This document shows, piece by piece, positions 1-31,148 of a stretch of DNA of 31,148 bases. The notes under the pieces are model-generated. The model did not search any database. It worked only from the letters and a program-made list of their open reading frames with translations, and was not told where the DNA came from. The position numbers were made by a program, and so were the translations under genes. Numbering within the stretch: the stretch's first letter is position 1; the number at the start of each line of letters is the position of its first letter. The stretch comes from Deltaproteobacteria bacterium (GTDB lineage: Bacteria; Desulfobacterota; Desulfomonilia; UBA1062): positions 1 to 31,148 of the forward strand of contig JAGVNP010000311.1 in NCBI GenBank assembly GCA_020053185.1. Reading direction: 5' to 3'.

Positions 1-1230
1 AACCCGCACCCGAAGATCCCTTGAGATTTTTTTAGAGAGGTCGCAGATGGCTTCTACATCTTCTTGCGTCTCTGTAGGGAGTCCCACCATGAAATAGAGT
101 TTTACGCTTTGCCATCCGAGCGCTTTTAATGTCTCGATATTTTTTAAAAGGTCTTCCTCGGTGTTTCCCTTATTGATCACCTGTCTGAGCCTAGTTGTTG
201 CAGCTTCTGGCGCAAGGGTGACACCAGATTTTTTTGAAGAGGCAATGAGATCTATGGAGCTTTTCTTCAACCCCTCGACTCTTAAAGACGGGACGCCAAT
301 GGACACTTCCCGTAGTGGGTTGGAAAGGGATTCGATCAGGGGATCGATGTAGCTTAAGTCTGTTGCAGAAAGACAGATAAGGGATATGTCGTCATAACCT
401 GTGAGATGAAGAGATTGTTTGAATGTTTGTACCACAGAATCAAAAGAGCGCTCTCTGTATGGACGGTAGAGCATACCCGCCTGACAGAACCTGCACCCAC
501 GCGTGCATCCGCGCGAGACCTCGACCCCGATCCGATCATGCACAATTGGCGTATTGGCTACTATGGTTGCTTCAGGAAAAGGATATGCATCAAGGTCTTT
601 TACGATTCTGCGTTTTACTGTTTTTGATATTCCAGGTGCAAATACGCCTTCAAGGCAAGAAGCTGCAATGATTCGCTCTTTTTTATCTTTCGTTTCAAGG
701 CATATCTTTGAGATCTCCTGCACCGCCTCTTCTCCGTCGCCGATCACGATGAGATCAAAGATGTCGAGATACGGCGTTGGGTTTGCAGTGCATGTGCCAC
801 CTGCAATTACAAGGGGATGTTTGTGCGAACGGTCTTGTCGCTGCGCCGGTATCCTGGAAAGTTTTAGCATGCGGATAATAGTGGTGTAGGACAGCTCATA
901 AGGCACGGAAAAACCCACAACATCAAATTCAGCAAGGGGCTTTTTTTCCTCAAGACCAAACAAGGGAATATCTTTTTGTTCCAGAATATCTGCCAGATCA
1001 GTCCATGGCGCAAATACTCGCTGCGCCCATACACCTTCCATTCTATTTAAGATGGCATAGAGTATTTTGAACCCGGCATACGACATCCCGATCTCATAGA
1101 TGTCTGGAAAGGCCAGTGCAAAACGTACCTTTACTTCATCAGGGTTTTTTAAAATGCAATTCACCTCCCCGCCCAGATAGCGAGAGGGCTTGTCTATCGA
1201 ATATAAGAGATCTTCACGTAAATTTGGCAT
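1..1230 (-). CDS. B12-binding-domain radical SAM protein (TIGR03960-like), 3' end runs off the window
   Basis: Manual translation from ATG at 1230: MPNLREDLLYSIDKPSRYLGGEVN...FALAFPDIYEIGMS...; CxxxCxxC motif in EVSRGCTRGCRFCQAG at about 484-507. Not in the ORF track because there is no stop in the window. Confidence 0.9.
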   Translation of the reverse strand, partial: MPNLREDLLYSIDKPSRYLGGEVNCILKNPDEVKVRFALAFPDIYEIGMSYAGFKILYAILNRMEGVWAQRVFAPWTDLADILEQKDIPLFGLEEKKPLAEFDVVGFSVPYELSYTTIIRMLKLSRIPAQRQDRSHKHPLVIAGGTCTANPTPYLDIFDLIVIGDGEEAVQEISKICLETKDKKERIIAASCLEGVFAPGISKTVKRRIVKDLDAYPFPEATIVANTPIVHDRIGVEVSRGCTRGCRFCQAGMLYRPYRERSFDSVVQTFKQSLHLTGYDDISLICLSATDLSYIDPLIESLSNPLREVSIGVPSLRVEGLKKSSIDLIASSKKSGVTLAPEAATTRLRQVINKGNTEEDLLKNIETLKALGWQSVKLYFMVGLPTETQEDVEAICDLSKKISRDLRVRV

Positions 1231-1388
1231 AGAGGGATTACGATACCTTATGTTTTCATAAGGAGTCAAACATTGAAAAATATTAAATGCGCAGAATATC
1301 TGCTATTGAGTTCTGTGCTGGTAATGTCCGAAACCTATTGTAGAATGGGAGAGGGGCAATTTGTGCTTGGTTTTTAAAGAGAGTTCCT

Positions 1389-2171
1389 TCATCCCGCAGA
1401 TGATTTTTCATGGGATGACCAGTTGAGGGAGAGGGCATTGCTTATGTCGTCTTGGGTCACATATTTGAGATCTATCAGTATCTGGCCCAGTCTTTTTTCT
1501 CTTTTTTTCTTTTGTTCTTCCAGTGCAGCCTGAAGCTGCTCGGATGTGATATGTCCGCATTCGATCAGGATCTCACCGAGCATTTTGTGCTTCATTTTCT
1601 GCTGTTTTCGTAAGGATTCCTCCATCTGAGCTTCGCTGATCAGTCCTTGTTCCTGCAGGATAGTGCCTATTTTTTTCTCCCGCTCTTCTCTTTGAAAATT
1701 CAGAGCCATATCCAGCTGGTCAGCAGTAATCTTTCCCTGGTCTACCAGGAGGCTTCCAAAAAATCGTTTGCAATCAACTTGCTTTGTTGCTTTGGCATTG
1801 ATAAAAACCCGCTCGATCGCATCTCCTAAATGTAGCGGGACAATAAAGAAGTTTTTTTCCCTAGGATCGTATCGTAGCGTCGTGCCGTACATGATTTCCC
1901 CATCGTGAAATTCCACAGTCAGATGGAAAGCCACTGGCCCGGCAAGCATAGCCGGGATTATTGTTTGTGTATGCAGTCTGATTTCCGGTAGCTTGTCTTC
2001 CTTGAGGAATAAGATTGCCTTAACCTCATCGATTTTTACTAGGAAGGTTTCTACATTGCCGCTCTCTTCTTCGGCATGAAGGTAAAACGTAGGCATGGTT
2101 GCGCTAAAAGTAAGCGCCCCCCCATGTTTTTCTTCGCCTTTGATAAATCTAACAATCAGTTTTTGAGCCAT
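1389..2171 (-). CDS. Protein with an N-terminal DUF6982-like domain and four tandem MshEN/T2SSE_N-like repeats (candidate c-di-GMP receptor)
   Basis: ORF 1389-2252; likely start MAQKLIVRF at 2171. N-terminal VEFHDGEIMYGTTLRYDPREKNFFIVP. Four 24-aa xLGxILxxxGxIxxxQLxxALxxQ-type units at a 30-aa period (1422-1763). Confidence 0.75.
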   Translation of the reverse strand: MAQKLIVRFIKGEEKHGGALTFSATMPTFYLHAEEESGNVETFLVKIDEVKAILFLKEDKLPEIRLHTQTIIPAMLAGPVAFHLTVEFHDGEIMYGTTLRYDPREKNFFIVPLHLGDAIERVFINAKATKQVDCKRFFGSLLVDQGKITADQLDMALNFQREEREKKIGTILQEQGLISEAQMEESLRKQQKMKHKMLGEILIECGHITSEQLQAALEEQKKKREKRLGQILIDLKYVTQDDISNALSLNWSSHEKSSAG

Positions 2172-2400
2172 ATGTACTCGCCAGGAGGGTTGATACTTAA
2201 AAATAACCCGGAGTGTTGCCTGACTTGAACCTCCTCTGGTTTTGCTGCACATCTAGGCTATAAATTAAAGTTCACCCTCTGTCAATGCCAAAGACCGTTA
2301 GGCAAGATATTCTTTTTTGGCGATCTTTGCTTGTAATAGGGATATTCTCGTGCTAAAGGGGAAAAGTAACTTTTTTATATAATTTTATTGGGAGGTAGTA

Positions 2401-2814
2401 ATGCCCACCCTGGGAGAGTATTTCAAGCAGGAGAGGGAAAAGCGGGGCATCTCGCTGAAGGACATCGAGAAGCAGACCAAGATTTCAGCGCAGACGCTCA
2501 AGTTTCTCGAAGAAGGCAGATTCGATGTCTTGCCGCCCAAGACATTTCTCAAAGGTTTTTTGCGTGTCATTGCAAAAGAATATGGTATGGACGAGAGGGA
2601 GCTAGTCAGGCTCTTGGAGCGCGCACTTGGGCCAAACAATAGAGAAGAAGAGCCGCGTCCTTCTTTAGAAAAAAATGCTCGCATCAAGCGGTTTATTGTG
2701 CTTGGGATCGGCATACTGCTCTTACTTCTCTTGATCGCAGGCGGTCTTGCGCTGTGCAGTACAGAACAGAAAGAAAATTCCAAAACAGCAACAGCCAGTC
2801 AAGATATTAAATAA
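2401..2814 (+). CDS. Short RodZ-like HTH (HTH_25-type) membrane protein
   Basis: TLGEYFKQEREKRGISLKDIEKQTKIS...LEEGRFDVLP...KGFLR HTH, then a single TM segment (FIVLGIGILLLLLLIAGGLAL). GGAGG RBS upstream. Confidence 0.8.
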   Translation: MPTLGEYFKQEREKRGISLKDIEKQTKISAQTLKFLEEGRFDVLPPKTFLKGFLRVIAKEYGMDERELVRLLERALGPNNREEEPRPSLEKNARIKRFIVLGIGILLLLLLIAGGLALCSTEQKENSKTATASQDIK

Positions 2815-2882
2815 AATATCGCTCATTTTAAAAACCTAAAATCCAAGTAGACAACATGGCTATCTGGATATAAAGACATGTG

Positions 2883-3596
2883 ATGCCAAAACACACGTCA
2901 GATGCGATTATCTTGAATACAAAAGACTATCTTGAATCAGACAAGATCGTGTGCGCGTTTACCAGAACGCATGGCGTAATCAATGCCATTGCCAAAGGCG
3001 CAAAGAGAAGCAAGAGGCGATTTTCAGGAACCCTGGAACCGTTCAGTGAGGTTGATCTTTTTTATTCATTCAAAGAAGGTTTTGATCTCATGATGATCGA
3101 GAGCGCGCAACTAATATCTGCAAACCTTGGCATCAGAGAAGATCTAAGCTTGCTTGCCCATGCATCGATCCTTGCTGAAGTCACAATGGTACTATCCGGT
3201 CCGCATGACCCAACTCCCGGCGCATATGAGCATCTGAGGGACGCACTATCCTGCATGGACAAAGACAAGCAATGGTTTTCTCCCTGGAGTATATCCATGC
3301 TTCATCTCTTTAAGGATTTTGGTTACGGCATTGATATTGACGTGCTTTCCAAAAACAGCTCGCCTCTTATTATCCGCGGAAAGAACATGCCGCCTCTCTC
3401 GCAAGAGGCTTTAGCATTTATCCGAAAAGGCCTTGATATCTCTTCTCCTGTGCTGACACGAATAGTCTTAAGCCCGTGGGCAAAAAAAGAAGTCGAGATG
3501 TTCTTGCTCGTACTTGCAGGAAGGCTTGCTGATAACCCACCAAAGTCTGTAGGCTTTTTGGCAAAGCTACTTGACGTTGACCTGGATGGATGGTAG
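2883..3596 (+). CDS. recO: DNA repair protein RecO
   Basis: [49 protein letters not shown]-terminus; classic recO-glyQ-glyS context. Start is GTG 2880 or ATG 2883. Confidence 0.93.
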
Positions 3597-3607
3597 AAAT
3601 TTTTGTC

Positions 3608-4459
3608 ATGAACTTTCAGAACGTTATTCTTACATTACAGGATTTTTGGGCAGACTATGGGTGCTTGATTGCCCAGCCTTATGACCTTGAGGTTGGCGCA
3701 GGCACGTTCAATCCCTCAACCTTTTTGAGGGCACTCGGACCTGATCCGTGGAAAGTGGCTTATGTGGAGCCTTCCAGGCGGCCAACTGATGGTCGCTATG
3801 GCGAGAACCCGAATAGGCTGCAGCACTACTACCAGTTTCAAGTCGTTCTAAAGCCGTCGCCCATCGATGTGCAGGAAATATATTTGAAGAGCCTCTATGC
3901 TCTTGGTATTGATCCGCTTGAGCATGACATCCGTTTTGTGGAGGATGACTGGGAATCGCCTACCTTGGGCGCATGGGGACTCGGCTGGGAAGTATGGCTT
4001 GATGGCATGGAGATCACGCAGTTCACCTATTTCCAGCAGGTAGGCGGCTATGATCTTGATCCTGTGTGTGCTGAGATCACCTATGGTCTGGAGCGCATTG
4101 CCATGTTCCTACAGGCGAAAGACTCAGTCTATGATATCAAGTGGACAGATGACGTGCTCTATAGAGATGTGCATCACAGGGGCGAATTCGAATGGTCAAA
4201 ATACAATTTCGAGCTTGCAGACACTGCCATGCTTTTTAAATTGTTTGATATGTATGAGAAAGAAGGACTTCGTCTTGAGAAAGAAGGGCTTTGCCTTCCG
4301 GTCTATGACATGTGTCTGAAGTGCTCGCATACGTTTAATATGTTGAATGCACGCGGCGCAATAAGCACAACCGAGCGCACCTCATATATTGCACGGGTAA
4401 GGAATCTGGCAAAGATTTCTGCCACGCTATACCTTGAAAACAGAAACAGTAAAAAGTGA
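3608..4459 (+). CDS. glyQ: Glycine--tRNA ligase alpha subunit
   Basis: [15 protein letters not shown]...EVGAGTFNP...[29 protein letters not shown]...[22 protein letters not shown]. Confidence 0.98.
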
Positions 4460-4484
4460 AAAGTAAATAGTGAATCGTGAAGTG
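4455..4484. repeat. 7-mer-period low-complexity array between glyQ and glyS
   Basis: AAAGTGA AAAGTAA ATAGTGA ATCGTGA. Confidence 0.6.
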
Positions 4485-4498
4485 ATACAGAGGTGACA

Positions 4499-6571
4499 AT
4501 GAAAAAATCCTTGCTGCTCGAGATTGGATCAGAAGAGATTCCTGCCGGCTTTATCCCTATAGCGCTTGCTTTCATGCAGGAGCGTATGGAAAAGATATTT
4601 AAAGAATTAAACCTTGATCATGGAACTATCAAAGCATTCGGCACACCAAGAAGGCTTGCCGTCATGGTTGAGAAAATTCCTGAAAATCTGCCTGATGCAA
4701 AAGAGACAAAGATGGGTCCGCCAAAGAAAATTGCATTTGACGAATCAGGCAATCCCACCAAAGTGGCACTCGGGTTTGCAAACTCTGCAGGCGTGGATAT
4801 TGCAGACATCACGATTGCAAATACACCGAAGGGCGAATATTTGTGCGTGTCAAAGGTGACACCAGGAAGGCCTGCAGAGGAAGTGCTGCCAGGCATTCTG
4901 TCACAGATCATAGGAGAGATCCCTTTTCGCAAGACCATGAAGTGGGCAAACCCTGAGGTCAGGTTTGCTAGGCCTGTTCACTGGATTCTCTCGCTATACG
5001 GAGACAAGATTTTGCCTGTGAGCTTTGGTGATGTCACAGCAGGAAATATCTCGGCGGGCAACCGCTTTATGGCGCGAAAACCCATAAAGATCAAAACACC
5101 CAAGGCATACGAAACGGCTCTCGAAAAAGCCTACGTGATCCCTGATGTGGAGCGCCGCAAAAACCTGATATGGGAAAAGGCAACAGAGATTGCTGGCAAG
5201 ATCAACGGAGAAATCAGAGACAAAGATCTGCTGGATGAAGTTGTGAACCTGGTTGAATATCCTCATATGATCATGGGAAATTTTGATGAGCGCTTTTTGG
5301 ACATGCCAAAAGAAGTGTTGGTAACTGTCATGAAGCATCATCAGAGATATTTTCCTGTATACAAGTCAGGCGATGAAACAAAGCTCATGTCGTGTTTTTT
5401 GGGAGCAAGCAATATCATCCCGAAGGATGAAGCCATTGTGCGTACAGGCTATGAGCGGGTTTTAAAAGCGCGGCTCGAAGACGGAAAGTATTTCTTTACA
5501 GAAGACTTGAAAACGCCACTCGAAGAATATGCGAGGCGGCTGGCTGATGTGGTCTTCCACAAAGATCTCGGTACATCACATGAAAAAGTGGAGCGTTTTA
5601 CTAGAATCGCAACCACCATTGCAGAGCAAATCGCGCCGGATAAAAAAGATAAAGTAAAATCAGCAGCCATGCTTTGCAAGGGCGATCTCAACAGCCTTAT
5701 GGTCTATGAGTTCCCTGAGCTGCAGGGCATCATGGGCAGAGAATATGCGCTCAAGCAGGGCATTGATCCTGAAGTTGCAGTCGCCATTTACGAGCATTAT
5801 CTGCCCACATCCAGCAAAGCAGATCTTCCACAGGGCATAGTAGGCGCTCTTGTTGGTATTGCAGACCGGATTGATACCATATGCGGATGCTTTGGTATCG
5901 GAGAGATTCCCACAGGAACATCTGATCCATATGCGCTTAGAAGGCAGGCAATTGCTATACTCAATATTGTTTTGGATAAGGGCTACAGGATATCCCTGCC
6001 GAAACTTATCAGCCTTTCGTTGGAACTTCTCTCAAGTAAAATCAAGGGAGATGCGCAGACCCTGAAGCAGCAGATCCTGGAGTTTTTTAAATCTCGGTTT
6101 GTCATGATTCTTCAGGACAGAGGCATCAGTGGTGATGTGGTAGAAGCAGCGCTTGCCCCGGGATTCGATGACCCGGTTGATGCATTTATGCGCGCCTCAG
6201 CGCTCAATCTGGCTAAAGAAGAGCCGTGGTTTGCATCCATATGCGCTGCGAGCAAGAGGGTGGAAAATATTTTGAAAAAGGTCGCGATTGACACTTCTCT
6301 TTCTCCGGATTTGTTTGCGCAACAAGAAGAGAAAGATCTTTATGCAAAATTCAAAGAGGTGGAAGCACCATTTGTGGATTATGCAGCCAAGGGCGACTAC
6401 GCCTCTGCCTTGAAACTTCTGGCAAGCCTGAAGAGCCCGATTGATACATTCTTTGATAAAGTGCTTGTGATGGCAGAAGATGCGAACGTGAAAAACAATC
6501 GCATTGCTCTCCTCAAAGGGCTTGTGGATATGTTTAGCGGGATTGCCAGGTTTTCCTGTGTAAGAACATAA
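4499..6571 (+). CDS. glyS: Glycine--tRNA ligase beta subunit
   Basis: LLLEIGSEEIPA...GTPRRLAV...RFARPVHW...EFPELQGIMG...PTGTSDPYALRRQA...FFDKVLVMAED..VKNNRIALL; GAGG RBS before ATG 4499. Confidence 0.98.
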   Translation: MKKSLLLEIGSEEIPAGFIPIALAFMQERMEKIFKELNLDHGTIKAFGTPRRLAVMVEKIPENLPDAKETKMGPPKKIAFDESGNPTKVALGFANSAGVDIADITIANTPKGEYLCVSKVTPGRPAEEVLPGILSQIIGEIPFRKTMKWANPEVRFARPVHWILSLYGDKILPVSFGDVTAGNISAGNRFMARKPIKIKTPKAYETALEKAYVIPDVERRKNLIWEKATEIAGKINGEIRDKDLLDEVVNLVEYPHMIMGNFDERFLDMPKEVLVTVMKHHQRYFPVYKSGDETKLMSCFLGASNIIPKDEAIVRTGYERVLKARLEDGKYFFTEDLKTPLEEYARRLADVVFHKDLGTSHEKVERFTRIATTIAEQIAPDKKDKVKSAAMLCKGDLNSLMVYEFPELQGIMGREYALKQGIDPEVAVAIYEHYLPTSSKADLPQGIVGALVGIADRIDTICGCFGIGEIPTGTSDPYALRRQAIAILNIVLDKGYRISLPKLISLSLELLSSKIKGDAQTLKQQILEFFKSRFVMILQDRGISGDVVEAALAPGFDDPVDAFMRASALNLAKEEPWFASICAASKRVENILKKVAIDTSLSPDLFAQQEEKDLYAKFKEVEAPFVDYAAKGDYASALKLLASLKSPIDTFFDKVLVMAEDANVKNNRIALLKGLVDMFSGIARFSCVRT

Positions 6572-6574
6572 GGC

Positions 6575-7657
6575 ATGAAGGCCACCCTGCCTGGAGAGGG
6601 CATACGAAGAAAAAAAGAAGAACTCGTCAAATGGGATATGCGGGATGCATTTTCCATTGACGTGGACAGGATACTCCATTCCCAGGCCTACACCTCATAT
6701 ACTGACAAGACGCAAGTCTTCTATCTTGTAGGGCATCAGGGAATTTCTTACAGAGTAATCCATGTGCAGTTGCTCTCAAGGATTGCGCGTACCATAGGCA
6801 GAAAGCTGGGCCTCAATAATGATCTGATCGAGGCAATTGCCATAGGACACGATGTGGGACATCCGCCGTTCGGTCATGACGGTGAGGTCTATCTTGATAA
6901 ACTGTGCCGGGCTTCTGACATTGGCGGATTCAGACACAATGTCCATGGTATCAGAGCGCTAGAGGTGATCGAAAAGGGCGGGAAAGGCCTTAATCTCACC
7001 ATGCAGGTCTTAGATGGTATACTCTGCCATAACGGAGAGATGAATGAACAAATGCTGTCTCCTGAAAAAACAGAGGGGTTTCAGGAGTTAGAGAAAAAGA
7101 TCAGGCGGGCAGAGAGCGGGGAGAGCCCTGCGCCGATGACCATAGAAGGATGCCTTGTACGGATGGCAGACACCATCAGCTATATAGGCAGGGATATTGA
7201 GGATGCGATCTTTCTGGGCATTATTTCACGGGATGATCTTCCAAGGCATGAGAGAAATATCCTTGGCGATACAAACGGAAAGATCGTATATACCCTGGTA
7301 GAAGATTTGATTGCGCACTCTAAAGAAGGCGAGATCGCTTATTCTTCAAAGGTATTTAATGCACTGCATACGCTTAAATCTTTTAACTATGAAAAGATCT
7401 ATTTGAATCCAAAGGTAAAATCAGAATCAAACAAGATCATGAATATGTATAAGCTGATATTTGATCGTTTGATCGCAGATATTGAATCGCACAACAAAGA
7501 ATCATTTGTCATTAAGGATTTTGTATCCAGGCTTGGTGAGAGGTACAGAAAAGCGCACAACACTGCCGAGATCGCGCGTGATTATATGGCAAGTCTTACC
7601 GATTCCAGATTTCTTTCTTTGTTCGACAGCCTGTTCATCCCCACGATGCGTGGGTGA
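6575..7657 (+). CDS. HD-domain dNTP triphosphohydrolase (dGTPase-like)
   Basis: DVDRILHSQAY...KTQVF...HVQLLSRIARTIG...EAIAIGHDVGHPPFGHDGE...ADTISY..RDIED motifs; starts 3 nt after the glyS stop. Confidence 0.88.
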   Translation: MKATLPGEGIRRKKEELVKWDMRDAFSIDVDRILHSQAYTSYTDKTQVFYLVGHQGISYRVIHVQLLSRIARTIGRKLGLNNDLIEAIAIGHDVGHPPFGHDGEVYLDKLCRASDIGGFRHNVHGIRALEVIEKGGKGLNLTMQVLDGILCHNGEMNEQMLSPEKTEGFQELEKKIRRAESGESPAPMTIEGCLVRMADTISYIGRDIEDAIFLGIISRDDLPRHERNILGDTNGKIVYTLVEDLIAHSKEGEIAYSSKVFNALHTLKSFNYEKIYLNPKVKSESNKIMNMYKLIFDRLIADIESHNKESFVIKDFVSRLGERYRKAHNTAEIARDYMASLTDSRFLSLFDSLFIPTMRG

Positions 7658-8840
7658 TTTTGCATTCTACGGTCTCACCTTTTTTGACGACGGTCTTTCC
7701 CTTTGGCAGCACGATCAGGCAGTTCGCCTGTGACATGGAAGAAAGAATGCCAGAGCCTTGAGCTCCTGTTGGGCTGACCGCAAGCTCGCTTGCTTCTCTT
7801 TTTAATATTCCGCGCACATAGTGACACCGGTCAGGTTTTTTCTGCAAAGGCGTTTTAAGCCTTGCTGTTACAGTGGGCAGAAGCAGATTTTTTGCGCCCT
7901 GCATCTTTAAAATCGCAGGCCGTGCAAACTCATAGAAAGAAACCATGGAAGAAACCGGATTTCCAGGTAGCCCGAGTGCAGGGATGCCATGTATCTCGCC
8001 AAACGCCAGAGGCTTTCCCGGCTTCATCTCCACTTGCCAAAACTCCATGCGATTTGATTCACTTTTCATAACTTCTTTCACAATATCATAATCGCCGACA
8101 GAAACCCCTCCTGAAGAGAGAATGAGATCTGAGCGCTTTGCTGCAGAAAAGATCTCCATGAGATCCTTTTTCGTGTCTTTTGCAATGCCAAGGTAGAGCG
8201 GCGTCCCTCCTGCTGCTTTAACGAGTGAGATCAATGTATAGGAGTTCGATGAAGCGATCTTTCCTGGCAAAATTGGCTCATCGATCTCGGACAGCTCATC
8301 TCCTGTTGATATGATGGCAACCACTGGCCTTTGAAAACAGAAGATGCTGAACCTCTGTAGCGATGCAAGCACGCCGATCTGCGCCGGGCCGATGTGCTCG
8401 CCTCTTTGGAGGATTACATCTCCTTTTTTAATATCCTCGCCTTTTTTGCGTATATTGTCACCCTTTTTAATGACTTTCAGGATGGTGACTTTATTTTTAG
8501 CCTCAAGAGTGTCTTCCCTCATCACCACTGCATCTGCGCCAGGAGGAATGGGAGCGCCTGTCATGATCCGTACTGCCTCCCCAGACCCCACAGGGCCTTT
8601 AGGAATAGCGCCAGCAGGGAGATCATAGATAACTTTGAACTTTGAACTTTGAACTCTTGTATCCTCGCTCCGCACAGCATATCCGTCCATGGCAGAATTG
8701 TTCCATAGCGGGATATCTCTGTCCGAGACAATATCTTCAGCCAGATATCTGCCGAGCGCCTCATCAAGCCCGACCTTTTCCTTTGGCAAGGCTCGTATGC
8801 GGGAAAGTATACGATCTCGTGCTTCTTCAACTGGTATCAT
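7635..8840 (-). CDS. moeA: Molybdopterin molybdenumtransferase MoeA (gephyrin-like)
   Basis: NSAMDGYAVR, IMTGAPIPPGADAVV, STGDEL, SGGVSVGDYD, MKPGKPLAFG, LPGNPVSS, QGSGILSSM..ANCLI motifs. Confidence 0.96.
   Translation of the reverse strand: MIPVEEARDRILSRIRALPKEKVGLDEALGRYLAEDIVSDRDIPLWNNSAMDGYAVRSEDTRVQSSKFKVIYDLPAGAIPKGPVGSGEAVRIMTGAPIPPGADAVVMREDTLEAKNKVTILKVIKKGDNIRKKGEDIKKGDVILQRGEHIGPAQIGVLASLQRFSIFCFQRPVVAIISTGDELSEIDEPILPGKIASSNSYTLISLVKAAGGTPLYLGIAKDTKKDLMEIFSAAKRSDLILSSGGVSVGDYDIVKEVMKSESNRMEFWQVEMKPGKPLAFGEIHGIPALGLPGNPVSSMVSFYEFARPAILKMQGAKNLLLPTVTARLKTPLQKKPDRCHYVRGILKREASELAVSPTGAQGSGILSSMSQANCLIVLPKGKTVVKKGETVECKITHASWG
8631..8655. repeat. (AACTTTG)3 heptamer tandem inside the moeA coding sequence
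   Basis: AACTTTG AACTTTG AACTTTG AACT; encodes RVQSSKFKV on the minus strand. Confidence 0.75.
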
Positions 8841-8871
8841 GAAATACCTTTTAATATAAATCGCTAAGAAT

Positions 8872-9055
8872 GGGCAAGGGACAAGTGATGAAGAACGAGG
8901 ATTGAGGAAAAAGGGTTCGGGGATCAGGGGCTAGGGTTCGAGGTTCGTAAAACGTAATTCGTGATTCGTAAAACGTGAGGGATGAGAAATGAGGATTAAG
9001 GATTACGGGGTAAGGGTTACGGATTAGGAATTACGAGTTACGAATTGCAGAATAG
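8872..9055. repeat. Degenerate heptamer tandem array between moeA and the thioesterase gene
   Basis: Units such as GGGTTCG GGGATCA GGGGCTA GGGTTCG ... GGATTAA GGATTAC GGGGTAA GGGTTAC GGATTAG GAATTAC GAGTTAC GAATTGC. Confidence 0.75.
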
Positions 9056-9075
9056 ACTCGCATCTGATGGTCAGC

Positions 9076-9495
9076 CTAAACAAAAGGCAGAGCCTCGTCC
9101 TTGCGAAATACCATGGCCTGGGATGAGGCGATCAATTTTTCATTTTCATCATAGGCCTTGATCTCATAGTGTGCTGTCCGCTTCGTGCGGCTTACCTCCT
9201 TCGCCTCTGCAACGAGGACACTTTCTTTAGAAGGGGCTGACATGAACGAGATATTCATGCTGAGGGCAACTGCAATGGTTCCATGAGAGTTGGATGCTGC
9301 CTCAAATGCCACATCCATAAGGGAAACAATGGCGCCTCCGTGCATCATACCACACATGTTCTCCATGTTTTTTACAAAAGCCATCTTCGTTTTTGCATAG
9401 CCTGCGCCAAGCTCAATCAATTTTATCCCGAGTGTTTTGGCAAAAGGCTCTTCTGAGATCTTTTTACAAATTGCTTCCCGTACTTTTTGGTCCAT
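9076..9495 (-). CDS. PaaI-family hot-dog thioesterase
   Basis: EPFAKTLGIKL...HGGAIVSLMD.AF.AASNSHG..AVALSMNISF..P; GGAG RBS upstream. Confidence 0.9.
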   Translation of the reverse strand: MDQKVREAICKKISEEPFAKTLGIKLIELGAGYAKTKMAFVKNMENMCGMMHGGAIVSLMDVAFEAASNSHGTIAVALSMNISFMSAPSKESVLVAEAKEVSRTKRTAHYEIKAYDENEKLIASSQAMVFRKDEALPFV

Positions 9496-9724
9496 AACTC
9501 CCTCCTTTTTTTAATATACAAGAGAGCTCTGTCGGATAGAAGGAAAAAGTAAATCGTAATTCATAATCCCTAACCCTGTTTTCACCCACTCATCTATAAC
9601 CCGCTACCTATTCTTCAGTAAAATATTAGGTATTGCCTGATGGGGTTATTTGTGAATATATACAAAATATATAGCAACAAAAGAATAGGTATTTCATAAT
9701 ACATGGTGAATGTTTTACGGGGGA

Positions 9725-10354
9725 ATGATGAAGAGGATTTCAAAGGCTCAGCGACATGATCAGCTGATCGATGTGGCGATAAAGGTTTTTGCAGAGAAAG
9801 GGTACCAGGGGGCCACCACGAGCGCGATCGGTAAAGAGGCAAAGGTTTCCGAAAAATTGCTTTATATGCATTTTAAAAACAAGAAGGATTTATTTTTAAA
9901 ATGTCTTGATAAGGTGTCAAATGATATAAGAAGAGGTTTTTTGGAGGCAAGCGCTGATCAGGGGAATGATGGATTTACCGAAAAGATCGGTATGTTTTTT
10001 TATGATTACATGACAAAACACGCGCATGCGATAAGTTTGCTGGCAGTTCATGCCGGGGATTTGTCTGATTCTGATATAAAAAATGTATACAGAGAACTGT
10101 TTAAGAGGAATGTTGATATTATGGATTCCTATACTCAGGCGGGCATGAAATCAGGGAAAATAAATTCCAAACTCAAACTTAACCCAAGGGCTCTTGCATG
10201 GATATTTGTAGGCGGATACTACACCACATTGCTGATGAGGGATCTTGGTTTTGATGAGTTCAATAGAAGGTTTATCAATGATATGCTTGATGTAAGAAAG
10301 GCTATTTGGTCAGACTCGGAACCATCCTCGCCCTCCCGCATAAGCACAAAATAA
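9725..10354 (+). CDS. TetR/AcrR family transcriptional regulator, divergent from the thioesterase gene
   Basis: LIDVAIKVFAEKGYQGATTSAIGKEAKVSEKLLYMHFKNKKDLF HTH. Start is ATG 9725 or 9728 after a GGGGGA RBS. Confidence 0.92.
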   Translation: MMKRISKAQRHDQLIDVAIKVFAEKGYQGATTSAIGKEAKVSEKLLYMHFKNKKDLFLKCLDKVSNDIRRGFLEASADQGNDGFTEKIGMFFYDYMTKHAHAISLLAVHAGDLSDSDIKNVYRELFKRNVDIMDSYTQAGMKSGKINSKLKLNPRALAWIFVGGYYTTLLMRDLGFDEFNRRFINDMLDVRKAIWSDSEPSSPSRISTK

Positions 10355-10385
10355 CCCCAATAGATCTTTGCATAATACCCACGTT

Positions 10386-10467
10386 GTCATTGCGAGCGAA
10401 GCGAAGCAATCTCAGATTTCCTGTAATTCCCGTGGGATTGCCACGTCGCTACGCTCCTCGCAATGAC
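10386..10467. repeat. REP-like palindromic element (GTCATTGCGAG...CTCGCAATGAC type)
   Basis: 11-bp terminal inverted repeat GTCATTGCGAG / CTCGCAATGAC enclosing internal GCAATC / GATTGC arms, just after the tetR stop. Confidence 0.8.
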
Positions 10468-10571
10468 CAAATCGCTAGTTGTGCAAAGGTCTCCCCCAGC
10501 AATCCGCACGAAGCAACCCCAGGCAAATGAACCATAATTTTATACTAATAAAAACCTGGAAAATGGCTAAC

Positions 10572-10612
10572 ATTGGTCAGTATGCGCTGACTGATTAGTA
10601 CGCTATAAATTA
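10572..10612. promoter_or_regulatory. Operator-like palindrome GTCAG-N6-CTGAC followed by ACGCTATAAATTA (copy 1)
   Basis: ATTGGTCAGTATGCGCTGACTGATTAGTACGCTATAAATTA; near-duplicate at 10779-10820. Confidence 0.45.
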
Positions 10613-10778
10613 ATGCCCCTGTTTATTTCCGGTCCCTACTCCTTTCTTTTTTGGGTCATGGGTGTTAACATGTTGAAAAGGCTAGCTTTATTCGAAAAAG
10701 CCCCCGGGTTAAATGTCCAATTATGGTGTGTAAGATTTTTAAATACAGCGTTTTCGGGGGGGGGGCAATAATTGGAAA

Positions 10779-10820
10779 TTAGTCAGTCAGCGCTGACCAA
10801 TTTACAGCACGCTATAATTA
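10779..10820. promoter_or_regulatory. Operator-like palindrome GTCAG-N6-CTGAC followed by ACGCTATAATTA (copy 2, contains TATAAT)
   Basis: TTAGTCAGTCAGCGCTGACCAATTTACAGCACGCTATAATTA; TATAAT at 10813-10818. Confidence 0.45.
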
Positions 10821-11074
10821 TATATGGTGCCTGAAAACGCTGCGCTAGTCACGGTTTACAGCTGTTACTATACGAAAATACGGCTTAAATTCAGCATTTG
10901 TGGGGTTTTACACCTTATATGCAATAATATGCATAATAATTTTTATGTTGACATGGCTAATTTGCTTATGATAGCGGGGCTTCATCTGAAGTTGAAAATT
11001 TCAATTGAGGAAAGAAGTTCAAGGCGGTTCTACTGGGTGCATAGGTTTCTTATAGTTGTACAATTGCCGAGGGA

Positions 11075-11101
11075 GGTTCTATCCTGGATAGAACCCTTTT
11101 T
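11075..11101 (+). terminator. Intrinsic-terminator-like hairpin in the leader of the surface-protein operon
   Basis: GGTTCTATCC-T-GGATAGAACC perfect inverted repeat, then C and TTTTT, about 130 nt upstream of the first operon gene. Confidence 0.55.
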
Positions 11102-11232
11102 GGTGTTTATGCACGCAGGGTAGTTGTTGCTGACAAGAGCAAAGAGTTCTTTTCGGCTGTAAAATATTACAACACAGAAACAGGAGATGTGAGCCCTGCT
11201 TCTGAATGGTAAAAATATACAAGGAGAGTAGT

Positions 11233-11724
11233 ATGAGAAAATTAGTAGCATTACCCATTATGGTTTTCTTTGTGCTTATAGGTCTTGCAGCCTATGCGGC
11301 AGATCCGCTTGATCTTAAGATGGCAGGCTTTCTTGTGACAACCGCAGTGGATCAGGATGGCAACAAGATGGAAAAGCTCGAAGCGCTGCCTGAAAAGGTT
11401 CAGCCGGGTGATATCATAGAGTATGTCCTTTCCAGCCTGAACAAAGAAGACGCAAGCCTGCATCATGTCACCCTGTCTGCAAAAATGCCTGAGGGCACTG
11501 TGTATACAGGGTCTCAGAAATGTCCTGAGGGCACAAGCGTGGTGTATTCGATCGACAAAGGCAAGACCTTTTCTGCCGGGCCAATAAAATATGTTGTGAT
11601 CGAGGACGGCAAAGAGATCGAGAAGACCGCAACGCCTGACATGTACACCAACATGCAGTGGCTCATTAAAGAGATCAAGTCCAAAGATGTGGCCAAGTGT
11701 CATTACAGGGTCACGGTGAAATAG
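11233..11724 (+). CDS. Small exported single DUF11-type (TIGR01451-like) domain protein, C-terminally incomplete fold (operon gene A)
   Basis: AAGGAG RBS; signal peptide MRKLVALPIMVFFVLIGLAAYA; VQPGDIIEYVL...MPEGTVY.GS...YSIDKGKTFS...WLIKEI...YRVTVK-stop. Confidence 0.85.
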   Translation: MRKLVALPIMVFFVLIGLAAYAADPLDLKMAGFLVTTAVDQDGNKMEKLEALPEKVQPGDIIEYVLSSLNKEDASLHHVTLSAKMPEGTVYTGSQKCPEGTSVVYSIDKGKTFSAGPIKYVVIEDGKEIEKTATPDMYTNMQWLIKEIKSKDVAKCHYRVTVK

Positions 11725-11790
11725 TGAAAAGTGAATAGTAACGAGTAAATAGTGAAAAGTAAAAAGTGAAGAGTAAGAAGAGTAAAGAAG
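11722..11790. repeat. Heptamer array after gene A
   Basis: TAGTGAA AAGTGAA TAGTAAC GAGTAAA TAGTGAA AAGTAAA AAGTGAA GAGTAAG. Confidence 0.7.
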
Positions 11791-11954
11791 TGATGAACCA
11801 GCAAAAAAGCCGACACAGTGTCATTCCCGCATCATTTTCTGTCATTCCCGCGGAGGCGGGAATCCAGGGGTTGTGCAATTATCAGAGAATACTGGATTCC
11901 CATTTGCATGGGAATGACAACGGGTATGTTTTCCGACTTTTTACGAGATCATCA
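11791..11954. repeat. Composite palindromic MITE/REP-like element, copy A
   Basis: Core GTCATTCCCGCGGAGGCGGGAATCCAG...CTGGATTCCCATTTGCATGGGAATGAC (11841-11918) inside imperfect outer inverted repeats TGATGAACCAGCAAAAAAGCC / GACTTTTTACGAGATCATCA. Confidence 0.8.
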
Positions 11955-12083
11955 CAAGTAACGGGATAAACAGAAAACGTGAGGAGTGCGTATTTGAGGT
12001 TTAAAAGGCTAAGTTTAAATGAATTAGTAATGAGGAGCAGCTACTGGGGAATTCTAGATTTGGAAGTTGAAGGAAGCAGCCTG

Positions 12084-12107
12084 GAGCCCGGAATCTTATC
12101 CGGGCTC
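12084..12107 (+). other. 9-bp GC-rich hairpin in the 5' UTR of gene B
   Basis: GAGCCCGGA-ATCTTA-TCCGGGCTC, no U tract. Confidence 0.5.
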
Positions 12108-12180
12108 ACGCCTAACGCAACACGCCTTACGAAAAAAATAAATAAAAATCGTGAAAGGAAATAGGAAAGAAGGAGGTTTT

Positions 12181-15156
12181 ATGGGAAAGAAAAGCAAAAC
12201 GAGGATTTTAATTCTTTGGACCGTAGCGTTGGTGACGATGCTCGGCCTGGCTGGGATAGCATTTGCCCTGACACCTGCCGGCACAATAATCGGCAACTCG
12301 GCAACCGCTACCTACTATGACGAGAACAACAATGAATATACCACTACATCCAATTTGGTAACAACCGAGGTACAGGAAGTATGCGGAGTTGATGTCACGC
12401 CGGATACCACAGTATCAAAACAAGGTGTTGCTGGTCAGACAGTATACATGCCCTTTGCAGTAACAAACAAAGGAAATGGCCAGAATACATTTAATCTTGG
12501 AACTTCGGCAACAGGTACTTCCGGTGCAACATACACGATCTACATTGACAGCAATGGAAACGGTGTGGTCGATGCTGGAGAAGGGGTGGCAAGCTCTGTC
12601 ACACTAAATGCAGATGCAGCAGCAGCTATTATTGTTGCAGTTGCAGTTCCTGCAGGTGCAGCAGATACCGACACATATTCTTTTACGCTCACTGCAACAG
12701 GCACAGCTCCTACCGGATGCGCTGATATAGAGGATGGATCTGTAGATGTGATTTCAGATGCACTGCTTACCATCAGTAAACAGGTAGACAAGAGCGTTTC
12801 AGCTCCGGCTGGCGTGCTCACCTACACAGTGAGCTTTCAGAACGTGGGTACAGTTGCTGCAAAGGCAAAGGATGACTTTGCTGTTGATTATGATAATGAT
12901 GGAGATGCTGATGCCAGCGTAGAAGGTATCCTAGTATCTGATGCTATCCCATCAGGCTCTGCATATAAAGCAGGATCTGCCTCGGGACAGCCACAAACCA
13001 GCCCGACAGGCTACGTTGTGTATTCTTCCAATGGCACGAGCTGGTTCAGGACAGAAGCTAATGCAGGAGGAGCAGCTGCAATTACCAATGTGGGATTTTT
13101 CATGCAGGATTCAGGTCCTATAGACACCACGCTTGGTAATGTGCTGGATCCTAACCAACAGGGATTCTTAAGTTTCCAGGTAACAGTGGATGACCCATTT
13201 GAAGAATCAGACGGTTATGTGGACAACGATGCGAGCGTTGCATATTCAGACAGCGCAAACACTTCACATGAGGTGACCTCAAATGAAGTACACACTCAAA
13301 TTCCTGCATCAACAACCGCTGATATTTCTACAAGCGATAGAAAAGCGACCTGGAATTTAGTGGAAGAGGATTCTGGCACAAACTGGCACAATGACAATGT
13401 GGTTGCTAGTGCGCCTGCAGGCCACTGGGTAGATTTCACGCATTCTGCTTCAAATAATGATGGAGTATATGCAGATGTGATAAGTCTTGAGACCGAGGAT
13501 GCACCTCTTGGCTGGATCGTTGAGTTCTGGAATGCAGACGGCACAGCAAAGCTCATTGATACCAATAGCGACGGAAAGATTGACCTTGGCACAGTTGCCG
13601 CACATGGCATTGCAAACTACATGGTAAAGGTATTCATCCCTGCCGATGAAGATACAGGCGGGAGCGTGGATATACTGGCAACATCAGGCAATAACCCGGC
13701 AGAAGTAGACAGAACACAGGATACAGTTACAGACATCATTACCGCGAATGTGGATATTGCGCAGCAGGGTTCTGGCGGTGATTGGGCAATAAATTCTGAT
13801 AACCCATCAGATAACAATACAGATGGCACTGCTGACAACGACGATATTCTTCCTGGAGACATGGACACAACAATTAATCCCGGAGAGACTATCTCATATC
13901 CGATACAGGTGGTAAATACCGGCGGATCTTCTGATTCCTACAGCCTTACCTATACAGGACTTCCTTCCGGCGCAACCGCAACCATCTCCACTGACGCTGA
14001 CTGTGATGGTATCGTAGAATCAGGAGATTATCAGATCACGGATACTCCGCTTATGGGTGGAACAGCCTTAAGATCTGCCGCATCAGCTACAAACACGCTA
14101 TCTGTGTACTCTGTTGCAAACTTCAGCGTAAATGATAAGTTAATCGTAGGGCTTGATGGTGTTGTACGGACAGTTACGGGTGTTGATACGTCAGCGAACA
14201 CAATCACAGTATCAGGATCAGCTATCACTGCTGCATCAGGCACGCTGGTATCCGAGTATATCTGTGTGGCATTAGTGGTTCAGACTGCAATAACCACACC
14301 TCCAGGTTCAGTCAACATAGTGGTTGAGGCTACATCACACAATTCCGGTGCATCCAATGATATGGATATGGCGCTTACAGTAAACGAAGTCTGCGGCATA
14401 TCTGTGAGCCCGGACAACTCAGGCACAGTGCCTCCTAGCGGATCAACCACCTATGAGCATATGATTCAGAACAGCGGAAATACGGCAGCAGATGTAACAA
14501 TCACTGTTCCATCAACTGGTACGCAGCTTACCTATGTAATACTTGATGCAGACGGCAATCCGCAGGGTACAAGCTATACTATTACCGGTCTTGCAGCAGG
14601 CGCATCAGCGAACTTCTCAGTAAAGGTTCAGGCTCCGTCATCTGTTACATCTGGAACCGTAGAGACTATAAACGTGACGGTTACTTCAAATGGAGCAGGT
14701 GGATGCTCTGATACTGTACAGGATTCTACATCGGTGATCGAGGGCTACATAGAGCTTACAAAGTACCAGAGCGTAGCAGACACTGATGGCCCGAATGCTC
14801 AGACAGGTATCTGCACAGGGAGTGCTGATTCCGTTACTGGCGGACCTTGCGACGAGATTACCTACAGGATCAAGTTCAAGAACGTGGGCATCCAGAACGC
14901 AGTGAATGTGGTGATCACAGATCCAATTCCTGATCATACCACATATGTGGCTGGGTCCTTAGGTCTTGATACTAACTGCGATGGTACAATCGACACTGCT
15001 TACGGAGATGGTACTGGTGACGCTGATCAGGCTGAATACGACTCCACGAACAACCTCGTGCGGTTCAGGGTCGGAGACGGCGCAACTTCATCTGTAGGCG
15101 GAACACTGGTTCCTGGCGCAGAAGGCTGCGTGATCTTTAAGGTAAAGATACAATAA
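12181..15156 (+). CDS. Exported 991-aa DUF11/Ig-like repeat protein, candidate major fibre subunit (operon gene B)
   Basis: AGGAGG RBS before ATG 12181; signal peptide ending GIAFA; mature start LTPAGTIIGNSATATY; several Ig-like domains with DxNxDG loops; one complete internal DUF11 and a terminal truncated DUF11 ending FKVKIQ-stop. Confidence 0.88.
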   Translation: MGKKSKTRILILWTVALVTMLGLAGIAFALTPAGTIIGNSATATYYDENNNEYTTTSNLVTTEVQEVCGVDVTPDTTVSKQGVAGQTVYMPFAVTNKGNGQNTFNLGTSATGTSGATYTIYIDSNGNGVVDAGEGVASSVTLNADAAAAIIVAVAVPAGAADTDTYSFTLTATGTAPTGCADIEDGSVDVISDALLTISKQVDKSVSAPAGVLTYTVSFQNVGTVAAKAKDDFAVDYDNDGDADASVEGILVSDAIPSGSAYKAGSASGQPQTSPTGYVVYSSNGTSWFRTEANAGGAAAITNVGFFMQDSGPIDTTLGNVLDPNQQGFLSFQVTVDDPFEESDGYVDNDASVAYSDSANTSHEVTSNEVHTQIPASTTADISTSDRKATWNLVEEDSGTNWHNDNVVASAPAGHWVDFTHSASNNDGVYADVISLETEDAPLGWIVEFWNADGTAKLIDTNSDGKIDLGTVAAHGIANYMVKVFIPADEDTGGSVDILATSGNNPAEVDRTQDTVTDIITANVDIAQQGSGGDWAINSDNPSDNNTDGTADNDDILPGDMDTTINPGETISYPIQVVNTGGSSDSYSLTYTGLPSGATATISTDADCDGIVESGDYQITDTPLMGGTALRSAASATNTLSVYSVANFSVNDKLIVGLDGVVRTVTGVDTSANTITVSGSAITAASGTLVSEYICVALVVQTAITTPPGSVNIVVEATSHNSGASNDMDMALTVNEVCGISVSPDNSGTVPPSGSTTYEHMIQNSGNTAADVTITVPSTGTQLTYVILDADGNPQGTSYTITGLAAGASANFSVKVQAPSSVTSGTVETINVTVTSNGAGGCSDTVQDSTSVIEGYIELTKYQSVADTDGPNAQTGICTGSADSVTGGPCDEITYRIKFKNVGIQNAVNVVITDPIPDHTTYVAGSLGLDTNCDGTIDTAYGDGTGDADQAEYDSTNNLVRFRVGDGATSSVGGTLVPGAEGCVIFKVKIQ

Positions 15157-15160
15157 AGGA

Positions 15161-15227
15161 TCGAGGCTAAAGGCTAAAGGCATGAGGTGAACTTACACCT
15201 TAAGCCTTTAGTCTAAGCCTTACTCGA
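15161..15227 (+). other. Long imperfect stem-loop built of 7-mer units directly after gene B
   Basis: TCGAG...AGGCTAAAGGC-ATG-AGGTG-AACTTA-CACCT-TAA-GCCTTTAGTCT...CTCGA. Confidence 0.6.
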
Positions 15228-15234
15228 AGCAGTA

Positions 15235-18200
15235 ATGGAAAATGGCCTCATGAAAAGAAAAGCCTCATTAGGGCTGAAAATACTTTTACAGGCAGGGGTT
15301 ACCCCTCACCTTGCTGTCATTCCCGCGGAAGCGGGAATCCAGAAAAAGATGAGCAAAGAACCTGGATTCCCGACCTGGTCGGGAATGACAAGACTGATGG
15401 ACCTTTTCCGGTTTACGAATCACGGTTTACGAATCACGAATTACGAATCACGAATTACGAATTACGCCCTACGTTTTACGCTTTACGTAATAGCAGCGTT
15501 GCTCGGCATTTTTGTTGCTACAGGAAGACCTGCGTTAGCATTCACCGAAGCGGGCACTCATATTTATAATACTTCATTTGCAACATATGAAGACACAGAC
15601 GGCTTTATCTATCATATTCAATCCAATACCGTAGAATTAACAGTAGCCCAGGTGTATGCGATCAATATCACACCTGACGGCACAACCGCCTCGCCAGGTC
15701 AGAAAAAAAATGCATATCCGGGCGGAGAGGTTTATTTACCATATGTACTTACAAACCCTGGAAACGGCCCAGACTCATATCAGCTTGATGTAGAAAATCT
15801 ACCTGGCGATGATGAGGATCTTAGCAATCTTAAAATTTATATCGATGAAAATCAGAACGGGGTTGTTGATCCATCAGAGCCTGTTTATGATAACACCAAT
15901 CCTCCGCTCATTGATTCAGGTGGGAGGCTCTATCTTGTAATAGCAGGCACAGTTCCTGCATCTGTGGCTTCAGGCACGATTTTTGTAAATGTGAACGGGA
16001 CTTCAAACGGAGATGGGACAAAGGTCGATAATGAAAATGTTTCAAAAATCAACATAACAGCAGATGGGTTTATCGAGGCATACAAGTCTGCTGACAAAAC
16101 CGAAGTAGACCCCGGTGGTACGGTTACCTTTACCATAGAATTCCAGAATAAAGGCTCAAAGCCTGTTTTGGGCACAGATATCTTCAACTGTAATGGCGAT
16201 TTTGATAATGATGGGACAACAGAGACAGCAGAGCAAGGGCTTCTGGTAGCTGATGTTGTACCGGATCATCTGACCTACATCGACGGAAGCGCCACATGGG
16301 CGCCGTTGCAGGGATTCCCCGTGTTTGCAGGCACAAACGGGATCTGGAAGGACGATGCCTCTGATGTAACTGGCTCAATTGAGTCAGTAGGGCTCTTTAT
16401 ACCTGAGGATGCATCTGGCGAGACACTTGTGCCGGATCAGGGCGGATTTGTTTCTTTCCGATGCACGGTAAATACTGATGCGCCGGTAAGTACAATTTCG
16501 AACACAGCAGAAGTTAAATATGCAAATTTAAACGGGCACCAGGTCACACCTACCAATACGGTAGAAGTGGATATACTTCCCAGAATAGATATCCGGGCTG
16601 ATGACACGGATGAAATCAACGAACCCGAGCACGAAGGCTCTGGAGTAGCGTCAGACGAGCATGATGTGATGTGGATCGACCATGCTGCATCCGGGGCGTG
16701 TATAAGCTTTGAAAATGAGGTTTGGAATCTCGGGAATGTAGACGATGTGATCAATGTCACATTTGATCAATCAAGATCTGAAAACCTGCCAGATGGCGCC
16801 GCTACCACTGGGGTCCTGTTCTATAACTTAGACGGCGCACTGCTGACAGACAGCAACGGCGACGGCAAGCCAGATGTAGGCGTTGTAAGTCCTGGAGAAA
16901 GCGTTCACTTTATCACAAAGGTCTGTTTCCCTGAAGGGAGTTCCGCGAATGATGTAGTGATTGCAGTAGAAGGTTCTTCCAGCCTGGACCCCAGCAAGAC
17001 CGATCTCACATTTAACAGGACCGGTGAAGTAGTGGCAGCTTCTGTCAAAGTGAATGTCATTGTTGGGAATACAGAAGAGCCCTGGGTCAAGAAAAAAGTT
17101 ATTGTTTATGAATATGACTGCTACGGAAACCTTACAGATCAAAAGGTTTTCTGGACCGATAGTAGCGGATTTATCGCATATGATGAATTTGGCAATTCCT
17201 CTCCCCTCTACAACTGGATAGAGGATAGTGACCCTAACGACCCTGACTGTAAATATACCTACAGAATAGGGCTTACCGAAGACTACTCGGGCTTTACTTA
17301 TTATGTATCCCCTGGATTCTCCAAGTCAGATATTGACCAGACAACCTCCTCCGATGAAACCCCCAAGCCTGGCACAGGGGGAAAGATCACTACTCAGAAG
17401 CTTCCAAGCGGGGGAAAAGTGTTGTCGGCCAGCATTGATCCTGCAGGATATGTCTATGATGGGGTGACAGGAGAGCGCATAGACAGGGCATGTGTCGTAC
17501 TTTATAAATGCAATGATAGTTCCTGCTCCAGCTATACTGCTGTTGATGCATCACTCCTTGATGTGTATCCTGACGGAAGCACGTTACAGGACAATCCGCA
17601 GGTCTCAGGCCCTACAAATGGGTCTGGCACTGATGTGGGAAAAGGCGATGGGGCCTTTGAGTTTAAGTTTTCTGATTTTACGCCAACAGATGAAGGGTGG
17701 TATTTTGTAGAGGTTGATTTTGACTGCGGGCTTCCTGCCAGCGATGCAAATCTGGCAAATGATTATAATCCTGTATTGCTTAATTCCGGCGCCACATGGG
17801 ATCCTTCTTCAGGAGCGCCTTACCATGGCCAGCGTTTCTATATTGATGCAACCAATTCCGGCGCAATAAACATGAGGATTCCTTTGCTGCCAGCGGATTT
17901 TGTTCCTATTGAGATCAAAAAAGAGGTGAATAGCGATATTGCATCCATAGGCGATCCGCTCAAGTTCACCATTACAGTAACGAACCCTAGCCCATACACA
18001 TGCTATGATGTGGATGTAATTGATACGCTGCCAAAAGAGCTTCGGTACAGAAAAGGCACAACAACCATAGACGGGGCTAAAGCCGATGATCCTGAGATCT
18101 CTTCTGATGCAAGAATGCTTACATGGAATATAGGAAACCTTGATCCGGGCGGTAGTGTAAAAATCACGTTTTATGCAATAGTAGGTGCAAACATCACAGA

Positions 18201-20583
18201 AGGAGCAAAGAGGGCTAATGTTGTCCGGGCTTTAGGGTGGAGCGACGACAACCATTCCTATCCAATAGAATCCAGTCCGGCCTATGCATATTTCAAGCTC
18301 ACAAAAGGTGTATTCACTGACAAGGCCTACATCATAGGCAAGGTGTTCATAGATGAGCCGAATTGCGAGCAGCTCTCTGGCGAAATTGCCATCACCAGGA
18401 CCATAGAATATAGTCTGGAAGATTCTGCCAAAGACAAAGACGCGAAAATAGCAACCTTACTTGCCGGACAAAAAGACAAATCAAACTTTGCCTCTTTAGA
18501 CAGGATGATCCTCATACACAAAGTCTTTATCCATAATAAATCACAGTATCCATTTTACTCGATCTCTTACAAAGAAGACTCAGCCTTTAAGCCGATAAAA
18601 GGAAGCTCGTTGCTGGAAGGAGACCTGATCCATGATCCCAAAGCCGGGGATGGCGCGCTTATCTGGAAGATAAAAGACATAGAGCCGGGCAAGGTTGTTG
18701 TTCTGACATTTGCCTCTGAGTCTAAAGATAGTGATGTAGATGAGATAAAATGCGAGATACCGTTCAGCATTGAAAAGGACAATATCAAAAAAGACCTGAA
18801 GGTTGAGCTTCCAATTATATTCAAGATGCAATCCCCGGATGAATATCAGCTCGCGGTGTATTTTGATTTTGGAAAATATAACCTCAGCCAGAATGATAAA
18901 GCAGCCCTTGATAAGGTCATAAAGACCGTCAAGGCCAAGGGATACAAAAAACTTTATGTAAGCGTCAAGGCCTACACTGATTCTGTAAGGGTTATGAAAG
19001 AAGAGGAGCGGGCCTTCCAGGATAATCTCCAGCTTTCAGGACAAAGGGCTGAAACCGTAAGGAAATATCTGGCAGACCAGCTCATTGAAATGCAAAAGGT
19101 TGAAGTGGTGCATGAAGATGTAAAGCCTGTGCTGAAAAATACATTCAGTATAAAAGTCGTCACATCTAATGACCGGGCTTCAATCTCCAAGTCAGAGAAA
19201 ATTTTGAAGGACAAAGAAATTCCTTCATTTGTACAGGAAAAGATTATTAACTATAAAACAAAGGAATACACCTTATATGCAGGCGGCTTTGACAAGAAAG
19301 AGACCGCTGAAGCTGCTGTAAAAGAACTTTCCAAGGTGTTTAATGACGGGTTTGTAATCGAGCCAACGTCTGTTGAAAAGATTTTCCTTGATGAAAACAT
19401 CCTCTACCAGATCGAGGCATTAGGGCCTCTTGATCCCAAGGTTGAAAACCTGCTCTCTTCAGTCGGCACGCCTCAAAACCGCAGGGCTGAAGTAAAGATC
19501 ATCCCTATTAACATAGGAAACTATTCAATGAATCTAAGCAGAGTCGCAGGAGCAGAATGCGATGTATGCGGAAACGGCATCCAGGATAATAATGAGCAGG
19601 GTGTTTCCGGAGTAAAGATATACATGGAAGACGGCAGATATGTCGTCACTGATTCTGAAGGCAAGTATCACATAGACAATGTAGATCCCGGCATACATAG
19701 CTTGAAGGTAGATAACACAACCCTGCCGCCAGGCACTTCTCTTGCCATAATAAATAACCGCAATATGGATGATCCGGAATCCATGTTTGTAGATCTGTTC
19801 CCCGGGGACATCTTCAAAGCCAATTTCAGGCTATGTCCAGGGCCAAGACTGGAGGCTACAGAAAAAATATGTGATCCGCTTGTGAGCAGTATAAGGGTTA
19901 CCAGAACGATCAAAGACATTTTGATAGACCCGGGCTCAGGGCTGATACGGCTCAAGCATGAAATCATAATAGAAAATCATTCGGATCTTCCGCTGTTCGA
20001 GACCACGTACAAAGAGGTCTCGGCATATAAAATAGTGCCTGGTACAGTATCTTTCAACGGATCTCCGTTCAAAGATCCCAAGTACAAAGACGGTGCATTT
20101 ACATGGAATCTCACGCTTGTAAAGCCAATGGATGAGATCCATATATGCTTCACATCAGAGACCCCGCAAAAATCAACAGATATAAATGCAACGCTTGAGT
20201 TCAGGGCTAAGCCGATAGCCACCCCCAAGGAGATCAAGGTGGAGTTGCCTGTTCATTTTGCAAGTAGAGAAAAGAGCATCTATGAACTCACGGTTTACTT
20301 TGATTTTGGAAAATACAATCTCAGGCCTGATGCCGTAAAGACCCTGGATAAGATCATCGAGACTCTCCGGAAGAAAGACTATGACATGGTCTATGTCTGG
20401 ATAAGGGCACATACAGATGCCACCAGGGTCGATCCGAGCAAGCTGGAATATGAAAACAATCCGGAGCTTTCAGAGAAGCGGGCAACCATTGTCAGGGAAT
20501 ATCTGAAAGCCGGGCTTATCGATATCAAGAAGATCAAAGTCCAATCAGGCGAGCCTGACGGCAAAACAGGCGAGGGAAAATAG
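15235..20583 (+). CDS. Exported DUF11 / SdrD-B-like / OmpA-like / SPOR multidomain protein, candidate peptidoglycan-binding anchor (operon gene C); true start may be 15385 or 15397
   Basis: h-region VIAALLGIFVATGRPALA, then FTEAGTHIYNTSFATY; the first ~500 mature residues are paralogous to gene B. Two DUF11 domains; SdrD-B-like GNGIQDNNEQGVSGVKIYMEDG..VTDSEGKY; OmpA-like VYFDFGKYNL...YTD...LS..RA...NRRAEV with a SPOR insert; a second, half OmpA-like domain at the C-terminus. Confidence 0.88.
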   Translation: MENGLMKRKASLGLKILLQAGVTPHLAVIPAEAGIQKKMSKEPGFPTWSGMTRLMDLFRFTNHGLRITNYESRITNYALRFTLYVIAALLGIFVATGRPALAFTEAGTHIYNTSFATYEDTDGFIYHIQSNTVELTVAQVYAINITPDGTTASPGQKKNAYPGGEVYLPYVLTNPGNGPDSYQLDVENLPGDDEDLSNLKIYIDENQNGVVDPSEPVYDNTNPPLIDSGGRLYLVIAGTVPASVASGTIFVNVNGTSNGDGTKVDNENVSKINITADGFIEAYKSADKTEVDPGGTVTFTIEFQNKGSKPVLGTDIFNCNGDFDNDGTTETAEQGLLVADVVPDHLTYIDGSATWAPLQGFPVFAGTNGIWKDDASDVTGSIESVGLFIPEDASGETLVPDQGGFVSFRCTVNTDAPVSTISNTAEVKYANLNGHQVTPTNTVEVDILPRIDIRADDTDEINEPEHEGSGVASDEHDVMWIDHAASGACISFENEVWNLGNVDDVINVTFDQSRSENLPDGAATTGVLFYNLDGALLTDSNGDGKPDVGVVSPGESVHFITKVCFPEGSSANDVVIAVEGSSSLDPSKTDLTFNRTGEVVAASVKVNVIVGNTEEPWVKKKVIVYEYDCYGNLTDQKVFWTDSSGFIAYDEFGNSSPLYNWIEDSDPNDPDCKYTYRIGLTEDYSGFTYYVSPGFSKSDIDQTTSSDETPKPGTGGKITTQKLPSGGKVLSASIDPAGYVYDGVTGERIDRACVVLYKCNDSSCSSYTAVDASLLDVYPDGSTLQDNPQVSGPTNGSGTDVGKGDGAFEFKFSDFTPTDEGWYFVEVDFDCGLPASDANLANDYNPVLLNSGATWDPSSGAPYHGQRFYIDATNSGAINMRIPLLPADFVPIEIKKEVNSDIASIGDPLKFTITVTNPSPYTCYDVDVIDTLPKELRYRKGTTTIDGAKADDPEISSDARMLTWNIGNLDPGGSVKITFYAIVGANITEGAKRANVVRALGWSDDNHSYPIESSPAYAYFKLTKGVFTDKAYIIGKVFIDEPNCEQLSGEIAITRTIEYSLEDSAKDKDAKIATLLAGQKDKSNFASLDRMILIHKVFIHNKSQYPFYSISYKEDSAFKPIKGSSLLEGDLIHDPKAGDGALIWKIKDIEPGKVVVLTFASESKDSDVDEIKCEIPFSIEKDNIKKDLKVELPIIFKMQSPDEYQLAVYFDFGKYNLSQNDKAALDKVIKTVKAKGYKKLYVSVKAYTDSVRVMKEEERAFQDNLQLSGQRAETVRKYLADQLIEMQKVEVVHEDVKPVLKNTFSIKVVTSNDRASISKSEKILKDKEIPSFVQEKIINYKTKEYTLYAGGFDKKETAEAAVKELSKVFNDGFVIEPTSVEKIFLDENILYQIEALGPLDPKVENLLSSVGTPQNRRAEVKIIPINIGNYSMNLSRVAGAECDVCGNGIQDNNEQGVSGVKIYMEDGRYVVTDSEGKYHIDNVDPGIHSLKVDNTTLPPGTSLAIINNRNMDDPESMFVDLFPGDIFKANFRLCPGPRLEATEKICDPLVSSIRVTRTIKDILIDPGSGLIRLKHEIIIENHSDLPLFETTYKEVSAYKIVPGTVSFNGSPFKDPKYKDGAFTWNLTLVKPMDEIHICFTSETPQKSTDINATLEFRAKPIATPKEIKVELPVHFASREKSIYELTVYFDFGKYNLRPDAVKTLDKIIETLRKKDYDMVYVWIRAHTDATRVDPSKLEYENNPELSEKRATIVREYLKAGLIDIKKIKVQSGEPDGKTGEGK
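15316..15389. repeat. Palindromic element core, copy B, within the longest possible 5' end of gene C
   Basis: GTCATTCCCGCGGAAGCGGGAATCCAG...CTGGATTCCCGACCTGGTCGGGAATGAC; reads VIPAEAGIQ...GFPTWSGMT in frame. Confidence 0.8.
15411..15487 (+). repeat. Heptamer array encoding the n-region of the gene C signal peptide
   Basis: TTACGAA TCACGGT TTACGAA TCACGAA TTACGAA TCACGAA TTACGAA TTACGCC CTACGTT TTACGCT TTACG; reads TNHGLRITNYESRITNYALRFTLY. Confidence 0.75.
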
Positions 20584-20651
20584 GGGAGAAATTTGCGAAT
20601 TTCGAATTTCGAATTGAAGAACGAGGAACGAGGATTAAGGATTATGAATTA

Positions 20652-20794
20652 TGATGATTTCATAAAAAGTCAAATATCCTGTCACTCCCGTTCTATTTCT
20701 TGTCACTCCCGCGGAGGCGGGAGTCCAGAACTGCTTTCTGGAAATTCCTGGATTCCCGTTTGCATGGGAATGACTGCTTTTTGCGGATTCACCA
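20652..20794. repeat. Composite palindromic element, copy C, between genes C and D
   Basis: Outer TGATGATTTCATAAAAAGTC ... GCTTTTTGCGGATTCACCA; core GTCACTCCCGCGGAGGCGGGAGTCCAG...CTGGATTCCCGTTTGCATGGGAATGAC at 20702-20774. Confidence 0.78.
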
Positions 20795-20795
20795 A

Positions 20796-20946
20796 AGGTT
20801 ATGAAGGTTAAGGGGTAGGGATTAAGGGATTATGGTTCAAGGTTCAAAATACATGGTTCAGGGTACAGGGGAAAATTTCGAAATTCGAAATTCGAAATTC
20901 GAAATTCGGAACACCCTGCGCCTTATACCTTATACCTTACACCTCT
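20796..20946 (+). repeat. Composite heptamer cassette spanning the RBS, start codon and n-region of gene D
   Basis: TAAGGG/GGTTCA units, then (TTCGAAA)n, then (ACCTTAT/ACCTTAC)n; a related array sits at 20589-20651. Confidence 0.75.
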
Positions 20947-23900
20947 CACTTGTATTTTTCATCCTGCTGTGCCTTATGCCCTTGAGCGGGTATGCACAAA
21001 CCTCGAACTCCGATCCCCGAACCCTGACCCCTGACCCCCGATCCCAGAACATTGCTTATTCCATCCAGATCGGGCCAAACATGGACAAGCCAGGCGCTGA
21101 ATCCTTTTTAAAGACTCTCCCGGATGCAGTGAAGAACAAAGATGCCTTTATATATCAGACAGACAAAGGATACTGGACTGTTCGTGTGGGTATTACAGAA
21201 AAGCCGGAAGGGTTAGATGAGCTCAAAAAATGGCTGGCATCTGAAGGCATTGAAGATGCAGCTGCAGTAAAGACAGACATACGGAAGGTCAGTGGTCAGT
21301 GGTCAGGAGCCAGGAGTCAGGAGTCAGGGATCAAAGGTGAAAGCTCAAAGGAAATAACTCCGCAAACCACAATCCGAGATTCGAAATTGAAAGATGAAGC
21401 ATTGATTCTGCCTATGATCGATAAGGTCTATTCTACGCTCTGGTCTGTACAGCTCGGATCATACAGCGATAAACAGACCATGGAAGCCTTTTTTCAGAGT
21501 CTTCCTGATTCAGTGAAGCGCAAAAATGCCTTTATATATAAAGGTAAGCGGGGATATTGGGCTGTTCGTGTGGGTTTTGCAGAAAAGCCGGAAGGCTTGG
21601 ATGAGCTAAAGGCATGGCTGGTCTCTCAAGGGCTTGAAGACATACATATGGCGAAGACTGAAGTAAAAAAGATAGAGTCCAAAGAGCTGAGAGATAAGTT
21701 GCTTGGTCGTTCTGTAAAAGAAGCGGACACAAAGACTCTAGAGCCCGAGGAAGACGAGTGGAAGACCATTTACAGTGTGCGGCTATTGAGAACAGAAAAC
21801 CTGAAACAAGTACAAAATGCAACCATAGATATAGAATCCAAGGGCATTCCCACATTCATGAGCGAGAACATCACGTATTTTAAGAAGAGGCTGTACACAC
21901 TCTATGTGGGAAGATTCTTGAGCCAGGATGAAGCTGAGAAGGCAGCTGCTGAATTATCGAAAAAATACGGCAAATGTCCTGTTGACCCATTGTTTACACG
22001 AACAATAGGTGGCGACAGCCTCGGAGACATATTCTACCTTGACGCAATGCATACCCTGGAGCCAAAGGTACCTAACAGACTTTCTACATCAGGCACTCAG
22101 GAAAATCGCCGCGCCGAAGTACTGATATTGCTCTTCAAGGAAACCACAGAGTCGGTAGAAAAGTCCTTTATGGAAAAAGGCAAAGGAAGTCAGTGTATCT
22201 TTAAATTTTATGCAAACTATCTCTATCCCCTTGAAGAGATTTACGATATCAGCGCCTTCATGAGCCTTCCTGAAGGGTCAGCATATGTGGATGGTAGCTT
22301 TGTGATAAATGAAATCCCTGTTACAACAGCGAAGAAAGGCAGATATATTGTTGCCTCTACAGAAAAGCTCATCGGGTATGATCCATTTACCATGAGCATA
22401 AATGTGGCCGGAAGAGAGGATATAAAAACAGAGGAGATCCACTATGTGGTTTATGGAAAGACAAGAAACGGCAAGACGCTAAAGCTTGTTACCTCGAATG
22501 ATGAGATAATGGAAAATGAAGCACTTGCTATCTATCTTCCAAATCCCACACCCGAGAAGATGGAAGAATCTGAGGTAAAGGCGCTTATCAGGAAACCTTC
22601 TTTCGGCATCATTTATCCTGAGAGGAATATCATTGTCTCAGGCAAGCAGACAGATATCGATGTGGCAATCCCCGTGAAGTCCGAATACAAGCTGCTCATA
22701 AATGGCAAAGAAGCTGATAAGAAGAACCTGTCAGAGACAGCCACGGATGAAAAGCTTGGAGTTAAGGTGGTAAGCTACACAGCAGTAGCTTTGGAAGATG
22801 GCGAAAACCACATAAAGATTATTGTTGACGGGAAGCCTTTTGATGAAAAGCAGATTACTGTAACAGGAAATGTGGCGCGTCTTAGCTACGAGATCTATCC
22901 TAAAGAGCCGTCTGCAGACGGCAAATCGAGCGCATATGTTATGGTGCGGCTCCTTGATAAGGATGGTAAGCCTGTAAAACAGAATGCATATATAAAGGTC
23001 TACGTTGATAAAGGTGATATCTTCGATGACGAGACCGATTCGTTCAAGCGTTTTGATGATGACGGATTTGAGGCACGGGTAATAGCAGGCGAGGCTACCA
23101 TAAAACTTTCCCCTGCAAGCACTACAGAAAAACGCAGTATGAAGGTGGAGTTTGGCGATGGTCTTGAAAAAGATATCGATGTGCGCTTTTATCCTGAGAA
23201 GAGACCCTGGATAGTAAACGGCGTGATTGAAGGCACTTATACTGAGAGTAAGACGAAAAATTCAGATGAGGCTCTTGTCGAATATCCTGCAGATCATTCT
23301 GAAGAGGGCTCGCATACTGATGTTGACGGCGGAGTGTTTGCAAAAGGCAGTGTCAAAGATTATACCCTGACATTTAAGTATGAAAATAAGCCAAAAGATG
23401 AAGACATAATTCTGGAGCAGAACATTCCATCTACAGAAGAGGAGCAATACTATCCTGTATATGGCGATGAGTCAGAGCAGTTCTTTGAGGCAGCCTCCCA
23501 GGACAAGTTTTTTGTCAAGGCAGAGCGGGGCCTGTCCTATTTCATGCACGGAGATTTCAAGACAGATCTGAAAGCCCCTCAGCTGGAATACAATGTCTAT
23601 GACAGAACGCTTAATGGAGAAAAAATCAATCTTGAAGTGAAGGATAATTTCAAGATCACAGGCATACATTCATATACATCCCAGGATATAGTGAAAGACG
23701 AGCAGCCGGGCCGGGGCGTTTCAGGGCCGTATTTCTTTGGAAAAGGCATACCTGTTGAGTTCAGTGAAAAAATCTACATCGAAGTGAGAGACCGGTATCA
23801 TCCGGATAGAGTGCTTGACAGGCAGGATCTCAACAGGTTCACCGATTATACTGTAAACTATGATGAAGGCTGGGTTCTGTTCAAAGAGCCTGTACATCAA

Positions 23901-26453
23901 TATGATGATAATTTTGATCTGCAATATATCGTTATAATCTATGAGACTAATACGCTGGCTGAAGACAAGCATGTCTTTGGCGGAAGGGCAGAAAAAGAGC
24001 TGATAAAAGGCCTGCGTATAGGCGGTCTTGCTGCAAGCGAAGAGAGGGATGTTAAAGACAGGCTGGTAGGCGGCCTTGATATCACATATGACGACGGCAA
24101 AGGACTAAAGTTTGTTGCAGAATATACGGCTGCAGACGGATATGATGAGATTGCCCTAAAAGAAGTATCAGGTGATGCAAAAAGGGCTGAGATCTCTTAT
24201 GATAAGGAATTCAAGAAATTTACAGAAAAAGGAAACGCCTATTTTACCGATGTTGAAGACGAGTTTCAGAATCTGTCTACCAGCGCCATCATAGATGGTA
24301 AACAGGCCTATGGCGCCAAAGAGGAGTTTAAGGTAAAGAAGACAAAGACGACGTTGTCTGCAGAAGCCTACAGCGAAGAGGAAAAAGACGGAAGCTCTAC
24401 AACAAAGGTTGCATCTGCCGAGGTGAAACAGGAAATCGGAAAGAAAGTTTCGCTCACTGCAGGCGCAAGGGTGATCAATGAAGAAGAGCCTCCGGATGAA
24501 AGAGATATTACCCAGGTCATAGGCGGGATAGGCATAAAGCCTATAGAAAAATTGAGCATTAATGTAAGAAGAGAGCAGTCTCTCGTGGATGACGATGAGG
24601 AAAAATCAGACCGCTATCCTTCCAAGACAGTAGCAGGGATAAAATATAGTCTTACGAAGAAGACATCGGCATATGTAACCACTGAACTTCAGGAACTGCC
24701 TGAAAAAGACGTTGCCCTGACAACGTTCGGCACAGAGACCTCGCTCACGAAAAACACCACTGCCTTTGCAAAATACACGATCGATGACAGCATTAGTGGC
24801 TGGAGAAATCAGGCTCACTCTGGGCTTAACCATTCGTGGGCGATCGAGGATAATTTCTCAATAAGTGTAGGCGGAGAAGAGGTCAGAACGTTATCCGGTG
24901 ATGACAGCGAAGATTATACGGCATCGAACATAGGTTTCCAGTATTTTCAACCTGATAAGAAAAAATATACCATGTCTGGAAAATGCGAAGCGCGGTTTAA
25001 CAATGAAACAGACAATGAGTATGTAATGAGCTTTGGCGGCACACTCAAGATCGCAAAAGACTATACCATACTTGCGCGGGAGAGATTTTTCGATTCAGAG
25101 TTTGACGAAAACGACCTTCTCTTAGGTCTTGCATACAGACCTGTTTCCTATGACAAATTCAATAGCTTGATGAAATTCAGATATAAATGGATAGAAGAGA
25201 GTGAAGAGGAGAAGATAGTAAAATATATAGGGTCATGGCATGCCAACTATCAGCCCAACAGAGATCTTACCCTCATGGGAGAGTATGCATTCAAGATCGT
25301 TGATGATGGGCTACACACCTACACGGATCTTGCACGCTTACGGGTTTTGTATGATGTGACAGACAGGATAGATTTAGGGGTGCATGGCGGCGTTCTGATG
25401 CAGCATGATACAGATACATACAGCCTTGCATACGGGCCAGAGGTCGGCGTTAGGGTGATCAAGAATGTATGGGCAAGCGCAGGCTACAACTTCTCGGGCC
25501 TTACGGATGAAGATTTTGACGATGCAAGCGCCTGGAACAAGGGTTTTTACTTCAAGCTGAGGGCAAAGGTTGACGAAAATACGCTCTCAGATATTAAAAA
25601 AGCAGTAAAGAGGAACCCGAAGGAAAAGAAGATCGAGGCATCAAAAGAGACAGTAAAAAAGATAGAACCTTTGATGGATTCAGATAATGATGGCGTGCCT
25701 GACTCTAAGGATAAGTGTCCTGATACACCGAAAGGTGTAGCGGTTGATAAATCTGGATGCCCCATAGACAGTGACAATGACGGTGTAGCTGATTATTTAG
25801 ACAAATGTCCAGACACACCAAAAGGTGTAAAGGTAGACGGGTTTGGATGTGCTCTTGATAGCGATGCAGATGGTGTTCCTGACTATCTTGACAAGTGTCC
25901 TGATACACCGAAAGGCGTTAGAGTTGATAAGGTCGGATGTCCCCTTGATAGCGATAAAGACAGTATTCCTGATTTTCAGGATAAATGTCCGGAAACGCCT
26001 TCTGGTGTAGCTGTGGATCTGACAGGCTGTCCGCTTGATAGTGATGGTGATAATGTTTCTGATTACCGGGACAAATGCCCTGGTACGCCAAAAGGCGTAG
26101 CAGTTGATGAGAATGGATGCTGGACGCTTCATGGTGTGTTGTTCGAGTATAAAGAATGGAAACTTAAAAAAGCGATTTATCCCAGCCTGAAAGATGTGGT
26201 TAAGGTGCTGAAGGCGAATCCGGAACTTAAGATAGAGGTGCAGGGTCATACTGATAATATTGGAAACGATAAGTATAATCAGGATCTGTCAAATAAGCGT
26301 GCAAAGGCTGTAGCAGATTTTATTATCAGCCAAGGCATTGCAGCGGATAGGATTTCATATAAGGGTTATGGATTTTCAAAGCCAATTGCTTCGAACGATA
26401 CAGAAAAAGGAAGGGCGATGAACCGCAGGGTTGAGTTCCAGCCAATCTATTAA
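20832..26453 (+). CDS. 1873-aa outer-membrane protein: 3 SPOR, half OmpA-like, Ig-like domains, large predicted beta-barrel, 5 TSP3-like repeats, C-terminal OmpA domain (operon gene D)
   Basis: TAAGGGA RBS; signal peptide ending PLSGYA; SPOR-like YSIQIG...YWTVRVG; alternating amphipathic strands from RPWIVNG (~23200) to GFYFKLRAKVDE (~25575); DSDxDGVPDxxDKCP repeats; canonical GHTDNIG...LSNKRA...GYGFSKP...NRRVE. Confidence 0.88.
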   Translation: MVQGSKYMVQGTGENFEIRNSKFEIRNTLRLIPYTLHLSLVFFILLCLMPLSGYAQTSNSDPRTLTPDPRSQNIAYSIQIGPNMDKPGAESFLKTLPDAVKNKDAFIYQTDKGYWTVRVGITEKPEGLDELKKWLASEGIEDAAAVKTDIRKVSGQWSGARSQESGIKGESSKEITPQTTIRDSKLKDEALILPMIDKVYSTLWSVQLGSYSDKQTMEAFFQSLPDSVKRKNAFIYKGKRGYWAVRVGFAEKPEGLDELKAWLVSQGLEDIHMAKTEVKKIESKELRDKLLGRSVKEADTKTLEPEEDEWKTIYSVRLLRTENLKQVQNATIDIESKGIPTFMSENITYFKKRLYTLYVGRFLSQDEAEKAAAELSKKYGKCPVDPLFTRTIGGDSLGDIFYLDAMHTLEPKVPNRLSTSGTQENRRAEVLILLFKETTESVEKSFMEKGKGSQCIFKFYANYLYPLEEIYDISAFMSLPEGSAYVDGSFVINEIPVTTAKKGRYIVASTEKLIGYDPFTMSINVAGREDIKTEEIHYVVYGKTRNGKTLKLVTSNDEIMENEALAIYLPNPTPEKMEESEVKALIRKPSFGIIYPERNIIVSGKQTDIDVAIPVKSEYKLLINGKEADKKNLSETATDEKLGVKVVSYTAVALEDGENHIKIIVDGKPFDEKQITVTGNVARLSYEIYPKEPSADGKSSAYVMVRLLDKDGKPVKQNAYIKVYVDKGDIFDDETDSFKRFDDDGFEARVIAGEATIKLSPASTTEKRSMKVEFGDGLEKDIDVRFYPEKRPWIVNGVIEGTYTESKTKNSDEALVEYPADHSEEGSHTDVDGGVFAKGSVKDYTLTFKYENKPKDEDIILEQNIPSTEEEQYYPVYGDESEQFFEAASQDKFFVKAERGLSYFMHGDFKTDLKAPQLEYNVYDRTLNGEKINLEVKDNFKITGIHSYTSQDIVKDEQPGRGVSGPYFFGKGIPVEFSEKIYIEVRDRYHPDRVLDRQDLNRFTDYTVNYDEGWVLFKEPVHQYDDNFDLQYIVIIYETNTLAEDKHVFGGRAEKELIKGLRIGGLAASEERDVKDRLVGGLDITYDDGKGLKFVAEYTAADGYDEIALKEVSGDAKRAEISYDKEFKKFTEKGNAYFTDVEDEFQNLSTSAIIDGKQAYGAKEEFKVKKTKTTLSAEAYSEEEKDGSSTTKVASAEVKQEIGKKVSLTAGARVINEEEPPDERDITQVIGGIGIKPIEKLSINVRREQSLVDDDEEKSDRYPSKTVAGIKYSLTKKTSAYVTTELQELPEKDVALTTFGTETSLTKNTTAFAKYTIDDSISGWRNQAHSGLNHSWAIEDNFSISVGGEEVRTLSGDDSEDYTASNIGFQYFQPDKKKYTMSGKCEARFNNETDNEYVMSFGGTLKIAKDYTILARERFFDSEFDENDLLLGLAYRPVSYDKFNSLMKFRYKWIEESEEEKIVKYIGSWHANYQPNRDLTLMGEYAFKIVDDGLHTYTDLARLRVLYDVTDRIDLGVHGGVLMQHDTDTYSLAYGPEVGVRVIKNVWASAGYNFSGLTDEDFDDASAWNKGFYFKLRAKVDENTLSDIKKAVKRNPKEKKIEASKETVKKIEPLMDSDNDGVPDSKDKCPDTPKGVAVDKSGCPIDSDNDGVADYLDKCPDTPKGVKVDGFGCALDSDADGVPDYLDKCPDTPKGVRVDKVGCPLDSDKDSIPDFQDKCPETPSGVAVDLTGCPLDSDGDNVSDYRDKCPGTPKGVAVDENGCWTLHGVLFEYKEWKLKKAIYPSLKDVVKVLKANPELKIEVQGHTDNIGNDKYNQDLSNKRAKAVADFIISQGIAADRISYKGYGFSKPIASNDTEKGRAMNRRVEFQPIY
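21049..21672 (+). repeat. Tandem duplication of a SPOR-like domain within gene D
   Basis: AFIYQTDKGYWTVRVGITEKPEGLDELKKWLASEGIED vs AFIYKGKRGYWAVRVGFAEKPEGLDELKAWLVSQGLED (27/38 identical by hand count). Confidence 0.8.
25674..26123 (+). repeat. Five 90-bp (30-aa) thrombospondin type-3-like Ca-binding repeats
   Basis: xDSDxDGVxDxxDKCPxTPxGVxVDxxGCx five times, exactly 450 nt. Confidence 0.9.
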
Positions 26454-26454
26454 T

Positions 26455-26574
26455 TAAGGGGTAAGGATGATGACACAGGGTTCAGGGGACAGGGTTCAGG
26501 GGAAAATTTCGAAATTCGAAATTCGAAATTCGAATTACACCTTACACCTTACACCTTACGCCTTACGCTTTACG
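26455..26574 (+). repeat. Composite heptamer cassette at the start of gene E
   Basis: TAAGGGGTAAGG-ATGATG-ACACAGGGTTCAGGGGACAGGGTTCAGGGG-(TTCGAAA)n-(CACCTTA)n. Confidence 0.75.
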
Positions 26575-26994
26575 ATAATCTTGATATTCGCCATGATTGT
26601 TGCATCGCCTGTCCATAGCCAGGAAGCAGTTAATCTTTCGCAGGTTGAGCATAAGATCACAGTTGCATCGCAAGGAAGGATAGAAGTCAGTCTCAATCTT
26701 TACAATGACCTTGGTGAAGATATATCTTTAACAGCAGACAAGTGTTGAGGGCTGTCAGTGACCTTCCCGGCGGGAAGTGAGGTAAAAGGCGGTGAGATGA
26801 AACCTGTTGTGATAAACACAACAAAACAAGATACTACAGTGAACATAAAGTTTCAGGGCAAACAAGCAAGCGGGAGCCTGAAAGTGATACTAGAGAGAGA
26901 AAAGAAACAGGTGAAGGCAGTGGAGAGCAAAGCTAAAAATATCCCCATGCCTTCTCCAGAAGTGAAGTATGAAGAAGAAGGAAATAGGGATTGA
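26467..26994 (+). CDS. Small exported beta-rich protein with an in-frame TGA at 26746-26748 (possible selenoprotein, or a nonsense-disrupted gene) (operon gene E)
   Basis: ORFs 26467-26748 and 26758-26994 are in the same frame, separated only by TGA-GGG-CTG-TCA; reads ...LTADKC*GLSVTFPAG...; signal peptide IILIFAMIVASPVHS. Confidence 0.65.
26763..26777 (+). promoter_or_regulatory. Candidate bacterial SECIS hairpin
   Basis: CTTCCC-GGC-GGGAAG; the loop starts 20 nt after the UGA and begins with GG. Confidence 0.45.
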
Positions 26995-27031
26995 GGATAA
27001 AAACAGGATTATGGGGTATGGATTAAGGATT

Positions 27032-27186
27032 ATGGTTTTGCAAGAAAGTCCTCATTCTCGTTTTATTTCTGTCATTCCCGCGGAGGCGGGAATCCAGAGA
27101 TCGTACAACTGTCAGAAAATACTGGATTCCCATTTGCATGGGAATGACATGGAAATGATTTTTTCGACTTTTTGAGAGAGCGTTAA
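27032..27186. repeat. Composite palindromic element, copy D, between genes E and F
   Basis: 78-bp core at 27071-27148 with both arms identical to copy A; outer arms ...GCAAGAAAGTC / GACTTTTTGAGAG... Confidence 0.8.
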
Positions 27187-27397
27187 GGGTGAAGGTAAAA
27201 GGTTTCAGTAGGGTATAAAGGCTGAATGTTAATTAAGGGGTAAAATGATGGTTCAGGGTTCAGGGTTCAGGGTTCAAGGTTTAGGGCGAAATTTCGAAAT
27301 TCAAAATTCGAATTTCGAAATTTGCAATTCGCAATCCGCAAATCGCAATCCGCAAATCGCCCCACACCCTACACCTTACACCTTATACCTTAAACCC
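27185..27397 (+). repeat. Composite heptamer cassette at the start of gene F
   Basis: (GGGTTCA)3; perfect 14-bp inverted repeat AAATTTCGAAATTC / GAATTTCGAAATTT (27289-27323); CGCAATC/CGCAAAT units; CACCTTA units. Confidence 0.75.
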
Positions 27398-30300
27398 TTG
27401 TTAGCCATTCTTTTTATCATTGCCTCTTTTCTTATACCCTTTAAAGCCTCTGCAGCGAGCACGTCTCTTGTTATCAATGAGGTGATGTTTGATCCAACAG
27501 GCGCTGATACCGGCTTAGAATGGATAGAGTTTATCGCAAGGAACGATGTAACTATAACAGGGTGGGACTGCTTAGATAAGGATAGTAACACATATACATT
27601 CCCTAGCCTTAGTTTAAAAGCTGGCGAGATCGTGGTCCTGCATATAGGCACGGGCACAAATGATCTTACAGGGCCTGTATATAACCTGTATACCAATGGA
27701 GCCGCTACAACATGGCTTGACAATGTTGGCGACAGTATCCGGCTTAGGAATGGATCAGATGCTGCAGTAGATTATATGGCATACGGAAATGCCGGCGCTT
27801 GGTCTGGCTATACATGGACCAACAACATTGATATTACGTATATCTATGAAGGCCTCAGCATCGGCCTTAGCAGGGACGGGATAGATACTGATAACGGCAC
27901 TGGATGGACAGAGTATTCTACCTCTACATCTGGCAACCCCAATAAGACCTCCGGCATAGGCGTAGTAAAGACAGGAACAGAAGAGATATCAAGGGGAGAC
28001 GCAGCCGGCGGAGAATACACACTAACCATCGCAAACAGCGGTGACGGGCCAGCCTATGGCAGCGCATCATCGCCATATGGCATGGTTGTTGTGGATGACT
28101 ATCCGACAAACTTCTCTGTGTTATCTGTGACATCGGTGACGAGAAACGGGATAACATTCTCGTCGTATTCCCAGTCAAATGATGGCGATAAGATTACGTT
28201 TACAAGTCTGCCTGTGCTTATGCCAGGGGATACGCTGGAGATCAAGTTTAAGTTCTATGTGGACTGCGTTGCAACTATCGGATACAAGACAAATCTTGTA
28301 ACCGCAAAATATCACGACCTTCCTGACCTTTCAGATGCAGAAAAGAATGAGCAGGCTGTTTTGGATACCCTTGTGGACAAAGGCACGCTGGTGGTGAAAA
28401 TGGAGGCCATTGCCATAAACGGCACTCCCATAACACCTACCCCCACACCTGCGGCAGAGGTCGGCGAGACAATAAAGGTAAGGGTTTCGCTGCATAATAC
28501 AGATAACGGCAAGCTTTTTGATGTAGCATCAGCGACAACATGGGGAACAGGGCTTACGTATGTGGGCAATCTGGTATGCAATAATGTCACGTGCAGCTAC
28601 GACAGTGTAAATACAAAGGTAACTTCCACAGTCTCTGAAATTCCTCCGAGTACAATAGATAATACCTACTCATACACCTTTGACGTAAGGGTAGATGCAT
28701 GTGAAAATCTCACATCAACCTCTACCGGCACTGGAAAGTGCCTGGCAGCAGGAGGTATCGAGGAAGGGGTTGAGGTCATTATAAAGACCCCGGATATTGA
28801 TTATACCCTGCCTACCATAAGCATCCCTTATGCAGGGACCCAGTCAGTAAGCATCCCTGTTACAAACAACGGCAACGGCAAGGCATATACATTCAGCCTG
28901 GATACCAACATGGAGAGCCTGCCACTTAGCGTGTCAAATATCGCATCTGGATGGACATACAATGCAGGCACAGGGGTATTTACCTATAGTGCAGCATCGT
29001 ACATTTTGCCAGGGGCAACTATCCCGCTTACCTTTGACCTCGCAACCTCTGTAAGCTGCGCTGACAGAAGCCCTTCAGGCATGATAACCTTTACGCCGCT
29101 GTATTACAACGGCTGCACGAAAGCGTTTGCTGCGCCGCGCAAATACACGACCTTTTCCACTACAAACGTACCTGTTGTCACAATAGCAAAAACAACCCCA
29201 AACACATATGTGCATGTGGGTGATCCTGTGTCGTATACTGTTACCTTGGGCGCATCTTATCCGTCCGGCATATCCGGGAACATTGTGGTCACAGATACTG
29301 TGCCGAGCCAGATAGTAAGTGTAGGCGCATCTGCAACAGCAGGGTCTGTAACAGTGTCGGGCAATGATATTACCTGGACCATTGCTCCCGGAGTGGCAGA
29401 TGGTGAAGTCCTTACCATCACCGGCACAGTGGATAGCGACCCTTGTCTCCAGGGAACAACGATAACCAATTCTGCCTCATTTACTGCAGCAGATACTCAG
29501 GGCTGTCCTTTGGCAGGCTCCGGCTCGGCTACCATATATATAAACAACAACCCTGATGCTACAATTGCCCAGCAGAAGTCTGTGATTGGGTCTTTGGAAG
29601 CATGCAACCCTGCTGGCATTACCATAACAAACACATATACCATGGGCACCGGAGTTTCTGGCACCTGGGCAGGCTCTTCATTTAAAGACGACCTGCACAG
29701 CGGAGGCCTCTGCTATATGACCGGCACTGCCGAATACAGACTTGATACAGATGACGGCTCGGGCACAGCATGGACAGCATGGACAGCAATCTCATCTGGA
29801 AATTTGAGCATTGGCTCCAACGGCGAGCTCCAAGTAGATCTCTCGTTCCTGGCAGCAATAGACGGAGATGCGAATGTTGCAGGCAATGATATTCAGATAA
29901 GATACAAAGTCTATGTGTGCGAGGAAAACCTTGGCGGCGCAACATCTGTGACATGGGATTTGCTCTCAACCCTGCATATAGAGGGTAACACTGGAAGCTG
30001 TGGATCTAACGGAGATTATGTCCAGCATCTGCTTCTGGATCTGTATACTGCGTCCATAGCCCTTGCCATAGACATACCTGCAATAATAGAAGACTGCGGC
30101 GTATATGATGCAACGATCACTGTCTCGATGGACACGCCTGCTCCTTACTATGATCTGATCATTGATATGCCTGTAGGAAACTATGAATATCTGGACAGCC
30201 TTGTTGCGTCAGGATTCAATGGCCACACGCCCGTTGTCAGCACCTTAACTGGTCCTGCAAGGGTGAGGTTCAGCTTTGATTTTGATACCAACAATCCTGA

Positions 30301-31148
30301 TGAATTAAGCGAAGGCGGCACGCTTACATTCCAGTTGAGAAAGATATGCGGAACACCATCCGGAGTATCAGCGACCGGAGAATATAAATCCAGGGAAGAT
30401 ACCAGTTCATGCTGCACCGGAGGCACATGCGGAGACATACTGCGGGGCGACCTGAGCGCATCAGATGCGCCTGTATTCTCCAACAGCGGCGATCTTGTGC
30501 TTAATGTTACCCCTGAGACATATCCTGTGGAGACAACAGATCTCAAGTGGATGATGTATGTTACCAACAGGGGGAGCGGTACTGCTTACAATACTATTAT
30601 TCAGGACATTTTAGGCCCTAATTTTACATATGCAGGCTCTAAGGTAAACGGGGTGGTTGCAAACCCTCTCGTAGAACATGATACACCGTATCTTGGATAC
30701 ACCAGAATCACATGGGATCTGGACAATATCGCTGCATCGAAAACAACATTAATTGAGGAGATTATAACACCTCTTACAGGATATTCCTGTGATCTGGCTG
30801 ATACCACATCCAACATAAACGTATATTGGGGCTGCGGGGATGACCATTGCCAGGAAATAAAAGATGTACTTCTTCCCAAATTTACTTTGACCAGTTCAGA
30901 TGCGATTATCCTAACCAACTACCCTGGCCCGCTGAACATGTGCGATCAAGGCACGATCATACTGCAACTCAAGAACGCAGGCGGGGCACATGTGTACAAT
31001 TCAGAAGTGTCCCATGATTTTGCCCCGAACTCGGAAGACACAGGCCTTATCTATGTACCGGGCTCTGCAGAGGTGAGCACAGATGGGACCAATTATACTG
31101 CAACAAATGATCCGGTTATAAGCGGGAGCACAGTTACATGGCAGGGCT
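27245..31148 (+). CDS. Giant exported adhesin-like protein: lamin-tail-like domain followed by many Cys-containing DUF11/Ig-like domains; 3' end beyond the window (operon gene F)
   Basis: Manual translation from ATG 27245 (TAAGGGG RBS) is open to the window end, over 1300 codons. Signal peptide ...PLLAILFIIASFLIPFKASA; LVINEVMFDPTGADTGLEWIEF; then repeated xxVxKT...GDxVxYTVT...VTDTVP...ITW units. Confidence 0.88.
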   Translation, partial: MMVQGSGFRVQGLGRNFEIQNSNFEICNSQSANRNPQIAPHPTPYTLYLKPLLAILFIIASFLIPFKASAASTSLVINEVMFDPTGADTGLEWIEFIARNDVTITGWDCLDKDSNTYTFPSLSLKAGEIVVLHIGTGTNDLTGPVYNLYTNGAATTWLDNVGDSIRLRNGSDAAVDYMAYGNAGAWSGYTWTNNIDITYIYEGLSIGLSRDGIDTDNGTGWTEYSTSTSGNPNKTSGIGVVKTGTEEISRGDAAGGEYTLTIANSGDGPAYGSASSPYGMVVVDDYPTNFSVLSVTSVTRNGITFSSYSQSNDGDKITFTSLPVLMPGDTLEIKFKFYVDCVATIGYKTNLVTAKYHDLPDLSDAEKNEQAVLDTLVDKGTLVVKMEAIAINGTPITPTPTPAAEVGETIKVRVSLHNTDNGKLFDVASATTWGTGLTYVGNLVCNNVTCSYDSVNTKVTSTVSEIPPSTIDNTYSYTFDVRVDACENLTSTSTGTGKCLAAGGIEEGVEVIIKTPDIDYTLPTISIPYAGTQSVSIPVTNNGNGKAYTFSLDTNMESLPLSVSNIASGWTYNAGTGVFTYSAASYILPGATIPLTFDLATSVSCADRSPSGMITFTPLYYNGCTKAFAAPRKYTTFSTTNVPVVTIAKTTPNTYVHVGDPVSYTVTLGASYPSGISGNIVVTDTVPSQIVSVGASATAGSVTVSGNDITWTIAPGVADGEVLTITGTVDSDPCLQGTTITNSASFTAADTQGCPLAGSGSATIYINNNPDATIAQQKSVIGSLEACNPAGITITNTYTMGTGVSGTWAGSSFKDDLHSGGLCYMTGTAEYRLDTDDGSGTAWTAWTAISSGNLSIGSNGELQVDLSFLAAIDGDANVAGNDIQIRYKVYVCEENLGGATSVTWDLLSTLHIEGNTGSCGSNGDYVQHLLLDLYTASIALAIDIPAIIEDCGVYDATITVSMDTPAPYYDLIIDMPVGNYEYLDSLVASGFNGHTPVVSTLTGPARVRFSFDFDTNNPDELSEGGTLTFQLRKICGTPSGVSATGEYKSREDTSSCCTGGTCGDILRGDLSASDAPVFSNSGDLVLNVTPETYPVETTDLKWMMYVTNRGSGTAYNTIIQDILGPNFTYAGSKVNGVVANPLVEHDTPYLGYTRITWDLDNIAASKTTLIEEIITPLTGYSCDLADTTSNINVYWGCGDDHCQEIKDVLLPKFTLTSSDAIILTNYPGPLNMCDQGTIILQLKNAGGAHVYNSEVSHDFAPNSEDTGLIYVPGSAEVSTDGTNYTATNDPVISGSTVTWQG

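Follow-up and report, generated by a model that had tools for sequence, protein, structure and literature searches.

A conserved envelope locus with split CLIPPER (DUF11) domains: a candidate system for joining surface proteins between molecules

In chaperone-usher pili (FimH-FimA-FimD, PapG-PapA-PapH-PapC) the tip subunit has only an acceptor, shaft subunits have a donor and an acceptor, and a donor-bearing subunit terminates the base. The pilins have an incomplete Ig fold and a single Nte donor strand, and the operon encodes a large outer-membrane barrel. Type V pili of Bacteroidota (FimA/Mfa1) likewise polymerise by strand exchange at an outer membrane with no classical usher, using protease-activated lipoprotein subunits of a different fold, a C-terminal donor and a non-covalent shaft junction. 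Covalent polymers are formed by the sortase pili (BcpA, SpaD, RrgB), whose CnaA/CnaB pilins contain Lys-Asn isopeptide bonds; these bonds are intra-molecular, and sortase makes the inter-subunit bond from the LPXTG Thr to a pilin Lys.

The CLIPPER domain (DUF11) has been shown experimentally to form an Asp-catalysed isopeptide bond between a Lys of the first strand and an Asn of the penultimate strand (PMC12617251, PDB 9IFR). It is found in fibrillar adhesins such as Acinetobacter silvestris B9T28_05395, Gram-negative surface proteins with OmpA anchors that are single polypeptides with intra-molecular bonds; no split domains or inter-molecular bonds are described in that study. Self-catalysed inter-molecular isopeptide bonds ('exchange and lock'), with an N-terminal donor inserted into the next subunit, are known from Sulfolobus threads (PMC9715654) and Clostridium perfringens BsaA (bioRxiv 10.1101/2024.11.04.621531). 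These have small single-domain subunits, a single donor strand and unrelated folds (TasA-like in BsaA), and, as they occur in an archaeon and a Gram-positive bacterium, they involve no outer-membrane step. In SpyTag/SpyCatcher and the RrgA-derived 'molecular welding' pairs (PMC6539128, PMC5333627), a CnaB/CnaA-type domain has been divided by engineering into a catcher and a small tag, which together refold and bond spontaneously.

Here we describe a locus, A-B-C-D(-E)-F, that shares with the CLIPPER adhesins the domain family, the Lys/Asp/Asn triad and the OmpA anchors. It is best read as a conserved envelope system in which, as we think somewhat probable, a surface fibre F-B(n)-C is joined between molecules through split CnaA-like CLIPPER domains. 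Its likeness to chaperone-usher pili, known here from genes and models, is one of working layout and not of homology: the order of acceptor-only tip, donor-and-acceptor shaft and donor-bearing base is the same, a large barrel is encoded alongside, and periplasmic assembly would likewise be ATP-free. It departs from them in its two-strand hairpin and CnaA-like fold, its multi-domain subunits of 390-1100 aa and its probably covalent junctions. In contrast to sortase pili, the system belongs to a host with an outer membrane, and the self-catalysed Lys-Asn bond would itself form the junction. Hairpin and truncated domain would form a natural split pair used for assembly. We found no description of such a fibre system in the literature searched.

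Gene content and domain layout

The window (the whole 31,148-nucleotide stretch that was analysed) contains the following features.

11233..11724, + strand: gene A, 163 aa, secreted; truncated CLIPPER-like domain ending at YRVTVK
12181..15156, + strand: gene B, 991 aa, candidate major subunit; AF2 model pLDDT 91.5
12268..12378, + strand: B donor hairpin, residues 30-66; two strands directly after the signal peptide
12295-12297, + strand: B candidate isopeptide Asn, N39, within the donor hairpin
12754..13308, + strand: B internal complete CLIPPER/CnaA-like domain, residues 192-376; final two strands homologous to the hairpin
14713..15156, + strand: B C-terminal acceptor, residues 845-991; CLIPPER domain without its last two strands
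14761-14763, + strand: B acceptor Lys, K861
14920-14922, + strand: B acceptor Asp, D914
15235..20583, + strand: gene C, donor-only anchor, on Pfam and NCBIfam calls
15544..15651, + strand: C donor hairpin, ORF residues 104-139, immediately behind the signal peptide; hairpin HMM E 5e-11
20832..26453, + strand: gene D, 1873 aa
23211..25574, + strand: D barrel region, approximately residues 794-1581; some 36-44 long beta-strands
26467..26994, + strand: E, two short ORFs with a TGA between them, the first with a signal peptide
27245..31148, + strand: gene F, open at the contig end; candidate tip adhesin

An earlier note on this DNA had described six secreted genes and assigned roles to five of them. 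Its comparative predictions, as far as they were checked, were all borne out. The gene content and domain calls stood, whereas for C, D, E and F the start codons, which lie inside repeat cassettes, are uncertain; signal peptides were judged by eye only. The coordinates and sequences that the note gave for B were correct on re-check. Its statement that PapD, usher, sortase and pilin families are absent also held: Pfam and NCBIfam gave no match to any of them, including PF00577, in any window ORF of at least 100 aa.

B consists of a signal peptide, the donor hairpin, about seven Ig-like/CLIPPER domains and the C-terminal acceptor. Pfam and NCBIfam call DUF11, TIGR01451 and DUF7619 in it. TIGR01451 scores 45.2 bits on residues 891-927 (cut-off 24) and DUF7619 33.6 on the C-terminal domain (cut-off 27), where PF01345 falls just below its cut-off (24.1 against 24.6 bits). 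In contrast to sortase-assembled pilins, the B C-terminus (...GCVIFKVKIQ) has no LPXTG motif; it also has no hydrophobic tail, and B carries no anchor of its own. C joins the hairpin and a B-like stalk of ~500 aa to one CLIPPER, one SdrD_B, two OmpA-like and one SPOR domain (calls: DUF11, SdrD_B, two OmpA and SPOR; PF01345 63.3, well over cut-off), which agrees with its proposed role as a donor with peptidoglycan-binding domains. B and C are 32% identical across ~500 aa (E 9e-36, row P0202), and by this comparison C is a paralogue of B in which the donor is present and the acceptor absent.

F begins with a lamin-tail domain (LTD, E 4e-13) followed by CLIPPER/Ig-like domains (DUF11 E 5e-16; PF01345 59.6, well over cut-off). 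We did not detect a hairpin at its N-terminus with the hairpin HMM, as expected from the note's description of F as a donor-less protein with a lamin-tail-like start. The C-terminus of F is lost at the contig end and was not found elsewhere in the assembly; the F-position proteins of four other loci (G041, Thermus, L019 and G106) have no hairpin and end in a truncated acceptor. The operon thus holds a donor-only protein (C) and acceptor-only proteins (A, and the F-like proteins of those four loci). E is not conserved in other loci: in L019 and the G041 locus L013, no E lies between D and F.

The gene order A-B-C-D(-F), which the note had proposed as a check, recurs in nine inspected loci, and in 17 cases a B homologue and a D homologue lie on shared contigs (contigs of the same size). 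C and D are fused in P0182, P0183, P0285, P0290 and P0293.

Homology of the N-terminal hairpin to the strands missing from the C-terminal domain

A hairpin HMM derived from B-family N-termini matches B residues 348-372, the end of the internal complete domain, with an i-E of 2e-7. It also matches the N-terminus of C (104-139, E 5e-11), although C had been left out when the HMM was built. The ungapped alignment of the B N-terminus with the last two strands of the internal domain, reported earlier, was reproduced by hand count at 10 identities over 29 residues. The similarity between hairpin and domain end exceeds chance. Aligned profile to profile, the families of the C-terminal domain (A3) and of the internal complete domain (A5) gave a probability of 99.4% (E 3e-21), and the match spans the first strand (LxLTK) to FKVKIQ/FQVTVD; past this point the complete domain has ~39 further columns and the C-terminal domain none. 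The C-terminal DUF11 domain of B therefore stops just where two hairpin-like strands should begin, as had been claimed. The AF2 model of the internal domain superposes on PDB 9IFR with a Z of 12.0 and an rmsd of 2.2 Å (122 of 123 residues aligned), and on the BcpA and SpaD pilins with Z of 13.1 and 11.8; judged by this model, it is a genuine CLIPPER/CnaA-like fold. The Lys/Asp/Asn triad, contained within a single domain in CLIPPER, is not so in the terminal domain of B, where K861 and D914 are C-terminal and N39 lies in the N-terminal hairpin.

Donor hairpin and truncated acceptor are both retained in ~120 B homologues of 27-55% identity from many phyla, with carriers including Thermus, Thermovibrio, Desulfatibacillaceae, Nitrospirae, Krumholzibacteria, Alcanivorax and Ramlibacter. 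The pairing of a donor at one end of B with an acceptor at the other, whose loss the note had named as evidence against its model, is thus conserved. Among 20-residue windows of the family, conservation peaks within the hairpin, where A33, G34, T35, I37, N39, A43, Y45, D47, S57, N58, V60 and V64 are at least 95% conserved. N39 is conserved at 100%, K861 and D914 at 98% and P917 at 97%, and in all cases the homologue ends in an F.V.I strand.

The N-terminal motif might instead serve chiefly in targeting, as a signal recognised by the D barrel and comparable to the TPS domain of two-partner secretion, with the C-terminal truncation a stable variant and no complementation. It is placed directly after the signal peptide and is present in B and C, the two proteins that would need to reach D, and D has no known translocon homology, so the mode of recognition is unconstrained. 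Nevertheless, the two strands missing from the acceptor are exactly those to which the motif is homologous, and the motif carries the isopeptide Asn, while Lys and Asp are kept in the acceptor; F-like proteins of the same operon lack it, and the hairpin is predicted to dock with controls near zero (see below). We consider a targeting role of this kind very improbable.

Predicted docking of the hairpin and alternatives to a fibre

A complex prediction of the kind that the note had suggested, of the B acceptor (845-991) with the B hairpin (29-70), supports docking, with a score of 0.64 compared with 0.02 for the best control; in a benchmark, 55 of 80 solved complexes reached this score, as did 3 of 110 mismatched pairs. 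The predicted interface on the acceptor, 853-863 and 905-915, corresponds to the K861 and D914 strands, and it also includes the N39 strand of the hairpin.

The AF2 model of the B monomer has high confidence over its whole length, the hairpin included (pLDDT 88-90, pTM 0.64), which suggests that the hairpin is docked somewhere. Docking within the same chain would give such a model: the hairpin would complete the C-terminal domain of the same B molecule to make a covalently closed, loop-shaped monomeric adhesin, and the operon would encode separate adhesins and anchors and no fibre. Closure of this kind is established in the Gram-positive pilus adhesin RrgA, whose nested split CnaA and CnaB domains are closed within one chain, and this counts in favour of it. 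The split of RrgA in PMC5333627 was artificial. Against closure within B, C has a hairpin and no truncated acceptor, and A and the F-like proteins have an acceptor and no hairpin; there are therefore unpaired halves in every locus. Moreover, B is without an anchor, and its hairpin continues into domain 1 with no linker, like an ordinary junction between tandem domains. We therefore regard a closed monomer as decidedly unlikely.

The complex predictor is blind to which family member binds which, and does not separate B-B from B-F or C-B pairing. This would also suit a fixed hetero-oligomer in which the B hairpin enters only F (or A) and the C hairpin only B, giving a three-piece F-B-C adhesin of defined length with two junctions. 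The B and C hairpins are unlike in sequence, as are the B and F acceptors, and B alone, with ~990 aa and roughly eight domains, is already long. However, the prediction has the B hairpin docking on the acceptor of B itself, some loci contain short, pilin-like B homologues (390-470 aa), sometimes two of them, and the G216 locus has no F-like gene. An assembly of fixed composition seems to us unlikely as well, and a fibre joined between molecules is the reading that we develop below.

Proposed fibre, the D barrel and protein A

In the proposed fibre, all proteins of the system would be exported by Sec, and the acceptor of one protein, a C-terminal CLIPPER domain without its last two strands, would take the N-terminal two-strand hairpin of the next, so that each junction would restore a complete nine-strand domain. 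Complementation would place hairpin N39 beside acceptor K861 and D914. Because these are the isopeptide-forming residues of complete CLIPPER domains, the junction is probably locked covalently without sortase. F, which has an adhesin domain, no donor and, to judge from the F-like proteins, an acceptor, would therefore occupy the tip; B, with both, would form the shaft in one or many copies; and C, with a donor, no acceptor, and OmpA and SPOR domains, would be the chain end tied to peptidoglycan.

D combines SPOR domains at its N-terminus with Ig-like domains, a very large beta-barrel, TSP3 repeats and an OmpA domain (calls: SPOR, TSP3 and OmpA), and Pfam found no match at residues ~400-1650. 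The AF2 model of the barrel region (~794-1581) does fold as a very large beta-barrel, as anticipated (pLDDT 81, pTM 0.72). Its best fold matches, with a TM of only 0.2-0.3, are large outer-membrane barrels (SlpA, FimD/PapC, MtrB, LptD and SprA), but Foldseek matches are generic only (TM 0.13-0.30; FimD/PapC 0.22-0.30), so that the likeness to the usher is no closer than this. Neither Pfam nor Foldseek gave specific similarity to usher, BamA/TpsB, LptD, SprA or TonB-dependent transporters, and the Atlas neighbours of D are unnamed proteins. Given its model as a giant outer-membrane barrel, and its fusion to C in many genomes, D is likely to be a platform or conduit of the envelope.

A bolder proposal is that the locus represents a new pilus class of outer-membrane bacteria in many phyla: a sortase- and ATP-free covalent shaft polymer in which a natural 'tag' hairpin enters the 'catcher' domain of its neighbour, assembly being driven by the irreversible Lys-Asn bond through a new family of giant outer-membrane barrels. 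We hold this to be possible, with somewhat less than even confidence. Should the fibre model as such be right, covalent pili would no longer be a Gram-positive, sortase-dependent speciality, and Thermus (Deinococcota), Thermovibrio (Aquificota), Desulfobacterota/Thermodesulfobacteriota, Nitrospirae, Krumholzibacteria and Proteobacteria would carry an assembly pathway without homology to chaperone-usher, type IV, type V, curli or sortase systems. An intra-molecularly bonded domain would have become a polymerisation device by the relocation of two strands to the opposite terminus, and a barrel family of 1000-2600 aa with no function described so far would gain one. Natural thermostable tag/catcher pairs, for example from Thermus, would also become available for protein engineering.

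The description of A as acceptor only is borne out by comparison of its family with the B acceptor family (hhalign probability 98%, E 2e-13), with which it shares the end point; it has neither a donor hairpin nor the catalytic Asp. As a lone acceptor, A may cap or hold free hairpins. The Asp is missing in 11 of 11 aligned A homologues, where the Lys is not conserved, but both Lys and Asp are present in the A homologues of G106 and G216. Because A retains both residues there, a capping or initiating role is more likely for it in some lineages than that of a chaperone.

Gene layout in the window

The MAG is incomplete (1.78 Mb in 340 contigs, 78% complete), and the window is one entire 31-kb contig. 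Positions 1-10354 encode housekeeping and regulatory proteins (a radical SAM protein, RecO, GlyQS, an HD protein, MoeA, a thioesterase and a TetR regulator). Six co-oriented genes follow, starting at 11233:

A, 11233-11724, forward strand, stand-alone acceptor
B, 12181-15156, forward strand, candidate shaft subunit with hairpin and acceptor
C, 15235-20583, forward strand, hairpin protein with peptidoglycan-type domains
D, 20832-26453, forward strand, predicted large barrel
E, 26467-26994, forward strand, two short ORFs
F, 27245 to the contig end, forward strand, lamin-tail domain (LTD) protein and candidate tip

Pfam and NCBIfam agreed with the domain calls of the earlier note and, as it had claimed, detected no PapD, usher, sortase or pilin gene anywhere in the window. 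The two E ORFs are split by an in-frame TGA (26743-26777; ..ADKC, stop, then GMTFPAG..), and E showed no conservation in the other inspected loci. Short tandem or palindromic repeat cassettes (15235-15540, 20796-20990, 26467-26560 and 27245-27445), which translate as FEIRNSKFEIRN or RITNYESRITNY, are found at the 5′ end of each gene from C to F, so that the annotated starts of these four genes are uncertain. The cassettes also occur on contigs C30, C305, C62, C149, C39 and C256 of genome G000. A second repeat, translated VIPAEAGIQ...HLHGNDN, lies between A and B, between E and F, and also at the 5′ end of the C ORF.

A CLIPPER domain probably divided between the ends of B

PF01345 (DUF11) has been renamed CLIPPER, a CnaA-like fold with a self-catalysed intramolecular isopeptide bond between a first-strand Lys and a penultimate-strand Asn, assisted by a catalytic Asp (PMC12617251 / bioRxiv 10.1101/2025.04.25.650565); that work is silent on split domains and on intermolecular bonds (PMC12617251). 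The AF2 model of B has a pLDDT of 91.5, and its internal complete domain superposes on CLIPPER 9IFR (Z 12.0, rmsd 2.2 Å, 122/123 residues) as well as on the CnaA-like pilin domains of BcpA, SpaD and EbpB from Gram-positive bacteria. These matches came from VIA-align; Foldseek with whole B returned generic multi-Ig proteins only. The internal domain also fold-matches TTHA1873 of Thermus thermophilus (PDB 7WRK/7WWN; Z 10.6, 130 residues), a solved 160-aa hypothetical protein similar to A in size. The A profile did not detect it, and we found no paper describing its function.

The peptides compared in the earlier note were recovered at their coordinates, with 10 identities over a 29-residue ungapped alignment between the mature N-terminus of B and the end of its internal domain. 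An HMM of the hairpin, made from N-termini of the B family, matched B at residues 348-372, the end of the internal complete domain (i-E 2e-7), and also the N-terminus of C (E 5e-11), which had been left out of HMM building. At the other end of the protein, profile comparison related the C-terminal domain family to the internal complete domain family with 99.4% probability (E 3e-21). The aligned region extends from the first strand as far as the FKVKIQ/FQVTVD strand, and ~39 further columns are present in the complete domain only. A Pfam scan of isolated hairpins gave nothing useful, as the peptides are too short, and the acceptor profile (A3), searched against PDB sequences, had chance matches only.

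Both ends are retained in the ~120 B homologues among the matches listed (870-1100 aa, 27-55% identity), so the pairing of donor and truncation proposed in the earlier note holds across these proteins. They come from, among others, Thermus sp. CCB_US3_UF1, Thermovibrio, Desulfatibacillaceae, Krumholzibacteria, Alcanivorax and Ramlibacter. Wherever the N-terminus is complete, these 120 proteins start PAGTxIxNxAtAtYxD...tSNxVxtxV directly after the signal peptide, and all 120 end in a ...F.V.I strand. An exhaustive search yielded 874 cluster representatives at E < 1e-10, which were examined by a looser regex. Of all 20-residue windows of B, the hairpin is the best conserved; twelve positions reach at least 95%, and N39, D47, S57 and N58 never vary. 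Conservation in the C-terminal domain is 98% for K861, 98% for D914 and 97% for P917. With K861 and D914 in this domain and N39 in the hairpin, the candidate CLIPPER triad is therefore split between the two chain ends.

Complex prediction supports the proposed complementation: the pair B 845-991 and B 29-70 scored 0.64 vs 0.02 for the best of three controls, although it does not distinguish intra- from intermolecular closure or identify the pairing partner. Among 80 solved complexes, 55 attained a score this high, as did 3 of 110 mismatched pairs. Confident contacts were predicted for residues 853-863 (K861) and 905-915 (D914) of the acceptor and 37-48 (N39) and 53-60 of the hairpin. Hairpin and acceptor thus very probably complement each other in some form. 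The conserved N-terminal motif could instead serve purely as a targeting signal, but this is unlikely because its homology to the end of a domain, the split triad and the predicted docking all speak against it.

Companion proteins and a model of assembly

C is paralogous to B over ~500 residues (E 9e-36). In line with its proposed role as a donor with peptidoglycan-type domains, it carries the hairpin, has no truncated acceptor and ends in OmpA-like and SPOR domains. D was said to contain a large barrel, and residues 700-1650 are predicted to form one (pLDDT 81, pTM 0.72, ~36-44 long strands). The nearest solved folds are the outer-membrane barrels Deinococcus SlpA, FimD/PapC, MtrB, LptD and SprA, at TM scores of only 0.2-0.3, and annotation of the D family is uninformative. 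In many genomes a C-like protein and D are fused in that order (P0182, P0183, P0285, P0290, P0293), which suggests that C and D once were, or can be, a single gene. The end of C is an OmpA-like segment (20281-20583), and D starts with SPOR-type domains (~21762-22133) resembling the internal OmpA-SPOR unit of C. Cyanobacteria and other bacteria have stand-alone D-barrel homologues of 1050-1240 aa (P0318-P0346; Nodularia and Fischerella, P0329, P0336 and P0337), which are auto-annotated as 'TonB-dependent receptor' or carry DUF2490. TraA/TraB outer-membrane exchange was rejected as an explanation, the match of D to TraB being confined to the TSP3+OmpA tail.

A and the acceptor domain are homologous and share their end point (hhalign probability 98%, E 2e-13). 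The catalytic Asp is replaced in 11 of 11 aligned A homologues and the Lys is not conserved; the A homologues of genomes G106 and G216 retain both. We therefore regard A as a stand-alone acceptor, as first proposed. From sequence, A of some lineages looks able to form a covalent bond, as a cap or initiator; A of the window would bind non-covalently, as a cap or holder of free hairpins. A role of A as a PapD-like chaperone was rejected because A accepts rather than donates a strand. Against PDB sequences, the A profile yielded nothing beyond a weak 9IFR match (E 0.5).

F had been proposed as a donor-less tip. Its counterparts after D in four other loci (G041 P0263, an F-like LTD protein in Thermus, L019 and G106) are consistent with this: none has a hairpin, and all end in the same truncated acceptor with the Lys and a D-x-[IV]-P motif. 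The C-terminus of F itself is cut by the contig end and was not found elsewhere in the assembly. No F homologues were found in 40 relatives, and no further hairpins in the genome itself. In the cultured Thermus sp. CCB_US3_UF1, whose locus lies around TCCBUS3UF1_1730, a DDE transposase (L018:14971-16062) separates the D-like gene from the LTD tip-like gene, and the tip gene may be disrupted there, given its atypical N-terminus with no clear signal peptide.

All parts fit one polarity, F-B-C. The F acceptor would receive the hairpin of B, the B acceptor would receive that of the next B or of C, and C would anchor the chain in peptidoglycan, either alongside D or through it. Covalent junctions are probable, and such an irreversible bond could drive assembly in the ATP-free periplasm. 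B might instead close within one molecule, like the nested domains of RrgA, but this would leave the donor-only and acceptor-only proteins unpartnered and B without an anchor, and we consider it quite unlikely. An F-B-C chain of fixed length, in which B does not polymerise with B, is also unlikely. We favor a chain joined between molecules as the reasonably likely arrangement; that it polymerises covalently into a pilus of a new class is a more tentative proposal. The observation in the earlier note is confirmed, and comparative evidence supports its interpretation.

The layout is shared with the chaperone-usher pilus, which has an adhesin without donor, a two-ended shaft and a donor-bearing terminator; here, however, the fold is unrelated, the donor consists of two strands and covalent junctions are probable. 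For self-locking donor-strand fibres there is precedent both in Sulfolobus threads (PMC9715654) and in BsaA of C. perfringens (bioRxiv 10.1101/2024.11.04.621531). The DUF11 'grappling hook' of Litorilinea is one giant protein, unlike the split-domain polymer proposed here. In the literature on DUF11/CLIPPER, donor strands and intermolecular isopeptide bonds we found neither a split CLIPPER polymer nor such an operon described; apparent links of DUF11 to donor strands concerned DUF1102 or unrelated uses. The finding deserves experimental follow-up.

Gene order and distribution

The gene order A-B-C-D, or A-B-CD when fused, recurs across genomes and was seen directly at nine loci (the window, Thermus, Thermovibrio, L012, L019, G041, G106, G350 and G216). 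B and D homologues lie on equal-sized contigs in 17 further pairs. Full-length A homologues were present in 15 of 400 sampled genomes of the MAG's phylum and in none of six sampled from its own family; the distribution is therefore patchy. Shaft subunits span ~390-1100 aa, and some loci have two. Short subunits of 390-470 aa occur in some loci (L020/G106 and L022/G216), with a 390-aa protein in G106 and two subunits in tandem in G216; loci of this type are a compact version of the system.

What the first reader, a model, noticed from the sequence alone, without database searches (positions are those of the whole stretch)
20281..22133. An OmpA-like domain is split across two genes (end of C, interior of D)
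C ends with the first half of an OmpA-like domain (YELTVYFDFGKYNL...AHTD...LSEKRATIVREYL...stop, 20281-20583). The missing SPOR insert and closing strands occur in D at about 21762-22133 (KGIPTFMSENITYFKKRLYTLYVGRF...YLDAMHTLEPKVPNRLSTSGTQENRRAEVLIL). They match the intact copy in C (KEIPSFVQEKIINYKTKEYTLYAGGF...YQIEALGPLDPKVENLLSSVGTPQNRRAEVKII). D has its own RBS and signal peptide, so this is not a simple frameshift. Inference: fission of an ancestral C-D fusion inside a domain, at a point now filled by repeats. The halves may re-associate in the periplasm to clip the anchor to the barrel.
Basis: partly seen in the sequence, partly recalled or inferred. Interest (0 to 1): 0.75.

Follow-up and report, generated by a model that had tools for sequence, protein, structure and literature searches.

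The report
OmpA-like domain split across two genes
Two neighbouring genes for giant envelope proteins each encode part of one peptidoglycan-binding (OmpA-like) domain, the same split is kept in distant bacteria while other relatives have one fused gene, so this looks like a real gene fission whose two pieces probably refold together in the periplasm.

Summary
Gene C (15235-20583) ends with strands 1-2 and the helices of an OmpA-like domain. Gene D (20832-26453) carries, after a signal peptide and two extra SPOR domains, the SPOR insert and closing strands 3-4. The two pieces align end to end with an intact copy inside C: residues 6-93 at 44% identity and 103-224 at 35%.

It is not an assembly or frameshift artefact. 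Eleven loci from other assemblies (Aquificota and kin; a few are near-copies) have the same split, and the C-like gene stops at the same point. In 9 of the 11 the D-like ATG overlaps the C-like TGA, and 10 of the 11 called D-like products start with a signal peptide.

Fused single-gene relatives exist in Desulfobacterales and in many distant homologues, so fused is probably the older state. One or two fission events cannot be told apart.

Both halves keep every family-invariant residue. In Aquificota pairs they evolve under purifying selection (dN/dS 0.06-0.26).

A confident model of the intact copy puts the break in a flexible linker. A complex prediction puts D's last strand between C's two strands (score 0.75, best control 0.01). 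That pass leans on the known fold.

Reassembly is predicted, not shown. I found no paper describing a split OmpA-like domain.

The parts
15235..20583 (+). Gene C: signal peptide, DUF11/CLIPPER repeats, SdrD_B, an internal intact OmpA+SPOR module, and a C-terminal half OmpA-like domain
   Evidence: ORF; Pfam; orthologues P0013, P0022, P0026 and loci L011-L024
18829..19500 (+). Intact paralogous module inside C: OmpA strands 1-2 and helices, SPOR insert, OmpA strands 3-4
   Evidence: Pfam OmpA 1-80 plus SPOR; AF2 model with pLDDT 91.1 and pTM 0.83; Foldseek hits to OprF, FopA1, Pal and OmpA C-domains
20281..20544 (+). N-half of the split OmpA-like domain (strand 1, helix 1, strand 2, long helix). 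It carries the ..HTD.. and ..LSxKRA.. motifs
   Evidence: Pfam OmpA positions 1-78 of 98, 47.7 bits; 44% identity to the intact copy; all family-invariant residues kept
20545..20583 (+). Short linker tail of C (13 residues after ..KIKV) and the TAG stop. It corresponds to the low-confidence linker of the intact copy and to the linker of fused relatives
   Evidence: alignment A3; model pLDDT 63-80 at residues 89-100
20584..20831 (.). Intergenic spacer made of heptamer tandem repeats and palindromic GTCAYTCCCGCGGAGGCGGGARTCCAG-type elements, with stops in all three frames
   Evidence: the same elements lie upstream of B and C and downstream of D; a metagenome run shows very high depth only over these repeats
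20832..20996 (+). D start and predicted Sec signal peptide. The n-region is encoded by heptamer repeats, followed by a hydrophobic core and ..SGYA|Q
   Evidence: read from the sequence; 10 of the 11 called D-like products start with a signal peptide
21045..21671 (+). Two leader SPOR domains (tandem duplicates at 21045-21287 and 21429-21671), found only in split D-like proteins
   Evidence: Pfam SPOR; direct repeats D5 and D7 at 72-83% nt identity; BLAST hits only to N-terminal SPORs of split D-likes
21762..22007 (+). Insert-type SPOR domain, homologous to the SPOR inserted in the intact copy and in fused relatives
   Evidence: Pfam SPOR 29.2 bits
22008..22133 (+). C-half of the split OmpA-like domain: strand 3, loop and strand 4 (..NRRAEVLIL)
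   Evidence: invariant P, N, G, T, N, R, R, E kept; predicted to insert between strands 1 and 2 of C
22134..26453 (+). Rest of D: conserved middle region, a putative large outer-membrane barrel without a Pfam family, then five TSP3 repeats and a complete canonical OmpA domain
   Evidence: Pfam; homology to D-like and fused proteins; the barrel is inferred only (Atlas lead below 0.9)

Best explanation
C and D are the two products of a gene fission that cut a giant envelope protein inside an OmpA-like peptidoglycan-binding domain, in the flexible linker that precedes a SPOR domain inserted before strand 3. C carries strands 1-2, the helices and the two residues that bind the peptide stem in solved OmpA-like domains (the Asp of ..TD.. 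and the Arg of ..LSxxRA..). D carries a new signal peptide, two leader SPOR domains, the insert SPOR and strands 3-4. Both proteins are exported separately by Sec. In the periplasm, D's hairpin completes C's half-sheet, with strand 4 lying between strands 1 and 2. The result is one OmpA-like domain that clips C non-covalently to the outer-membrane protein D and to the wall. Shown here: the complementary halves, the conserved split, the fused relatives, and conservation and selection on both halves. Inferred: export, refolding together, wall binding, and D being a barrel.
For: The halves are complementary. The same split occurs in 11 further loci from other assemblies (a few are near-copies): L011-L014, L017, L020-L024, L028. 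The C-like gene always ends just after ..LIDxxxVxV. In 9 of the 11 the D-like ATG overlaps the C-like TGA, and 10 of the 11 called D-like products start with a signal peptide. In 121 sampled Aquificota genomes the locus turned up in about 6, split wherever both halves were matched. Fused relatives have the module at the same place. Both halves keep all invariant residues: F, L, L, D, N, L, S, R, V, L, L in C and P, N, G, T, N, R, R, E in D. dN/dS of the halves in four Aquificota pairs is 0.06-0.26, against 0.08-0.22 for the rest of the genes. A fused relative that lost the C-half also lost the TD and RA motifs (L031/L032), which shows what decay looks like in this family. The AF2 model of the intact copy (pLDDT 91.1) puts the break in a linker of pLDDT 63-80, and the fold matches OprF, Pal and OmpA. 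Complex prediction gave a median score of 0.75 against a best control of 0.01. That mark was reached by 58 of 80 solved complexes and 2 of 110 mismatched pairs. The runs agree in at least 62% of contacts and the partner pLDDT is at least 56. D residues 127-134 lie between C residues 6-12 and 43-49.
Against: There is no experimental or expression evidence. The complex pass may come from the model's memory of the OmpA-like fold, and my own alignments were used, so the calibration holds only roughly. No close relative of this window's lineage was found, so selection on these two particular halves could not be measured. In this genome the genes are 248 nt apart rather than overlapping, a terminator-like hairpin lies between them at chance frequency, and C and D each also hold a complete OmpA-like domain, so the split copy could be redundant here. 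The contig comes from a 78%-complete MAG, and no read or contig bridging the junction was available.
Confidence: 0.77

Rival explanations
1. The halves are leftovers that no longer meet. D's head works only through its SPOR domains, and C's tail is a decaying stub, made redundant by the complete OmpA-like domains elsewhere in C and D.
For: C has an intact internal module and D has a complete C-terminal OmpA domain, so redundancy is possible. Some fused relatives have let the domain decay (L027, L031/L032). The ATGA coupling seen in other lineages is lost here.
Against: Both halves in the window keep every residue that is invariant across split and fused relatives, despite about 60% divergence elsewhere in the proteins. 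In Aquificota pairs the halves are under purifying selection. The split has been kept across lineages as far apart as Hydrogenothermaceae and Desulfurobacteriaceae.
Confidence: 0.12
2. Artefact: a misassembly at the repeats or a sequencing error broke one continuous gene in this MAG.
For: The genome is a fragmented MAG with 340 contigs. The spacer consists of repeats that are abundant in metagenomes. No bridging read was available.
Against: Fusing the genes would require removing 248 nt with stops in all frames and changing frame. D has a signal peptide and two leader SPORs that fused proteins never have. The same gene order and the same break occur in 11 other loci from other assemblies.
Confidence: 0.03
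3. The halves do fold with a partner, but not with each other. For example, C tails could swap with other C molecules, or D's hairpin could dock on a different half-domain.
For: Nothing specific. It cannot be excluded without an experiment. The only other OmpA-like match in the own genome is a weak one on contig C199.
Against: No other half-domain exists in the genome. The two halves are always adjacent and mostly translationally coupled. The prediction places D's strand 4 in the canonical central position of C's sheet.
Confidence: 0.06

Closest known systems
OmpA-like peptidoglycan-binding domain (Pfam PF00691; Pal, OmpA C-domain, OprF, MotB)
   Same: Same fold and motifs. The intact paralogue models as beta-alpha-beta-alpha-beta-beta and matches OprF 5u1h, Pal 1oap and OmpA 4rha. 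The Asp and Arg that bind the peptide stem in solved complexes are present (from knowledge of PDB 3td5; listed).
   Different: The domain is encoded on two polypeptides with separate signal peptides, and a SPOR domain is inserted before strand 3. I found no paper describing this.
Fused C-D giant proteins (P0003, P0004, P0005, P0006, P0011, P0019; Desulfobacterales loci L016, L019)
   Same: Collinear homologues at 37-46% identity over about 2000 aa, with the same OmpA-N / SPOR / OmpA-C module at the same position.
   Different: They are one polypeptide, with no internal signal peptide and no leader SPOR domains.
Split C-like | D-like pairs of Aquificota and kin (L011-L014, L017, L020-L024, L028)
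   Same: Same break point, and the same D head: signal peptide, leader SPORs, usually the insert SPOR, then strands 3-4.
   Different: Their genes overlap by ATGA or lie 3 nt apart, their C-like protein has no internal intact module, and their D-like protein has no C-terminal TSP3+OmpA.
Donor-strand complementation in chaperone-usher pili (from established knowledge, not tested here)
   Same: An incomplete sheet in one protein is completed by a strand from another after Sec export, giving a very stable non-covalent joint.
   Different: Here two strands complete an alpha/beta OmpA-like fold rather than one strand completing an Ig fold. No chaperone or usher is evident.
Natural split proteins from gene fission (e.g. 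Split-Doa10, PMC3464245; split cox2, PMC5374615; titles and abstracts seen)
   Same: Fission of one gene into two complementary genes whose products are thought to reassemble.
   Different: The cut lies inside a small globular periplasmic domain, and the downstream piece acquired a new signal peptide.

Membership tests
OmpA-like domain (PF00691) | Profile match above the Pfam gathering score | tested here: met
   C tail scores 47.7 bits against a cut-off of 27.2, but covers only positions 1-78 of 98. The remaining positions are supplied by D (alignment A3).
OmpA-like domain (PF00691) | Closing strand with the NRRVE-type motif | tested here: met
   Present as ..NRRAEV.. in D aa 425-430, on the other polypeptide.
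OmpA-like domain (PF00691) | Conserved Asp (..TD..) and Arg (..LSxxRA..) of the peptide-stem binding site | tested here: met
   Both are invariant in alignment A4 and present in the C tail (D51 and R72 of the fragment). Their role is taken from solved structures, not tested here.
OmpA-like domain (PF00691) | beta-alpha-beta-alpha-beta-beta fold with a four-stranded sheet | tested here: inconclusive
   Met for the intact paralogue (pLDDT 91.1; Foldseek prob 1.0 to OprF, Pal and OmpA). For the split pair there is only a predicted complex (0.75 against control 0.01), which may reflect memory of the fold.
OmpA-like domain (PF00691) | Binds peptidoglycan | not testable with these tools
   Needs a pull-down with purified sacculi.
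SPOR domain (PF05036) | Profile match above the gathering score | tested here: met
   D aa 314-382 scores 29.2 bits alone and 56.2 bits for whole D, against a cut-off of 21. The leader SPORs score 42.2 bits.
Gene fission pair (split gene) | Single-gene relatives that cover both products collinearly | tested here: met
   P0003, P0004, P0005, P0006, P0008, P0011, P0019, L016, L019, L027.
Gene fission pair (split gene) | The break is reproducible and is not a frameshift or stop artefact | tested here: met
   11 other loci share the break point. 10 of the 11 called D-like products start with a signal peptide, and 9 of 11 have the ATGA overlap.
Gene fission pair (split gene) | Both pieces remain under purifying selection | tested here: met
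   dN/dS is 0.06-0.26 for the N-half and 0.10-0.17 for the C-half in Aquificota pairs, with dS near saturation. For the window's own lineage there is only motif conservation.
Gene fission pair (split gene) | The products physically reassemble | not testable with these tools
   There is only the prediction.

The most novel reading that the evidence does not exclude
The split OmpA-like domain is an obligate heterodimerisation device. Wall binding appears only once the stalk protein C has docked on the outer-membrane protein D, so the cut works as an assembly checkpoint for a still undescribed DUF11/CLIPPER envelope structure. The same cut may have arisen twice independently, in the window's lineage and in the Aquificota-type clade.
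Probability: 0.25. Interest if true: 0.8.

Novelty: new variant of a known kind. Interest (0 to 1): 0.66.

Why it matters
OmpA-like domains are the standard wall anchors of diderm envelopes and have been treated as single folding units. A version that is naturally cut in two, kept that way across distant lineages and mostly translationally coupled would have three consequences. It would show that the fold tolerates, and can exploit, two-chain assembly. It would give a concrete handle, namely which protein is clipped to which, on an uncharacterised and widely scattered operon of giant DUF11/CLIPPER proteins with a large outer-membrane component. It would also offer a natural split-domain pair that can be tested by co-expression, including thermophile versions. 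The fused and split relatives side by side are a ready-made comparison for asking what the fission bought.

Tried and rejected
1. No homologue of the module was found in 40 relatives of the window's genome.
2. The word-based protein search with D's head returned only the window's own protein. With a C-like alignment it was swamped by generic DUF11 proteins.
3. The single-sequence AF2 model of the intact copy was poor (pLDDT 60.6). It was replaced by the alignment-based model.
4. Sequencing runs: only one landfill metagenome run held parts of the stretch (share 0.08). Laid out, it gave short low-depth contigs of a near-identical strain, for example 21746-22071 with 8 differences. None bridged 20584-20831, so the junction could be neither confirmed nor refuted.
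5. The metagenome scan for close relatives of D found none.
6. A frameshift or read-through fusion in the window was rejected: there are stops in all frames and an own signal peptide.
7. No Rfam family matches the spacer, and the spacer's fold is not unusual (z = -1.25).
8. There is one terminator-like hairpin in the spacer, at chance frequency.
9. The number of fission events could not be settled. A branch with 99-100% SH-aLRT support sets the Aquificota-type split clade apart from the window and the fused forms, but the AU test does not reject a single split clade (p = 0.096, 0.32, 0.16).
10. The Atlas look-up for D's barrel region scored below 0.9 and is a lead only.
11. The organism could not be named.
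Full report
WHAT IS IN THE SEQUENCE

The window is a whole 31,148-bp contig of a 1.78-Mb, 340-contig, 78%-complete MAG. It is chromosomal: glyQ, glyS, recO and moeA lie upstream. Two long co-oriented ORFs cover the finding. C is 15235-20583 (1782 aa) and D is 20832-26453 (1873 aa).

Pfam finds two OmpA matches in C. One is internal (aa 1209-1293, profile positions 1-79) and is followed by a SPOR domain. The other is at the very C-terminus. On its own, the last 100 aa of C scores 47.7 bits against OmpA (cut-off 27.2) but covers only profile positions 1-78 of 98.

BLASTP of the intact internal copy (18829-19500) aligns its residues 6-93 to the C tail (44% identity, E 7e-24). Its residues 103-224 align to D aa 311-432 (35% identity, E 1e-19). 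The two matches are complementary and do not overlap.

THE JUNCTION

C stops at TAG 20581-20583. D starts 248 nt later in another frame, and all three frames have stops in between.

The spacer consists of heptamer tandem repeats and palindromic elements. The same elements lie upstream of B and C and downstream of D. In a landfill metagenome run they are covered hundreds-fold while the genes are covered about 3-fold. They are this organism's usual intergenic furniture, not something specific to this junction.

D's first 55 residues form a plausible Sec signal peptide, with an n-region read from the repeats, a hydrophobic core and ..SGYA|Q. Two near-duplicate leader SPOR domains follow (72-83% nt identity over the repeated stretches). 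After them come the insert-type SPOR and the closing strands.

RELATIVES: BOTH SPLIT AND FUSED FORMS EXIST

An exhaustive HMMER search of 1.84 billion representatives with the intact module found only 56 proteins at E <= 1e-3. Among them:
- Proteins that end in the N-half: P0013, P0022, P0026, P0041.
- Proteins that carry the SPOR plus C-half near their N-terminus: P0018, P0033.
- Proteins of 2245-3493 aa with the whole module in the middle: P0003, P0004, P0005, P0006, P0011. P0019 is an N-terminally truncated record of the same kind.

Local BLAST with pieces of C and D shows that the long proteins are collinear C-D fusions.

The contigs encoding P0013, P0022 and P0026 show the same operon order as the window: a small DUF11 protein, a B-like protein, a C-like protein ending in the half domain, then a D-like protein.

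A scan of one genome per species found 12 loci. Every Aquificota locus that includes the junction is split (Hydrogenothermaceae, Persephonella, Thermovibrio and others). The two Desulfobacterales loci are fused.

The metagenome scan added more split loci (L028/L029, L030), fused loci (L027) and dozens of distant fused homologues.

Across the 11 split loci outside the window:
- The C-like gene ends right after ..LIDxxxVxV.
- In 9 loci the D-like ATG overlaps the C-like TGA. One has a 3-nt gap. One (L012) probably has the overlap too, behind a poly-T problem in the assembly.
- 10 of the 11 called D-like products begin with a signal peptide followed by SPOR. L012's called start lacks one.

In 121 sampled Aquificota genomes the locus was found in about 6, and it was split wherever both halves were matched. 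This rules out an assembly or frameshift artefact as the general explanation.

ARE THE HALVES MAINTAINED?

Alignments of the N-halves (A4) and of the SPOR plus C-halves (A5) cover split and fused members. They have 11 and 8 invariant columns respectively. These include the Asp of ..TD.., the L-S..R of the helix, and P, N, G-T, N-R-R-x-E of the closing hairpin. The window has all of them.

For four pairs of Aquificota split loci, dN/dS is 0.06-0.26 for the N-half and 0.10-0.17 for the C-half, against 0.08-0.22 for the rest of the genes. dS is near saturation, so these values are rough.

One fused relative gives a useful contrast. L031/L032 has lost the SPOR and the C-half, and its N-half has also lost the TD and RA motifs. 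That is what decay looks like in this family, and the window does not look like that. No close relative of the window's own lineage was found, so selection in this particular lineage rests on motif retention alone.

STRUCTURE

With a 27-row alignment, the intact copy models at pLDDT 91.1 and pTM 0.83. Its elements are:
- strand 1: residues 7-11
- helix: 21-37
- strand 2: 42-48
- long helix: 66-88
- linker: 89-100, the only weak stretch (pLDDT 63-80)
- SPOR domain: 101-188
- strand 3: 191-197
- strand 4: 219-223

Foldseek matches the OmpA-like domains of OprF, FopA1, Pal and OmpA. The natural break falls in the weak linker. In canonical OmpA-like proteins, the segment ..KVEV.. before the break and the segment ..YQIEALG.. 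after the SPOR together align to the single strand 3. In the model only the second segment forms the strand.

A complex prediction was run with the C tail (105 aa, A4) and D aa 300-440 (A5). It gave a median score of 0.75, against a best control of 0.01. That mark was reached by 58 of 80 solved complexes and 2 of 110 mismatched pairs. The runs share at least 62% of contacts and the partner pLDDT is at least 56.

D residues 127-134 (..RRAEVLIL) lie between C residues 6-12 and 43-49, and D's strand 3 lies on the other side of C's strand 2. This is the canonical sheet order. The pass is for the halves of a known fold and used my own alignments. It shows that the pieces are compatible with the fold, not that they bind.

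HOW IT PROBABLY WORKS

Both proteins are exported separately. The following steps are inferred. D is inserted in the outer membrane. Its periplasmic head presents SPOR domains and a two-strand hairpin. C's C-terminal half domain has only two of the four strands and is unlikely to be stable alone. It holds the stem-peptide-binding Asp and Arg and folds onto D's hairpin. The result is a wall-binding domain made of two chains, which also ties C to D.

The ATGA overlap in most lineages fits production of the two proteins in matched amounts. In the window that coupling has been replaced by a repeat-filled spacer.

The topology of C's long DUF11 part (periplasmic or surface-exposed) is not resolved. 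That D's C-terminal ~750 aa form a barrel rests on a weak lead only.

POLARITY AND NUMBER OF EVENTS

All distant homologues are fused, so fused is the likelier ancestral state. In trees of the D body and the C body, a branch with 99-100% SH-aLRT support sets the Aquificota-type split clade apart. The window falls with, or basal to, the fused forms.

The AU test does not reject one clade of all split forms (p = 0.096, 0.32, 0.16). The leader SPOR domains of the window's D match only the N-terminal SPORs of other split D-likes (38-52% identity) and match no fused protein. That argues for a common origin of the D head. One fission, possibly with later re-fusions, and two fissions both remain possible.

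COMPARISON WITH WHAT IS KNOWN

The parts are ordinary: OmpA-like, SPOR, DUF11/CLIPPER (renamed in the isopeptide survey, bioRxiv 10.1101/2025.04.25.650565, seen), SdrD_B and TSP3. An OmpA-like domain with a SPOR insert also occurs in unrelated CHAT/TPR proteins (P0007, P0014, P0020).

What I did not find described is an OmpA-like domain divided between two gene products. In mechanism it resembles donor-strand complementation and other natural split proteins. I rate it a new variant of a known kind.

VERDICT

Reassembly of the halves is likely but only predicted.

Noticed in passing
window 18340-19600 (C aa ~1040-1450): The window's C is about 500 aa longer than any other C-like protein. A block made of a DUF11-like domain plus an intact OmpA/SPOR module is inserted just after ..GKVFIDE, at the start of the SdrD_B domain. 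The block is as diverged from the window's own C tail and D head (44% and 35%) as from other lineages' versions, so it is not a recent local duplicate.
   Followed up: partly
window 25683-26450: D ends with five thrombospondin type-3 repeats and a complete canonical OmpA domain. Every other D-like or fused relative seen lacks this and ends at the ..GFYFKxRxKFDE motif.
   Followed up: partly
window 11716-11919, 15164-15490, 20590-20950, 26475-26575, 27006-27400: Heptamer tandem repeats and palindromic GTCATTCCCGCGGAGGCGGGAATCCAG-type elements bracket each gene of the operon. They encode the start codon and signal-peptide n-region of C, D and the ORF at 27245. A landfill metagenome covers these elements hundreds-fold.
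   Followed up: partly
window 21066-21256 and 21450-21640: The two leader SPOR domains of D are tandem duplicates (72-83% nt identity, 384-nt period).
   Followed up: yes
L031:1093-3342 and L032:2-1624: A fused relative, among the most similar to the window's D (46% identity over 977 aligned columns), has a decayed OmpA N-half (TD and RA motifs lost) and lacks the SPOR, strands 3-4 and the first ~150 aa of the middle region. The assemblies also carry frameshifts.
   Followed up: partly
L012:11700-11770: A run of ten T lies just after an ATG that overlaps the C-like TGA. The called D-like start downstream lacks a signal peptide. A one-base length error in the run would restore a signal peptide starting at the overlapping ATG.
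   Followed up: no
L017:9365-9380: In a Thermovibrio MAG the C-like and D-like genes are in the same frame, separated by a single TAA and one codon before the D-like ATG. The D-like protein still has its own signal peptide.
   Followed up: partly
P0007, P0014, P0020: The OmpA-N / SPOR / OmpA-C module also occurs inside TPR + CHAT-type proteins that are otherwise unrelated to C and D, so the SPOR-in-OmpA insertion is a mobile module of its own.
   Followed up: no
P0008:1183-1335: One fused relative has the OmpA-like domain without any SPOR insert, only a short lysine-rich linker.
   Followed up: no
window 22134-25680 (D aa 434-1650): About 1200 aa of D have no Pfam or NCBIfam family, yet are conserved at 37-45% identity across Aquificota, Desulfobacterales and others, and at 22-33% in many distant fused proteins. 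This is an undescribed family, probably an outer-membrane one.
   Followed up: partly

Follow-up and report, generated by a model that had tools for sequence, protein, structure and literature searches.

Repeat cassettes at the starts of D, E and F

Are the heptamer repeats at the starts of genes D, E and F translated as part of an export leader, or do they form an untranslated element ahead of it? These genes lie on the forward strand of the window, the whole 31,148-nt stretch of deltaproteobacterial DNA that was analyzed. TRF, the source of the array copy numbers below, places arrays in D, E, F and C where a first-pass annotation had described them, and the translations match the strings quoted there. 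The order common to D, E and F is SD-like head, ATG, GGTTCAG-type units, palindromic TTCGAAA array, CACCTTA-type units and hydrophobic core.

The D cassette (20808..20950) has the SD-like head TTAAGGGGTAGGGATTAAGGGATT, in-frame ATGs at 20832 and 20853, a GGTTCA-type left arm, an apex of 4.6 TTCGAAA units (20877-20908, a 100% perfect array) and a right arm of CCTTATA and CACC sequence, with CCTTATA repeated 3.4 times at 20921-20944. The h- and c-regions of the D signal peptide follow at 20940..20996 (codons 37-55), ending in GYA and then Q. The E cassette (26454..26574) begins with the head TTAATTAAGGGGTAAGG, 1 nt past the D stop codon (TAA, 26451-26453), and continues with ATGATG at 26467 and GGTTCAGGGGACAG units; its arrays are ACAGGGTTCAGGGG (2.1 copies, 26475-26503), TTCGAAA (3.9 copies, 26508-26534) and, in the right arm, TTACACC (4.6 copies, 26535-26566; 5.7 copies when TTACACC and TTACGCC are taken together). 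The h- and c-regions of E occupy 26572..26622 (codons 36-52).

The F cassette (27233..27398) opens with the same 15-nt head as E, TTAATTAAGGGGTAA, again followed by ATGATG (27245), and then by 5.3 GGTTCAG units (27250-27286). Its apex is of GAAATTC type (CGAAATT, 6.9 copies) and contains a 17-nt inverted repeat at 94% identity, within which is the perfect 14-bp inner repeat noted in the first pass. A GCAATYC array (GCAAATCGCAATCC, 2.6 copies) comes next, and the right arm consists of CACCTTA-type units with CCCTACA-type units reaching 27398. The h- and c-regions of F span 27398..27454 (codons 52-70), ending in ASA and then A. Predicted leaders are 55 aa for D, about 51 aa for E and 70 aa for F.

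Gene C, whose likely start and array occupy 15385..15488 on the forward strand (ATG at 15385 or 15397), had been credited with a related array. Tandem heptamers are indeed present, and the C n-region is translated from 7.7 TTACGAA units (15413-15466); however, the unit family differs from that of D, E and F and the array is tandem only, with no hairpin (z +1.4), and we rejected it as a copy of the cassette. Separately, a REP-like nested palindrome of the TCCCGC..GCGGGA type lies upstream of D (20690..20780), with further copies at approximately 11830-11930, 15305-15392 and 27060-27150; this repeat family, with 38 matches genome-wide, is distinct from the heptamer cassette.

Homologous cassettes in minor pseudopilin genes

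A genome-wide search for the cassette found three further copies, all on one other contig (C30), in the leaders of the T2SS minor pseudopilins GspH, GspI and GspJ; the major pseudopilin GspG carries none. All six cassettes align collinearly with 82-91% identity, non-repeat joints included, which bears out the architecture proposed for D, E and F. The nearest copy of the F cassette is that of GspI, and a phmmer search with F residues 1-60 against 1.84 billion representative proteins gave this same GspI as its one real match; the other eight matches were rejected as spurious translations of GGTTCAG-like arrays. In protein cluster look-ups every protein was on a single contig.

The Pfam N_methyl domain lies at residues 30-50 in GspH, 54-74 in GspI and 52-75 in GspJ, compared with 2-27 in GspG. 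GspH, GspI and GspJ have predicted leaders of 31, 56 and 54 aa; those of the six other prepilins of the same genome are 4-14 aa. Leaders of the cassette genes have the expected Sec or prepilin features, namely a basic n-region, a hydrophobic core and a cleavage motif; the repeats encode n-regions with a net charge of +2 to +4 (manual count of K/R against D/E in the translations). The cassette-bearing N-termini are predicted by both the NCBI and IMG gene callers, which disagree over GspJ (272 aa and 214 aa, respectively), the IMG call removing the prepilin motif.

The best GlyQ matches (77%) are to MAGs labelled Deltaproteobacteria, an approximate placement of this uncultured bacterium. Its genome, a MAG split into 340 contigs, is 78% complete, so that cassette copy counts are lower bounds. 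Such fragmentation, like the abnormal length of the leaders, would suit an explanation in which repeat invasion has inactivated the cassette genes or the arrays are artefacts of assembly. We regard this as highly improbable, since every copy is frame-intact, the ORFs 3′ of the cassettes are long and uninterrupted (1873 aa and more than 1301 aa), the cassettes occur on two contigs with consistent flanks, and independently assembled relatives have comparable in-frame insertions at the same junctions.

Translated or untranslated?

The arrays greatly exceed chance expectation but are no peculiarity of these genes, heptamer repeats being abundant in this genome: 349 TRF rows of period 7 and 96 of period 14 merge into 301 heptamer regions. 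Intergenic regions account for 164 of these and 51 more overlap ORF ends, though stop-to-stop ORFs cover 92% of the genome. Among elements of at least 60 nt, 46% fold with z below -2. One degenerate cassette copy, on contig C4, is non-coding; the lipoprotein gene about 80 nt downstream of it is equipped with a start of its own. These observations fit an alternative in which the cassettes act as hairpins of the 5′ UTR or of intercistronic RNA (terminator, attenuator or mRNA stabilizer) and are not translated; a weak or non-canonical codon further downstream would then serve as the start, and the frame would be open simply because the units are poor in stops. F offers one such codon, an in-frame TTG at codon 52, the first residue of the h-region; it is the sole alternative start, ATG being absent between cassette and h-region as the first pass had found, and no SD precedes it.

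Elsewhere downstream starts are lacking. A codon scan of D found no ATG, GTG or TTG between the cassette and the hydrophobic core, and neither D nor E has a usable start codon before the h-region. The pseudopilins provide an independent test of the earlier suggestion that the repeats are translated, because Gly-1 and the basic residues preceding it are obligatory. No ATG, GTG or TTG occurs between the cassette and Gly-1 of GspH, GspI or GspJ (18-30 codons upstream scanned), and in GspJ the 18 codons before Gly-1, read by eye, contain no ATN or CTG either; in these three genes, then, the repeats must be translated. Moreover, the pyrimidine-rich right arm supplies no SD, and the left-arm ATG is in frame in six of six cassettes, expected about once in 700 trials if phase were random. 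Untranslated hairpins are accordingly a quite unlikely explanation of the cassettes. A genome-wide comparison of stop-free arrays in sense and antisense was uninformative.

The first-pass annotation would have been undermined by a cassette equally common in non-coding DNA and without effect on expression. This applies in part: the wider heptamer-hairpin class is indeed mostly non-coding, but matches to the stop-free composite, searched for with a DNA-only pattern, are found at gene starts only. This composite is confined to the present genome among 122 genomes of the class, and no match was found in metagenome contigs.

Insertion relative to orthologues

Pseudopilin junctions were compared in 44 family genomes, the present one and 43 relatives. 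The genes usually abut in the relatives, whose pseudopilin leaders are 3-13 aa, and about 95 of the 121 junctions scored across all 44 genomes have a gap of 1-10 nt; in our genome about 160 nt is inserted per junction, its insertions (160-163 nt) being the three largest. The open reading frame is kept in 11 of the 15 junction insertions in the family. The ATG of GspI aligns with that of the relatives, indicating an ancestral start that was kept, with the cassette inserted behind it. The old leader recurs in the flanks of the GspJ cassette: at the GspJ and GspI cassettes, and at the GspJ insert of one relative (G005), 11-27 nt of old leader is repeated. No defined TIR and no classic short TSDs were seen at the cassette flanks. 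In two relatives (G015 and G024) a GTG lies two codons ahead of Gly-1, and some relatives may thus start 3′ of their insert. Four TTCGAAA units in array also encode part of a loop in a conserved DHH-family protein, and the orthologues of this protein are shorter by 6 aa. We found no orthologue of F among 40 relatives and none of D in genome or metagenome contigs, and insertion of the cassette is therefore demonstrated for the pseudopilins only.

Start signals and hairpins

The first-pass annotation had proposed that the cassette is a portable gene start. The identical E and F heads, each followed by ATGATG, imply that head, SD-like motif and ATG move with the cassette there. This does not hold throughout: the GspI start is ancestral, and the TTAAGGGGTA motif is generic, recurring in purine-rich repeat arms at sites that precede no gene. 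The genome itself favours GGAGG as SD (24-fold enrichment; AGGGG or TAAGG reach 9-fold). On these grounds we rejected the TTAAGGGGTA head as a dedicated RBS.

Complementarity between the cassette arms, also claimed in the first pass, is real. The hairpin is long and imperfect, with z-scores (MFE against dinucleotide shuffles) of -3.3 for D, -3.0 for E and -4.1 for F; D, E, F, GspI and GspJ fall between -2.7 and -4.1, and GspH is weakest (-1.7). No Rfam family matched positions 15000-27600 of the window at E-values up to 0.1. The SD and AUG lie in the 5′ arm, and the cassette had been proposed to fold over the RBS and damp translation. All cassette genes fall below the genome median in predicted SD-AUG accessibility, consistent with some occlusion, but the values are extreme only in D (4th percentile) and GspH (0.5th); for E, F, C, GspI and GspJ the percentiles are 12-41, a modest predicted burial. 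Damping of translation by the cassette is possible.

Gain or loss of units, as had been foreseen, would frameshift the genes: with one unit more or less in simulation, D, E and F end prematurely after 10-69 codons. The cassettes could then be contingency loci, at which slipped-strand gain or loss of 7-nt units switches genes and components may phase-vary independently. The 7-nt unit length is not divisible by three, the arrays are in the leader-coding region, several are perfect (e.g., the 4.6 TTCGAAA units of D), and leader repeats of Neisseria opa offer a precedent (PMC3960869). We nonetheless find this account unlikely, given that the six cassette genes and gene C are all in the ON frame in the assembly, that the arrays, at 3-7 units, are short and in many cases imperfect, and that arrays are also abundant where switching would be senseless, in non-coding DNA and in the housekeeping DHH protein.

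Relation to known repeats and extensions

RPEs of Rickettsia are palindromic MITE-like repeats found in frame in protein-coding genes (PMC10969869). The cassettes likewise form a dispersed family of approximately 100-170-nt hairpins, in frame and translated in unrelated genes; there are six homologous copies on two contigs, and the in-frame insert is absent from the GspH, GspI, GspJ and DHH orthologues. They differ in unrelated sequence, in being built of tandem 7-nt units, plastic in size, with a frame-independent peptide, and in flank duplications with no TIR or classic TSDs seen. RPEs, furthermore, are in mature protein and the cassettes in cleaved leaders, with a bare TTCGAAA array in the DHH loop.

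The CTCTT repeats of opa are in the leader-peptide coding region and phase-variable (PMC3960869). Here too the unit length does not divide by three, so that gain or loss of units would alter the frame of a leader-coding region, but the cassettes are heptamers, with three or four different short arrays in series as a hairpin, and their repeats are also common in non-coding DNA; phase variation is a property of opa and would be hypothetical for the cassettes.

TAACTGA repeats of Beggiatoaceae, cyanobacteria and Bacteroidetes, and the cyanobacterial STRR, are intergenic heptamer direct repeats (PMC4679880), and heptameric repeats are mentioned for Xanthomonas and Nostoc (PMC4692102). The present repeats resemble them as abundant head-to-tail 7-nt arrays, mostly intergenic and often just 5′ of start codons; STRR and TAACTGA arrays show strain-to-strain indels in 7-nt steps. 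TAACTGA contains stop triplets and is described as untranslated, whereas the cassette is stop-free and read as protein, and the cassette, unlike either, is an inverted pair around a palindromic apex.

The leaders of D and F also recall a protein feature. The ESPR is a conserved motif of autotransporters and TpsA proteins, a long N-terminal extension before the Sec signal. The likeness is that very large exoproteins carry an unusually long extension before an otherwise normal Sec signal; the cassette extension, however, is repeat DNA and occurs also on small proteins and prepilins, and a Pfam search found no ESPR in D or F. In the literature we found no paper describing in-frame heptamer hairpin cassettes in export leaders.

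Interpretation

We think it probable that the cassettes are tolerated in-frame repeat DNA inside cleaved export leaders, translated from the left-arm ATG. This reading is based on the homology and in-frame geometry of the copies, on their hairpin potential, on the lack of starts downstream and on the comparison with orthologues, which shows insertion. Judged from sequence, the cassettes are almost certainly read as oversized, later removed leaders in six secreted-protein genes. The cassette would be one stop-free family within the mostly intergenic, genome-wide heptamer-hairpin population, with copies placed in frame in the leader-coding 5′ ends of six exported-protein genes; C would have a different array there. 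Initiation would occur at the left-arm ATG (ancestral in GspI), and translation would continue through all arrays, since a 7-nt unit free of stops yields one and the same cyclic heptapeptide whichever frame is read. The predicted products are Sec signals of 51-70 aa and prepilin leaders of 31-56 aa. After expression of the cassette genes, signal peptidase or prepilin peptidase would remove the leader and leave the mature protein unaltered, so the insertion would be tolerated. The hairpin may lower or condition initiation of these mostly minor components.

Sec signals usually measure about 18-30 aa, and prepilin leaders of the family 3-14 aa; the leaders of the cassette genes exceed these lengths. 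Leaders of 51-70 aa are far beyond the usual and could impair targeting.

A bolder proposal, which we hold to be doubtful, is that the cassette is a mobile leader module that inserts preferentially at translationally coupled junctions in secretion and pilus operons, duplicates the leader end and supplies or retains the start, its hairpin and slippage setting a low, switchable stoichiometry of minor subunits; it would then belong to an undescribed class of cis-regulatory coding repeats widespread in uncultured anaerobes.

The probable reading, tolerated repeat DNA in cleaved leaders, suggests that repeat DNA can be accommodated in leader peptides that are discarded. Should the cassettes be translated, leaders of both the signal-peptide and the prepilin type can persist at 2-10 times the usual length, and cleaved leaders would be a safe harbour for repeat DNA within genes. 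The matter also bears on annotation, as gene callers differ on the starts of cassette genes. Finally, the cassettes part genes that overlap in relatives and mark minor rather than major pseudopilins, which makes it testable whether repeat hairpins are tied to subunit stoichiometry in operons for secretion and fibres.

Cassette copies

Genes D, E and F begin with the same parts in an identical order: an SD-like purine head, ATG, GGTTCAG-type units, a TTCGAAA array and CACCTTA-type units, followed by the hydrophobic core (h-region) of an export signal; among the three, only F has an additional GCAATYC array before the CACCTTA-type units. The first-pass annotation had described this common architecture, and its array positions in C, D, E and F coincide exactly with those from TRF, as do its peptide strings with our translations. 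The mature region of D carries two further arrays about 250 nt apart (CCCTGAC x2.4 at window 21022-21038 and GGTCAGT/GTCAGGA at 21287-21328), mutual reverse complements read as low-complexity linkers (..DPRTLTPDPR.. and ..SGQWSGARSQESG..).

The source genome is a MAG of 1.78 Mb in 340 contigs (44% GC, 78% completeness), and its GlyQ is matched best (77%) in MAGs labeled Deltaproteobacteria. A DNA-only search found three further copies on its contig C30, in the minor pseudopilin genes for GspH, GspI and GspJ, a count from an incomplete genome in which more may sit at contig ends. The six cassettes form one collinear alignment (82-91% identity) that extends over non-repeat joints, GAAAATTTCGAA and TTCGGAACAC among them, and the extra GCAATYC block is common to F and GspI; by this alignment they are homologous copies rather than independent slippage products. 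The apex array of D, E and F reads TTCGAAA and that of the pseudopilin genes the reverse complement, TTTCGAA; the palindromic center may have been flipped between the window and C30 copies. A degenerate, stop-containing, non-coding relative on contig C4 lies ~80 nt 5′ of a lipoprotein gene with a start of its own. Among 122 genomes of the class the composite pattern occurs in this one only; metagenome contigs gave no match, and a phmmer search with the N-terminal part of F (residues 1-60) of 1.84 billion representative proteins gave the same genome's GspI as the sole real match.

Probable translation of the cassettes

In the C30 type II secretion operon, gspF and gspG are followed by the genes of the minor pseudopilins H, I and J and by gspK. 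The GspG leader, MNNNK ahead of Gly-1, is normal, and the six other prepilins of the genome have leaders of 4-14 aa; in GspH, GspI and GspJ the cassette is placed between ATG and Gly-1, for leaders of 31, 56 and 54 aa. The reading of the cassettes as non-coding fails here, because Gly-1 and the preceding basic residues necessarily belong to the precursor and no ATG, GTG or TTG lies between cassette and Gly-1 in these three genes. At least the right arm is thus translated, and most simply the whole cassette. F indeed has no ATG between cassette and h-region, as had been noted; its sole alternative start, the TTG that forms the first core codon, follows a pyrimidine-rich arm lacking an SD, and likewise no canonical start stands ahead of the hydrophobic core in D or E. 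In six of six copies the gene is read in phase with the left-arm ATG, an outcome expected about once in 700 trials at random phase. A stop-free 7-nt unit repeated at least three times encodes the same cyclic heptapeptide whichever the frame, and to remain in frame such an array needs only a total length that is a multiple of three.

Comparison with orthologues provides independent support for translation of such repeats: in a conserved DHH-family phosphoesterase of contig C39 (L008 about 6340-6370, minus strand), TTCGAAA x4 encodes NSKFEIRNSKF within a variable loop, where five orthologues are 6 aa shorter. Public calls for GspJ (L022 2709-3527, minus strand) conflict, NCBI giving 272 aa including the cassette and IMG 214 aa from a Met inside GFTLMELL, with loss of the prepilin cleavage motif. 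Further arrays are apparently translated on contigs C78 (4472-5824), C252 (2719-3453 and 1-1821) and C71 (96-1514), where they would lengthen a radical-SAM-like protein at its N-terminus, encode a loop between membrane segments and supply the n-regions at two more signal-peptide-like starts.

That unit gain or loss would frameshift these genes is borne out by arithmetic, a simulated change of one unit either way truncating the protein after 10-69 codons. Phase variation by this route is arithmetically possible but unsupported, since every copy is ON and the arrays are short.

Origin of the cassettes

Pseudopilin junctions were scored across the family, 121 of them in 44 genomes with the source genome included. 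At about 95 the Gly-1 codon of the next gene lies 1-10 nt past the previous stop. Insertions of 37-163 nt occur at 15 junctions, 11 of them remaining open in frame, with the cassettes described here as the top three in size (160-163 nt). In GspI the ATG and its upstream context match the relatives' ATG base for base; the 156-nt cassette follows MNEKG, and a second K-K-S-G follows the cassette. The GspJ cassette is flanked by the old leader end twice (TTCTCTCA ... AAAGGC). The gspJ leader of a relative, G005 (L121 3150-3265, reverse strand), holds a 106-nt non-heptamer hairpin insert between two copies of GGGTTTACCCT, which looks like a target duplication, and GFTL is encoded twice; in two other relatives (G015, G024) a heptamer array extends from the native GspH leader end. 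On this comparison, the pseudopilin cassettes are insertions into pre-existing leaders rather than new gene starts. E and F have heads of 15 identical nt followed by ATGATG, so that in these two the cassette apparently brings the start with it. The earlier proposal of a portable gene start thus fits E and F but not the pseudopilins; no orthologues of D, E or F were found against which to compare them.

Folding and initiation

The cassettes are predicted to fold as long imperfect hairpins with the palindromic TTCGAAA array at the apex, the G-rich left arm, which holds SD and AUG, pairing with the CCTTA-type right arm (z-scores: D -3.3, E -3.0, F -4.1, GspJ -2.7, GspI -3.6, GspH -1.7, C4 copy -5.9). 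The array of C does not fold (z +1.4). The perfect complement of CACCTTA, TAAGGTG, contains a stop; translated cassettes have GGTTCAG- or GGTACAG-type units in the left arm, mismatches accepted, and non-coding hairpins elsewhere keep TAAGG-type arms. The predicted unpaired probability of positions -15 to +5 is under the genome median in every cassette gene, yet extreme only in D (4th percentile) and GspH (0.5th), the others lying at the 12th-41st and GspG at the 84th. Occlusion of the RBS, proposed earlier as damping translation, is therefore plausible but modest. The preferred SD of the genome is GGAGG (24-fold enriched), AGGGG and TAAGG being weaker (9-fold).

Heptamer repeats in the genome

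After merging, the heptamer arrays make up 301 regions genome-wide, with 146 unit types: 164 intergenic, 51 across ORF ends and 86 within stop-to-stop ORFs, these last skewed to 5′ ends. Fold z is below -2 for 46% of the 59 elements of at least 60 nt. Within the same family, genus g10 has heptamer arrays as well, and others flank glyQ in MAGs labeled Deltaproteobacteria, Syntrophaceae/Syntrophales, Nitrospinota, Desulfobacterales and anammox bacterium (loci L024, L027, L028, L030, L035, L051, L056, L059 and L083), so intergenic heptamers are taxonomically widespread. Given this occurrence, the cassette is a stop-free, special member of a common heptamer class.

Two other element types were seen in the window. 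Just 3′ of the B stop an intercistronic hairpin (15164-15230; AGGCTAA x2.6 facing TTAGNCT-type units) separates B, a putative major subunit gene, from C. A REP-like nested palindrome (GTCATTCCCGCGGAGGCGGGAATCCAG ... CTGGATTCCC ... GGGAATGAC) lies 5′ of each large gene B, C, D and F (11830-11930, 15305-15392, 20690-20780 and 27060-27150); its core, TCCCGC..GCGGGA, has 38 matches genome-wide, nearly all intergenic, and the long ORF of C from ATG 15235 passes through the element.

The closest known cases are the in-frame palindromic RPEs (PMC10969869), the CTCTT leader repeats of opa (PMC3960869) and the intergenic heptamer repeats TAACTGA and STRR (PMC4679880); descriptions of these do not include heptamer arrays that form hairpins and are translated as export leaders, and window 15000-27600 has no Rfam match (E-values up to 0.1). 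We consider it likely that the cassettes are translated repeat DNA, tolerated within leaders that cleavage would remove, with initiation of minor components damped or made coupling-dependent as a probable side effect.

Follow-up and report, generated by a model that had tools for sequence, protein, structure and literature searches.

The window (the whole stretch of 31,148 nt that was analysed) is contig C219 of a metagenome-assembled genome (MAG) that comprises 1.78 Mb in 340 contigs, with 78% completeness and 44% GC. Between a gene encoding a 1873-aa SPOR/TSP3/OmpA protein (20832-26453) and one whose product exceeds 1300 aa and has LTD and DUF11 domains (27245 onward), it contains a short coding region that translation with table 11 divides into two ORFs of the same frame, at positions 26467-26748 (93 aa) and 26758-26994 (78 aa). 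Direct reading of the sequence places the triplets TGT TGA GGG at 26743-26751, in frame with the ORF starting at 26467 (positions 26737-26751 read GAC AAG TGT TGA GGG), and read-through of this TGA gives a chain of 175 residues that ends at a second TGA at 26992-26994. Both the in-frame triplets and the fusion of two short ORFs into a 175-aa protein are thus as described in the original prediction, which proposed a possible exported selenoprotein. The features of the locus are listed below, where L051 designates its nearest relative.

26467 to 26994, forward strand: full read-through gene, 175 codons with UGA94 read as selenocysteine (Sec), plus the terminal TGA; the layout in L051 is identical.
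26467 or 26470, forward strand: gene start, uncertain between the two ATG codons, with an AAGGGG Shine-Dalgarno-like stretch upstream.
26467 to 26619, forward strand: leader, made of an n-region, a hydrophobic h-region FTIILIFAMIVASPV and a predicted signal-peptidase site VHS/QE.
26623 to 26898, forward strand: predicted single PapD-like/ASH-type Ig beta-sandwich of 8 strands, spanning the UGA (AlphaFold2, Foldseek, hhalign).
26743 to 26745, forward strand: Cys93 codon TGT, vicinal to the Sec and the sole Cys of the mature chain.
26746 to 26748, forward strand: UGA, predicted Sec94 codon, aligned with the first Cys of the family C-G-C motif (alignment A4).
26749 to 26751, forward strand: Gly95 codon, corresponding to column G46, invariant across the family alignment A4.
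26763 to 26777, forward strand: putative SECIS hairpin, with 5' arm CUUCCC (26763-26768), loop GGC (26769-26771) and 3' arm GGGAAG (26772-26777).
26899 to 26991, forward strand: Lys/Glu-rich C-terminal tail, predicted to be disordered (pLDDT 51-54, model residues ca. 100-126) and retained in L051.
26992 to 26994, forward strand: terminating TGA, followed by GGA TAA; in L051 the stop is TAG and occurs one codon sooner.

The peptide across Sec94 would read ...LTADKC-U-GLSVTFPAGSEVK. In the leader, tandem repeats of 7 nt (GGTTCAG, TTCGAAA and CCTTACA units, ca. 26476-26575) encode the n-region, and the hydrophobic stretch that follows it is retained in L051 at the protein level with differing codons. 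Based on the sequence and on this conservation, the protein would be cleaved and exported; canonical relatives (see below) also have signal peptides or lipobox-like V-G-A-C or I-S-A-C motifs. Cys93 is the only cysteine downstream of the VHS/QE site, in agreement with the earlier statement that the residue next to the UGA is unique in the mature chain.

An exhaustive HMMER search of 1.84 billion protein representatives returned three matches only (P0006, P0005 and P0007), and the related-locus search found no close relatives of the window protein in the genome-contig or metagenome-contig collections. P0006 is the window protein's own N-terminal fragment. P0007, a 4229-aa repeat protein displaying A-A-G at the motif, was rejected as a summed-repeat artefact. 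P0005 is a 76-aa fragment with 69% identity to the post-TGA part and is located on a 663-nt contig of an independent ENA metagenome, which corresponds to locus L051. There, TGT TGA GGG is kept with the same layout, ca. 80 nt around the TGA being near-identical and the remaining gene ca. 75% identical. Comparison of the window with L051 (Nei-Gojobori) gave dN/dS values of 0.09 over 42 codons before the TGA and of 0.29-0.32 over 76 codons after it, in the same frame, indicating that both halves are under selection at the protein level. Only one synonymous difference was found in the 12 codons that follow the TGA which, together with the near-identical block, points to an extra nucleotide-level constraint at the site where a SECIS is expected.

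These data bear on two trivial explanations of the TGA. In the first, it would result from a sequencing or assembly error, as might be suspected in a fragmented assembly of 340 contigs. The independent L051 contig nevertheless displays the identical TGT TGA GGG and flanks, and the same codon occurs in family homologues (51 of the 52 genomes of the GTDB family were matched by profile search, most matches carrying exactly one in-frame TGA). Because L051 keeps the TGA with selection on both sides, the probability of such an error is negligible. In the second, the TGA would be a plain stop, either a nonsense mutation that has created a pseudogene or the end of the first of two small ORFs, the second starting from GTG 26758. 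Gene callers and public databases treat it in this way, with only the fragments P0005 and P0006 recorded, and searches of the MAG did not recover selB or selD (see below). This explanation is however very improbable given that an orthologue with 25% DNA divergence keeps the TGA and shows purifying selection before and after it, that the TGA is also kept in ca. 60 distant homologues in which the hairpin covaries, and that neither half is predicted to be able to fold as a single Ig domain.

When the read-through protein was compared with 60 related genomes, three weak matches were obtained (24-26% identity), each having one in-frame TGA and the same motif (KPKPC-U-GATVTAPGG and IKRC-U-GVKISAPGG); these proteins also match the HYDIN_VesB_CFA65-like Ig model. 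The homologue set comprises 84 distinct domains, 62 of which are of the C-U-G type (a few of them S-U-G or T-U-G), all showing [C/S/T]-U-G-[A/V/L]...P-G-G, and 8 of the classical U-G-C type. Cys forms include C-C-G, CxC-GG, CxSC-NG and the canonical S/D-C-G-C-T, the C-C-G sequences L054 (PCCGVTVSAPGG) and L067 (ACCG) being direct Cys counterparts with a Cys in the TGA column. Position -1 of the 62 C-U-G-type domains is mostly occupied by Cys, the exceptions being L079 and L107 (Ser) and L091 and L092 (Thr). In the MAFFT alignment, the U of C-U-G falls on the first Cys of C-G-C and the next Gly is invariant. Homologues hence have a conserved TGA (ca. 60 sequences) or a Cys (L054, L067) at the site, and not the Ser, Arg or Trp that the original prediction associated with a simple nonsense mutation or a sequencing error.

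The family concerned is OS_HP2, or DUF1573 (pfam07610), a selenoprotein family predicted by Zhang and Gladyshev in 2007 (PMC1976440) and catalogued with the motif UxC/UGC (PMC2398784, PMC9312934, PMC13188914). In a sample of the phylum it is present in 116 of 301 genomes, and classical UGC members occur both in the window's bacterial family and across the phylum. At the best 26 loci outside that bacterial family, the Sec forms are all of the U-G-C type and the others are C-G-C, so that among the loci examined the C-U-G arrangement is found only in the window's family. Alignment of these sequences suggests that in this Desulfobacterota family the partner Cys has shifted from +2 to -1 while the Sec stayed in place.

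At E <= 1, neither Pfam PF07610 nor NCBIfam NF041425 matches the window protein itself. For its relative P0002, the scores are 82.8 bits with PF07610 (cut-off 26.1) and 75.4 bits with NF041425 (cut-off 100), and a PDB sequence search with P0002 returned only the HYDIN PapD-like domain 2e6j (E 0.0035). An hhalign comparison of the window and L051 (A5) with a profile of 30 family members from which both had been left out (A6) gave a probability of 90.1% and an E-value of 1.6e-6 over 45 columns centred on C-U-G; as a single sequence, the window protein matches G031 with an E-value of 2.4e-4. In A4 it keeps the family residues N31, G33, L37, G46 and G60, the near-invariant His (H-x-F...N-x-G) and T-N-D-P being lost. 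Since the HMMs miss it and these residues are lost, yet hhalign matches, the window protein appears as a divergent DUF1573 derivative and not as a regular member. It shares with OS_HP2/DUF1573 (PF07610; NF041425) an exported Ig-like domain of PapD/ASH type, a Sec at the first-Cys column of C-G-C followed by the invariant Gly, a SECIS hairpin within the next ca. 30 nt of coding sequence and abundant Cys homologues. It differs by its single domain, by the missing His and T-N-D-P, by its motif (C-U-G-L, with Cys at -1 and Leu at +2, where U-G-C and C-G-C forms have their second Cys) and by a SECIS that is built on other codons, (F/A/V)-P-(A/G)-G.

The hairpin had been described as a 6-bp stem with a GGC loop, 20 nt after the UGA, and this geometry was found again, the spacing between the UGA and the loop being exactly 20 nt (26749-26768). 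Taken singly, the 68 nt at 26743-26810 fold no better than dinucleotide shuffles (z = 0.37; 129 of 200 shuffles fold as well), so that thermodynamics alone lends no support and the significance of the hairpin arises only through comparison with homologues. Rfam reported no family for 26650-26900 at E <= 10. Alignment A3 consists of sixty distinct 60-nt stretches without gaps, the TGA occupying columns 7-9. Columns 23-28 and 34-39 form a helix in which 91.4% of the cells are paired; sliding the 3' arm by 1 to 3 columns lowers this to 32-59%. Compensatory changes affect five of the six pairs, with 37 cells changed on both sides, and none of 500 shuffles attained the observed pairing or covariation; RNAalifold independently paired columns 24-28 with 34-38, which is the same helix. 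At pair 26/36, the second base of an Ala/Val codon (C/U) and a synonymous position, the third base of a Gly codon (G/A), covary, giving CG in 44 cases, UA in 11, UG in 5 and no mismatch. Pair 25/37 is U-A in the window and L051 only and G-C in the other 58 sequences, indicating that the window hairpin is the same family element, kept by a double change. The loop has three invariant bases, C29, G30 and G31. The Cys homologue L054 has the same S-A-P-G-G residues and keeps just two of the six hairpin pairs which, for a control that consists of a single sequence, argues that the hairpin is not forced by the amino acids. In the C-U-G group, RNAalifold detected no second conserved hairpin within 100 nt after the UGA. 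The element at 26763-26777 is therefore conserved with covariation among homologues, beyond what had been noticed initially, and may represent the SelB binding site.

The features used in PMC1976440 to recognise selenoprotein genes include an in-frame TGA conserved in at least two different homologous sequences, Cys homologues aligned to the TGA, a SECIS stem-loop immediately 3' of the UGA with a G in the apical loop, and the Sec machinery (selA, selB, selC, selD) in the genome. The first is found here in L051 and the 62 C-U-G-type domains, the second in L054 and L067, besides many CGC, CxCGG and CxSCNG forms, and the third in the hairpin described above; the fourth is considered next.

As stated in the original prediction, selA, selB and selC are absent from the window. 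In the remainder of the MAG, tRNA-Sec (selC) was detected on contig C26 (74.4 bits for a gathering score of 47; identified by ARAGORN as tRNA-SeC with anticodon tca) and selA on contig C129, where it is cut by the contig end (363.5 bits, HMM positions 1-268 of 455). The search for the Sec machinery that had been proposed as a check was thus successful for these two genes; this 78%-complete MAG yielded neither selB nor selD, the matches to SelB covering GTPase domains only. A selD-like match on contig C119 was discarded as not being SelD: its score of 96.5 bits is below the cut-off of 125, and it looks like an AIR-synthase-type paralogue, without the SelD N-terminus. No Sec-containing formate dehydrogenase alpha subunit was found in the MAG, the sole match being a 52-bit fragment. 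In the same GTDB family, four genomes with better assemblies have a SelB above cut-off and a SelD carrying one in-frame TGA. The occurrence of tRNA-Sec and selA, together with relatives having SelB and SelD, indicates that the lineage uses Sec, and the missing selB and selD are most simply explained by assembly gaps.

An AlphaFold2 model, computed on a 60-row alignment, has a mean pLDDT of 82.7, with blocks of 88-96 over the domain, and consists of an eight-strand sandwich at model residues 4-95. Values above 90 are reached on either side of the UGA within one domain, and the Cys-Sec-Gly triplet lies in a short turn between strands 37-41 and 47-50 (model numbering). The beta pattern that had been noted to continue across the stop corresponds in the model to one beta-sandwich running over the UGA. 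The mature exported product is accordingly modelled as a chain of ca. 124 residues, in which a single PapD-like Ig beta-sandwich would be followed by the disordered Lys/Glu-rich tail.

Conservation of the TGA, Cys homologues, the covarying hairpin and the presence of tRNA-Sec and selA all support the initial suggestion of an exported selenoprotein. With a probability of about 0.87, the UGA at 26746-26748 is a Sec codon and the gene at 26467-26994 encodes one exported one-domain Ig protein, a divergent offshoot of DUF1573/OS_HP2. The gene model would then be corrected from two "hypothetical" fragments to a single exported selenoprotein. The same annotation error extends over the whole subfamily: in databases, the 26 close relatives of the canonical form are without exception fragments of 136-170 aa from the post-TGA part that are called 'hypothetical' or 'choice-of-anchor D'. 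Source labels attached to database relatives are 'uncultured delta proteobacterium', 'Desulfomonilia bacterium' and 'Desulfobacterales bacterium'.

A second copy is found in the same genome (G000:C282:4984-5316, reverse strand) and corresponds to a canonical two-domain C-U-G gene; in four genera, genes of this type immediately precede murJ. The two-domain type occurs in 51 of the 52 genomes of the GTDB family. The two-domain C-U-G-type paralogue resembles the window protein in its C-U-G motif, in the register and loop of its hairpin (C-G-G invariant) and in having a signal peptide or lipobox. It differs in being ca. 250 aa long, with a second ASH/choice-of-anchor-D domain, and murJ-adjacent; the two are ca. 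20-26% identical, and the window copy is located in the fibre operon with its Lys/Glu tail in place of domain 2.

Foldseek matches of the model comprise HYDIN PapD-like (ciliary central-pair) domains, MSP, the VesB Ig domain and chaperone-usher chaperones, with TM values of 0.4-0.5. This raises the possibility of a PapD-like function for the selenoprotein, as chaperone, cap or adaptor of the fibre proteins encoded next to it, with its Sec engaged in a covalent Se-S link to a subunit cysteine. Like FaeE, CupB2 and Caf1M, it would be a periplasmic PapD-like Ig sandwich encoded among fibre genes, its gene being located between two giant envelope/fibre genes, and its mature chain has a single Cys-Sec pair. 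The likeness is however at the level of a generic Ig sandwich (TM 0.4-0.5, sequence identity 11-16%), with HYDIN, MSP and protease Ig domains scoring equally well. Furthermore, PapD-type chaperones have two domains and no Cys-Sec site, and the window locus has no usher. Such a chaperone role is regarded as improbable. A search of 121 other genomes of the class for the giant protein encoded downstream gave no homologue at E <= 1e-10.

With respect to function, the preferred reading, that of a Sec-containing DUF1573 derivative, would involve the following steps. By analogy with the established bacterial pathway, tRNA-Sec would be converted by SelA and delivered by SelB. The binding site of SelB would be the hairpin at 26763-26777, which has a G-rich loop beginning 20 nt past the UGA and sits within the coding sequence on conserved (A/V/F)-P-(G/A)-G codons. 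The Sec would take the place of the first Cys of the family C-G-C, with its partner Cys at -1, forming Cys-Sec-Gly. It may then act as a nucleophile, with the vicinal Cys93 as the resolving residue and cycling through a selenenylsulfide. Its targets would be thiols or disulfides in proteins of the envelope, plausibly in the Cys-rich fibre proteins that the flanking genes encode. Fomenko et al., in 2007, are said to have found that a Sec/Cys pair in an alignment is generally the mark of a catalytic redox cysteine, and at the site examined here a Sec or Cys is always accompanied by a Cys close by (CGC, UGC, CUG, CCG, CxCGG, CxSCNG). On these two grounds it is tentatively proposed, at somewhat less than even odds, that an envelope-exposed redox site, with the Sec as its nucleophile, cycles via a vicinal selenenylsulfide. 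The vicinal selenenylsulfide would not be universal, since four C-U-G-type relatives have Ser or Thr at -1. No thiol-disulfide genes occur near the window gene.

The original prediction drew a parallel with the redox centre of animal thioredoxin reductase, which in mammals is a C-terminal Gly-Cys-Sec-Gly. The local resemblance of the motif stands, a vicinal Cys-Sec followed by Gly that could form an eight-membered selenenylsulfide ring. A relationship does not, the family being DUF1573/OS_HP2: the window motif is internal (residues 93-95 of 175) and lies between two strands of a beta-sandwich instead of in a flexible C-terminal tail, no flavoprotein or oxidoreductase domain was found in the window protein, and the latter is predicted to be exported and has a bacterial, in-frame SECIS and no homology with the reductase.

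A different role for a genuine selenoprotein would be the binding of a soft metal, such as copper, or of a metalloid in the envelope by the Cys-Sec site. Soft metals, too, are typically liganded by CxC, CC or CU pairs placed on an exposed loop, and some relatives have a His just ahead of the motif (K-H-C-U-G, G-H-T-U-G). There are, however, no copper or other metal genes near the window gene or near the canonical paralogue upstream of murJ, and the near-invariant His of the family is missing from the window protein, which leaves metal binding as a possible but rather unlikely function.

DUF1573/OS_HP2 has been known as a selenoprotein family since 2007, and the window system is not a new kind. 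What is particular here is that C-U-G is near-universal in one Desulfobacterota family, in which the canonical copy is linked to murJ, and that a one-domain paralogue has been recruited into a fibre operon. A more specific proposal, which is speculative and considered unlikely, is that the one-domain Cys-Sec Ig protein serves the biogenesis of surface fibres, as a redox chaperone or as a covalent Se-S adaptor of Cys-rich giant fibre or envelope proteins, after recruitment by duplication from the murJ-linked housekeeping envelope selenoprotein. If true, it would be the first selenoprotein assigned to the assembly of an extracellular structure. The hairpin illustrates how a SECIS written on conserved Pro-Gly codons may be maintained in evolution by coupled amino-acid and synonymous changes, and the natural Cys-Sec-Gly site on an Ig scaffold points to plasticity of the active site. 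Finally, a predicted selenoprotein within an operon for giant envelope/fibre proteins, together with its murJ-linked housekeeping paralogue, provides leads on the function of DUF1573.

The genome from which the window derives carries a second selenoprotein gene, a 242-codon frame with one TGA that encodes a canonical two-domain C-U-G protein and is directly followed by murJ. The same gene order recurs outside this genus, in G007, G009 and G031. In G031, murJ occurs as two ORFs that match positions 1-187 and 188-444 of the MurJ profile, respectively; the gene is either frameshifted or misassembled in that genome. In addition, the selD genes of four related genomes each contain an in-frame TGA, indicating that SelD is itself a selenoprotein in these organisms.

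G000:C282, 4984-5316 (-): canonical two-domain C-U-G DUF1573 selenoprotein gene (loci L109 / L068)
L110, 6849-8391 (G031:C11): the murJ that follows the selenoprotein gene, two overlapping ORFs
G031:C7, 37984-38904: SelD, one in-frame TGA
G017:C3, 477478-478392: SelD, one in-frame TGA
G036:C7, 17010-17936: SelD, one in-frame TGA
G007:C41, 95950-96858: SelD, one in-frame TGA

Of the canonical C-U-G proteins related to P0002 (P0008-P0032), public protein sets contain just the part encoded after the TGA, 136-170 aa in length, under the name "hypothetical protein" or "choice-of-anchor D domain-containing protein". The subfamily is subject to a systematic annotation gap.

Besides its SECIS hairpin, the one-domain selenoprotein gene of the window contains a second small hairpin, which is retained with one G-U change in its nearest orthologue (L051). 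This structure is probably incidental, since it is not conserved across the wider family and its loop does not begin with a G.

Window, 26809-26825: hairpin GUUGUG-AUAAA-CACAAC, ca. 60 nt past the UGA

Intergenic gaps of the surrounding fibre operon harbour an 84-nt element, a strong palindrome (fold of -38 kcal/mol) with ends GTCATTCCC...GGGAATGAC, which gave 36 blastn matches spread over ca. 30 contigs of the genome and looks like a REP/MITE-type repeat. The operon seems to be lineage-specific among the sampled genomes: when the N-terminal 482 aa past the leader of its giant LTD/DUF11 protein were searched against 121 other genomes of the class, no homologue was found at E <= 1e-10.

Window, 27066-27149: 84-nt palindromic element
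Window, 11836-11919: another copy
Window, 15314-15343: partial copy
Window, 20748-20774: partial copy
Window, 27245-31147: giant LTD/DUF11 protein gene

Finally, three adjacent genes of the window possess 7-nt tandem repeat arrays (units GGTTCAG, TTCGAAA and CCTTACA) located between the ATG and the hydrophobic core of the signal peptide, through which the reading frame stays open in all three; the cassette is shared with the L051 contig, where it is likewise in frame.

Window, 26476-26575: array of the selenoprotein gene
Window, 20835-20945: array of a neighbouring gene
Window, 27248-27400: array of a neighbouring gene
L051, 1-70: cassette of the orthologue contig

Because an array longer or shorter by a single unit would put the gene out of frame, it is conceivable that these repeat-bearing surface proteins undergo on/off switching by slipped-strand events.
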